Shown here: piece by piece, positions 1 through 64,000 of the stretch | How positions within the stretch are numbered: the stretch's first letter is position 1 | Layout: each line of letters starts with the position of its first letter | NCBI RefSeq assembly: GCF_036321535.1 | Contig: NC_087436.1 | Span: 42,100,001 to 42,164,000, forward strand | From: Camelus dromedarius | Taxonomy: Eukaryota | Direction: 5' to 3' | DNA length: 64,000 nt | Program-made: the position numbers and the translations under genes | Notes under the pieces: model-generated | Told to the model about the DNA's origin: nothing | Seen by the model: only the letters and a program-made list of their open reading frames with translations | The model's database searches: none

Positions 1-35
1 GAAGAGGGGAGGAAGGGAGCTCTTTGACTTTACAA

Positions 36-154
36 ATGAAAGTCAAGCTGACATCTAATGTGCTAACAGAGCAGCAGCCCTGCATTTCTCACCATGTGCA
101 AGAGGAGAGAAGCTGCACATCATGGCCTGGTGACTACTACAAGATCTCTTTCAG
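36..154 (+). CDS. EFCAB14-like gene, exon 1 (cytosolic N-terminus MKVKLTSNVLTEQQPCISHHVQEERSCTSWPGDYYKISFR)
   Basis: ATG at 36, open frame to donor CAG|GTATAT at 154, ending in phase 2 to match exon 2. The frame is also open back to the window start, so the true start may lie upstream. Confidence 0.65.
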
Positions 155-439
155 GTATATTAACTTATAACATTGATTTTTTTTCTTAAAAACCGTCATT
201 ATTAACCAAATGTATAAAAACAAAGGGATTACACCATCTCAGGGATATATTATAATTTCAAATGATAACTTCATTTTAGGTAAGATATTCAATGTATCGT
301 GCTGTGCCATTTTTCTTGATACATTCTATGTATTTTTTGTAGTTTCACTGGTCACTATAGAGAAGTATAGTTCTCCTCTTGCTAACCATCAGATAAAATA
401 TACCCTAATTAAAACAACTTGTTGTCTCTATCTCGGCAG

Positions 440-624
440 GAAACTCCTCTCAAGAAGTCATAAAACTAAGAAGTTTTCATCCTCTGATCAACTCCAAAGT
501 CTCTCTCAGGCTCTTTTTGTGCTGCTGATACTCATTTCCCAGATATTTTTAAGTTTCTTTGTCCTAAAAATTCACCAGGATGTGAGCACGCTTGAAAAAA
601 AGGGAGCATCAGCACAAATGAAAG
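440..624 (+). CDS. EFCAB14-like gene, exon 2 (basic patch, TM helix ALFVLLILISQIFLSFFVL, start of coiled coil KIHQDVSTLEKK)
   Basis: Acceptor tgtctctatctcggcag| and donor AAG|GTAAAT; 185 nt, phase 2->1; lies in ORF 210..632. The 19-aa hydrophobic stretch follows RSHKTKK and resembles the EFCAB14 TM-then-ALKEDLDALKEK layout. Confidence 0.8.
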
Positions 625-1235
625 GTAAATGAATAATGAATTTCTTGTTTGTTCTAAATCCCATTTCAGTTCTAAGTTAGAAAAGCCTTGGGTAAAAAAC
701 TAGGCTTAGGTAGCTCCACTGATTCTGCTTTAATTTTTTTGAGGCTGTAAATTTTTACAGTTCTTTTCTTTAACAGAAAAACTTTCCAAAATTTTCAACA
801 GTGGCTCAGACACCACCACCATTGTTCCCCTCCCTCAAATTCTATCTGAATAATTTTTTTCTGAGCTCTGTTGAATCATAGAGCTTTCTGCCATATATAC
901 ATATATAATATTACAAGTGTAATGTAATGTCTTAAATGTATTCATGCCTGTCTCCAAATATTCTGTGAACTATCAAAGCCACCCATTCCCAGGGACCAGC
1001 ACAAATTGTGTGAATCCCTTTATAATCTTTAAAATGGCACACACGCACAGAAGTAAAATTAAACTGAAGCTTGTCACCCTTATGTGGGCATTTGGCAAAA
1101 TATCTTTAATAAATAAACATATATATTTTTTCTTATCATAAAACTACCTCAGGCCTGCATGCTTCTTCCACTGGTAACCAGTCCCACTCACCTTCAATAT
1201 TTTTAAGATATTTTTCTGGAAAAATTCCTTCATAC

Positions 1236-1676
1236 CTCTTGAAGCTGTGTTTGCTCTTTAACATAAAAATACGTAATAACTTTTTGAAAGAGTGTTGTTA
1301 TGGCAGAAATAAGATAATACATACATGTGCATAGCGAAATTGCTGGACAACATGGCCATTTCAGTTTTAGACAATTTGGCAAGAGGGATAACAGACTTGT
1401 CATCAGGGAACTGGTGAAAAATTTGCGGTTAAACAAAATGCCAGTAAGACAGTCATTTTGTATTTACTCCAATTTCTAATATAATTATCAATATTTTAAA
1501 AACAAAACAAAAATCAAAATGCTTTGGGCCAGAGAAACTGATGTGAAAATGAATACTTAGACAATAAGCAATCGGGGCTACAAAGGCTTACCTGAGCATT
1601 AGTTTTCCATTCCTCCTCTTGGATACAATTAGATTTACAACTCATCTGAAGCTGCATTCCTTGACAACTTTATAAT
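1236..1676 (-). pseudogene. two candidate distal relic exons (1592-1676, phase 0->1; 1236-1255, phase 1->0)
   Basis: Donors CAG|GTAAGC and GAG|GTATGA with AG acceptors; phases continue the chain; the first contains stops. Confidence 0.35.
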
Positions 1677-2749
1677 CTGAAGAACCCACAGCAGCTGGCT
1701 CGTAACTCCTCCTCTAAGATTATGACTAACTAGTCTACCTGCCACCACCCCAAAAGTCATTCCCTCCCTCACAACCAGATGTCACAAAATATACCTGCTC
1801 AAAGCTTTTCAATGGCTCCAACTGCCTTCTGAGTAAAAACTAAATTTCCTTGCACAGCACTTTGTGATGTAGCTCTGCTTACTTGGCCTCAGGGCCCTGC
1901 CATCCTATTCATGGATTCTCCATGAATGCTGAAAATAAAATCTGTGGCTCCCCAAGCACACCATGGATTTTCCAAAGATACCCTTTCTTTCTGATTCCTC
2001 TCTTCCATGTTTACTACCACTTCTCATTTAGGAATCTGCTCAAATACTGACTCTTTGAAGAACCCCTCCTTGGCCATTCCCCCCTTTCTGTCCAAGAATC
2101 TGCCTTGTGGAAATGGAAGAGTGTTCCCCACGTTCGGCTGTGCTTCTTTACTCTTGCCTTCTTCACCAGACAGTAAGCTCTTGGAAGGTCAGGGTGCTCT
2201 CTTTCTCATGATTTCTCATGTCCCAGTACACGGCTTACTGCCTATCACAATAAGTATCCATCATATTCTGCGTTCATCTATAGCATACGGAGCACTCAGG
2301 AAGGACTGTCCTGAAGGGCAATAAAAAGCACACAAAAGTTCTTCACTAGCCCAAAGACATTAATAGAGAATTGACTTCTAATCTGTTTGAATCTGTATGT
2401 TCTTTAGATACAAGACCTCCAGATGAGATCTTCTAAAATGTAGAGGAAAACTGTAAGCCCTTAAGTCTAAAAAATAATGATACAGAGAGTCACCTAGGGC
2501 TAGTCACTAAGTTTGTGAATGCCAGATGACAGATTTGATGTGCATGAGTGACTAGTCACTTCTTTTTACCCTATCTGCGATAAATAAATTACCACCTCAC
2601 ACTCAGCAAACCCAAATATTGTCAATTATGCTTTTTAAAGTCTCCTTAATAAAGAGTAAACCAATTCAAAGGACCTGATTGATATGAATATATATATACA
2701 GCCAAAGAAAAATGGTAGCATTAATGAAGTTAGGAAAGGCAAGGAAAAC

Positions 2750-2990
2750 AATTGTTGAATGCTGGCAACTTGCCAGGTGTTGTCTAAAATGTCTTACAAG
2801 GTTTGAGGCCCACAACATCCTGTACCCAGTTAGGAAAATACTATCACAATCATTTCACAGATGAAGAACCTGAGGCTTAGTGAGGCTTATCTCTCACCCA
2901 AGGTCATGCAGCTAACAAAAATCAAAAAGCTGAGGTTTGGACCCAGAGAGTCAGATAGCAGTACCTGTGTGATTATCCACTCTGATCGCC
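2750..2990 (-). mobile_element. MIR SINE (similar copies at about 5330-5550, 13570-13830, 16230-16450, 19240-19460, 26100-26330)
   Basis: MIR core cattt.acagatga.gaa.ctgaggcttag...cccaaggtcatgcagcta. Confidence 0.75.
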
Positions 2991-3745
2991 TACCGTGATT
3001 CAGTACTACGCCATTACTACCTGCACTACCTGTGCTTAATAATAATGATAATAAGTTAGGTATCAACCTCTCTCTTCCCCTGAAATTATATAAGAAATAA
3101 TACTCAACACTGTCATCTTTAGGGCTAGACTTCAACACATAATTTTGAACAAGGTAGGTAATTTGGAATGCATGTGAATTTGCAATAAACATGACTGAAT
3201 TTTGAATTGCCGAGATGCCTCTAATAGTTTCAGGAAGACACGCAGCTTGCCACATTCCCTTTCTTCAACCACTGCTGCTTATTCTTCCACTTACATAGCC
3301 TTTCCTTATAATGCAAGCTGTTACAAAAACACACTACACTGCGAAGCCTGAAATATCAGCCAGTTTGAAGAAGAATATCCAGCAGGGCTCCTTTTATGTA
3401 TGTTTGAGAGTTTAATCATGTGCTGCTGGGCAGATGTTTGGCCCGTGAAGGTTACACAGTGGTCTCTTAAAGCAAACTATAAAAGTGCTTGTCCAGGGGA
3501 ACAACCCGACAGGCTGATGACGCTTCCAGCCTGGGCAGTTATTTCCACAAATCTCCATACTGTGGACTTCTTAAACCACATGACCCATTCTTATATCCCT
3601 GGGTCTATGAATTAGAAACAATGTCACTTAGGAAAAATATCTCCTTCAATGTACTTCCTCCTCTGATCTTAGCCACAGGGAAAGCCGTTAGAAGTTCCTG
3701 GCCCTTCAAGGGAATGAAAATTCAAGCAGCTTTCAAGATTTTCAT

Positions 3746-3772
3746 ACACACACACACACACACACACACACA
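3746..3772 (+). repeat. (CA)n microsatellite
   Basis: Seen directly. Confidence 0.95.
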
Positions 3773-5809
3773 AAGTATTTGATTATCTAAACTTGAGGGG
3801 TAATAAAATTTTACTGTATTCAGCTGTTTTGAAACCATTTGTTTCACTCTCTAGTTTTTGGAACTTGCCAAATATTCAATATCCAGAAAACTCTTTTGAC
3901 CTTATAAGTAGGCATGGGAATCATAATATTGACTTCTCCCAGCAAGATGTCCCCCTTGGGAGTGGTGGTGAGTTACCTGATCTGGGTGTACCACCGCAGC
4001 ACTGGACAAACCCTTGAAAAACCAAGGTTGCCAAGATGGGCAGCCCAGCATTAAAGATCATTCTGAGATTGGCATCAGGTTCATTTGTGGTTGCCTGTGA
4101 CTCAGCAGAAATTCAAGATGGACCCCGAGAATAAAGTCGGCTTTGTGGCATTTGTCAACAAAGCTATATTACTGTTTTGATCTAGATGACTCTCTAGATA
4201 AAAGAAAGATGCCTGTAAATCATACAATGGATGTAATTTCAGATGTGGTGAGCAAAAATGGCCCTGAGCAGCAAAGGATACTATGATTCTTTTTTTTTTA
4301 ATTCCCTGGATTATTAGTGTCACATCCCTGCCAATTCCTTCCCCCCATTAATTCTATCAGCTGGGAAAACACCTTTAGCATCGAGAAGGGAAAAAAAAAT
4401 CACACTTAGCCGCAGCAAGGTCCTGCTGAAAGGGACAGTGGTGTTCACTGCAGCAGTTCCTCTCTGTGGGACCTCATGCGACCCTCCAGGCCAGTTTACA
4501 AGATACAATTACTGGGCCTTATACGGTAATGAAAAAATGCATTTACAATGAGAATGTTCATCTTAAAAAAATTCAGAACACTTCCTTTTTTAATGAGAAA
4601 ATACAAGTTTTACTACTATGCTAGTTCCTACCAGCCTTAGTTTTCCCTTATGTTGTATATTTATGACTTTTTTTTTATTAACCTCAGCACTGCCTTGAGA
4701 ATCTGTTCTATTATTCTGTTCTTCCTGAAGTAAAGTATTTAGGTTGACATCAACAAGGACTGTGTACTGAAAGGCACTGACATATTAGATTCAAAAGTCA
4801 GCCGTTGTGACCTCGAGCACTGTTACTATTAGGACAAGCACAAGGCGGTACTTCTGGTCAGATACTGCTATCTGGTTACTTCTGCCCTCATTAATTTATT
4901 TGGAGGCTGGATTTTGGCTTGAAAATGTCCTACTGATTGCACATATATATATATTCAGTTTTTCCTCAAGCAAATAAAATATTCCAAATATATATAAACC
5001 TCTGATGATAACTTTTCAAACTTTGCATACCAAGTAAAATATTGTCTTATGTTGTAGCCTTTGTCTATAAGAGCAGACCATGCTGATGAATGAACTGGTG
5101 GATCTCTTCATTATTCAATCTGTTCTCTGTTGGTATATGCTTTGCTAACAACATACTAAATTTCATTTTCTCAAAGAGCACACATTGCATTTTTTACAAA
5201 TAAGTTCTAATAAAAAGAAGCTTTCATAGATTTTATTTTTTTCAAAGTGTTTTTCTTCTCAGTACTAAAGACTTAAAATTTGTTCATGGTGAAGTAGCAC
5301 TATGTAAATAATATTTGTTTACAAGGACAGGGCATAAAAGAGTGAAAATAAGTTTGCTTTGGATTCAAGCAATCTTAAGCTCCCATCGGCTATGTGACCT
5401 GGGGAAGTCACTCTCTTCTTCTGAATTCATTATCCCCATGTTCTGATAAGGAAATTAATACTAATACCTGCTCTGTAGGGTGGCTAAGAAATTCAAACTA
5501 CTGATTGGAGAGTGTCTACTGTCTGGTGTAGTAAACTCAAAGAAAAAGCAGGATTACTATTTTTAACAATATTGAAATCACTTACTTAGTTCTTTTTTAA
5601 TTTCAATGACTCTTTGTTTTTCCTCTGTGACTTTTTAGCACTTTGAGCTTTGTTTTATCCCTGGTCAGATTATTAATACAGCTTCTGGATGGCCTCTGAA
5701 AGTTACACATATATGACCGTGGCCCTTATTAATTCAGGGCTGTAGAACTATTCTCTCAGTTTTCTTTTTCTCTCTCCAAGTCTTACCATACTCCCTGGTG
5801 ACTTCATTG

Positions 5810-7080
5810 TGAAAAATCAATTCATTCTTTCTTCCTTGCTTTCATTTGTCTTTAAATACATATCTATCATTTTAAACACCTTGCTGGCAATTGAGATATT
5901 ACAAGGAACAAAACAGGCACTTTTTCTGCCTCCAAGGATCTCACAGCCCAATTGTGGAGCCAGCCTTCAATCAAACAATTACTAATACACCAGAAAATAA
6001 TAGTAGAACATAACTTTGCTAAATACCACATAGGAAAGAAGCATGGTCTCTGTGACTAAATAGAAAAGGAATCTGGGAGCCAAAAAAAGCTTTACTGAGT
6101 AAAAATTAAAATTGACATGAGATTTGAAAGACAAGGAAGAGGCAAGTAGGTGACAGGTATCGTTGGCGAAAGAACAGAAGTGAGCAAAGCGGAAGAAAGA
6201 GCAGGAGCCCAGGCCCTGGGGTCGGAGGGGCAGGGCGTGTTCAGGCATCTGAGAGAAGGCTGCAGTGGCTGAATGGGACCCAGGTGGGAAAGGAGGTTGG
6301 TCGGGGAGGTGTGGGGGATGAGACTAAGCTGTGTCCTCAGATATATTAACGATTTTAATCTTTAGCCAGGTAAGCCACTGAATTTTTTTTAAGAAAAGGG
6401 TGGGTGACCTGACTATATTTGCATTTTGAAAGAACTCTCTGAATGCTACTTAGAGCATTGGGGACCTGGGAGCTTTTCAAATCCCATGTACCTACAAAGC
6501 ACCTGCAAATGTTGTTAAATGCAGGTTCTGATCCAGTATGCCCAGGGTGGGGCCCAAGAGCCTGCATTTCTAACAAATTCCCAGATGCGGCAGCTACTGT
6601 GGGTCCACAGACCATGCTTTGTAGCTACGGGTTTTGAGAAAGGAAATATGGATAGAGTAAAACGGGAGGCCAGGGAATCAGTTAGGAAGATGTTCCTTAA
6701 TTCATTTAATCATCCCTACGCATTTAGCATTTACTAAGGAACAGCCCCAGCCCCTCTTCCTGACTGTGGGAACAGGATGGTTAACAAACCAGGCAGGGTC
6801 CCAGTTTGTAAGGGGCTTACATGCGGGTGGATACTGCACTATGTAGGTAAGAGATGACAGAAGCTTAGGCTGGAATAGTGGCAGCCACACAGAGCACAAT
6901 GAGCAGATTGTGGAGATACTTACTTACCTGGCAAAATGGGATAGAGAGACACTGGCTTTTGAAGGATGAGAGACAAGATTTGACAAGGCAGACTTAGGTT
7001 TCAAGCTATCTTCGAGATACCCACATAAAGTACATATTTACTCTGTAGATTTAGAGCTAAAAATAGAGATCAAGGTTCTC
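5810..7080 (-). mobile_element. L2 fragments
   Basis: ttcattc start and purine-rich L2 3' signature; boundaries approximate. Confidence 0.6.
6455..6620. mobile_element. MER5A-like DNA transposon inside an L2
   Basis: gggtggggcccaagagcctgcatttctaacaaattcccagatg...ggtccacagacca motif. Confidence 0.75.
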
Positions 7081-8067
7081 AGTGTGATCATGAGTTAGCT
7101 TTTCCATAGGTTGAACGTATGGTACCTTAAATATATTCATGTGGGGCTGTCAGGTAGCAGCCTCCCTCATCCAGCCACCTGCCCCATTGCTCAGCCCCAT
7201 CCCCCTGGCCTCCTACTTTTCTGAGAAAAATAGGGCCTGTTCCCACACTCACATTCAGCTATAGCCGATCTCACCATCACTTCTTTTCTACAGTGTCTGA
7301 AGTGTGATAGCAACTCTTTAAAGTCACATTCCTTAAATTGATAATTTATGCTCAATGTGTTCATTTTCTCACCCAGCTTTCCTGGTTTACCCACTGCAAA
7401 ATAATTTCTACCTTGGCAACTCTTTGAATCAGTCAGTTCAATCTACAGGTTTAAGTCCTCAACTTGTTTCAACTTCTCTGCTGCAGTATTGTCTACTTCT
7501 GTCTCCTGGAAACTCATTCCTCCGCCTCTCCTACATGTATTGCATACGTTTTCCTTTTATCTCTCAGAGGATTTCTTCCAATCACTTCTCCTGACTGTCG
7601 GTCTTCCAGAAATCTGTTTAATGTTGACATAACCTAAAACTGTGTGCACTCGTTCTTCTCATTGCACACGAACACTTCTCATTAAACACTTAACCCAGTG
7701 ATTCAACTGCCATTGATATGCTTGAAAACTGAACCACTAACCCATTCTTTTCTGAGCTCCAGATCTATATAGCCAAGTGCCCACAGGACATTGCCACTTG
7801 AATGACCGCAGACACCTTAAAGTCAGCATGTCTAAAACTGACCTCACCTTCATTTACTGAAATGTCTCCTACTCTGTTTTACTGTTCTTGGTAAGTATTC
7901 TTGGCAGAAACCTGAGATCCAGTCAAGACTTATTTAACCTTCTCCTTCCTACCCCCAAACCAGAAGATAACCAAAATCTATTCATTCTGCTTCCCCTCCA
8001 CCCTCACCCCCACTACTGCTTTCCTTAGGACCTCTTCAGTCCTTCCAGGGATCACTGAACCAGCCTC

Positions 8068-8122
8068 AACAAAACAAAACAAAACAAAACAAAACAAAAC
8101 AAAACAAAACAAAACAAAAACA
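8068..8122 (+). repeat. (AAAAC)n microsatellite
   Basis: About 10 tandem units seen directly. Confidence 0.95.
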
Positions 8123-9515
8123 ACCTCTGTATGTCTTTGCTCTTTTTTTCTTCTACTTCATCTTCTAACCAGTGTGAATTTCCACTTTGTAGCTTAAATA
8201 TCTTTCCTGGTTCTCTGCTCTCTCTGGGAAAATGGCAGAACAGACCAGCATACTAGTTCTTCATGATGTAGGACTTCTGTATCTTTCTGATTTCTATTTC
8301 TCATGATAATCTTTCTTTTAGTCCAGCAGTACTGAGTTCCTGGCATTTGCCATTGGCCAGGTTATTTCATTGCAATATGCCTCCCAGTGTGGAGCATCAT
8401 GGGATCCTCCTACCTGGAAGGTGCTTCTCTGGTCAGTTTGGAAGAAATATATTCATCTTTTCAGACTCATTTCAAGCATCTGCTCTTTTTTTTTTCTTTT
8501 TTGAGAATCTTTCCTGATCCTGCTTCTCTCTCTTTTGTGTCCATACTGTACACATAACATGTTCCTTTCATGGCAGAGCAATTTATTTGTTTATTTGTTA
8601 ATATGCCTCATTTACTGAACTGTAAATTACTTGAGGATAAGATTTTATCTTTCTTGTAACTCTGAATTTCCCAACCAGACTCTGTAATAACATAACCTTA
8701 GCACACAATCTGATATATACAATAATAATTCAGTTTTCAACCCATGCCTGCAGAGTGCCACATCTTGTCCCATGCCACTGTGAAATCCACTGTCCTAGTC
8801 AGCTCTTCTATTTGCATGGGGTTATTTCTACCGTGGATCTTTTCCTTTACACATCTAGGCAGTATTCCAAAATAATCTCTCTTCACAACAACTTACAACA
8901 GGAAACCCATTCCTCCAAGTCTCCCACAACAAGCTTAGATCTGGCATCGATCTCTCCTTATTCACCATACACCATAGACTGTCATCCTGTCCTGGGAAAC
9001 ACATCCTTGCCCCCTTCCCCGCATCTACTTTGTACACATTAGTTGTAAAATTGAGCCATTTTGGAGGGTGTTAACTCCCCTATACCTGGGACAAGAATAA
9101 CAGAAATCATCTTGGACAGTCTTTTCTGGGTATATCCTAGTTTATTCATTTTCATCATAAAGTGACTATAAATGTATAATTTTTCATGTGTGACCTACAC
9201 ACCATACCAGAAAGCAAAACTTCGATTTGGAAAACTGTCATCTATTGAGCATTTATGAAGTGTCAGGTACTCTTCAAAATGCTTTGCTTGTGAAATGGGA
9301 CAGCATCAAATCAGATAAGTTGGAGACAGAGAGAGAATGAAGGGAATTATTTTATTTTATATTTAACAAAACTGAATTCCCCTATAGATTTTTTTTCTGT
9401 TTGGCAGTAACTAATCTCACTACTTACAGATATGATCACTTATGAATCAAAACAAGCTGACTATTAGGTGAATATTCAGCCTAATTAATGTATTAATCTC
9501 TCAGCCAGTGCTTAC

Positions 9516-9967
9516 CTGTCCCTCTCTGATCTTCTTCCAATTCTCAAAAGTCTTTCCCTCTTACTCCACCTGTTTCCATTTTTTAAATTTTCCTGCTTGA
9601 CTTGTGCCAGGAGCTGGGAGCAGCAAGGACAGAATGGAAGTATGGCTCATGGTTGAGTGCACGTCGGCATAATTGTAGGTAGAATGTCATTTCTTCAGTT
9701 TCATCTGCTCCTCCAGCTGGTACAGGTACCTTGCGGTCTCTCTTGGCATAGATGGCTTCTGAGGTTGGTTTTTTTCGTGCAGCCATGAGAATGACCTTCA
9801 GGTGCCCATATGGTCCCCCTGCAGCTTCCTCACTTGGGTGCTTCTCTAGAGGCAGGGCTGAGGCTTCCCCTTCTCTTGCCCAGTGGGTGACAGACCCCAC
9901 GTCCTCTGCTGGTGTGGTCATTGGGTCTGCTGGGCTCCTAGATGGGTTTAATTCCCCTTCCAGCCCG
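9516..9967 (-). pseudogene. large antisense relic exon (...PQKPSMPRETARYLYQLEEQMKLKK*HSTYNY...GKFKKWKQVE*EGKTFENWKKIREGQ)
   Basis: Acceptor gtttttcttctgaagtgtttcag|, donor CAG|GTAAGC; 452 nt, phase 1->0; GC-richer than flanks; about 6 stops in the phase-consistent frame. Confidence 0.6.
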
Positions 9968-10647
9968 CTGAAACACTTCAGAAGAAAAACTCTAAGAATA
10001 AATTTGTTACTTCTCACAGCCTCATGTAATGTGCCAATTTGATCAGCATGCCTTATTAACTGAAATAAAATTATTCATTCAAAATGTTAAGTATCACTAT
10101 GAAGAGAATAGAGCTCTGAGCCTTCACATTGGATATCTTTCTGTGCTAACAACTCATAAAATTTCCAACCTTTGTGTCTAATTAATCAACTACTCACTAT
10201 TTTACCTAATTACACCAGAAGCCATCCCTCATTCTCATCCACAAAAACGCTATTAAAAGTTATTTTCACTGTCTTGCAGAAAATCAGGTTCTCTGTGTTT
10301 AGAAAATTTCTGGTAAACTTAACAAGCAAGGAAAGGAGGGAAGGAAGAAAGGAGATTAAAAACTAATAAGATACAAAGAAAGGAGGGAGGGAAAGAGGGA
10401 GGGAGGAATGGGGAGGAAGGAAATAAGTAAGAACCAAAAAAAAAAAAAAAAAAAAAACAGAGAGGAAAATTCTCATTATTGATCCTCACTCAGTTCGCTG
10501 TGATGCTCAGTGTAGTCCTCCCTAAGTGTCACAAATCAAGAGCTTATTAGTCCCTTGTGTGAGGTCTTGTTCATGATTAAAAAAAAAAAACTGATAGAAC
10601 TCTTCATCCCAACCAAGATCTTATCTAAGAAAAGCAAAGCCCTGATG

Positions 10648-11542
10648 GGTTTTTTTAAGTTTTTTTTTTAATTGAAGTACAGTCAGGTACAATGTTGTGT
10701 CAGTTTCTGGTATACAGTGTAATAGTTCAGTCATACATATATATACAGATATTCATTTTCATATTCTTTTTCACTATAGGGGACTATAAAATATTGAATA
10801 TAGTTCCCTGTGCTATACAGTATAAACTTGTTATTTATCTATTTTATATATAGTAGTTAGTATCTGCAAATATTTAACTCCTAATTTATCCCTTCATACC
10901 CACCTCCCCTCACCTCCCAGTAATCATAAACTTGTTTTCTATATCTGTGAGTCTGTTTCTGTTTTGTAAATAAGTTCATTTGTCTTTTTTATTTTTTAGA
11001 TGCCACATATAAGTGATATCATATGGTATTTTTCTTTCTCTTTCTGGCTTACTTCACTTAGATTGATGATCTCCAGGTCCATCCATGTTGCTGCGAATGA
11101 CATTATTTTATTCTTTTTTTATGGCTGAGTAGTATTCTATTGTATAAATATACCACAACTTCTTTATCTAGTCATCTATCAATGAACATTTAGTTTGTTT
11201 CCATGTCTTGGCTGTTGTAAATACTGCTGTTAAGAACATTGGGGTGCATGTATCTTTTCAAATTAGCATTCCCTCCAGGTATATGCCCACGAGTGGGATT
11301 GCTGGATGATACAGTAAGTCTATTTTTAGTTTTTTGAGGAATTTCCATAGTTTTCCATAATGGCTGCACCAAACTACAGTCCCACCAGCAGTGTAGGAGG
11401 GCTCCCTTTTCTCCACAGCCTCTCCAGCATTTATTGTTTGTGGACCTTTTAATGATGACCATTCATACAAATGGCCAATAGGCTCATGAAAAAATGCTAA
11501 ATATTGCTAATTATCAGAGAAACACAAATCAAAACTACACTG
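10648..11542 (-). mobile_element. L1 3' end (minus) with an inverted 5' segment at about 11463-11542
   Basis: ORF2 C-terminal peptides (ORFs 11190..11462 and 11258..11470), 3' UTR and poly-T; flanking repeat agccctgatg at 10638 and 11543. Confidence 0.9.
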
Positions 11543-11689
11543 AGCCCTGATGTTTTGATTGGGGTCTCAGGGCAGGTACTTAGCCTCTCCCTGTACCTCA
11601 TCTTCCTCACTGCCCCCCCTCCACTGCCCTCCCTCTTGCACTGTTACCCTTATGATTTCTGGTAAGAGCCCCATGGCATGAAGAACCAT

Positions 11690-14450
11690 AAGGCACTGGC
11701 AACCAAAGTTTGTAAAACTGCAGTTGTGTAGATCTTGTTCTGGAATTGCTTCAGGCTCACCAATCTGCAGTACAGGTAATCTATTCTGTCTTCTATTTAT
11801 TGGAAACCAGGATGTTATTTTATGCCTCCAATTTTCTAGCATCCTTCCATTTTCCACAAGTCTTCACAATGTATTAGCAGCAGACATGTGGACATCTCTT
11901 CCCCAAGTTCCCTCAGAACCGAGGCTCCAATCTGTCTGGGTCATCTGGAGCATCAGGTCCACTCTGTAAATTATCTCACCTCTCTTGCTGATCAATTCCC
12001 ATCTGATGACCTGTGCTCTGCCCTCTCTAGCTGAGGGATCATTTCCTTGACAAAGCAGCTAAAGCTCTGTGAAGTGAAGGAGCTCTGTTTCTCCCCTGTC
12101 GTCTGTTAACATTATGCCATCTGTCCCAAGCAGCCGGCTTATACTTACTTTTGTCTTCTCCTTGCTTTTAACATGCCGGAAAAAGCCCTTTGGTACTGTT
12201 GACATTTTTCTGAAGTCACATTTTATTCAGGCTTATAGATTTCCTGCTGTAATCTATGTAAGTTTACAGCACTTTTAATATTAGTTCTTGGTCATGTCAA
12301 CCAATTTCCCTGTCTTGTGCATGACAAATTCCACTCGAAGTCAATTAGAACGTATGTGTTAGTTAAAGTTCTAAAATATAAACCTGAGCTCTTGAAAGTG
12401 TTCTTTCTAGAAAGAGCAATGTCACTACACCTGCCCACCCCCACCTCCACACCCGACTTTTACTCATTCATGTTGGAATCGTTCATTAGCAGGATTTTTT
12501 TTGTTTTTTGAGTTCTCAATTCCTGCCAAACTACTTTTCCTTTTAAAGTCCCAGGATGAGATTCCATAAATATCATTATTCTTACCTATTACTATCCACA
12601 TTTCTCCACTTTCTGCTGCTCATGTGACTTTATCTGCCTGGTGTTCCCTGCTTTAGTTACCATCATCTGTGTCCAACATTTCCACATATCCAGCCATCAT
12701 TATCTGATGGTCACCATTAGGTCCAGAGTGCTAGCCCTAATTATAGTCCTGTGTTCTGAAAAATGAAAATGTCATTCAAGGTCCCTGTTATGGGTTGAAT
12801 TGTGTCCCCACAAAAATTCAAAAATGAAGTTCTAACCCCTCGTATATCAGCATGTGACCTAGTTGGAAAATAATGTCATTGCTGATGTAATTAGTTAAGC
12901 CATACAGAGTAGAATGGGTCTCTTTTTCAATATGCCCAGTGTCCTATAAAGAAGGAAAATTTAGACACAGACACACCCAAGGAGAGCCCCATGTGAACTT
13001 GAAGGCAGAGATCAGGGTAATTCATCTACAAAGCAAATAATGCCAAAGATTGTCAGTAAACCTAGGAGAGAGGCAAGGGACAGATTTTCTAAACAGCTCT
13101 CAGAAGGAGCCAACCCCACCAACACTCAGATCTTGGACTTCGAGCCCCCAGAACCATGGAGCAATACATTTCTGCTGTTTAAGCCGCTCAGTTCACAGTA
13201 CTCTGTTATTCCACTTCGGTAAGCCGATATACCAGTTACAAACACATCAGCTAGTATGCTTTTAAAATAATCTGTCTTCCAGATGAATCCTCATGATAAG
13301 AAAATTCCATTACTACAGGAACTTGTATATTTCCTTTGTCAGGTTTTTAAATTTTTTCCTAAAACCCATCCTCCATTTTCTCCATCTGGCTGGAAAGTCT
13401 TACCTCTGTGTAAATTTTACTTTCATTTTGTTTACTGCTTGGTCACGTTAGAGAGAGGATAAATAAGTTTCCTGACGCTCTTCATGTTTCCTTCACCAAA
13501 TTACTCGGCACTTTCTCTGTGATCGCCTTTCTTATTGTGATGTGATTATTTCAGCCAGACAGACAAAATAGTATTCAAGTCCATGAACTCAGGAGTTACA
13601 CTGCTGATTTTACATCTTTACTAACAATACAACCTTGACCAAGGTTTTTTAAAAATTTCTTCAGGCTCCATTTTCCTCATCTACATCTGATGATTTAAAG
13701 AAAGAAAGGGGAAAAAGAAAAAAGAAAACCTTACCCAGTAAGTTAGTGGAGATGACTAAACAAGCTAATGCATGGAAGAATCTCAGAGCACTAACAATGT
13801 ATATTTAGTGCTCAATAAAATTTAGTTCTCATAGTCTATGCACTCTAGTTTTTTTTTTAATTCAATCAAACAATTGTTTGGTTTTTTTTTTCTCTCTCCC
13901 TTCCCTCTTTCTACTTTTAGATTAAAATCCTACTGATTATATCAGCAATGTCTGGGTCACTGTTTTTTGTCCTTAGCAAATAATTCAATCCAAGTCAAGG
14001 ATACATTCTCATAGACTAAAACATGTCAAGGAAAACAAGTCCTGTGTTTCTACGCAGGAATCCTTTGTTCACTCCCAATTTTCTTTCTTCTGTAAAGTTT
14101 TAATCTTCCATTCTAAGAGGGAAAATCAAATCTATCTTCAAGCCTTCTAGTTTTCTACTCGGAAGTCCACACTTCCTCAGAGATCCCTTGCCAATTGATC
14201 TGGCAGTGGTATTTGTTCCAATCCAGACCAGCAGGAAGAAGGTCATTGCAAAAATTCCACCAGATACTCTGCCATGCAGACAATAATTAATGGGGGAGAC
14301 AACACCCCTTCCTCCTCATAATAGCCCGTCCACAAAAACTCACTGTACACACCAGTCATTACCTGCCTTGGGTGTTTTTCTTGGGGGCTGCCAACAGATT
14401 TCCTCAAAGATGTTCATGATTAAAAATCCTCTTTACTCTTTGGAAAAAGA
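11690..14450 (-). mobile_element. fragmented L3/CR1 LINE (ORF1, endonuclease and linker/RT remnants) interrupted by an MLT1 LTR and a MIR
   Basis: Minus-strand peptides KGFFRHVKSKEKTKVSISRLLGTDGIMLTDDRGETELL (about 12075-12190), YCRLVSL (about 11760) and FFLLVWIGTNTTAR (about 14200-14240) resemble CR1 motifs. Confidence 0.75.
12786..13235 (+). mobile_element. MLT1-type (ERVL-MaLR) solo LTR
   Basis: Typical start tgttatgggttgaattgtgtcccc and internal motifs gagccaaccc...ttggacttc...ccagaac...aatacatttctg. Confidence 0.85.
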
Positions 14451-14484
14451 AAGGCGGCTGCATTTCCTCTTTTTTTTTTTTTTT

Positions 14485-14920
14485 CATGCCATTTGTAGCA
14501 ACATGGATGGACCTGAAGATTGTCATACTAAGTGAAATAAGCCAGAAAGAGAAAGAAAGAAAAATACCATAAGATATCACTTACACGTAGAATCTAAAGA
14601 AATGACACAAATGAACTTATTTACAAAACAGAAACAGACTCACAGACATAGAAAACAAACTATGGTTATGGGTGGAGAGGGGGAAAGGGATAAACTGGGA
14701 GTTTGGGATTTGCAGATACTAACTAGTATATATAAAATAGATAAACAACAAGGTCCTACTATACAGGACAAAGAAGTATATTCATATCTTATAATGCCTA
14801 TAATGAAAAAGAATATGACAGGAATATATATAGGTATATATGTAACTGAAACACTATGCTGTAAACTAGAAACTAGCACAACATTGTAAACCAACTATAC
14901 TTCAATTAAAAAAAAAAAAA
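14485..14920 (+). mobile_element. L1 3' end with poly(A)
   Basis: ORF2 end (gcaacatggatggacct) plus 3' UTR ending aactatacttcaattaaaa; catttcctcttt repeated on both flanks. Confidence 0.9.
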
Positions 14921-16964
14921 GCATGTCATTTCCTCTTTAGCTATCTCAGTTCTGCTCACGTGAAAAGGAAGGTATTGGTCATACAGCATTGGTGGTTCAA
15001 AGCTTCTCTCCTTTCTCCTCAGCGTTTCTAGTCACTAGCAAAGTTTCCCTGATTTCAGTGCCTTCATCTTCCCCATAATTCCCCCTGCTTTTTAAATTCA
15101 GGTCATTTCTTACGTGCTCTCTGGGAATATTTCAACCTCAGTAAAGAAATCTTCCTCAAACCCTCACAAGTTCTTTCCCTTCCTTCTCTTTCCCTTTGGC
15201 TGTTAAATTCAGACATCCATAATAATCTGCCCAGTGATTAGCACTAGTCCCCGAGTTATTTTTTAATCACAAAATGCAAACACAGATGTAATCAGCCACA
15301 TCACAGCCCTGCAAAAATTTTTTTGAACAAATTTCTGTTTTCTTAAATTTAAAAAAGTCTGCTTCTCCCCTCTTCTTGGCAGGCCTTTAACCATTTCCAG
15401 ATTTAAAAGAAAGAAAGAAAGAAATCAGTTACTGATAGCAACGAATTAAATCAAGAAAAGACTTCCCTAAATTTGTCATGCAGTATTGTTGGTCAAAGAT
15501 AGTCCTGACCTGAAGTCCCTGTTTCCCACTTTTCTTTCCTTGAAGACTGCCACGTGCCTGATGATTTAATAATCCTGTTCCTGGCATGGGGAGGTATATG
15601 AAAGGACATTTGGATGAGACTAGCAAACTCATTATTCACATCAACCTAAAATGTGATCCCTTGAATTCTAGCGGTGAAAGGTTAATGGTTTAATTCACTA
15701 GACTCCTTTGAATTTTAATTAAAATTATAAAAAAGATCTTGAATTTCAGTATGACCTGGAGCTTTCTATATTGACTATCAGATATGTCATCAAAGCTCAA
15801 TCTCTTATGTGCAGTAAATGAAGAACTCTGACAATACTTCTCATTTACTTCTCATGAATTTTATTCTGTAAACACTTCTGGCAGTGCATCACAAATGATC
15901 ATCCTTCTTCTTTAGTGGGCAGTGCTACACACTATCTGTCAATGAGCTATATGTACCACATCCCAAGAGTCAGACCCTCAGAATGATGCTGATAGGTATC
16001 TTCAGAATATGCAGTATGAAGCAAATTTGTATTTTCAATATTCAATAGAATATTCTTTATATGTGTTTATCTATTGCATGTTCCCTTTTCACCGTGCTGT
16101 GCTTAATTTCTTTAGATCTTAAAGTAAAGCCTTTAGGAAATTAAGTTAACTCTTTTTCCTTTTGTTATTAAATGTCAAAAGAACTGATCTCTTTGGAAAT
16201 CATATTACAAAGTACTACTACATACTAATAATATTGATAATAGCAAATATGTTGGTAATAGCATACCGCTAAACAATGCTTATTTTATGCCAGGCACTAG
16301 TCTAAGAGTTTTATGTATATTAAAACTCAGTTAATTCTCATAATAATCATATAAACAGGTACTATTACTGTCCCAATCTTCCAGAAGATGAACTTAAGGA
16401 CAAGGAAGATAAGTAAGTGGCCAAGCTAGGATTCAAAGCTGGGCATCTGAAACTAGAAACCACAATTCATTTTAAATAAAATCAGTTATTATCTCCAGAT
16501 CTCCATAGGCAATGAAACTTGGTATTTAAAACATGAAGATGTTTCCACTTAAATAAAACTTTATGCTAAATATGGTATATGCAATATTGTTAGACACCAT
16601 GGTGTGATGCTAAACATTGCAATTTGGTTTTCATACTATTATATATATATATAAAAGGAAGGAGAAAGGAAGCAGGATTTCAAAAATCAAAAAGTGGTTT
16701 AGTAGGTGCTCAGGAAAACAGGCAGTAGAGGAGGAGTGGCCCGGAGCAGCTGGGAAATGTCAGTGGGGGAGAGGGATCCATCTTTCAGCACACATATTAT
16801 GGGTTGTAGTCTCCAACATGCCCTTGGTATTGGAGCCAAATGCCATGTAATACCCTTCCATGGCTAGAGTTTTCTGATATTTCAGTGTTATTGTGTTATT
16901 GGGTGCATCATTGTGTATTCACATTATGTATATTCATATTAGTTCATATGGGATATAAATTTAC

Positions 16965-17039
16965 CTTGATTATTTTTTTCCTCAAAGATGGTAATAAATA
17001 ATCGTTCTTTTAACAATCATTTTCTAATAACCAACTTTG
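16965..17039 (-). pseudogene. candidate antisense relic exon (KLVIRK*LLKERLFITIFEEKNNQ)
   Basis: Acceptor gttttctag|, donor AAG|GTAAAT; 75 nt, phase 1->1; one TGA. Confidence 0.4.
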
Positions 17040-17275
17040 CTAGAAAACATCAATTCCATTTGATTAGGTATGCTTGCATTTATAATTATAAATTCAAAAT
17101 TCTCAGGATAATTCTAAATGATTAATTATTAAGCCTTATTACATTGTTTATACTAAAGTATGTAACTTATTTATATAATAAGTATGGTATTGCATATACT
17201 CTAGTGATGAAAATCCATCATGTTCTGAAAAACATTTCAAAAGTGATCTCACTGTCTGTCTTTTTCTTTTAACAG

Positions 17276-17370
17276 TATCTTTTAACAATGCCAGTGAGCA
17301 GACGGATGTAGAGACAATTAACACCCGGAAAGAACAGACGGAATCTGAATTGAAAGATTTAAGCCAGCAG
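17276..17370 (+). CDS. EFCAB14-like gene, exon 3 (VSFNNASEQTDVETINTRKEQTESELKDLSQQ)
   Basis: Strong pyrimidine tract plus aacag|, donor CAG|GTAAGG; 95 nt, phase 1->0, no stops; coiled-coil composition; NAS sequon. Confidence 0.85.
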
Positions 17371-18766
17371 GTAAGGACAGATTCATGGTTTACCAAGTCT
17401 AGATCTGTAGTTCGAAACAGTAGGTAGAGAGAAGATATGATTCAGGAGAAGGGGATATCTTTATTCTAAAGAAATGATCTATTAAACAGAGTACTATCTT
17501 TGAATTAAGAATGGACACTTACTAAACTGACTGACTTTGTAGAATCAGCTATCATGTTTTTTGTTTCTACTTTGCTTCTCTTTTCCCCTTCTGAGAAGCA
17601 TGAAAATCCAATTCTTTTTTACCCTGCTGATTTTTTGACATTTTCCATTTGGCAAAAAGGAATTTCTCTCCCTCCATGGCGTTTCTAATGGACCTGAAAC
17701 CGTATGATTAACATGGCTTCCTTCCTCACACTAGGCTTGGCATCAATAAGGCTTTCAGAAGTAACGTGTACATCTCCTCAGATCAAGTGCTAATTTCTGT
17801 AAGTCCTAGCTGAAAAGCTGTTATACGTAGCCTCCCTCATTCGGCATGAGATCTGAGACGAAAATATTTTTGCTGCTTAGGTTTTCGCCTTTAAATTATT
17901 TAGAAGGAATTAAAATTACGTTAATGGAATACAAGATCAAGTTATGAAATGCTTCCTCTTGGCGGGGCGCTACTCCCCCTGACTTAGCACAAATGGGCAA
18001 TGTTTCAGGATTCCTAACCCTGCTGCAGAGTAGAACCATTTGGGGGACTTTTTAAACTGAAAAATATCAGTACTCAGACCTACCTTCCGAAAGTCTCAGT
18101 CACCTGTTCTGGAGTAGCACCTGACATCAAGTAGTTTTTTAAAGTTCTCCAGGTAAAACTAATGTACAACTAGGATTTAAATCATAGGCTTATTCTACCT
18201 AACCTCATATAACTGAAATGTTAAAAAAAAAAAAAAAGGCATGGGTGAAATCAATGATTTGGGATCAAGTCACATGAAATATTTTCATTTAAATAGAAAT
18301 CCTTTACCAAGGTAAGGCAGTCGTGCTGATTCAACATTTCATGCTTAGCAAACTTCAACTTCATGACCAAAGCTTAAAATCAGTTCTAGTAAAGCAGTCT
18401 TTCTTTCTATTAAATATTTCTTGAGTGGCTAAGTGACTGAATAAATACAAACAGCAATCCTGTAGGATCATATCTTTAAAATAGGGTAATATCTTGTTTT
18501 TTTGAACTGTGATTTTATTTCTAATTCGTTTTACATGTTAAATGTGCTGTTCTGACACTCTTGGAAAACTGTCCAGGCTCTCAGATTTTTTCACGTAGGG
18601 AAACAGATATGTAAAATAGTCTATTTCAATATTAAGAAGCCATCCCCATAAAACTATCCCCCAACCTAAAATCATTGTCATTTCATCCTTGTACACACAA
18701 CTTTCCACTTCATCACCATATTACTCTAAAAAATGAACCGACTCCACTACATAGCAAGCAACTTAC

Positions 18767-18820
18767 CTGTCTTCCCATTATTTTTGATCAGGATATTGGC
18801 CTCAGAATCCTTTATCAGGG
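18767..18820 (-). pseudogene. candidate antisense relic exon (ALIKDSEANILIKNNGKT)
   Basis: Consensus donor CAG|GTAAGT; 54 nt, phase 1->1; weak acceptor. Confidence 0.45.
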
Positions 18821-19904
18821 CTTTAAATAATTTCTAAATTCATAATTTCACCAATTAAAGCAATCTGATAACTTAACTTGATTCAAAAGAATTTGAAAGA
18901 CGTTAACCACCTCAAATGCAAGTAAGTGTTGCATCTTCTCTCCTTCCCAATAATAAATGTGATTCTTTTGTTTTGGGCTTATTTTTCTCACTTGTCATTT
19001 TCTTAATTCAACAGATGCTTTGCAGCGCCAGGCACTGGTCAAGGAACTTAGGTTCACGATCCCTCCTTGTGGAGTGTACATTCTCATCTTTTAGTTCAGT
19101 GACAACTCAACAATTGGTTTCATCTTAGTATCTAAAAATTCCTATTCTAAGCAAATCTTGATCAGATGCAGTGTTAAAGATGTGTGGACATATTTTAAAG
19201 AATAGCAAATACCAGCTTCGCTGATGAAAACACTCACTCTACTGCCCTGAGAATCGCGAAGCTTGTCCGCATTGGAGACACCAGACCTGGGCACCCGTCT
19301 CAGCTCCGCCCCTTCCTGCCTGTGTGCCACTGGAAACGTTACTTCAGTTCTGTACCTCTCACAGTTTCTGTATAGACCAAATGGGAATAAAACTTCACAG
19401 AGTTGTGTTAAAATCCTGTAAAGCACCTACAACATCATTAGCCAATAGCAAGTGTTCGCCAAATCACGGTTAACATTAAATTGTAGATAACAAAGTTAAA
19501 AAAAAAAAAAAGTAGTCTCTATTTATAATGTTAGTAAATTAAAAAAAAAATAACTCTTGATGATGAGGCTCAGCAATCCTTTTTAGTAAAGCAAGCTAAC
19601 CACCTCTGATGCAATTGGGCTCTTTATTAGGGTTGGAATAATAGATTCCCTACTCCAGAGAGAATTTATGGCCAAGCCAGATTAGGTAATTCCTTTACTC
19701 TGTTCCCCTCTTACCTAGCCCTTTCCCTTCCCCTTCCCCACCCTTGTCACACTCATAATTATGTGATTCACATCTTTTTTACCACTTCACTGCAAGCGGC
19801 CAGACAGCAGGAGACGGGCTCTAGCATCTATAGCACAGTGCGTTTCCTACTGAATGCCCAGCACACAGCTCAGGGGCTGGGACACAATACATACACAACA
19901 AAAT

Positions 19905-20010
19905 TTCTTTTTATTTTTTTTTAAATTTTTTATTGATTTATAATCATTTTACAATGTGTCAAATTCCAGTGTTCAGCACAATTTTTCAGTCATTCATGGA
20001 CATATACAAT
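19905..20010 (-). mobile_element. short L1 3' UTR tip
   Basis: Poly-T followed by tattgatt...tacaatgtgtcaaattccagtgt...cagtc, the L1 terminal motif. Confidence 0.7.
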
Positions 20011-20228
20011 CTTTTTAATTGTAAAGCAATCAGTAAGAAATTTATAATTTGCCTCACAGATGTTCGGGGTTTTTTTTTCCACATAGCCTAAGTCATCTTT
20101 AGGAAATGTAGGTGCAAATATCCTGGAAAACAAAGCAGACCAGTTGTAACAGCTTGTATTTTTATCCATAAATTTGTTCTATCTGTTGTGATTTTTGTTG
20201 GTTTACTTACTTTCATTTTATTTTTCAG

Positions 20229-20327
20229 AGAATTGCCTCCATAGAAACTATTATTTCCAGAAATACTGAAGAACAGTCTGCTTCAGCTGAGAAAAATGAA
20301 ACTGGCTTTCCTAAAGAGACAAACCAG
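20229..20327 (+). CDS. EFCAB14-like gene, exon 4 (RIASIETIISRNTEEQSASAEKNETGFPKETNQ)
   Basis: Acceptor ttttatttttcag| and donor CAG|GTACTG; 99 nt, phase 0->0, open; NET sequon. Confidence 0.8.
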
Positions 20328-21908
20328 GTACTGTTACATGGGAACGAGGAATGAGCTGAGAGGAAAAGGCTGCAGCTCCCAGGGCTGCTGGTCAGTCCTT
20401 TCTTATGCCTTGTTTGTGAGGTTCTGGGCCAAGTCCTTCCATGAAATAAATACACGTTGAACCCTCACAAATACACTGTGATGGGCCTTCTATTACTGGG
20501 TCCATTTTGTCAATGAAGAAGCATGTGTTACATGAAGTTAAGGATTCTCTGGGGCACATGATGATAAGAAGGTGAAACTCGTCTCCTGTTCAGGACTCCC
20601 TGACCACATGTCATGGATGTCCTGAATATCTCATGAATGTCCTTTTGTCATCTTGATCCTGGGTTCAAATAAGAACAGCTTTACCTATATTACAAACAAA
20701 AAGTAGACTCATGAAGTAATCAAAATATAAACAATGGATATATTTTTTGCAGTTTGCCTAAAAAGATACCACAAAGAAATGTTTCATAATCACAACTTCG
20801 TTTCAAAGTGCAATTTTTTTTCCTCCAAGGTAGTAATGTTGAGGAGCTGTGATCTTTACAGTTAGAAGGAAAAATATATTCTGTAATATTACAAAGTCAC
20901 AGTCAATAGTAAGCTTGCTTAGGACTTCCTGAGATGTAGAAGAAAATAAAATGGTGTAGCAGAAATATTAGCAGTAAATATTTGGTAAATATTTCCACAT
21001 TGTTTGCAATATCCTTCTTTCAGGTACACAGACAAAGAATTGGTATATATAAACCAAAATAAGTAAGTTCATACATTCAGTGTTGTAACTGACACACTAA
21101 TATAAACGCTAGACTAAGCTTAAAGCAGTGAAAAGCTTCTAGCTAATTTACTGGGTAGTGTGAAAAGTTGCCTACTTAATTATATAAAGTCTCTAGTTTT
21201 AATGACCTCACAACAATTTGCAAGTTACAAATTTAGATATTATCAGTCCCTCAAGACTATAGTAAAGGGATGTGACATTAGATTAACCTCCATTCTCCTG
21301 GGGAACAAACTGAAACACGAGCAGGTGACTGATCCAAAGTGACTCTAATTGCAAGCAGAGCCAGAAACCATAAAGAGGCTCTCTTTTGCAGAATGTCCCT
21401 GACATTCCTACCCATCACATGCAGGTACTGAGAGCTTTGTTTCTCACCATTACACTATATCAGGAGTTGCTTACTGTTGAAAATGTGGTTAAGTAGTCTT
21501 ATCAAAAAAGAGGTTGAAATTTTGGTGAAAGAACTGAGGTGACATCAAGGATATTGAAAAAATCTAGGGAAAATGATGAAAGAACGGAGATATGAGGAAA
21601 GAGAAGATTATTCTTTCAAAAAAGGCACTGATGCCGTTCTTCAGAGTAGCAGCTTTCATTTCCTTAAAAACCTGCAGACTGTCCTAGTTTCTTTAGAAGC
21701 CATAACCTTCAACATGAGGATTGCTAGTCCATACCACATTGCTGCAAGTAAATGCTAGAAATTAATTTCTTGTGGATGTAGTAGCAAGCACAGTAAAGGC
21801 AATGAATTCTTAAGCTATGCTTTTTGATCAGCTTTGATACAGTCTTACTGCTCCGAATCTTCCCTCTTCACGTAATATCATTTCGTAAATCAACTGGGTA
21901 TATTTAGG

Positions 21909-21910
<2 letters not shown>

Positions 21911-21946
<36 letters not shown>
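21911..21946 (+). repeat. (TG)n microsatellite
   Basis: Seen directly. Confidence 0.95.
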
Positions 21947-21949
<3 letters not shown>

Positions 21950-22439
21950 TTCTCCAGAGCAGCCCAGTTCTAACCTTGGCTGTCCTAATGCTCTTTCATT
22001 TGGATGTACTTCGGATTAAAACAATTGCGAAGCACAAATATGGATTGCCAGCAAAGGTGACCTTTCTTTAATATTAGATTACAACATGTTTTTATAAAAC
22101 TGAAAGTTACCTTGGAGCATTGCTGTTCTAAACCTTGGTTAAAAGAACCGATGCTTCCCTAACTTATTTCTGGTCAAGACTTAACATTTAATTAGGCATT
22201 TACAGGGATGAATTGAAGAGTCTCTCAACTGATGCAAAACATCTTCACGCTGCTGTTGCTTGGCATTTCCTTTGAAGAAAACAGGTACCAACAAAAGAGC
22301 CAGTCACGCGTATTCATGGGGAAGAAGGTCATTCTACACAGACATGAAATGTTGGACTTTGCCAGTTCATGTGGTCTGGCTGGCTATTTTTAGAATCAGG
22401 TGGTGTCAACTCTTGGTTTCTCAGAGAACTCTAAGCTGG

Positions 22440-22690
22440 GTCGATGCCTGGTTTGAATCGCTGACAGCAGCCCCAGCCAGGTTATTGCCTCACAGTCTCC
22501 CCTGCCAGCTGCACGGCCATCTACCTGCCAGCCACGCGGTCACCGCTGCTGCCTCCTGGGGCTCCCAGCTGCCGAAAGACAGCCCCTGCCAGTCACACGC
22601 TGGGGCCTCTGGCCGCTCCACAGCGGCCCCTGCCGCCGCGCGGCAGCCCCTCACCTGTCGTAGCAGAGCTGCTGTCACGTGCAGAAAAAT
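22440..22690. promoter_or_regulatory. small GC/CpG-rich patch, possible regulatory element
   Basis: High GC with clustered CpGs in an AT-rich intron; contains CACGTG and several CAGCTG E-boxes. Confidence 0.4.
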
Positions 22691-22715
22691 CCTTCAGTGG
22701 GTTGCCTAAAATTAC

Positions 22716-22917
22716 CTTTCCCACACAGCCTCTTTTCCCTGGGTTTTTGGTTTGAGTGAGGTGTGGTGTAACTTTCTTCTTCTAGACAGTTTGTACATTT
22801 CACACAAAGGGATTCTTTTGCTGGAACGCGGACTGAGATGCTCTCGAATACGTATTTGCTTCTCACACTTTCGACCACAGTTTTATTGAACTTAATCAGG
22901 TCATTGAACATAAGCAA
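22716..22917 (-). pseudogene. antisense relic exon (LLMFNDLIKFNKTVVESVRSKYVFESISVRVPAKESLCVKCTNCLEEESYTTPHSNQKPREKRLCGK)
   Basis: Acceptor aatttag|, donor AAG|GTAATT; 202 nt, phase 0->1, open (ORF 22675..22917 -). Confidence 0.65.
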
Positions 22918-25367
22918 CTAAATTTTAAGTCTGGAATCCAGAGCCTAACCAAGGACAGGAACTTTAAATCATCTTCTACTAAATTATACAGAAAGGCATA
23001 AATTAGCGAGAGGAACTTCAGAAATCATAGCTCCTACACTTTTCAACTCCCCAGAGGGTAACAGTTTGGGCAAAGTTCTCAAAGTCTTGAACAAACTGTC
23101 ACTGAAAAATCTACATTTTTTTTTAAATAGTAGCCAAATACCTACTGGGTTCTAAGATATTAGAATAGATGGAGAGATAGAAAAATGCTCAAAATACAGG
23201 CTCTGTTCATAAGTAGTTTTCAATTTACTCTGGGATCACAATAACGTTTTACAGAGTATTGCAACACCAAAAATTCAGTTCTTGTTTAATTACACATTGT
23301 GCCCCACAGTCTGTGTGTACACACGTGGCCATGTGTTAAGGGAAGATAATTGGTTTCTACATCGAGCTATGAAGGCTTCTAAAAGAAATGGGTCTTGAGT
23401 TGGGCTGATTTGACTGGACTAGGGAATTTGTGGTAGAAAATGCTGTGCCCAGATTGTGAAACCTCTTGCATACCCAGGTTATGGAGACTGAATTTACATT
23501 GCCAGCAATGGGGTGTGATTGAAAATGTCTTGGGTAGAGGAGACACATGATAAACTTGGACAGGTTGAACCCTATGAATTTGTCCTTTTTCTGTTAGGTC
23601 AAAAGCATTCAGTATCTATACTTTCTTAAGGTTCAACCTAACATAAACGACAAGATGAGAAAAAAACAAAGAAGCTTTCTTTTTTCAAGAACTTTTTGCT
23701 CTATCAACTCATTTGCCAAATTACCCCCTTTAACAGTGTCTACTTTTTTAAACAAAGACATGAGTAAGAAAAAAAAGATAAGATAGAACAAAAGGAGAAG
23801 GAAACAAAAAGGCAGGAAATCAGGAAGAATCATGGAGCATCTTAAACGTTCTTTGACGAAGAAAAGTGACTATCTTCTTGGAAAGCTCCCAGGTTAATCT
23901 GTACTAACACTTCAGCTAGGTCAGAAGGAAGAGAGCAGTTCTGAAAAATATACCCACAGGCCCAGTTTGAATTGAATAAAATATAAGTTGGATCTTTTAT
24001 TTGTCCCTTCCCTCCCCAATTAGCTGTTATTTACATTTTCCAAACAAACAAAAACTAATTCATACTTTCAGGCTCTAAAGAAATTCTGGCAACTTGTTTA
24101 TTGATCTACTACTTGGAACTACAGTTCAGAGACTATCTATTAACTTGTGTTATATTTGATGGAAGAACTGAATTTTTCACTAAACTTCAGATGATACAAT
24201 TGAAATGCCAAGCATTTGGCTTCACAAAACATAAGCACAATGTCCTGCTGGTCTATAATCTTCACAGCTGGGACCATTTAACTCTCAGCCCATGCTCTTG
24301 GACCTCTCTGCCTTCACAAAAGAGAATCTAAGGAGCCCGGCTCAGGCATGAAATCAGCAAAATCTTACTCTCACTGTTGCCTGTGAACACCATGCAGAGC
24401 TTCCTGGGTGATGAGCTCCCCGTGCTGACTTCAAACACCCCATTCATTCGCCCACACTCTGCTGCTTCCTTCTTCTCTGCAACCACCCTTCTCCCAGCTG
24501 GACATTTTCTCTGGGTCCATTACAGAGAGAAATGCTACCTTCTTGCCCCTTCTCTACCCTTCTTTCTCTGAAACAACTAAAAGAAAACATAGAGGACACA
24601 ATATAATAGACAGTGTTGAAAATTACAAACAAAATACTAGTCACGACAACTGCAATAGTCATTCACGTTTTATTCAGATTACACTGGGTCTAGATAGGTC
24701 CCTGCATACGTTCTATCTTGTTCTTTCACTGGCATAATATTCTCCTATTTCCATGAAATTTGAGGTCCAGTAAAATATCTCTCATCTTCCTACTAAACTA
24801 TGAAGGGTCCTTTGTTCTTGACAAGAAACTCCAGTCTTGGTTTTTATAATTCTGAGACAGAAAATAGAACTGATGAGGGTTCAACTTTGTTAAAATATAC
24901 AAGAAGTTTCATTTTCACGGGCCAAGACCTCAGCCAATAGCCTGTATTTTAACCCTTGAACTTCCACTGATTGTCTGTACCCATCTTTGTTTAAAAAGAC
25001 ACAGTTTGTCTCAGATTCACTTTCCAAGCATCAAAACTCAAGTTCCTAGAGAGTCCAGGAAGATAATATAAAGGCATGGCAAGGAAGCCAGGTGTAAGAA
25101 AAATAAGGAGTGACAGGGACTGTGATGAATTGCAGGACATGTGCCTCATCTGAAGCGGGGCACACAAATACGTGCATAATTGCCTTGTAAAAAGCTGGGC
25201 CAATGTTTCCAGCCCTTTTAACTTCTTTTCAAATATTTTTATTTTGAGAAACCAATTTAAAATTATTCCAAACGTGACTCAATCAAATGACGAATCTTTA
25301 CAAATGCACCTTAAAAACATTCATTTTAATGGTAAGTAATTTAATGCAAATCAAGTAGGTCATCTGC

Positions 25368-25572
25368 AGCAAGGGTGGGCAAATTGTTCTATAAACGACC
25401 AGAGTAAATATTTTCTATTTTGCAGGTCATACAACCATTAAGGTCTAACACTGTATTGAGAAGGTAGCCATATGTACACAAATGATCCGTGGTTATTTTC
25501 CAATATAACTTTATTTACCAAAAAAGGTCAGGGGCCAGATTTGGCCTGTAGTCATAATTTGGCTAACCCCAA
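25368..25572. mobile_element. MER58-like hAT-Charlie MITE
   Basis: Termini caagggtgggcaaa... and ...tttggctaacccc; internal gggccagatttggcc. Confidence 0.75.
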
Positions 25573-27567
25573 TCTACATATACCTCCTTAAAGCCACCAG
25601 TGAGTGATGTACTGAGCATGTATCTAATAGTCCATGTAGTCCTCATGTCTCAGCTTAAACTGCGCTGCTTCCCTGGGCTCAGAGTCAGAGGCCCTCTGCT
25701 CCGTGTTTCCATTGCACCTGGGCCTGCCCTGCTACAAAATTCACCAAAACACCACATTGTTTTGTAACTTTTAATTGGCTTTGTTTTTAGTGGACTGTAA
25801 TCCTTGAGAGAACAATGACTTTGTCATGCAGCTGCCCAGCATATAGTAATTATACAATAAATACTTTCAGTAACTTTTTTCATCTTCTTCCCTAATGAAT
25901 CTAAATTGGAAATATTTTACTAGTTTACTTTTGGAAGGAAAAGGCAGGGGACTGTAAAATGGGTAATGTTTGCTGGTGCCTTCATCAGAACTGGAATATA
26001 TCATCCTCAAAGGTGTTCCTATGAAGGGGCACATTTAATGTCTGCAGTCTTAGCACTAGGAAATTATGGAACTGATTGCAGTGATTCCTCGCACGTAACA
26101 TGAGGGTTAAGAGCCAGATTCCCGGAGCCAGACTCCTTGGGTCACAAATCCCAGTTTCACTCCTTCCTCTGTGTTGTCATTCGAGTGATTTGGCTTTTCT
26201 GTTGGCTCAGTTTTCCTGCCTATAAATGGTGGCTAATACTTGTATCTTCCTCATAGAAAGTTATTGGATATAAAGCCCTTACAGAAACACCTAGCTGTCC
26301 TAAGCACTCGATAAACATGAGCCGATCTTTTCACCGTTGTGCTTGAGATCATCCCTTACTCTCCTCCAGGACTGTGCGGAACCTACCTGGTCAACGCTTT
26401 GTCCTGACCACCCGAATGGAAATGCCCTCTGCACAAAGAACACCTAATCAGAGTGACCTTTGTGTGTTCCCTGTAAAAACAGGGCCCCCAGTCATATCAT
26501 AGTCTCCTTGTTCTACATTGTTTTTCTACAGAACACATATTGCAATTTGACATATTACGTGATACATACCATTCACTGTCTGTGCTCCACACACAGAATG
26601 GAGTATCAGCAGCCTGAGAGCAGAAAGATTATTGGTCTTCTGATTGCTCGATCCAGGACATCTTCACTAATGCTGAATGCATTGTAGATGCTCAATAAAT
26701 GTTTTTGAAGGAATTTGTCATATTTATTCAGATTTTATGTGTATTTGCAAATATCTCTGACAAGTTTATTTCTGTGATATTCTGTGGCTCCAAGTAATGT
26801 TGCATTTCTAGAAATGCCAACCCCCACCTCCCCAAGTGGAGTCTAAGTGCATTCCAGGGAATATGGGGCACACCAAGTCTAAACACGGTGGTTTTCAGAC
26901 AGTGTGTGATTCATGAGGCTACTCTAAATACAGGTGTGAGGACAAAGTTATAAAGTGGATTACAGTCTAGAAAAAGGAGCCAAGGATTAGGACTTGGAAA
27001 GGCAAGAAAAAAAAAATTACAGGTACAAACGCTGAGTGAATCTATTTAACTCTGGCAACACAAGCAGGGTCTTTCTTCTATGAAGCTGTTCTTAATGGGT
27101 GGGCAGGTGTGGTTCTACTGCCCAGCGTCTGAGGTCACCGCCCAGTACCTTCCCAGAAGAAACTCTGCTTTACGAACTTTTGTAATCTCAGTGCTGAGCA
27201 AAGTATTCTACACATAGAAAGCGCCTAATGAGCGTGCAATAAAGCTGAAAATAATAACTTAAAAATTAGGAGATTTACAACCCCAACTTCTTAAAATGCA
27301 TGTGAGATTCTCAGCAGGTGAATACTCTCAGAAATGTGTTTCTTTAGCAGTTGAAGCACTTTGCTTGCATTTTGTTTCCCTGTTGAAGTCCAGACTACTG
27401 CCTGCCAGCTAAGCGAACAGCAGAAATAATCTTTGTGTCACTTTTCTTGGAAAAAGTTGTGAAAGACGTAAGAAATAGATGTCAAAGAGGAAAGAGCAGT
27501 CATGTTTGGGCTCTCCCCCGTGGTGATGACAACATTTCAATACTACGCTGATTTAGTATTTTCATAC

Positions 27568-27804
27568 CTGTCATTTTATTTCTTTCAAAGAACACTCAAT
27601 ATCACCTCTAACTTGACAGGTGTCTTCATGCAAATATTAAAGAAAACTCTGAAATGTCTCTATTGTCTCACTAGCCCAGAGAAGCTTATTGGCAGCTGGG
27701 CATATTGTAACTTACATCTGAGCTACTTTGTCTTTACCACATTTGGAAATATATCCAAACTACTCTCCTTCCTCATCAAAGTTAAATTCCCAATGAATAA
27801 ATAT
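27568..27804 (-). pseudogene. antisense relic exon (IFIHWEFNFDEEGE*FGYISKCGKDKVAQM*VTICPAANKLLWASETIETFQSFL*YLHEDTCQVRGDIECSLKEIK*Q)
   Basis: Acceptor aattttcag|, donor CAG|GTATGA; 237 nt, phase 0->0; four stops but no frameshift. Confidence 0.6.
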
Positions 27805-28156
27805 CTGAAAATTACCATTTTAATGGATTTTATTCACATATGTCACACACATAACAAAACCTATCAAAGGTAAACTTAGCTTTATCCAAAAGACAGTGAC
27901 TGATTTGGGTGGCGGGTGTTCATGTTAAATAATATATTATTTGATGTTTAAATGTCATTGACATAATATTTGATGCTTGGAGTTTAATTTTCTGCAACCT
28001 AAGCCTTTGCATCTCACTTAGGATAAAATAACTAAGATAACTTGGGGTCGGGAGGGGGGCACTTTGCCAGGCACTATTCTTGTTCATTCTTCTAGTCTCA
28101 GCATAATTATGAGTAATGCCACTTGCATTCAGAAAAGCAACTGGATAATTAATTAC

Positions 28157-28242
28157 CTGGTCATCCTAACCATACGACCACTTCATGACGCCAATATTTC
28201 TCCAAACACTTTTGGACTCTTCCGTTGAAATTGTTTTCAAAG
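28157..28242 (-). pseudogene. antisense relic exon (LKTISTEESKSVWRNIGVMKWSYG*DDQ)
   Basis: Donor CAG|GTAATT; 86 nt, phase 1->0; one stop. Confidence 0.5.
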
Positions 28243-30420
28243 CTAATCACCAAAACTGGAGTATTAGAATGTTATTTTATAATCAGATGACTGGGATACT
28301 ATTATACAATTTAATCACTCATTTTCAAAGAATTAAATAAAAATATTTTCATTTGTTTCTGATAATCAAGCACACTTTCGGAAAAAGAAAGAACTGCCAC
28401 TGAGAATTTCAAAAAGTGCATTAGCCACTCAAGGCAAAGACAGCTGTGGTGGCAGGACTGGGAACTGCGGTCCAAGCAGGAGCAGCAGCCGTGGAACAGT
28501 AGCTGCTAGTCACTGGGCCTTTGCTGCTTGCCAGTCCCTGTGCCCAGCACTTTATCCAAGTAAGTGTGTATAGTCTTCATGTCAGCCGTAAGAGCTTATG
28601 TTATTAGCCCTCTTTTATAGGTGAGATACGGGGGCTTGGGCTTAGTAATTTTAGGTAACTTGGTCAGGCCTCATGGCCAGCAAATTGCAGAGCAGAGACT
28701 CAGGCCCGTTTAAGTTGAGTCCGAGATCCACGGCCCTCGGCACTGAGCCCTGCTGCCTCTCCAGGCTCTCCCCCTCAGAAGGGGATTCTCAGCACGTGGA
28801 TGAGGGAATGTCCTGGGAGTGGGGGTGATCCGGCGTGGCTGGAACGGAAGGTGATGGTGGGGAGCCGTGCAAAAGATGGGATGTGGAGCCGCCTTATGGG
28901 GGACCTCAGGAGCCATGTTAAGAAATCTTCACTGTGATGCACACGGTGAGGACTAAACAGAGTTGTTCAAGTAGATCAGATTTGTTTCAGAAACACAAGT
29001 TTGAGAGAAAGAAAGATAAAATTAGAAAGGAGAGAGACCAGACATCGCCGGCGCAGTTAGGAGACCAGTTCTAGAAGTGAGACAAGATCAGGCATAAAAC
29101 CTCTGACTGGGAGTGGGGTCAAAGGGGTTTATTTCAGAGGTGCTCAGGAGACAGGGAAAGCTCCCAGACTGACGGACTGGGGTAAGGAAAGTGAGTAAGA
29201 AGGGAAGGAAGACTGTGAGGTGTGGCTAGAGTTCCTGAACAAAAGGTGCTCTACGGTAGTGGGACATGGGTAAATTGTAGGTCAAGGTTTTGGGGGACAG
29301 TAGGGGTGCACGTGGAGATGAAGAGGTGACTTTAATAATTGTTCAGTCTGTGGTTCCTGGTGTCTATATAGAAACAACAAGGGACGGCCAGGAAAACGGG
29401 GAGCCTTGAGCTACTGCGATAGAAAAGATCATGAGTTAAAATACTCTGAAACTTGAGTACAAATAATTAAGGCATAAAAGAGAATGTGAGCATCAGGCTA
29501 TGGAATTTCATAGCAACATTTACCTGTCAGGATTCCTATCTTGCCTAAGTGAATTCACAATGCCTCTTTGCCATTCTTCTTACAAGTAGAAAAACGGTCT
29601 CTTTTCCATGGTATAAAGAATAGAGACTATTACTTAAAACCTAGATAGTTGGTACATTGACACTTTTAAGCCAGGAATAGTGTGCTTTTGTGTTCAATGT
29701 AAGTATTACTGTTATTCTTGTCCGATCAGTTTTTAAAGCCATTTTTGCATTTCAAAATAGTAATAATAAAAGCCTTGTGGCTCCACCATTGCTGTCTGTT
29801 CTCCTTAACAATAGAGCATCATGGTGTCGTTTGCCCAGAGCAACAAGGTGCAGGGAAGCAACAAACATAAAATAACAAAGGGTGATCCACTCTTTCCAAT
29901 TGTTTGGTAATCTTTTAAAATGAAAATGGGGAGAGACAAAGTAAAGACCTTTTATTCATGAGCACCAGATGGCTTTAATACTAAGCCCTACACCCATTTT
30001 CTCTTCAATGCTGCTCATATATACTCTGCAGTTTCAACAAGGCAATAGTATACACTGGGAAATTGTAATTCTACATGCATTTTTATTGTTTTATTGTAAT
30101 AAGTATATGACTCAGCTAATCTCTCTCCTGAAGCTTATTTTTGCTTAAAATAGTGACATTTCAAAATACCATGTGAAATTTAATATTTATATTTTGTAAG
30201 AAGTTAATCATAGGTACAAAGGAGACAGGCACCTTGGTGTAAACAGTGCCAGGTGTCTGTTCGCTTGTTTATCTTCACACATACATGGAAAATCTGAGGC
30301 TGTCACTTAAAAGTACTCTAGAAGAGAGCACTTAATAAGAGCTTTACTCCATGCATTAGGAGAGTGTGTATAGAAAAAGATGAGACCAGTGAAATAAGAG
30401 GCCCTGATTGTTGAGCTCAC

Positions 30421-30591
30421 GGCATTTTGGTCCATCTTGTTCACCTTTTGGTGATCAGTCCTTATCATATTATCCAGAAATATAAACTGAATTAACCTGG
30501 AGACAACATTTTCTCTGAGGCATTTTCTCTCCAAAGCAAATGAGCTCTTTCTTCTAAATCCATGGCCTTTTCACTGTATTCATACAGTGTG
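30421..30591 (-). pseudogene. antisense relic exon (HCMNTVKRPWI*KKELICFGEKMPQRKCCLQVNSVYISG*YDKD*SPKGEQDGPKC)
   Basis: Acceptor ttttatttttactatag|, donor GCC|GTGAGC; 171 nt, phase 1->1; three in-frame stops; 126-nt intron to the previous exon. Confidence 0.6.
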
Positions 30592-30717
30592 CTATAGTAA
30601 AAATAAAACTTTTTGAGAATCCAATCAGTGTAAGGTTGAATATCTGATTCATATTCTTGATATGCAGGGTTTTTTTTTTTAACTATTAAGGTAAGATTCA
30701 AAGGAGAAGACTCTCAC

Positions 30718-30856
30718 ATGAACCGCTCAAATGTGTGTAGGTTGTTTTCCTTTGTTTATATTGGATCCGAAATCAAATATAATTATCTTTCTCCCAAATG
30801 GCTTTCTTTTGAAATTCATCTGATGAAATAAAAGTTTCTATTCGGTCATAAAAGAC
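30718..30856 (-). pseudogene. antisense relic exon with the first premature stop (VFYDRIETFISSDEFQKKAIWEKDNYI*FRIQYKQRKTTYTHLSGS)
   Basis: Acceptor ccacttttttcaag|, donor CAT|GTGAGA; 139 nt, phase 0->1; in-frame TGA at about 30773-30775. Confidence 0.6.
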
Positions 30857-31569
30857 CTTGAAAAAAGTGGTGAGAAACCTCAGCAAAAGGCCAAACGGAC
30901 AGCATTTGAACAGCCCAGATGCAGCACAGGCCTGAGGAGGCCTGAAACGTTACTCGGATGGAGTGGAGACAGAGCACTCAGATCAGCCGGTTTGTGAATA
31001 ATTTATCGTTTAGTGTAGGAATAATTAAAATCCCTTCTTAACCTGAGATGAGTGGGAAGAAAAATCTCCATTATAGCATCCTCTGTTCCCTTCCATCAGG
31101 GTCATGGCATTATTAGGATTTCCATATACTAAAACTGACACAGACAGATCATCTGTTCTGTTTGTTCCAAAGCTGAACCTATTTTAATGAGGTTTCCAAT
31201 TAAACTCTATTATTTTACTTTGATACATATTCAGTGTATATTCGATACTCATAAAACATTTCAGTATCTTTGACCACATAAGATGACACATACATCTCAA
31301 TACAGACAAATGTTTTTGTTCACTCTGAAACCATATATCTACCCTGTGTGAGGCGTGGCAGAACCAGAGAGACATAAAGCAAACACCTGCCCTCAGTGAC
31401 TTCAGTGTCAAGAAAGAAAGGCTGATGTGCAAATTAATCGTTATAATTGAATAATGTAAAGACAATAATGGAGATATATGAAACTCTCAAGTATCCTGGA
31501 GAAGAGAATAGATAACTGCTCATAGAATTAAGAAAAATTTAGAAAGTAGTTGAGATTTGAGACAGTATT

Positions 31570-31770
31570 TAATTTTGTTTTTTATTGAAGTGTAGTTGAT
31601 TTACAGTGTTAGTTGCAGGTGTACAGCAAAACGATTCAGTTATACATATATATACACCTATTTTTTCTCAGATTATTTTCCATTATGTTATATGTTATTA
31701 CAAGAAACTGAATATAGTTCCTTGTGGCATACAGTAGGTCCTTGTTTTTTATCTATTTTATGTATCTGAT
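31570..31770 (-). mobile_element. L1 3' UTR fragment between two copies of a 110-bp duplication
   Basis: ttttattgaagtgtagttgatttaca... L1 terminus. Confidence 0.85.
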
Positions 31771-32019
31771 GAGCAACTTTATTATAATTAAATAATGTAA
31801 AGACAATAATAGAGATACATAAAATTCTCGATTATCCTGGAGAAGAGAATAGAAGACTGCTCATGGAATTAAGAAAAATTTAGAAAGTAGTGGAACCTGA
31901 TGAAAGTTTTGAAGGCTGAATAAGAACTTTCAGGTGGAAAAAGTCAGAGAAGGACATCTCAAACTGACTAAGTAACATGCAAGCAAAGGAAATATAAAGG
32001 AATATGGCCTCTTTATTAC

Positions 32020-34500
32020 TTAGTGTAAATGCTAAGTGCTATTAGAAAAAGACTTGAGATGTATACAAGTAAAACAAAAGCTTACATCTCACTCATGTAA
32101 AGTGGATGCACCCGGTTGACATGTGGCTTTTCTCCACGCACTAATTCAGAAATCCAGTCTCCTTCCTTCACCTTCAGAGACTCTGCAGTCTCCTAAGGCA
32201 TGATTACTTTTTGCATCCACCCAACAGACAGGGACCTTGGAGGGTCATGACTGCTGGCCCAGAAATGGCACACTGTACATGTATTTATATTCCATTTGCT
32301 GCAACTCAGTCAGTCATATGGCCACGATTAACTCCCAGGGAAGCTAAGAACTCTACTCCAGCTTTGTCTTCTGGGATTCAAGTGTACTTGGCAAGGGAGG
32401 CTAACTTCTATGGGAAAAAAAAAACAAAACCTCAGTGTCTTATCATAATAAATGTTTGCTTCTTGCTTGTGCCATCATATAATAAGGGTTATCAAGGAGG
32501 TACTGCTGCATGCAGTCACTCAAGCCACATCCTGGGACCTTAAGGCTCTGCCTGATCCTCAGCAGGGACCAGAAGACAAAGGCAGAGAGAGTTATGTGAG
32601 GAGCCAGCCTGAAAGTGGGGGACAGCACCTTCACCCATGATCCCATGAGCAGAAAGTAGTCACATGACCCCACCTATGAAAAGGCTGAGAAGTAATGTCT
32701 AGCCACTGGCCAAATAAAATAGATATCTATGAACAACTAGCCAGTCTTTGACACCCCTGTGTTTTGAATATACCTTTGCTCTTCACACACAGAATACCCT
32801 TGCCACCTTCCCAAAAAGAGACAGGCAAAGTCTCATTCAGTCACTGCTTCTACTTCAAAGTCTAGACCCTCCAGGAGATGTGCAGTCCTCAAGTGCAAAT
32901 GTTATTTCTGGTGATTCTACATGTACTAAGAAAACAAATTTATTTATATATTTAATTATATATTTTATATATAATAATTTATATATGTAATTGTAGTTAT
33001 CCTGCAATATCCTGCAGTTATCCTGGATAACTTCAGTGAATATGCCCATTTAAAGAAGGTAAGAATGAGAGGAACAGTCATTTGAGAGCAATGATTCTGA
33101 AATCCTGTTGGGTCAACCTGGGAGGATATAGGTTTTTGTCCCAACACTTGGTAGACATGCCCAAATTAGACCCTGTTTCTGCTTTCTGGGAGGAACTCTT
33201 TATTGATCATTCTTCTTTTTGGCCCCTGACTCAAACTCTTAGAAGGTTCATCCTTTTCCATCACCCACACTGGGAAGAATGCCATCCTCTGGGGGCGCCC
33301 CGCTTTCACAGCTCCTTTCCCCTTGGAGTAAGCTGGTGGTCTGAAATTTGTTTAATAGCGTGAACATTCAAAGGCTTTTTCTTTTTTTTAATTGACACTG
33401 TTTCATTGACAAGTCACTCGGAAGTGTAGTAGTAGGCTTCTGATTTACTTGACTTTCACGTGCCAGTAGCTACGCTCGAAGTGCTGTCCTTGACTTCGTG
33501 CTTGTTTCTGTGCTTGCTCACCCCCAGCCCCCATCTCTCCACTCAGCGGGCTCCGTTGACTTGACATCCAGTGGAACAACAGGCTAAATGGGAGGACGCC
33601 TTTAATGTGATTTGTCCACAGGGCTGAGTAACCCACTTCACTTGAAAAGTCTCACTGGGTTTTTAGGGCGCAAAGCCTCCTTTATGCCTCTCACCATTTG
33701 GAGCTCAGAAACAATCAGCTTTCCCACCTTAGAAAGGCCTCCAAAAGTCTCCTGTTCCTTTCTTTTTTTTTTTTTTTTTTTTTTGTTAAAAAATAGGCCA
33801 ACTATTTTCTAACCCCTTCTCTTTCCTGCAATACTCTGCCAGACTCACCGAATAGTAACCGATACTCATGAATGATGTTCTGTTTTCCAACCACTTTTCA
33901 TAGAGACAATATTGGCAGGCTTGAGGTCTGCCTTTCTAGCTATTTATTAAAAGTTACATTTTTACAGAATAGTTGATCACGATAAAGAATGGATCTCAAT
34001 GTCATCCTGTTACATCGGCTCCTTTGTAGACCATTGTTCAGCCTCTGAACCTCTGACACACACTTTAGGTTTTATTACAGCAGCAAGCCCCCCACCATTT
34101 TTGTGTTAGTCTAGTAGGCTAAAAGTTACTAGAATCAACAATAAAATATCAATGAATTATCACCACCAGAAAAGCTTCATTCTTGTTTACATCACAATCC
34201 ATTGTAGGCTGAGAGGGGACATGGCTCCTGTAATCATTCTCGGATCTAAACTCCTGTACCCTGTAAGCTCAGCACCTTCCATTGCACTGTCCACAACTGG
34301 CCTGCGGACAACGAGAAAGGGAGCATGGAGGATTACATAAAGCTTTAAGGACCAAGCCTGGAAATGGTACATATCACGTCTATGTAAATTCTGCTACCCA
34401 GTACTCAGAAACATCGCCCCATTTTATGGCAGAAGACTGAAGCATATAAAGAGTATAAGGAGTGAGACAACACAGTGATTACAGCTGGGAAGGTGAGCTA
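32020..34500. mobile_element. cluster of old MaLR (MLT1-like) LTR and internal sequence
   Basis: LTR-like motifs near 32020-32400, 32430-32730 and 34100-34450 with internal-like sequence between; recognised by eye only. Confidence 0.5.
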
Positions 34501-35814
34501 CAACACAAAAGAAAATGAATTTTTGGCAAGCGAATGTCAGTTTCTAACCGAGCCCATTTCTAGGATGCTGTACTATGTAGAAATTGAGCCAAGTGGTTTA
34601 GTGCCAATGCAGCTACTAGGACTTAAGCCCATCAGCTGTGACTAAGGGTGAGAGGGGAAGAGTTATAAAATAGCAAGATCATTCAACTTTTTTGTGCCAT
34701 GGTAGAGACTTGTTTTCCATTCTATAGTCAGGGAGATTCTATCTGAGATGTTTTATTTTTACAGTATAATAACACAATCAAATTTGCATTATAGAAAGAT
34801 TAGAAAGGTAAGAGGAAGAAGAAAACTAACATTAATTGGACGTCATTTAACACCATAAATTAGGTAGGTGTTCTTTCATTTAATTTTAGCAGTAACCTTA
34901 TAAAGAAGGCAATTTTATTGTGTCCCATTTTGACAAGTGAGGAAAGTTTAAAATCAGAAAGCTTTAATTATCTTTTCTCTTGTCCAACAGTAAGTCTCAA
35001 AGCAGTATGCAAACTGAGAAATATCTGACTTAAGAATCCATATCCTTTTCATTAGCTAAGCTGGTTAATTGGAAGCGAGACTAGAGATATAAAGGCATTT
35101 TTGAAAATTCTTTTAATATCTCATGCCGAGTAATGAAAGGGCATATACTAGGTCAGCAGTTGTGGGGACCCATTTGGGTCCCTGAGAGTGTAACAGACAG
35201 GACCTGGGCCTCCATCAAATGTGAGAGGTAGGGGAGAGGGAGGAAGCAGGGCTGTCTCCAGCCTCCAGCTTGGGAGGAACGAAAGATGTTATAGGAGGAG
35301 AAGCAGGTTTAGAGGGAAAATAGTGAGTTCAGTTTGGGCTATTCTGAGCTTGAGATGCCTGTGTTCATCATATTGAGATGCACATTAGACAGTAGAACAT
35401 GAAAACTTAAAAATAAGAAAGAAATCAAAGCTGAAATCTTACCATTATGCTGTGGACATGCATTAGTAAATTCCCCTATATCCTCAATTTTCCTTCTCTA
35501 AATTTTCTTTCACTTTCTTGCCCTAATGAAAACACAGTTCTCCTCTATGAACCTTGCTTTCCTCGAAATGTCTAACATTGAGCTTGATTTCCCTCTTACA
35601 GCCCTTATACTCCCGGACCTACAAGTGAAGTAGGGGTCCTTTTTTCTCATGGTGGGTTCCAAGTCATTTTCCCTCCCTCTTCTGTATAAAGAAAAAAAAA
35701 AAAGCTTTAAATTACATATCTTCATAATACTCTGCCACTAGCTCTGCTCATTTCTGTCATCTACTATTCTCAAGTGTCATAGTCAGCACATGCTGCATAA
35801 CACTGCACCCCCAA

Positions 35815-36740
35815 TGTCATCAAGGAAATGCAAGTTAAAATAATGAGATACCACTACATATTTACTGGAATGGCCAAAATCTGGAACACAGACAACACCA
35901 AACACTTGCAAGGATGTAGAGCAGGAGAAACTCTGATGTATTGCTGCTGGGAATGCAAAATGGTAGAGCTACTTTGGAAGACAGTTTTGTGGTTTCTTAT
36001 AAAACTAAACATACTCTTACCATATGATCCAGCAGTTACACTCCTTGGCATTTACCCAAAGGAGTTGAAAATGTATGTCCATATAAAAATCTGCACATGG
36101 ATGTTTATGGCAGCTTAATTCATAATTACCAAAACTTGGAAGTACCCAAGATGTCCTTTAGTATATGAATGGATAAATAAACTGTAGTACATCCAGATGG
36201 TGGAATATTATTCACTGCTAAAAAGAAATGAACTATCAAGCCAGGAAAAGACAAAGAGGAACTGTAAGTTCATATTACCCAGTGAAAGAAATCTGAAAAG
36301 GCAACATACAGTATGATTTCAACTATATGACATTCTGGAAAAGGTAAAACTATAAAATCAGTAAAAAGATTAGTGGTTGCCAGGAGTTATGGGGAGGGAT
36401 GAATAGGTGAAGCACAGAGAATTTTTAGGGCAGTGAAATTACTCTATGTGATGCTACAGTGGTGGATACATGTTGTTATATATTTTTCCAAACCCATACA
36501 ATGTACAAAATTCAGCCCTAATACTAACTATGGACTTTAGGCAACAATGATGTGTCAATGTAGAGTCATACTTGTTGCAAGAAATAAAAGAGTCGTTCTG
36601 CTGAGGAATGCCAATGATGGGGGAGGCTCGACATGTGTTGGAATGGGGGGGGGTTCAATGGGAAATTTTTGTGCTTGTCTCTCAATCTTGTTGTAAACCT
36701 AAAACTGCTCTGCTCTTAAAAAAATAAAGTCTTTAAAATA
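35815..36740 (+). mobile_element. older L1 (L1M-type) ORF2 end plus 3' UTR
   Basis: ORF 35828..36118 MQVKIMRYH...LPYDPAVTLLGIYPKELK is the ORF2 C-terminus. Confidence 0.9.
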
Positions 36741-37819
36741 TACATATAATCATCCCTTTCCTCTAGTAAATGGAGCCCCACATCAAGGCACCTGGCTTAA
36801 TAAAAGCCTTCCCCAGCTACCCTGCTTATAATTGTGATTTCTCACCCTACTCCCACCTAACCAGAACACTCCTTCTTCCTTCTTGAGTTTGTTTTTCTCC
36901 ATCGTATAGTCTACGTCTCACTGGTTTACTTTGGTTCCTTTCTCTCTCCCACTCTAGAATGCCGGCTCCGTGAGGATGGACATGCTTGTCTGTCTTGTTT
37001 CCTATTGGCTCCCTGGTGCCAATGAAAGGACCTGACACACAATAGGTGCTCCATTATTCCTAGAATTAATTATATTTTTGAATAAGGAAACCTAACGTAC
37101 TTGAAACATAACGAATGTGATCACTCAGAAAGAATGTTTCGAATGAGAAAACATGGAGCAGAGGAGACAAGGAAGGACACTTAGAAGTAATGGTTAAAAT
37201 ATCTGACTTGATTCCAGCCCCCCAAACTCATAAAAAAGCCACTGCTTCCTGTGAGAGCATAAATCATACCAGTGATTCCTGCAGTTGTCAAATTATTCCT
37301 ACAAATTATTATACAAGGACTATGTGAGTATGAGTGTGTGTTTGGTGGGGGACTTTGGAGCGAGAAGGGATGACTAAAAAATTTAGCTTTATCTTCAAAG
37401 ATCAGAAGTCTCTGGGAATTCACTGGCAGCTAGCCTGGGAAACCTCAGGCTAAAGTAAATTTAAAAAACAATGTTCAGTTTTATTCTTGTTTATCTTTTC
37501 TCTGATTGCTGTGAGTCTCTCATAAAAGCACAAAAGCACAAGTGGTGGAAATATATGTCAACAGCTCAAAATCAAAGCAGCCAGCATTCATATTTGAAAA
37601 ACAAAAAATAACCCTTTGCCATATCATTTTCTGCTAAATCTACATTTTAAACTCTGTTGACTCCACTAAAATTTCATTTCTTTGCATCAGTGTACCTTCC
37701 TGGTGCTGAGTTCTTTCAGTTTGATTATAATTCACTCAATTACATAGAAAATATTAGAAAGTAACTTTAAAAAAAATTACTTCTTTGCTTTCTGGGCGCC
37801 TCTATTTTTCACCTCATAG

Positions 37820-37992
37820 GACGTCCCCGGCTATTTGAATGCGTTCACAAACTGGGTATGTCCACTACACTGGAACTTCAGGAGATGAAAGGCAAACTCA
37901 CCCAGCTGCACCATTACATGCATAATTTGTCAGACCAGTTACTCTCTATGGAAACAGCTGTGAATTCTCTGTTCCATATTGTCAGTTCTCAG
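37820..37992 (+). CDS. EFCAB14-like gene, exon 5 (coiled coil ...MSTTLELQEMKGKLTQLHHYMHNLSDQLLSMETAVNSLFHIVSSQ); 5' frame ambiguous
   Basis: Acceptor tatttttcacctcatag| and donor CAG|GTTTGT; 173 nt. Open only when entered in phase 1, while exon 4 ends in phase 0 (see finding). Heptad-like peptide with NLS sequon. Confidence 0.75.
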
Positions 37993-39199
37993 GTTTGTGT
38001 TATTGCTCATTGTCATATTACTTGCTGAAATGAATTCAAAAAGCATGACTCCCGATCCCATGACACTGGATTCCGATTGCCATGGGCAGCACGCTCCGGC
38101 TGTCGGCTCAGATTAGCAGACTGTTCGAGCCAGGTCTTTTCCTTGCCCTTTGTTTGCCTAATATTTGTCCTGCTCCACTAGCCAACTTGTATGAAATTAA
38201 TTGCTTAAAATCGTCAAGTGAGGCATGGATTATATAGAGAGCAACGCTAAGTAAGTGTTTTTCCATTTAAAATTATTTGTTGGACAAACAAACTATAAAA
38301 GCTCTTTCACGGACAAATGGCAAAATTTGACAGTGGACTGAGTATCAGATGGTATGAAGGAATTTTTATTTTCAGACACGGTCATGTTATTTTAGGTGTA
38401 TGTGCGCTCATAGTTTTGTAAAGCTGCACATTGGAAGTACTTCGAGGTGAAATGTAATGATGAATGTAATTTAGTTCACAATAGCTCAGCAAATAAAAAA
38501 TGGAGTTATAAAGTGAAAAATAAAGCTATCAATTCCCAAAACATAATTGATGGTTTTCATTAGCTCTTACATTGGCATATATTCTTCTAGTTATAAAATA
38601 TATTACTACTTAATAGTTACAGAGTGCTCATTTTGTGCCAGGTACTCTAATTAAGTATTTCATATGCATGATCTCATTTAATTATCCAACAAACTTGTTT
38701 TTTAGGTAATACTTTTTCCATTTTAAAAGTGGGAGCAATACCTGAGAAAAATCAAAGAATTTTTCTGAATTACAGTTTTATCAGTTATCTTCCAAAATGT
38801 ACACACACACACACCCACACACCTGCTATAACAAGAACACACATACCTCCCCAAAGGCACCCATTCAAATGTGATCTTTGTTTCTTACATGTATCCCTCA
38901 CTACTTCCCAAGTTCCTTAGACACAGACTCATGTACCTTCACCTGAGTGAGCCTCTAAAGACTTTTGGGCTTGCAACCCCAGATTAGAGCAATGGTTTTC
39001 AAATTGTTCATTGCAGAGCTATGTGTTCCATGGAAGACTTCAGGGGTCCCATCTCAGCCAAAAAAGACTCCATCAGGGTAGGTGCCTCTTTTAATCCATT
39101 TTAAGTATCAGGCTGCACATAAAATCCCATTTGATAAAAGCATCTGCTACCAAACATGTGTTTGAAAAATACATATGGAGATAAATGGATGGATAATAC

Positions 39200-39378
39200 C
39201 ATCTTTATGCAGTCCTTTATGACTGCATTTATCTCAACCAAGCTTTTGAAAGTGATTGAAAGGCTGGTCAAGATTAGACTCCTGGAAAGGACCCTGAGTA
39301 CGGTTGCTTCACTGTGGGAGTTAAGTGCAGAGCTGTTTGCTTCCATAGACAGGTGTGCTGGGAGCGGACTGACATCCT
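39200..39378 (-). pseudogene. antisense relic exon (EDVSPLPAHLSMEANSSALNSHSEATVLRVLSRSLILTSLSITFKSLVEINAVIKDCIKM)
   Basis: Acceptor ttttacaag|, donor ATG|GTATTA; 179 nt, phase 1->0, open; overlaps ORF 39101..39346(-). Confidence 0.6.
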
Positions 39379-40599
39379 CTTGTAAAATTTTAAAAGGGCA
39401 TGTACCTGACTAGAGGGCCTGATCACCTCTGCTCCCAGGTGAGCCAAGTTATCCCCCTGGGTAAGACTAAAATGGTCATCACACAGCAATTCTGGTGTGG
39501 TTGCATACAGCAGCCAGTGGGCAGGCAAGCCTTCACAATTCCAAGCCATACTGCACGACTGAACATGTTTACAGGGTTCGACCCACGGCCCCTTAAACCG
39601 TATAAAAATGCCCGATAAACCATGCAGAGCACAAGAGGAGCCTCTATATATTAATTTGCAAGAAGTTGTAAAGAAGCCAAATGTTTTACCTAAGTTTATT
39701 TTCATTTTAGAATATTTTATGTGTAGCTCTTTTTTCTGCCAGGAAATAGATAGTTGGAGCTTGTGTCTATTAAGACCACTATTAGATCCTGGTCATAAAG
39801 CGAATTCATTTTCATGCAGGAGAATGCTTATCATTCAATTGTCTGTAGCAGAGGAATATTCATCTAGAGATGTGAAATGTTTATGGCGTATGTTAAAACA
39901 GGGAGAGAGTGACCAGAACCCACCTCTATTTCCTTCCTCTTGAAGGCGTTATCTGACGCATCAGTAACTCATCCCTGCTGACTTTCGTGCTCTTAGCAGC
40001 ACCACGGTGCAAAGCTTTATACGTGGTTAACCAGTCGATGTTGATCAGTGCAGTGTAATCTTTAATAATCTTTTCCACAAATTTAAAAACTGAGAAAACC
40101 ATCAGTGAAAGCCAGTTTTAGATTGCCATGGAAATGCTTGATGACAGAGTGGTACAAAGGACAACAGTGGTTAGTCCTGGAGCAGCAGTGCCTAAACGCA
40201 GCCTCCATTTCCTACAGAATGTTGGCCTGAGATAGTTGTCCTTGTATCAAGCGAAAAAAAAAAAAAAGCACACTTTATATATTGAAATCTTAACAAGTTC
40301 ATATTTTGGGTGAAATAAAGAGCTGCCTTTTAAAAAATAGAATGGGCCACATTCAGAGTTATACCAAGTAGGAAAATAGTGACAAAAGCAAAACAGCTAT
40401 GAAAAATCTACAGTCATAAAAGAACCAGCCTCCCCACCCCCAGTTCACTATTTAACCAGACCTTATCATTTTGGCTCAATTACTTGTATGGCCCAATCGC
40501 AGAGTCGCTGAGAATCTGCCAGTGGTACTGGTAGGCTATCCTGAGAAGAGTAAATCGCTCCTGTGTGAACCTGTGTCTGAGTTTCAGCAGATTACTTAC

Positions 40600-40690
40600 C
40601 ACATTCACGTACGGATGATCTGTCTCCTGATCTACCCTCCGTCCTGGATGTGTCCACCAAGCTGGGTTCCCCCAACAGAATTACTTGTAA
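40600..40690 (-). pseudogene. antisense relic exon (LQVILLGEPSLVDTSRTEGRSGDRSSVREC)
   Basis: Donor GTG|GTAAGT; 91 nt, phase 0->1, open. Confidence 0.6.
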
Positions 40691-42153
40691 CTAAGTTGCC
40701 CGAAATAAATACATACATTCTTACATTTAATCAGATTCTGAATGACCGCTTCCAATTTTCACCTTTCTCATTAGCTCACAGATTAGGCTAGGAATTTTTC
40801 CACTGCCTAATCTATGTCAGGGCAGATAATAAGCCAGAAATGTCTCGTTTTCTGGGATGTTGAGCAGATAAAAAAAGTATAGGTTATTTATCGTCTATGG
40901 CGGGGAAAGGAGACACTCTGGCTCAAATGACAAAAGAGTTTTCAGTGGTCTTCAAGTAGCAGCAAATCTCAAATACAACCTGAAACTACTTTGTTCCTCT
41001 TAGCATTTTCTTTGCCCCGCCCTATCTTGCTCAGTTGAAATCGGTATACAGAGAGACCCAATACTGTAGGAAAATGTGCCAATTAAAATTTTGCTTCAAT
41101 TAACCACACTTCAATTTAAAAAAAAAAAGAAAAAAATGTAAAAAATAAACCAACCCAACCCCTTTCATCGATTCTCGTCTCAAGTACCCCAACATTAATA
41201 ACATTTTTTTTCCCAAAACAATAGGAAAATACTCTCGCACGGTGCATGGCACACAGTAGGCATACAATAAGTATGTCTTGAATCATTGAATAAATGAATG
41301 AAAAAAATGCTGTTAATCTGGTTTTCTGCATCCTGTCCATCATGGCTCCCTTTTCAAATTTTTTTTCAATGAGCTCTTAGTCTTAACTATTAAATTTATC
41401 TGAGTTGTGAATAAGAGTCAATTTATTCCTGTTGGGTAGCACCCACACTGCTTTCTGCTGATATGAAAGCTACAAGCCTAAGGTTCTGATTTCCACTGAC
41501 ATCAGTGGCATTTCAGAAAGATTCCTTCACACAGGCTGTGGTTCAGTGCACCAGCACGAATGGCTCGTTCATATTTTTTAATTATTAAAGCACATCTGAT
41601 TATGTAATATTAGAAATTCAACCAAACATTCACTCAGCCCAACCATACCAAATTATGGGGGGAAATTCCATGATAACGAGTTCTCTTTAGGATGAATAAC
41701 ATATCTTTATAGCCTTATTTTAACATCACAAATACAATCACCATATAAGCAAGTGATACATATTTACTTGGTGATGATAGTCTGATGACCTAAGAAACAA
41801 GTATTTGCCTGCAGCAAGTTTCCAATAATCAACCACAACAAGAAGAGATTACAATGGAAAATTTTTGACATATTTGTACAACTATGTTGATAATTGTTTT
41901 AAAGGGACATGTAAGTTCATATCTCTGTATCTCTATTACTTGTATGGCCCAAGTTCATATATCTATATGAACTTACATGACTTAAAATCAAATGAATTCT
42001 TCAGTGTGGATAATTTCTTAGATTTACCTTGCTGAAAAAAAATTATACTCTATGCAGAAAAATCAAACAGCTTCAAGTAATTTTACCTGCAATCCAACTA
42101 ATGATCTCATTGTTTTTGCCTCATGTACTGCCTTTGAGATGCCTCTTTTTTAG

Positions 42154-42252
42154 CAGCTACAGAATCCTGTTGGTTCAAAAACGAATGCCTTCGAGAAACG
42201 ACTTGAAAATATCACCACCACTTTGAATAACCTTCAACAGCGCTTAGAGGAG
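42154..42252 (+). CDS. EFCAB14-like gene, exon 6 (QLQNPVGSKTNAFEKRLENITTTLNNLQQRLEE)
   Basis: Tandem tttttTAGCAG acceptor and donor GAG|GTCAGT; 99 nt (96 from the distal AG), phase 0->0. Resembles EFCAB14 KLEGMNETVSNLTQRV; NIT sequon. Confidence 0.85.
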
Positions 42253-42344
42253 GTCAGTAGTCTGTCGAGGTTGGTGCACAAGTGAGGATGATTAATTTTT
42301 TAAAAGGCTAATAATTCAATTTTAAAAGATACACAGTTACTCAC

Positions 42345-42413
42345 CTTGAGTGCAATAGCCTGTTTGTTCATTTTGGAGGTGGTTGGCAGGAAGCTACACA
42401 ATGATTTCTCAAA
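42345..42413 (-). pseudogene. antisense relic exon (FEKSLCSFLPTTSKMNKQAIALK)
   Basis: Acceptor cctccgtttgcag|, consensus donor AAG|GTGAGT; 69 nt, phase 0->0, open. Confidence 0.7.
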
Positions 42414-42770
42414 CTGCAAACGGAGGTATGGAGCATATCATAATATATTTATTAAGGACTAATGCAAACCACATTGAGTTATAGGAAGGAAAATGTATTC
42501 CCCAGTGCTTAGAATTTACTGAACATGAAGAAATCAAACGAGATTGTTTTGTAAGGAGGAGGAATTTCTACCTACCTCCCCAAACAAATAACTCACTACT
42601 TATATCCTGGGAATGTTTTCCAATAAACTATGTTTAATAATACAAGTAGTGTTAATAACTGAGTCTATATTCACATGTCTTTCCTGCTTTACATTTCAAA
42701 TGTGTACTTCAGACTAGGACTGCGAATATTTTATGTTTAGGATATAATACTAGGATATCAAGTAGGTTAC

Positions 42771-42929
42771 CCTTGAATCGTTCTTTTGTGTGTAAGACAG
42801 CGGCAGGGTTGCCTCACTGAATGGCGAGCTTGTCTTCAACCATAAACAGCACAGAACAGTTCCGTGCAGCAGCATAAGAACATCTTTGAAGGCATCCCTA
42901 TTCCAGTCCAGAAAAAAAGGGTCAGTGGG
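42771..42929 (-). pseudogene. antisense relic exon (PTDPFFLDWNRDAFKDVLMLLHGTVLCCLWLKTSSPFSEATLPLSYTQKNDSR)
   Basis: Long poly-T tract plus ccatttag| acceptor, donor AGG|GTAACC; 159 nt, phase 0->0, no stops. Confidence 0.65.
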
Positions 42930-43469
42930 CTAAATGGAAAAAAAAAAAAAAAAAGGAAGCGTTCTTTCTCAGATTTGTCATCTGCTCATGCCATTTTGTT
43001 GAAACTTTTTCTTTGTTTCTGAGTCAGTGTCTTGTTGCTAATTGATCAAATGTTAAGTGACTCACTAACATGCAGGCATGGAGATTTTCTTGGAAAAAAT
43101 GCTGCATTAAAAGAGTGAAGCAGGGTTTTCAGAACTCCTTGCACGATACATCTGAGATTAAATGTATTTAGGAGACATCTGAACAAAATTGCATGGAAGT
43201 GAGCAAAGGGACAAAGGGTAAAAGACAGACACCTAGACTCGAGGTCAGATCTGAGTGCCAATGAGCTTATCAGCAGACTTCATATTAAACATTATAACCA
43301 TTCAATCAACGAATATTTATCAAGGTTAGTGATGGGCAAAACAGGCACTAGTGATACTGTAAACTTGAAGTATTCTTTAGAAAGCAGTCGGACAACGCCT
43401 ACCAAGAACCAACAAATAATCCTACCCATTGATGGACTGAATTGCTATTCCATTTCCTTTTTTCTTTCA

Positions 43470-44135
43470 CTTTTTTTTTTTTAATGTATAATGGACATTT
43501 AACATGGTGTTCATTTCAGGTATACAACACAATGATTAAATATGTGTATATACTGCAAAATGATCACCAGGTTAAGTCTGGTTAACATTCATCACCACAC
43601 ACAGTTACAGATTTTTTTTCTTGTGATGAGAACTTTTAAGATTTACTTTCTTAGCAACTTTCAAATATGCCATACAGTATTATTATTAACTATAGTCGCC
43701 AAGCTGTACATAAACATCTTCATGAATATTTATTTTATAACTTGAACTCTGTAATCTTCTTCACCCATTTTGCCCACACCCTCTGCCTCTGTCAACCACC
43801 AGTCACCAATCTGTTCTCTGTATCTCTGAGCTTGTTTTACTGTTGCTGCTGTTGTTAGATCCCACGTAGTGCAAGTGAGAACATACAATATTTGTCTTAG
43901 TCTGACTTATATCACTTAGCATAATGCCCTCAAGTTTCATCCATATTGTTGCAAATGTCAAAATTGCATTTTTTATGGCTGAATAATATTCCATTGTATA
44001 TATACACCACATAATCTTTATCCATTCATTCATTCATCCATCAGTAGACATTTAGATTGTTCCCATGTCTTGGGTATTGTAAATAGTGTTGCAACGAACA
44101 TGGGGGTGCAGGTGTCTTTTCTAATTAATGTTTAC
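43470..44135 (-). mobile_element. L1 3' end
   Basis: ORF 43803..44033 EWIKIMWCIYTMEYYSAIK...; poly-T at 43470. Confidence 0.9.
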
Positions 44136-44747
44136 CAGCTTCCATTTCATTACACATCAAATCATGTTGTGGGAATCACATAACTCTGGCAGCACTGGGT
44201 GCACTGTAGGCCTCAGTTAGAGTTGTGGGATCTGAATCCTATAGCCAAACATGCCAGTAGATCTGTAGATTTTTTGCAAGAGGACAAAAAAATTGACCCT
44301 TTTTCTGGAAAACAAAAGAGCTTAAGGATCATGTGTGATACCAAATCAGAGAAAAATTCAATACCATAAAAGATACTCCAAAGCAAAGTAAGGGCTTTGG
44401 TTTCTTCAACCTTGATATTCAAGACAGACAGACACCATTAATTATCCCCCTTCACAAGCCTGTAAAAGTCCTGACGCACCAGCTATAGACACTTTCTCCC
44501 AATCACCAAAGCATCACAGCAAACATGAGTGAGAAGAGCATGATTGCAGAGTGATTTGGGGTTTGCTCTATTTTTTTTAAATAGTAAGCCATTTCTTGTG
44601 ACACACACTGCAACTGATCATACCCTGCAGTCTTTCAATTCTGTATTTGAGTAAAGCTTTCACTTTTAGTTCCTGAAAGAAGACAGACTAAAATAGATTG
44701 AAAATCTTTGTTTTAGAGGCATCTCAGAAATAGTGGATAAAACTTAC

Positions 44748-44829
44748 CTTTTCAATATGCATCCTAAGTTTCCCGACAAAATTCGTGTCTCGTTATCACA
44801 AAGTGCCACAGGCTCTCGCAACGCTCCAT
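44748..44829 (-). pseudogene. antisense relic gene, candidate first exon (ends ...MHIEK)
   Basis: Consensus donor AAG|GTAAGT on the minus strand; locally CpG-rich; 5' boundary unknown. Confidence 0.5.
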
Positions 44830-46251
44830 TTAGTTCTAATTCAGTCGATGCCAACTTTCCCAGCTAGACTGGCTGTCCGCTCCACGAAGGCTTGGCTCCG
44901 CTCTTCTCCACTGTCTCCCCAGACACAATGCCTGTGGCGTGGAGTAGGTACTCAGTAACTGGTTTTTAATGAATTGATAAAAACAATACTTGTCCCTAAA
45001 ATTTTGACTACTTATTTCAAATATTTCCTTGTTCATTTAGAGTGTGATCAAGGCAGTGGGGCATATCTAGCAGAAAGAAAACACGCATTTCCCCCCAGGA
45101 GCTCTGTAGTCTACGTTATTATATTCTCTCTCATTATTTCCCTGTCAGTTCACAGGGCTAAATCAACACAGCAAAGTGCACACTAAATGTTTAATTTAAT
45201 CAACATAGACACATTAATGTAGGTAAATGAGGCTCTGAAAAATTGAGTTTGGATTTAAATGCTTAAAGCAATTAAATTAACTGGGTAATTAACAAAATTC
45301 TAATTCCACTTGTAATATGTAGACACAGCCTTTAGAAGAATAATTGTAATTTTTTTCCCTACTCTTTGGTAGAATTTTGTTCCAATGAATAAATAAAGCA
45401 TATAGATAGTCATATAAAAGTAAAATAAGGTCGGAATTTAGGGGAAGCTTGAAATTTGTCTAATCCAATATGTTCATTCTAAAAATGACATTGGACTTAA
45501 AGATATTAACTAATTTCCTGGGATTTCTGTTAGTAAATATACACCTGAATACAGGCTTTGACTGTCTCTAGCACTGTATTTCTGCCACTGAAACATGTTG
45601 ACTCCAGCTCTAAGGGGGGTTCATTTGTTAAAAATATAGATCATTTTGTGCCCTACAGCCAAGTGAAAATCAAAGACTTGCCAAATTGTTTGGCAAGTTA
45701 TTTTGCTCAAATAGCATATAATTGAAAACTAGGTCAACAAAATTTGCTGCCACCAATTATAAGGACATCTTTACTCTATCATCCTAAAAAATATAGTGGT
45801 AATAAAATATAATGAATAATGGCAAATAATGGAAAATAGGAAATATATACACAGTTTCCAACTTTCTCTTATTCTTAATCCACATTCCTGGAATATTACC
45901 AACCAGAGCAAGTAGTGTGGTACTTCTACTTAGAACTAGAGAAGAGCTACACCAGGCAAACATAACTGCATAAAAAGTATATTTACAATATAAGCTGGGG
46001 AGCAAATTGTTTTAAATTTTATTCACTATGTAAGTTTCTCACAATAAAATGTAAAAATCTTTAACATTTACTTCTCTTTTATGTCTTCCTCTTTGTTCTT
46101 AACAAGCTTTAAGGTTTTTTATTGAAGGAAAGAATTTTGCTAAATTTCTCCATTCTGTTCCAACCTCCAATTTGTCCTAGCATCACTCAAGATTATATAC
46201 AGTAGTGGCATCTTAAAAGTTAGAAAAAAGTGAATAAATAAATCTATATTT

Positions 46252-46269
46252 CACCACTAGATGTCACCA
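46252..46269 (+). promoter_or_regulatory. CTCF-like motif
   Basis: caccactagatgtcacca is close to the CTCF core CCACTAGATGGCAC. Confidence 0.35.
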
Positions 46270-47211
46270 AAGGTTTGTTTATCATTAGATTACCCGTACA
46301 GCATTTAAGTCACTGGATCTCTGGCTCCTGTCGGAAAATTATTTGTTCTATTTGTCAGCATAACCAGGAAACTAATTTTAGTAAAGTGTTCTTCACATTT
46401 AATATCTCAATGCTTAAATTGTGTGTTTCTAGATGCAACACAAAATAACTGAAGTAGATATTAATAGAGAAGTCACTGTTTATCATTTCAAAGTTCTTAA
46501 TAGACCCAGCTGACAGGTGTTGCCATATGAGTTATTTTATAGTGAATGTATATATATATATATATATTCATGTATATTTTCTCTACAGTTTGCATTAGAA
46601 AATAAGCATAGGTTTTCCTCTTTCACCCCTGAGATGCCTCACTGATGTGGGGAATTATAAGACTGTTTGCAGTTGAAACTTTTTATATCATTATGAACAT
46701 TATTATGAGCCCAAGATGGAAATTTGACAATTAGTTTTACATGTTTAGTTGTCTTAAATAATTTGAATACATACTTCTCTTTCACTGGATTTATTTCTAT
46801 AAGAAATAATAATGGAAATATTTGCCTCATAGGGTTTTATGGTAGAATTCCTTCAAAGAGTAAACTTCCATGCCACATGTATAATTTTATTTCAAATAAA
46901 GTGCAATCTAATGATCTCTCTTCTCCATTTAGATTAAGTAAGGTACAGTTCACCTGATAGGCAGACTTTTAAACCTCAAGAGATCAAGAAGGAAAAATTG
47001 ATAATAAAATAATTTAAATAATAAACTATCTTAAATATAGACTTTTTTGTAATGTACTATTGGAAGCCACCTTTGTGTATTACATATTTTCTCTAGATGT
47101 GCTTTTGTAGCATCTCTTTTTTTAGGACATAATGTAATATAATCAAAATTATTTTGACTGAGCACTTTCTATCTTCTTTTAAACACTCACTATTTACAAT
47201 TTGCTTTCTAG

Positions 47212-47407
47212 GACCTGGATGATGTGTTTTTGCAGCTTTCCCAACTGAAAGACAATCTGTATGTTATGGAGAATACATTGAATATCACCAGGACAGAATA
47301 TTTAAATGTATATACATCACCAACTCAATCCTTCCAAGAAAAAGAAAAGAAATTTTATACTACAGGACTGCCATATGTCATGTCTAGTCCAAATTCTGAC
47401 ATTTCTG
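47212..47407 (+). CDS. EFCAB14-like gene, exon 7 (DLDDVFLQLSQLKDNLYVMENTLNITRTEYLNVYTSPTQSFQEKEKKFYTTGLPYVMSSPNSDIS)
   Basis: Acceptor tttgctttctag| and donor CTG|GTATGT; 196 nt, phase 0->1; same frame as ORF 47224..47445; NIT sequon. Confidence 0.85.
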
Positions 47408-48084
47408 GTATGTTGGTCATTGGTGATACTGATAATTTGCTTTAGTATGATACTCAGAAAAGGGCGGGCATAGTATATGTTTAGTAACTCATAGCTTATT
47501 TTCAGGCATATTTCCTGGCACATATTAGGTATTCTGTACATATTTGTTGAAGGAATGAATACATGCATGAAAGATACATGGCAATCATCATGAGGAGAGA
47601 ATTCGGATTTTTCCAAACCAATCCCTGCTTCTGTAAATAATCCAAATGCCACATGTACTAGTAACGACAATAACATATTGGCAAAGCATTTGATGTGGGA
47701 AATATTTTATTTGAGCAGCTGACACTTGCAAAAAGGCAGAGATTATTATCAACAATTCATGAATGGAGAAAATTAGGAGATCTTCCAATTTGTCACAGCA
47801 GCTTGAGGGAGATTAACTGAGAAAGCAAGTCCTGCATTTAACAGACTTTTCTTTGACACTTAGGTGTGAATATTCCATATTCTTTGCAACCCAATATTTT
47901 TGGTATTCAAGTCCTCTCTGACCAGGGGTAGAGCTTGGAAGGGATGTTATACTTTAAGGGATGGATTGTTTACTTATATTTAAGGAGAGGCCACCTTGAA
48001 GATTTAGTGCTGCCAACAGAGAGAATACATGGATTGTCCTTGGCTGTTCTCACATTTTGTTAGAAACATCCCCTCTTGAACCTT

Positions 48085-49200
48085 CCCTTATTCAACAATA
48101 TTTATTTAGCAAGTACCAGGTGTCAGATCTTGCTCTGCTCACTGAGGACCCAGCACTGAAGAAGATCCCTTCTTCAGGAAGCTCTTGCTGCATTACTCAC
48201 TGGGAGAAATAACCATAAACAAGGAAAAAAGAAACACATAAATTGGACAATCTTAGATAATGATAAGTGTTAATAAAGAAATTAAGAAAGAGTGATTATA
48301 TAATAAACCACCCGAGAAGACTAGTTTAGACTGAGTGATCAGGAAAGACCCCTGAGCTGAAGGCATTTGGACAGATTCCTATGTGAGAAGAAAGGGGACC
48401 CACGTGAAGACCAGAAGGAGGGGCGTTCCGTGCAGAGGGAACAGCAGTGCGAAGACCTTAGGGGAGAAATGAGCTGAGCCTGTTGGAGAAACGTAGAAAA
48501 TCCAGGAAGGCTGAAGCTCAGTGAGGAAGTGGGAAGTGTGGGAGAGCTGGCTGAGAGCACAGGCCATGGTGAGAACCATAGGATCATGCGGGCTGCAGTA
48601 TGCAGAAGCCCGGGGGGCTTCACCAGGGGAGGGACATGGCAGGATGAAGATGACTCTGGTTGTTGTTGGGTAGAAATTAGACACCAGAAAGCCAAGAATG
48701 GAAGGTGAGAGACCTCTTAGGAGCTTTGTGTAGTAGGCTGGAAAGAGGTCCTCATGGCTGAGGCAGAGAGAAATGAAGGGTTTCAGGAAAACTTCCAATG
48801 GTAGAGCCCACAGGACTTAACTGATTGATGAATGAGGAAAACAAAGCAATCAAGGTGTCTAAGAAACTGGGTGAGGATTAGTGCTATATACAATATGGGG
48901 AAAACCACAGAGGAAACTAAAAATTCTGCTTTTAACATTTAAAATTTGAAGTGCTATTAGACTTTAAAGTAGACAGTTAAGTTGGGAACTGTAGCGACAG
49001 GTAAGAGCTGAAGACGTGAATTTGGGGCATCAACATATGTACAATAATCAAGGTCAGGGTGCTCTGTGGGATCATTCAGGGAGAGAGTTATGACAGAAAA
49101 GGGAAAAGGGCTCAGGGCTTCAGTTCTGAGGAGCTCCAAAATTTAGAGACCTGACAGCAGAGACATAGCCAGAAACCAAACCTAGAAGTGATCACAGAAA
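48085..49200 (-). mobile_element. L2 fragments (likely continuing to about 50950)
   Basis: attcaacaatatttatt... L2 terminus followed by typical L2 3' sequence. Confidence 0.65.
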
Positions 49201-49819
49201 TAGGAGGGGAAATAGGATAGCACATCATAGGACACAATAATAGCTTTCATTTACTGAGAAATATCATATGCCAAGCACCATTCTAAATTCTGTTCTTGTA
49301 TTAACTCATTTAACCATCACAACCATATGGCCCAGGTCAAACATAGGTACCATGTTCTCTTTTATAGAAGAAATTGAGACAGAAAAATTAAGAAAAGTTA
49401 TTTCAAGACAGAGGGAATTATGTCAAACATTCTGAGAGGTTAAAGTTTAATAAGATAAAGATGAAAATGATCCTTGATTTTGATAAGATAGACGTCATCG
49501 GAAGTCTTGGAAAAACAGTTGGATAGAATGATATGAAGGTGGAATTCTAACAAAAGTGGATTAGAAGTGGATTATATAAAGAATGGGGAAACCCTTTGGA
49601 GAAGTTTTGTTTTTAACAGGGAAGAGAAAATAGATTAATGGAGGGAAACACAGTATTAAGAATTTGTTTAAAAATATGAGTGAGAGTGAGAAATATTTTT
49701 ATGCTGCTGGAGATATATATGGAGAGAAATTAATACACAGGAAAGATGGTGAGTAATTGCTGTAGTACATCCTTGACAAATCAGAATGGTATCTAAACTG
49801 CAAGTAGAGAGGAACTGAC

Positions 49820-50520
49820 TTTTTTAAATTGAAGTACAGTTGACTTACAATGTTTCTGGTGTACAGCATAGTGATTCAGTTTTATATATATATAATTTTT
49901 CATATTTTTTCATTATAGATTATTATAAGATATTGAATATAGTTCCCTGTGGTATACAGTAGGGTCTTGTTGTTTATCTATTTTATATATAGTAGTGTGT
50001 AGCTGCTAATCCCAAATTCCTAATTTATAACCCTCTCCCTTTCCCCTTTGGTAATTGTAATTCTGTTTTTTATGTCTGTGGGTCTGTTTCTGTTTTGTAC
50101 TTAAGTTCATTTGTATCATCTTTTTAGATTCCACATATAATTGATGTCATATGATATTTATCTTTCTCTGTCTGACTTACTTCACTTAGTATGATAATTT
50201 CTAGGTCCATCCATGTTGTTGCAAATGTCATTATTTCATTCTTCCTTATGGCTGAGTAGTATTCCATTGTATATATATACCACATCTTCTTTATCCACTC
50301 ATCTGTCAGTGGACATTTAGTTTGTTTCCATGTCTTAAGTATTGTAAATAGTGCCGCTATGAACATTGGGGTGTAGGTATCTTTTTAAATTAGAGTTCCC
50401 TTGGGATATGTGCTCAGGATTGGGATTGCTGGATCATATGATTACTCTATTTTTATTTTTTTAAGGAAACAGTATGGAGATATTGTTTTTCATAGAATTT
50501 ACATTCTTACCAACAGTAGG
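49820..50520 (-). mobile_element. L1 3' end inserted into L2-derived sequence
   Basis: ORF 50124..50366 MFIAALFTI...EYYSAIRKNEI; flanked by near-identical agaggaa(c/t)tgactttt. Confidence 0.9.
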
Positions 50521-51159
50521 AGGCAGAGGAATTGACTTTTGATGGGAACTGAGATATCATGTGTTTTAACAATTATCAAGGCAAAAAGGATGTAGATACA
50601 GAAGCAGGGAAGGCTGGTGGATTTGATGTAGAGTACGTGAGGAAATTCATGACTATTTCTATTTCCTGAAAGAAGTATGATGTAAAAGCATCATCTGAAC
50701 CTGAGAGAGAAGAGGGACTGTAGGAGGATTAATAAAAGAGAATGCAACAATAGAAAATCTACTAAGAAAGGATAAAAGGCAGTGTTGACAACCCAGTTAA
50801 GATTGGGACCATGTGTGTAATGAAAGACTGACCAGCACTGTGGTGTCCTCTAGCAATAGTCAGCTGTTCTGGTGCCAGTGTAGAGCAGGGAAATAAACTT
50901 TCCCAGAGAGTAAGCAGACAGTGTTGGTTTTTCCCAGAAGAGTTTGATGAAGATTCACATCTGAAAGTTGGTGCAGTGGTTAGAGTATAATATAGAAATG
51001 AGCCTTTGCTGGACTAAAGTGAGAATTTCTTGTCTTCACTACATGCCCCTCTCTCAGAATAAGAGAACTTGTACTTTGTATGTACAATACATTTAGAGCT
51101 ATCACTCTCACAAAGTCCAGGATTGAGAAATTGTTGCATTTAAAAAGTTTGGGATTTGA

Positions 51160-51266
51160 GGGGGAAGGGTATAGATCAGTGGTAGAGCGTGTGCTTAACA
51201 TGCACAAGGTCCTGGGTTCAATCCCCAGTACCTCCATTAAAGTAAAATTAAAAAAAAATTTTTTTT
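51160..51266 (+). mobile_element. tRNA-derived SINE (camelid-type)
   Basis: A box (tagatcagtggtagag), B box (ggttcaatcc), A-rich tail, target duplication aagtttgggattt. Confidence 0.85.
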
Positions 51267-52060
51267 AAGTTTGGGATTTCTAATTCATATTATAAGCATT
51301 TTTGTGGGTTCAACAAAGTGAATCACAGCAAGTTGTCCTTTCCTATTCTCTAGGATCCCCAAAACTCCTGGGGATCTTCCATTCCTCCAGCATGACAGAG
51401 TCTTTCATATCATGCCATCTGATGTTTTATATGTAGTCAGCGTTCCTCTTCCAGTTCTCAAATGGGTAGCTCTTGTTTGGTTTCTTGAGCTACTAGAAGT
51501 CATTCTTTTTATATTTGTCATTGTCACTGTGGCTATTTTTTAACAGAGTTGGTCGAAACGACATTTGAGAAGACTAATTATACTAGAATTCTCAACCTGG
51601 GCCCGTTCTACCACATCACACTTCCGAAAACCTCTTGCTATCAAGCGTACTGTTAGACAGTAAGGCCTTTGTGCCAAAGACAATGTCTTATTCAACCTGG
51701 TAGCCACGTACATAGTCCTGTGCCTGGCACAGAGTGGATACTCAATAAATGTGTCTTTGAAAAAACAAAGAAGTGAATTATCCTTCTGAGGAGTCACACA
51801 CACAAAGCACTGAGCCAAGTGGGGAAAAGGAAATGAAACATTAACCTGTGAGAACATGTAGGCATTTTACTGTGTTTGTAACTGAAAACAGCATGGAATG
51901 AAACATTGTGTTCCAGATCACTTAGTGAGGTGATTATAGACTTAGAGTGATAATTTAGACCCACATTTTGTTTGCCTCGCTATTCACCAAGTATGTGGCT
52001 ATTCATTTTCTCACATCACTTATACCAGGATCACTGACTGTTCTGCTCTCTTTAAAAAAG

Positions 52061-52162
52061 CTGTTCCAGAGCCAGCATCACAAGATCCTAAAGATGTGGT
52101 AGATTCTGGAATATTAGAAGAGAAGCCCAAGATAATCATTTCATTCATAAAGAATCTTACAG
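52061..52162 (+). CDS. EFCAB14-like gene, exon 8 (AVPEPASQDPKDVVDSGILEEKPKIIISFIKNLT)
   Basis: Consensus donor CAG|GTAAGT; acceptor ends at 52060, with an in-frame alternative at 52069; phase 1->1, open; NLT sequon. Confidence 0.85.
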
Positions 52163-52979
52163 GTAAGTTTCACAATCTGACATAAAGCTAGTGCCCGTGC
52201 ATATCGTCCAGAAAAGACTCAGCAGGTAAGAGGTAGTTTGTCTCCAAACCACCTGTCTTATTTTTAGTAATATCTATCCTGTAAATACTAAGTATCAAGA
52301 TTTTAATTATATGTATGTATACTTATTCTTTTGCCCAAACATTCAATATATTTTTATATGTTTAACCCTAAAATAACTCTAGGGCTAGGGATGACCAAAA
52401 AGTATAATTTCTTCATTTTGTCTGCAGGGCTATGTTATAGTTTATTCTGTAAAATGAAAGCAAACATTATATGCACTTAAATAATTGGTATCCAAGTTTT
52501 AGAGGGATAAACGTAACCACGCTAAGACTGTGAGTGAAATTTGTCCACTTATTAAAACTTTTGGTGACTTGTGTATTATCAGGATGTTCATGAGTAATCT
52601 GTTAATATTGATTTATAAAAAGATAGGAAGCCTTCCAACATGAGGGAAATGGTGATTAAAGAACTTAACAAAATGACCAGGTTGCCTGCCTTTTGTTATT
52701 ATTTCATTTTACGTTTTCTACTAGGGTTAAAATAATATATTTGCATTTATTTGTATTTTTAAATAATATTTTTATTGAGATGTAATTGATATGCCAAAGA
52801 TTATAGCATATAATTATATACACAGTGTATAAAATCATGGTAAACTTGGCATACTGAATTCATATTTTCCAATAAACATGGAATGCCTTACTTTGTAACA
52901 TCTCTAACTTAAGCAGGACAACAAGGAAGAAAGGCAATACTACACAGATAGTGTCAAAAATAAGGCTATCTTTGTTACT

Positions 52980-53066
52980 ATTTTTTTTAATGGAAGTACT
53001 GGGGATTGAACCCAGAGCCTTGTGCATGCTAACCATATGCTCTACCACCAAGTTATTACTTTCCCC
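52980..53066 (-). mobile_element. tRNA-derived SINE (camelid-type)
   Basis: Reverse-strand copy of the same family as 51160-51266. Confidence 0.85.
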
Positions 53067-53149
53067 GCAAGGTCATCTTTAAAGGATCAAGAATAATGTG
53101 GACTCAAGAAAAAAACAGAGCCTCTCCCAGTCTTCCCCTAGACTTCCCC

Positions 53150-55300
53150 CAGAGGGAATTAATTGATTATTTGTGAACTTATTCTGTGCTGGACACTGAC
53201 TATACATCAATGAACAAGACAGATGTGGCTCCTGCCATGAATGACTCAAAGCTCAGTAGGGGGGAGAAGAAAATAAACATGTGCTTAATGCTAGGAGAAT
53301 GCTAGAAAGGGGGTTCTTACTTGAGACAAAGTGGTCAAAAGGTAACAGTTAAGTATATTTTGTCTCATCATACGTAAATTTAGCCCTATTCCAACCCTGA
53401 ATTCTCATCCCAGATCCTAACATGTGCTGACATGGAAACAGTAGGGCAAAAAAGAATGAGAATGCTCTTTCATTCATTCAGCAAACACTTAAGTGTGTTT
53501 CCTGGGTCTCAGGTCTGTGCTAAGTGCTTGGAATACAGATATAAAAAGTGTTTCTAATACAATGTCTATAGTGGAGAAACTGATATATGAATAATTACGA
53601 TGAGCAGCCATGAGCACAGAAAACCATAAGAGAAATTTGGGGCAGAAAGGCATCACTCAGACTAAGAAGTCTTGACTTAAAAGGTAGCATCTGAGCTGGT
53701 AGTTGAAGAGGAAAGAGCCCAGGGAAGGGTGAGGACAGAGTTGAGAAGAGATGAAAGAAATACTAAAGCTCATATGTATTAGAGAGGGTAGAATACACAG
53801 GACAGATTGCAAGTAGTTCCATTTGTCTGGTGAGTTGGTGCAGTAAGTGGCAAGAAATACCTTTGGGGATCGTGCCAAGCACCACATAATGAAAGGGTTA
53901 GTATGCCAATCTAGGTTTTATCTTATTATAAACAGGGATCTATTTAATTAAAGACTTTTGAGTAATAAGAAGTAACATGATCAAATGTGCATATTTAGAC
54001 AGATTATTCCTTAAGTAGAAGGGTAATAGCTTGTTAAAAAGGAAATCTGGAAGCAGGAAGAAAAATTAGGGAGGAGCGGCAGTAAGTCAAGCTAAGAGAT
54101 AACCCTCTGAACTAAGGCAGGGATGAAAGGGCAGAGACTCAACAGACACCAGGAAGATAGAATTAACAAGAATGGGTGGAGGTGGTGAGTAAAGAAGGCA
54201 TCTAAAATAATTGCAGGGTTCATGGCTTGTGTGATTTATTGACGTGAATGTCATAACCAAGAGAGGACACGAGGAAGAGGAAAAGATGAGAACAGAGACA
54301 AGAAACAACTGATATTGTGTTCTACATGCCAAGCACTTTCCTTCTGCCCCCATTTAATTCAATCTTTATTTGTGGCTAAATCTTGAATGTGTTTCTCTGG
54401 CCAAGTTTTCATTCCTGAGTTCCAGAGTTGTATATTCAAACGCCTCCTATATATTCTCATTTGCATATTTTGAGGACGTGACAAGAATGAAGAATTCCAA
54501 AGTGAAGTTTAGATAATTTAATTTAGGCACTAAGAGGGAATGTGTGCAAATTTTGCTTATTGTTTGTTTTGTCAGATTGTTATTTTTTTCACTGAAACTG
54601 CAGAAAGGAAGGAAAGGTAGGTATGGATACAAATGAGTTAGGAGAAATGACAGGCTGTGAAGGAACACTTGCTTCTGCGCATTATTTTTTTCAGTAGAGT
54701 AAAAGCAGGCTTATCTGCTGGACCCAATGGGGGTCAAATGACAAGTTAAAAGACCCGAGGGGAAAATGATGAAAGTTGAAATGGTTATGGAGAATAAGAG
54801 AGCTGAAATGGAACAAATCAAATGATAAGGAGGTATCACTGATAGGCCGGCTAAAATGAAGAGCTGGATTTTTTAGTATCATCAACCCACGTGGCTGTTT
54901 GATTTTTGCCAGCATTGCCTACAAATCTGGGTCTAGGAGTGGAGAACACAGGTGGTTGGGTTGACCCAGGATTGGACTTTGGACAGATGCAGCAGAAATG
55001 TAAAGAAAGAGTTTGTCAGTCTACACAACAGAATGTTTAAGTCAAGGATCAAAGGTCCAGGCTTACTTTCAAAAAACAAAACGAAATGAAACAACTTACA
55101 AAAAGAACCTTTTAGATAGAGAGAAAATGGAAAAGTTATGGAACCTGGATGCCAATGAAGTGCAGTAGAACTGGGTACTGGGGTAACAGGAGGCTAAGCC
55201 GGAGAGTGAGATCCTACAGTAGAACATTTCAGAAATGGAGCGTCCCTGTGACAAAGAGCTCAGATTTGGCTCGAGGTGATAACTGCAGAGGAAAAGAAGA
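53150..55300 (-). mobile_element. L2-derived region (several fragments)
   Basis: ttcattcattcagcaaacactta L2 terminus at about 53470 and degenerate purine-rich L2 body. Confidence 0.55.
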
Positions 55301-56202
55301 AAAGGTCAGTGGCTTTGACAACACCAAGCAAATATTATACTAATTTGTCCGATGGCCCATTCACTATTTGGAAAAACCTTAAAGGCCACTAATCCAACCT
55401 CCTTAAAAGAAACTTATATTCAAGTGTAACTGTCCATAAATCTTGGCCAAGCAGCTGTCAACCTAAGCATGAAGTAGTGACCCCAAATAGAACGTCCTCT
55501 AGGAATGATATCACTCACGTTCTCTAAAGTGAGTGTGAAATGAAGTCTGTGATACCTTTGGTTTGTTGAACATCAATGATATTTGCATATCATAGTTTGC
55601 ATTTTTTACTTTACTTTCAGAAGAAAATTGTGGGTATGATTTGGAGAGAAGAAACTTTGGATTCTCTCCTGGTCGAAAGCGCTTGAACAAAACTTCTAGC
55701 GGGAGGAGCAGTGGAGGATGTGGCTGAGGTTCCCTTGGAGCTGACATTTAAATCACTTTTCATTGCACAGGCGTGATGCCAGTCTCAGCTTTCCCAGCGC
55801 AGCTACTGCTGTTCAGCCAGCTCTGTTATCTTAAATGCCCAGGTTTGGCAGCTTATCAGACAGCTAAAGCCTGTTTTTTTAACCTTCATATAAATGCATC
55901 CTTGGACTTAATATGGAACCAAACGTAATTCAAAATATCAATAGCTATACTTGTAGTTTTGAATCTATTAGATGATTCTACCATTCTCAGCCTCTATGGG
56001 AAAAAAAAAAAACTCAAAGCTGCTCGCATCCCCAGCCTTTTTTATTTTTTTCTCACTTTCTCCAAAATTAAGTCAGAATCGAGAAAAAAAAAGTTTAGTT
56101 TCCCTTCCTCCCTGAGGAGTGTCACTTATTGGCAGCTGCAGGGATACAACAGGCCCATTGAGGTCACACAAGCTAATCAAACCTGAGTAAAGTGTTAGAA
56201 GA

Positions 56203-56276
56203 CACAACATTATAAACTGACTATACTTCAATAAAAAAAAAAAACCTTTAAAAATAAAGAATAAATAAAATTTTTT
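56203..56276 (+). mobile_element. extremely 5'-truncated L1 (about 30 nt of terminus plus A-rich tail)
   Basis: cacaacattataaactgactatacttcaataaaa between 15-bp repeats taaagtgttagaaga (56188, 56277). Confidence 0.8.
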
Positions 56277-58452
56277 TAAAGTGTTAGAAGATACATGTAG
56301 ACGCTTCCTGGAATTTTCCTGAAAACTTTCTGAACTTTATAGCCTAACTCGATTCACCCACTGGCAGAGAAGTCATTGTATCCGAGAAGAGAGCTCACTA
56401 TAGAATTAATCGTCAGATGTCACAATAGCTTCATTTCCCACACGTGGTTCCTTCAACCGCCCTGAGGTTGGGTTTGCCCAGCCGTCCCTTCCGTGCTCTG
56501 GGGAAGCTTTAGCAGTCACAGCTGACCTGATGCTGGGACCCGGGTTTGGTGTTTGGAATACAAGCTTTTGTGAAATGGAGATGAGTAAAAACCGTAATAA
56601 CTGCTAAAACAGTGCCCGAACTGTAGGAAGGAAACAAGCGCTAACTGGATGATATGCATGGCGAACTTTAAATTCCCTAAAAATTGTAATATGGAACATT
56701 CAATCGTTATATTTCTTGTATATTATTGTCATTGCCATAGTGATTCCTCTTTTTCTCATGGACAACGTCATGTCGTAATCTCTGTACGTGCGTTTAACCC
56801 ACGACTGCCTAGATAGTCATAAAGCTCACTCCGTCCCTGTCATTCTTGAGTACTCTCTCAGTCCCTATTCCTCGGCATTTGTTTTTCTTTATCATGTTAA
56901 GTAAAAACTAATGTATAAATTATTGCTTTTGCTAAATCCTTTCATTACCTGAACATACTCGTTCATATTTTCAGACGAAAAAATGTTCATTTCTTTTCCT
57001 TCAAACTAGCAAAGAAGTTGTCACAACTATCACACTACTTTGCAGATTTCCTAAGCCAAGCAAAAGTAAACTTAAGGGTGTTATTGTTTGGTCTTTTTCT
57101 ACAGTTTAGCAGGATAGAAGGGCCTTTACATTACATCAAACGCTCTGTAATGCAGGAAACTTGACACCAGCAGTGGTGAGAGCTGTTCTGTAGGGCCAGG
57201 TATTCGGCACTGGGGTCCGGACACGGGCGTCCCAGGAGAGACGCTGCACAGCTAATGCGGAGCGGACTGTTTGGCGGTGATCAACTGAAGAGCCAAAGAG
57301 AAGACTGTTGTCAGAAAATATTTTTCCTTAGTATGGTGGTCATCTCTCCTTCGCCACATACACTCTTGTCAGAACAAGCTACTGGCAGTTTCTTAATATG
57401 CTCCACTCCTCCACAAGTTAACGCCGTTGACCGTAGGATCATGCCCTCCAAAAATCACCTCTAACCACTTCTCTGCCTGGTGCATTTCTGTCCATTCTTT
57501 ATAATTCAACCAAACCAAGCCCTGAGTGGAACGCTCCCTCGTTCTCCTCTATGCCTCAATGGCACATTGTCTGCACCTACATTACAACAGATATTCCACT
57601 GTTTGCTGAAACGTCTTAATTGCTGATTTTGTCTCCTTGAAGTCAGGGTCTATGCCTTCTTCACCCTTGTATTCTCAGTGTCACATACCGTGCCTGGCAC
57701 TTTAGAAACACAGAAAACAATGTATGATTGTGCTTTAATAAAGGCAGTACTTAGAGCAGTGAGATGGAGAGGATAATAAGAATACTGACAAAGGGATGTT
57801 ATTTAGTGGCCTTATAAATGGAGGAACAACATTTGATTATGTATAAATTAAAATAAATGTTGTAGATGACATCCAGCTTAGCAGAAGAGACGTCCGTATG
57901 TTCAGAATTGACAGCAAAAAGAGGGGGCTACTTTTGATGTAGCATGAAGAAATGTTAGAAAAATAGGAGGTAGGACGTGAATACAAGCAAATAAGTAAAG
58001 GATTTGGGATAGAAAGATCATTAGAATTTAGTCAGATGGATGTTTTTCGTAGAGAATAAAGACCAATAGATATATCAAAAACTGTAGTATACATAAAGAA
58101 GAATATTCCATTAAAAGGCTTATATTAATCAATGAGGCAAATAGAAAACAATAAAAACACTGAGTTTATGGTTTACTTATAAAACACCATGAGAACACAG
58201 ATAACAGGATAACAAGTATAGGAAATGATCAGATAATTCAGAGTAGAATGAAGAGACATGATAAGCTGGTGTTAAAAGAAAGGTAAAAATTGACTGACTT
58301 GTTAAAGAGATGTGCAGCAAAATGACCTTGCTGTGTCTGAGGGACAGAGACCCTAAGCCGGTGGGGACGAAGTGCTGTGTTGGAGGGTGGTCGATGTTTG
58401 GGTTGACACCAAAAATCTGAGTTGAAACATGCAAAGTCTTTCATTTCCACAG

Positions 58453-58629
58453 ATCTTCAAATCTTTTTCTATGGTGCTGACCACAATGCCAACGGCTATT
58501 TGACTTACAGTGAGATAGAGAGCCTCCTAGGAGAAGAGACACCAGCACAAGAGCAACTAGAGCTATTTGATGCTGACAACAACAAGACGTTCTCCTACCC
58601 TGAACTTATCAGAGCATTTGGACTGACTG
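58453..58629 (+). CDS. EFCAB14-like gene, exon 9, two EF-hands (DLQIFFYGADHNANGYLTYSEIESLLGEETPAQEQLELFDADNNKTFSYPELIRAFGLT)
   Basis: Acceptor tcatttccacag|, phase 1. Loops DHNANGYLTYSE and DADNNKTFSYPE fit the 12-residue EF-hand pattern. Colinear with the EFCAB14 C-terminus as recalled (DLQDLF...GKLTYQEI...FDSDGDGRYSFLELRVALG). Donor CTG|GTAAGG, or read-through to a stop at 58659-58661. Confidence 0.92.
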
Positions 58630-59535
58630 GTAAGGGGCTTCAGGGGCTGGAACACTGGTGAGGCTGGGGGACAGGGAGCCTGGAACAATGTTCTGTGTAA
58701 CAGCCCCAAACTAAGCAATCCACAGCTTAACATTTTTAGTTCACAACTGACTCCAAAAGCAAAGATTATAAGAAAACCTCGAAATTATCAGACAGAACAT
58801 CCCATTCTGAATGCTGTGATAAATGGGAAAACAAGTCATTCAGTTTAATTGCATGAATAGAGGGTTTCCTTAACCTCTAACCAGAAGGGAGGTTAAGGAA
58901 AGGCACAGTGATCTGTCATCCTCTGTACTTGCTACAAGGATTTTAGGATGATACTCTTAAGGCTGGAACTTTAAAGCTCAAGTAGTATAGAGCAATGAGG
59001 TGAAAAGAAAACTGGAAGGCCACTATCCGTGAGATAGAATAAAAAGTGACAGCAATGTAAGTGACATGAAATCGTACAGAATCTAAAAACACCTCTTAAA
59101 TTGTACTATTTCCCTCATCTGCTTCTTTTCTATTTAGTTTTTATACACTCTGTTGTGGAAGGAATTCCACATTTACAATAAATACCTAGGAGTAGTTTCT
59201 TAACCAGTGATGTTAGGAACAGCAGGAGGAAATACGGACAGCTATAAAAAGGAAGTGTTTGATCAATAAACTGAGAAAATTTCAATGGGGAAAAAAAGTA
59301 AAAGAGAAACTTTTCCAGATCTTCATTCTTTTGAAGAGATATTAGCGCTAACATCGGAAGCTGATGGGTTAATAGAACCCAGTTGGCCATGAGACAATAT
59401 TCCATGTAATCAAATGCTAGATTTAATCTATTTACTTTCAGAATCAGAGGATAATAAATTATTAAATTGCTGTCATTTCCTTCTTGCTTGAAAAAATGAA
59501 CAATAGCAGACAGGTGTTTTGCATTTCTCCATCTC

Positions 59536-59562
59536 CACACACACACACATATATATACACAC

Positions 59563-59602
<40 letters not shown>

Positions 59603-59606
59603 ACAC
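59536..59606 (+). repeat. compound (CA)n(TA)n(CA)n microsatellite
   Basis: Seen directly. Confidence 0.95.
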
Positions 59607-61954
59607 GCTGATGCTCCCTGTCCCTCCAGTGCTCTGGAATCACATCTGTTCACGCTGAAAATGGCATCACTGAAACATCCATGACACGATAGGACCCACA
59701 CGGCTGTCGATGCCTGGATATTGCCAAAGTCTTGCATTTGCCCAATCCCGTTGACTTCCCTGCATCCCATATTCAGGACCTTTAAAGGTGTTTGCTTGGT
59801 TTTATTGCTTCCCACCTTCATTTTGGTGAAAACAACAGCAACAACAATTTAAAAAAATAAAGACAATAACAACAAAAAAGATGGGCTATTATTTAAAAAA
59901 CAAATTGCACAGTTGGAGGAACCATTCATCCAGAGCATGAGAGCCATTCTGAGGTAGTTTTTGATCTGAAACAGCTGCCTCCTTCCCCGGGTGTCCTTGC
60001 TTTGCTCTCTGTCTGCTGCTGTGGGGAAGGTAAGTGCTCTGCCAACCTGGCTTGAGAGAGGGATTTGCCTGCCTGCCACCTGTCAGGCCTGGGCCTTTCT
60101 CTGGCTCTGCCTGACAGCTGGCTGCATTTCCAGCATCTTCTGTTAATATCAGGGGTACGGGTGACGCTAAATCAATGAGAGTTAGAGAACCAGAGATACA
60201 ATGCTGCCTGGTGCAGAAGATCCTTTTTGGAGCCCTAGTAATGAATATAGGCAGGCTCCCACCGGAGAAAGATAAGGTCTCTGTTTGTACAAACCTGTTG
60301 TATAAAAATGTTAATTGACCAAGTGGGAATTAAGAAAGGGTACACACTGCTTGATAGTTTAAAGATCACTAAGCTACGCCCCCAGACCAGGTCACAGGGT
60401 CCCCTAACCAGAGGGCCAGGCGGCGCCCTGCCCAGTGTAGCGTTCCTTCCAAACCTGCAGAGAAGCACCATCTGCACATTACTGTTTCCGATGGACCTTC
60501 CATCCTGAGTGGCATTCAGCTCGTGCAGACAATAGATTTTTCAACACAGTTGAACATTTTCTCAATCTGGCATTCCGTAATTTGGAACACTTGAACCTCC
60601 AGTTGTGTTTCCACACTCCATTTAAGAAACAGAGGCATTGTTAAACCCATAAGCACAATCTATACGCCGTGTTTCTGGAAATGGTAGGGCAACTTAGAAA
60701 TCACTGAACAGTAGAAAACCCAGAAGAAGAAACCAAAAGCTTGGAAACAAGAAGAGGGGAAGCAGGAAAGGGAGGAAGGCAGGTTGTACAATATGTCACA
60801 TGAACTCTGGAATCACACGCAATCCTTAAGTTACTTGTGCTTTCACAAATGGCCAGACTGACTTAGCCATTCTCTTGGATCTGTGAATCTACCCAGAGGT
60901 ACGTGAGTCAGTTTCTTCCTCGCTCTCACTTCTTGAGACCCCACATTGAGAAACTGTCAGTTGAATTCATTGCAAGAGATGTTACTCATAACTAGGATCT
61001 AGTTTAAACTTCTAAATCTCAAACTGGTTTTTATTCTAGAATAAATAAGAAGAGGGGAGTTCCAGAAAGAAGAATATACTCAGAGTAGTAGCTTGATTTT
61101 ATTTTACAATAAGTTCATCCTGTTTCACAATATTGTAGCAAGAAGTGTCACCGAGGTACGTCTGACTTAGATGCTAAAAGTCTCTAGTTCTTTTGAACAT
61201 GATTCGGTGGCAAAGAGTTTTTTGTTTCTTCAAATAGACTTTAAGTCCGTAATACTGTCACTCCTTTAAAAAAAAAAGCAGAGTAAGAATTTTTGGTTTC
61301 AGTTTTTAGAATTTAATTCTAAAAAATTGTTTAATATAGCTTAGATGCTAACTACACACATGCACACACACAGGTTAGTATTAGCATTATGTATTTTTTC
61401 TCACACATATATAATTTGTATTTGCTTTTTTTTTTCTATTGGACAACGCTTGAGCCAGTTGTTTACATTGGCATATTTAAGTACCTAGAACCACCTTCTT
61501 GTTCATAAGTTGAACTTGTTATATCCAGAGGGAGTCAGAGTTGGAAGCAGAATTGATGATTTGTGTGATTTCACAGCCTTGGGCTTTTCTAGACACCTGG
61601 TCTCTACCAGTTCCTTCGATGTGTGAACAAAATGCATAGACGTCACCCAGAAACACAACATCACACATCATCGTTAACATGGAATTTAATGTTACATGGT
61701 ATTTATCTGGTATGTTTATACTCAAAGTTACCATTTTCTGCTAAAAGTAAGGAATACCATCACAGTTCCATGAGGGCATCTAAAGCAGAATTAGCATAAA
61801 TATAGAAAATTCTTCCTTTCTAACATTTTAGTTATTTGACATTGTATCGCAGTGCTAAGAGTAACAGAGCCTTCAATATCAAAATTATGTTTGTATCTAG
61901 GATCTCAATAAGAAACTTTTTTGTTATGTTGTCTTTTACTTATTTTTGACCTAG

Positions 61955-62139
61955 ATGGAAAATTGATCATAATATTAGGACTGACTCATGGCTTAGTGGA
62001 CATTTCCTTTTCAAAGTGTGGATATTATATTGAATTTAAAGTAACTCTGCCTTAGTAATAAGAAATGATCACTTATTGCACAAAATAGGGTCACTGAGAG
62101 TAAAAACTAATTGTAGATAGAAACTAACATAGCAATAAA
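61955..62139 (+). CDS. candidate terminal exon of the EFCAB14-like gene (DGKLIIILGLTHGLVDISFSKCGYYIEFKVTLP*, stop at 62053-62055) with poly(A) signal
   Basis: Long pyrimidine tract plus cctag|; open in phase 1; AATAAA at 62134-62139. A competing acceptor lies near 59137. Confidence 0.4.
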
Positions 62140-64000
62140 ATATTTTTTATTGTACAAAATTCAGTGAGGGCTTCAGGTTCTATTACTTAATAAATGAAAA
62201 TGCTTTGTAACACCTGAGATATTTAATGTTGGTGTTAGACTTTGAGTAGATTTACACTGTAATTCTTTTATGTAAATAACACAGTATAATTTTACATGTA
62301 GTTCTGATTTTTCAGTATGAACTTGGATTATATATTGCTTGTTGAATAAATCTGCCAGTTTTATCAAACTAGGCATATTATCAGAAATCTCCTGGATTAT
62401 GTGAATTATTTCTTAAATTATGTCTTATTCACCCAAAGGTAAAGAGTGCAAATTATATACTTATTGTGTGCCTTTTGGTTTCCATATTTTGAAAATTAAG
62501 AGCACTCAAGCTAGTCTCCCCCTGCCCTGAGTCAGAAGCTCAAATACCCAAGTTACTGGGAAATTGTAACATTTTGCAGAATTTGTAGAAAAATGACAAT
62601 ATGAATATCTTAATTGTATGGATTTCTGAGGCACTGCTAACTAAAATTTGTTAGAAAAATGTTTTGCTATCTGCCAAAATTTTCACTAGCATTTTTGCAT
62701 GAAATGATGTCTTTAAAAGCTGGCTAAAATTTTTACCATCTCAGAAGAAAGGAGGATAATGCATATTCTGGGGAATTTCGCTAATAGAACTCATTTATTC
62801 TTAAACTTTGTCATATAAGATTTAAGTTTTCTATTTCAAATTGTTTTTGATTATACCAATTGCAAAAAAAGCATTCTCTTAATGTGATTTTGTATTTACA
62901 AACCAGCTGAATTACTTAGAAAAAGAAAAAATAATTATATTTTCAATAATAAAGCAGACCACTGTATTTTCCCTTGAAGTTGTTTTGTCACTTTATTTCA
63001 GTTCTCTTGTTTTTAAATCTTTTTGAAGTGGAGTCATTCAATTTTAGCCGCATTTTGGGATTTGGTGAATAGCTGAGCTATAAAGAGAAAAGACAAGACA
63101 TAACTGATAGCCCCTGCACCACTGGCACCTAAAATACCACCAGCTGAACAGAAGGCTTGGTCAACGGTTGGTGAATGAATGAATAAAATGTATTTCTTAA
63201 ATAAGAACTTTCACAAACTGAAAGCACAAAAAATATGAAGTTAAGTCTGTTTAGTATATCCAGGACCATTACCATAGATTTGAGGGCTCATTCTGTGCTG
63301 GCCATTATGCTAAATGTTTTAAACACACACACACAAAAACTATTGTAAACATTTAGTGTAGTGGCTGGCACAGAGTATGTGTGCGGGCACGTGTGTGTGT
63401 ATGTATTTATGATAAGCTCATGGAGTAATTGTTGTCATACAAATAAGGAGTTCAGAAGATACAGATTAGTAAATGTTGGAGTGAGCCTTCAAAGTCTAGA
63501 CTCTCAGACAACCAGCGCCTGAGTTTGAGATACGACTCAAAAAATAAATTCCTGAGGATGTTCCTGATGAAGCAACAGATGGCATGGGCGTTACATCACA
63601 AGCCAGGAGTGAGTGTGGAGCTCTGTGGTGCACACAAAGGCTCTCTGACGTATTCTTGCCTCCTGAGTGTCCCCAAGTGCCCTGCACATACATCTGCACA
63701 TACATCATACATAGAGCACTTTACCTTTTAAGTACCAACGTGTCCTTGTCTCCCACCAGATCACAAGCTCCGTGAAGGAGAGGTTGCTCTTATCATCTGC
63801 AAACTCCCCTGATACTTAGCATATTGACTGGGACGTAACAGGTATCACTGAAAGTCAAATAATTTCCGCTCCCACCCCTTCAAGGCAGTTCCTAAGTTCT
63901 CGTGGATAAATATTCTTTCTTCAGTTCGCTACAATTGTGTATTTCAGAAGAGGTACTTACTGTACAATGGTCTGCAAAATGCTTCACAACAAACTGAACT

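Follow-up and report, generated by a model that had tools for sequence, protein, structure and literature searches.

The 64,000-nucleotide stretch of dromedary DNA analysed here (hereafter the window; contig NC_087436.1, positions 42,100,001 to 42,164,000) probably holds the greater part of a real gene, single-copy and with introns, that represents in camel a vertebrate sister family of EFCAB14 which as yet has no name. The gene corresponds to RefSeq LOC135319230 of Camelus dromedarius, labelled "uncharacterized protein", and its product, predicted by automatic annotation and without prior study, is expected from its sequence to be a membrane-anchored calcium-binding protein. It lies on contig C1, with NDST4 on one side and UGT8 on the other, and has nine or more introns across about 70 kb; residues 1-138 of protein P0002 match the window at 100%. 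A search of the whole camel genome with the horse orthologue P0006 returned nine matches, of which eight are exons at this locus and one is the final EFCAB14 exon on contig C14 (E 2.6e-6); no further copies of the gene appeared. Orthologues are already labelled "EFCAB14-like", and the gene is best described as an unnamed member of a known, uncharacterised family. An earlier reading made from the DNA letters (the sequence-only reading), which proved largely right, knew of no named gene that matched, and indeed no characterised one does, public labels being only "uncharacterized protein LOC..." or "EFCAB14-like".

Exon Structure and Reading Frame

Exons were rebuilt from tblastn searches with orthologous proteins and from inspection of the sequence, and all lie on the + strand:

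36-154, +, E1r, alternative first coding exon (exon 1 of the sequence-only reading); 119 nt, end phase 2; identical to the N-terminus of NCBI isoform X3 (P0219)
440-624, +, E2, juxtamembrane region, transmembrane (TM) helix and start of the stalk; 185 nt, phase 2 in and 1 out; tblastn with horse P0006 E 5.9e-19; AG and GT sites
17276-17370, +, E3, polar helical stalk; 95 nt, phase 1 in and 0 out; tblastn E 4.2e-10; splice sites seen
20229-20327, +, E4; 99 nt, phase 0/0; tblastn E 1.7e-11; splice sites seen
37820-37992, +, E5, relic of a cassette exon; 173 nt; matches mole P0012 (E 9.7e-15) and platypus P0014 (E 2.1e-11)
42154-42252, +, E6, start of the heptad segment and a conserved N-glycan sequon; 99 nt, phase 0/0; tblastn E 6.7e-12
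47212-47407, +, E7, conserved stalk motif, second conserved sequon and start of the linker; 196 nt, phase 0 in and 1 out; tblastn E 4.0e-25
52061-52162, +, E8, linker and lead-in to the EF-hand domain; 102 nt, phase 1/1; tblastn E 3.4e-12; splice sites seen
58453-58629, +, E9, EF-hand pair; 177 nt, phase 1/1; tblastn E 8.6e-27; the intron before it splits the Asp of DLQ in phase 1
58630-58661, +, read-through past the E9 donor; 10 extra residues and a stop; C-terminus of NCBI camel models X1-X3 and of P0217
61040-62139, +, candidate terminal exon; acceptor, then 2 nt and a stop, giving ...LTE* as in orthologues; AATAAA at 62134-62139

The horse protein P0006 matches seven of these exons, E2, E3, E4, E6, E7, E8, and E9 (tblastn, E 4e-10 to 9e-27). 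Nine GT-AG exons forming an open chain of about 415 residues had been proposed from the sequence. The splice sites are as proposed, with a GT donor in all nine exons and an AG acceptor in all eight internal ones, and the nine lengths total 1245 nt, or 415 codons; but with E5 kept the chain contains 16 stops, the first at codon 188, a difficulty already flagged at exon 5 in that proposal. Without E5 the chain is open over 357 codons, and its whole length coincides with the first part of NCBI isoform X3 (P0219, 367 aa) without a single difference. The measured end phases are 2,1,0,0,(E5 breaks),0,1,1,1, in agreement with the proposed series except at the seventh value, which had been given as 0 and is 1.

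The conserved first exon (35 codons and 2 nt, phase 2) lies about 6 kb 5' of the window, at -6043..-5937 (G000:C1:42093957-42094063). Together with it, the eight conserved coding exons form an open chain of 353 codons. The exon first taken as exon 1 is thus a real exon of isoform X3 and not the conserved one; tblastn of orthologous proteins found no counterpart of E1r in any orthologue, and E1r appears, from these comparisons, to be a camel-specific alternative first exon.

Regarding E5, the frame conserved in it and its AG acceptor are out of step by one base, so that inclusion shifts the frame. It is skipped in all three NCBI camel isoforms listed (X1-X3) and in the full-length horse and squirrel models, which makes its loss old and shared. 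E6 has a tandem acceptor (NAGNAG) that allows a start at either 42154 or 42157, and a single Gln here distinguishes isoforms X1 and X2. At the 3' end, a stop at 58659-58661 terminates isoforms X1-X3 and the C. ferus model P0217 by read-through of the E9 donor, and horse (P0222) and squirrel (P0003) have annotated models that end in a similar way. Neither the conserved exon 1 nor the terminal splice to ...LTE occurs in any of the three listed NCBI camel isoforms; the putative terminal exon at 61040-62139 is one of nine candidates from a pattern scan. In camel, the ancestral cassette exon 5 is dead and skipped, and annotated transcripts begin at alternative first exons and finish by read-through at the E9 donor. 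In one run on record as RNA, all 14 sampled words of exon 7 were present, although these could come from DNA or pre-mRNA.

Predicted Protein

The product is laid out as about 55 N-terminal residues, a single TM helix, a mostly helical stalk with a heptad segment of about 55 residues, a low-confidence linker and a C-terminal EF-hand pair resembling a calmodulin lobe. A TM segment, a heptad-rich stalk and two EF-hands had been read from the sequence. The first and last of these stand: the 19-residue Kyte-Doolittle maximum is 2.77 at residue 60 (residues 60-78), and both EF loops are present. In the stalk, heptad periodicity is strong only at about residues 167-225 of the 353-codon chain that starts with conserved exon 1 (matched by 1 of 500 shuffles). 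In the AF2 model, helices span residues 54-107, 117-151, and 171-234, the TM region encoded by E2 is a helix with pLDDT above 90, and the EF domain has pLDDT 91-95.

The camel EF loops, D-H-N-A-N-G-Y-L-T-Y-S-E and D-A-D-N-N-K-T-F-S-Y-P-E, each have 12 residues with ligands at positions 1, 3, 5, and 12 within a paired helix-loop-helix fold, the second with a Pro at position 11. Across the alignment, the EF1 loop is canonical at positions 1, 3, 5, and 6 in 20 of 25 rows, and in all 24 rows the EF2 loop opens with Asp (position 1) and closes with Glu (position 12). The loops thus retain the usual Ca2+ ligand positions, from which Ca2+ binding is predicted. Foldseek on the AF2 model returned lobes of calmodulin and troponin C (probability 1.00, best E 6.7e-3). 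P0219 scores under the Pfam gathering cut-offs for EF-hand_7 (PF13499; 21.4 against 30 bits), EF-hand_6 (PF13405; 21.3 against 25), and EF-hand_1 (PF00036; 19.1 against 25.4), as EFCAB14 itself (P0208) likewise does for the Pfam EF-hands. Among other conserved features, the sequon of E6 is kept in 23 of 25 rows and that of E7 in 20 of 24, while the tail motif, also encoded by the camel upstream exon, is seen in 16 of 25 rows with a range from chimaera to horse.

Relationship to EFCAB14

The colinear C-terminus shared with EFCAB14, which the sequence-only reading had claimed, was recovered by BLASTP of the horse paralogue against Puma EFCAB14 (26/63 identities, 41%, over the last 63 residues, E 2e-12), the same search giving a colinear weak match of the TM segment (E 0.017). 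It was recovered again by hhalign of the two families (probability 98.9%, E 2.4e-17, 76 columns). The alignment is colinear from the TM segment to the C-terminus, and the nearest ESM Atlas clusters are EFCAB14 (0.91, 193/256 features). The phase-1 intron within the Asp of DLQ, also claimed there, occurs in both camel genes; the intron phases are 2,1,0,0,0,0,1,1 in camel EFCAB14 and 2,1,0,0,0,1,1,(1) in the window gene, which has one additional 3' intron. The gene therefore shares with the EFCAB14 family in the broad sense a homologous EF-hand pair, an N-proximal TM segment with a long helical stalk, and the exon-intron structure.

It is very improbable that this is an unrelated membrane protein with a generic EF-hand pair and a convergent architecture, even if significance against EFCAB14 is independently reached only over the last 76 C-terminal columns (hhalign), whole-length identity is 23-24%, and the backbone of the short-domain tree is unresolved. 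Against convergence stand the intron in the same Asp codon and the matching phases (2,1 on the two sides of the TM exon and 1,1 leading up to the EF exon), the colinear positions of the TM segment and EF-hands, an acidic tail LL ... DSD ... EEF in both proteins, and the Atlas neighbours. In addition, names were checked for 20 of the 47 profile matches: the 18 that are named are all EFCAB14, "EFCAB14-like", or "uncharacterized protein LOC...", two are nameless, and calmodulin or any other EF-hand family name occurs in none of these 20.

That the gene is instead the EFCAB14 orthologue, or its retrocopy, is refuted, although one horse entry is labelled "EF-hand calcium binding domain 14" in UniProt and Ensembl. 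Camel EFCAB14 is separate (match at G000:C14:37452862-37453041, where NCBI camel EFCAB14 P0091 is 100% identical), and since it lies on another contig the window gene is a paralogue; with its introns kept and a single copy, the window gene is also no retrocopy. The gene fits EFCAB14 proper neither by locus nor by clustering, mammalian EFCAB14 forming its own clade (support 100/99) in the short-domain tree, with the window gene outside. Both genes are found, by name, in seven species: Camelus dromedarius, Vicugna, Sciurus, Urocitellus, Ictidomys, Talpa, and Condylura.

Family Range and State of the Camel Copy

A profile search of 1.84 billion representatives found 47 proteins at E<=1e-3, 11 of them at E<=1e-30. 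Members occur in mammals (camel, horse, squirrels, moles, sugar glider, platypus, and echidna) and in other vertebrates (turtles, a caecilian, salamanders, frogs, coelacanth, lungfish, Amia, skates, and a chimaera). In skates, members are found as complete ORFs of 427 aa on Logan contigs just 1.7-1.9 kb long, which implies spliced transcripts. Motifs of the N-terminus and stalk that are specific to the paralogue reach skates and chimaera, so the duplicate is old, as the sequence-only reading had proposed in calling it ancient.

The camel copy might nevertheless be decaying, either as a recently formed unitary pseudogene or as a relic that is transcribed but has no function; its open frame would then reflect a recent loss of constraint. 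We consider this unlikely. The broken frame of exon 5 would fit decay, but skipping of that exon is old and common to the horse and squirrel full-length models. Annotated camel transcripts bypass the conserved exon at the start and the conserved splice at the end; yet the frame through eight exons (353 codons) is free of stops and frameshifts, and the splice sites of these exons remain canonical. Otherwise invariant residues are substituted in the camel tail (N14H, F22I) and near the membrane (C58S, F61L), and the EF-hand exon differs between camel and vicugna at 6 of 58 residues, which looks fast, whereas none of the EF-hand ligand positions has been lost. Counted over sites that four other species keep invariant, unique changes number 9 in camel, 5 in horse, and 15 in squirrel: the camel copy shows no excess divergence over horse or squirrel. 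On the side of decay, several exon 9-like ORFs (P0027, P0031, P0035, and P0046) have a frameshift or a shortened EF2 loop, and primate, murid, carnivore, ruminant, and bat proteins are absent among 17 matches, so that loss in other mammals seems common. To our knowledge, human 4q26, the orthologous NDST4-UGT8 interval, contains no annotated protein-coding gene.

On the reading of an intact camel gene, a broader history can be put forward tentatively, and we think it rather less likely than its alternatives taken together. An EFCAB14-like ancestor may have duplicated before the split of cartilaginous and bony vertebrates, one duplicate being later lost in human, mouse, and most placentals; the survivor may have been kept by selection, as a Ca2+-dependent, adaptor-sorted receptor cycling in the secretory or endocytic pathway. 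Selection would, on this same tentative footing, have acted in camelids, equids, squirrels, moles, a marsupial, monotremes, turtles, amphibians, and lobe-finned and cartilaginous fishes. If this is true, the function escaped study because model species lack the gene.

Proposed Topology and Mechanism

Topology, glycosylation, Ca2+ binding, trafficking, and oligomerisation of the product are all predicted. The conserved sequons lie in the stalk, and for this reason a type II orientation is proposed, in which the N-terminus would be cytosolic and the stalk and EF-hands would face the lumen or the outside of the cell. In the tail, E-K-Y-x-L-L followed by acidic D-S-D-x-E-E-F may act as a dileucine/tyrosine adaptor signal with a casein-kinase-type acidic cluster, and could keep the protein moving among trans-Golgi, endosomes, and cell surface. 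Self-association of the stalk is probable. For its part, the tethered EF-hand pair would take up Ca2+ where calcium is high, in the lumen or outside the cell, and its binding of a ligand would depend on Ca2+. The mechanism as a whole, combining adaptor-sorted cycling, stalk self-association, and Ca2+-dependent ligand engagement, is plausible while falling somewhat short of an even chance. As for EFCAB14, no function is described in the titles and abstract openings of the part of its literature consulted.

Comparison with Known Systems

The closest known system is EFCAB14 (KIAA0494). Both proteins have a short acidic tail, predicted to be cytosolic, and one TM helix in exon 2 with a phase-2 intron before and a phase-1 intron after it; both continue with a long helical stalk from phase-0 exons and place the EF-hand pair after the intron in DLQ. 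They differ in locus (EFCAB14 on C14, the window gene on C1 between NDST4 and UGT8) and over most of their sequence, as the overall identity given above indicates. The stalk of the window gene is shorter by two phase-0 exons, its extra phase-1 intron lies past the EF-hand exon, and a 2-nt terminal coding exon follows in orthologues. It has conserved motifs of its own in the tail (E-K-Y-x-L-L) and in the stalk (L-Q-N-R-L-E-E-G-L-D..F-L-Q-I-S-Q-L-K-D-D), and its rate of evolution is higher (camel and horse share 82% identity, compared with 89% for EFCAB14 of camel and Puma).

The "EFCAB14-like" and "uncharacterized LOC" models of RefSeq and UniProt, such as horse P0006/P0222, Ictidomys P0232, platypus P0014, Latimeria P0025, and Callorhinchus P0040, are orthologues, with like exons, motifs, and domain order. 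The camel models depart from them in their first exons, in having no exon 5, and in ending by read-through; in cartilaginous-fish members the EF1 loop is degenerate.

With regard to fold, the last 65 or so residues are predicted to resemble a single lobe of calmodulin or troponin C (Foldseek TM score up to 0.66 on the target), and the best sequence relative in the PDB is calmodulin-like protein 5 (E 4.8e-4). Unlike calmodulin and troponin C, the window protein has one lobe, which sits on a membrane stalk and by prediction lies on the luminal or exterior side, and identity to them is only 18-26%. MCFD2, the CREC family, and the EF-SAM of STIM1 are luminal or extracellular EF-hand proteins of the secretory pathway. 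Searches in this analysis found no sequence relationship to them, and the likeness is one of idea, that of an EF-hand pair at work where calcium is high, for instance to bind cargo or ligands under Ca2+ control. These proteins are soluble or type I, whereas the window protein is predicted to be type II with a coiled-coil stalk.

Exon structure of the camel gene

The window spans G000:C1:42100001-42164000. The window gene, LOC135319230 (EFCAB14-like), lies in a genome of 2.3 Gb and 171 contigs, and the GC content of the window is 34-41%. The exons of the gene were rebuilt by querying a database with the EF-hand exon, which retrieved 'uncharacterized protein' models from camel and squirrel, and by placing these on the window with tblastn; a later set of probes comprised horse, mole, sugar glider, platypus and salamander proteins, together with direct reading of the sequence. 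The protein models of LOC135319230 align to the window at 100%.

Exons of the window gene (window positions unless a contig, G000:C1, is named)
36-154, + strand: E1r, first exon of the sequence-only reading
440-624, + strand: E2
17276-17370, + strand: E3
20229-20327, + strand: E4
37820-37992, + strand: E5 (173 nt)
42154-42252, + strand: E6
47212-47407, + strand: E7
52061-52162, + strand: E8
58453-58629, + strand: E9
G000:C1:42093957-42094063, 6 kb upstream of the window: conserved first exon used by orthologues (35 codons and 2 nt, ending in phase 2)

The nine exons had been proposed as GT-AG units, and GT donors are indeed present at 9/9, with AG acceptors at all eight internal exons. Their summed length agrees with the expected protein of about 415 residues (1245 nt, 415 codons), but the chain that includes E5 is not open and contains 16 stops. 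The first of these falls at codon 188, and the conserved frame of E5 lies one base off its own acceptor. When E5 is left out, the same chain gives 357 open codons identical to the start of the NCBI camel isoform X3 (P0219, 367 aa), the end of which is a read-through of the E9 donor adding ten residues. The end phases found here are 2,1,0,0,(E5),0,1,1,1; only the seventh value differs from those proposed.

Exons E2-E4 and E6-E9 match the horse orthologue (P0006, 356 aa) with tblastn E-values of 4e-10 to 9e-27, while E5 matches a mole protein (1e-14) and a platypus protein (2e-11); such matches put the exons far beyond chance. No counterpart of E1r was found in any orthologue by protein-to-window comparison. 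The conserved first exon matches the N-termini of horse, squirrel and platypus, and its chain with E2-E3-E4-E6-E7-E8-E9 provides 353 open codons, 82% identical to the 356-aa horse protein. As for the end of the gene, a pattern scan gave nine candidate terminal exons, and the candidate at 61040 yields the E-stop ending of the orthologues.

A tandem acceptor (TAG followed by CAG) can be found at 42151-42157, at exon 6, and explains the difference of one Gln between isoforms X1 (404 aa) and X2 (403 aa). Both isoforms have their ATG start inside the E1r-E2 intron and run straight into exon 2 (window 210-439). Since the resulting 76 extra residues are absent from all orthologues, they probably reflect a retained intron or an error of annotation. 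The camel models can be corrected in two respects: none of the three isoforms listed uses the conserved first exon, and exon 5, a cassette exon, is dead. The 'uncharacterized LOC135319230' could take the name EFCAB14-like. Elsewhere in the introns, open frames at 11190-11506 (-), 35801-36118 (+), 43803-44033 (-) and 50124-50384 (-) resemble C-terminal fragments of LINE-1 ORF2, and look like ordinary repeat remnants. Microsatellites of the (CA)n/(TG)n type are present at about 3750-3790 and 59530-59620, showing up in the ORF list as poly-His-Thr and poly-Cys-Val frames.

Genomic neighborhood

Synteny, proposed as a check on the gene, places it between NDST4 and UGT8, and exons of both kinds can be found in the flanks of the window (L006, L007 and L008, in local coordinates).

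Exons flanking the window
L008:3065-3454 (-), equal to G000:C1:42167065-42167454: last coding exon of UGT8, about 3 kb past the window end (Pfam UDPGT, E 2.8e-22)
L007:1300-1665 (+): NDST exon, about 58 kb upstream, with a sulfotransferase domain (E 1.9e-15 to NDST1, PDB)

The published human UGT8 reverse primer has 0/21 mismatches at L008:2773-2793, just downstream of the UDPGT exon, and this exact match identifies the neighbor as UGT8, whose orientation relative to the EFCAB14-like gene is tail-to-tail. For NDST4, the human forward primer has 2/18 mismatches at L006:4903-4920 (+), 45 kb upstream of the window; the other two human primers gave no match with three or fewer mismatches. As NDST4 lies upstream on the same strand, the locus corresponds to human 4q26. 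In the portion of PMC3692540 that was consulted, only UGT8, NDST4 and miR-577 are stated for this interval, and human would therefore seem to have no annotated protein-coding gene at the corresponding place. EFCAB14P1 was considered as a human counterpart and rejected, its position in the excerpt used of PMC6733812 being human chr1 at about 35.59 Mb and not 4q26.

Predicted protein

The transmembrane segment that had been proposed is recovered as a single one at about residues 60-78, with a 19-residue hydropathy maximum of 2.77. The proposed heptad-rich stalk is sustained in part: the periodicity is strong, being equalled by 1/500 shuffles, but is confined to about residues 167-225 of the 353-codon chain. 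In the AlphaFold2 model (25-sequence alignment, mean pLDDT 63.6), a disordered N-terminus precedes a helix at 54-107, with pLDDT >90 across the membrane part, and further helices at 117-151 and 171-234 are followed by a low-confidence linker (229-284) and a confident EF-hand pair at about 290-355 (pLDDT 91-95). Foldseek gave no match at E<=1e-3; all of its matches were lobes of calmodulin or troponin C (prob 1.00, best E 6.7e-3). A complex prediction with two copies of residues 50-360 scored 0.01, which gives no answer either way.

Both EF-hand loops expected from the sequence-only reading are present in the family alignment. Positions 1, 3, 5 and 6 of the EF1 loop are canonical in 20/25 rows, the others being four degenerate cartilaginous-fish rows and one truncated row, and the EF2 loop opens with Asp (position 1) and closes with Glu (position 12) in 24/24 rows with residues. 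Two N-glycan sequons in the heptad segment are kept in 23/25 and 20/24 family rows; the remaining four camel sequons are not conserved in that alignment. Conserved sequons are generally a sign of a luminal or extracellular location, which is the placement predicted for the C-terminus. In the N-terminal tail, E-K-Y-x-L-L followed by D-S-D-x-E-E-F is found in 16/25 rows that range from chimaera to horse, and the camel upstream exon also carries it; the nine rows without it are N-terminally partial or have alternative starts. Motifs of the E-K-Y-x-L-L type can act as dileucine/tyrosine adaptor signals, and together with the acidic cluster this may represent a putative cytosolic sorting tail.

Distribution of relatives

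When 1.84 billion representatives were searched with a profile, 47 proteins came up at E<=1e-3, 27 of them also passing E<=1e-10 and 11 passing E<=1e-30. According to the names drawn from three cluster look-ups and one word-based search, mammalian relatives can be found in camels, vicugna, horses, squirrels, moles and desman, sugar glider, platypus and echidna, and other vertebrate relatives in turtles, caecilian, salamanders, frogs, coelacanth, lungfish, Amia, skates and chimaera; invertebrate 'EFCAB14-like' proteins are weaker matches of the profile search. In agreement with the proposal that no named gene matches, all relatives are labelled 'uncharacterized protein LOC...' or 'EFCAB14-like'. 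In skates the relatives are complete ORFs of 427 aa, and the Logan contigs carrying them measure 1.7-1.9 kb, a length that implies spliced transcripts if the gene has many exons.

The 17 hits of the word-based search included no protein from a primate, murid, carnivore, ruminant or bat, an absence that is weak evidence as only the 7999 candidates sharing most words were scored. A genome-wide search revealed no further copies in camel. Single-exon ORFs resembling E9 were observed in P0027, P0031, P0035 and P0046, with a frameshift close to the 5' end, a truncated frame or an EF2 loop that lacks one residue; their sequences hint at decayed copies in other mammals.

Functional state of the camel copy

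The camel copy is probably a working paralogue. Its eight-exon frame is intact, with canonical splice sites throughout, and at sites invariant in four other species camel has 9 unique changes where horse has 5 and squirrel 15, which represents no excess of rate. It is unlikely that the copy is instead decaying, despite several features in that direction: exon 5 is dead, though the horse and squirrel models skip it too, some otherwise invariant tail and juxtamembrane residues are changed in camel, a Pro occupies position 11 of its EF2 loop, 6/58 EF-hand residues differ from vicugna, and the NCBI camel isoforms listed avoid the conserved first exon. When exon 7 was sought among sequencing runs, 12 containing it were listed, 1 of them on record as RNA.

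Relation to EFCAB14

No paper containing 'EFCAB14-like' was found in the literature; by titles and abstract openings, none on EFCAB14 and paralog is about a paralogue and, among the EFCAB14 matches listed, none has the gene in its title. Pfam has no family for the protein, with sub-threshold EF-hand matches only, and the PDB no solved structure of any close relative. The gene comes as no surprise to a specialist: public pipelines have models of it, and several orthologues already bear the 'EFCAB14-like' label. The window gene is thus a member, as yet unnamed and unstudied, of a known family. EFCAB14, itself functionally uncharacterized, has a second ancient vertebrate family member without a gene symbol, with its own strongly conserved stalk motif and putative cytosolic sorting motif. 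This sister gene, apparently absent from the usual model mammals, is a natural comparison for the role of the predicted membrane-tethered luminal EF-hand module, and is a further instance of patchy gene loss in placentals.

Camel EFCAB14 was located on a separate contig (C14) with an invertebrate family member as probe, and its last exon was read; the window gene is thus distinct from EFCAB14 itself, as had been claimed. Bona fide EFCAB14 proteins were also retrieved (422 hits, 120 of them listed). The claim of a colinear C-terminus holds, the horse paralogue having 26/63 identities with Puma EFCAB14 there (BLASTP, E 2e-12) and a colinear 9/39 match in the transmembrane region (E 0.017). Profile against profile, the two families align with 98.9% probability (E 2.4e-17) over 76 columns, and a permissive alignment is colinear from the transmembrane segment to the end, the part beyond the 76 columns having no independent significance. 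The nearest ESM Atlas clusters are EFCAB14 (0.91, 193/256 features), and both genes occur, by name, in seven species.

The gene tree, built on 96 columns of the short domain, places mammalian EFCAB14 in its own clade (100/99) but leaves the deep branching unsettled. In this tree, invertebrates are separate (84/87), camel groups with horse, squirrel and mole (94/91), and coelacanth is misplaced on a 42/72 branch; the only non-mammalian EFCAB14 sequence available to it was an Amia model carrying paralogue-type motifs. Within camel EFCAB14, a stalk exon of 64 codons at L011:3258-3446 (+), a part of that locus, corresponds to Puma EFCAB14 residues 267-329 and has an in-frame stop; it is skipped in the annotated camel and vicugna proteins.

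The intron phases are 2,1,0,0,0,0,1,1 in camel EFCAB14 and 2,1,0,0,0,1,1 in the window gene, and in both the transmembrane exon is bracketed by phase-2 and phase-1 introns. The phase-1 intron splitting the Asp of DLQ, stated for EFCAB14 in the sequence-only reading, enters the EF-hand exon in both camel genes. The tail of EFCAB14, LL ... DSD ... EEEEEF, likewise resembles the LL/DSD acidic tail of the window-gene family.
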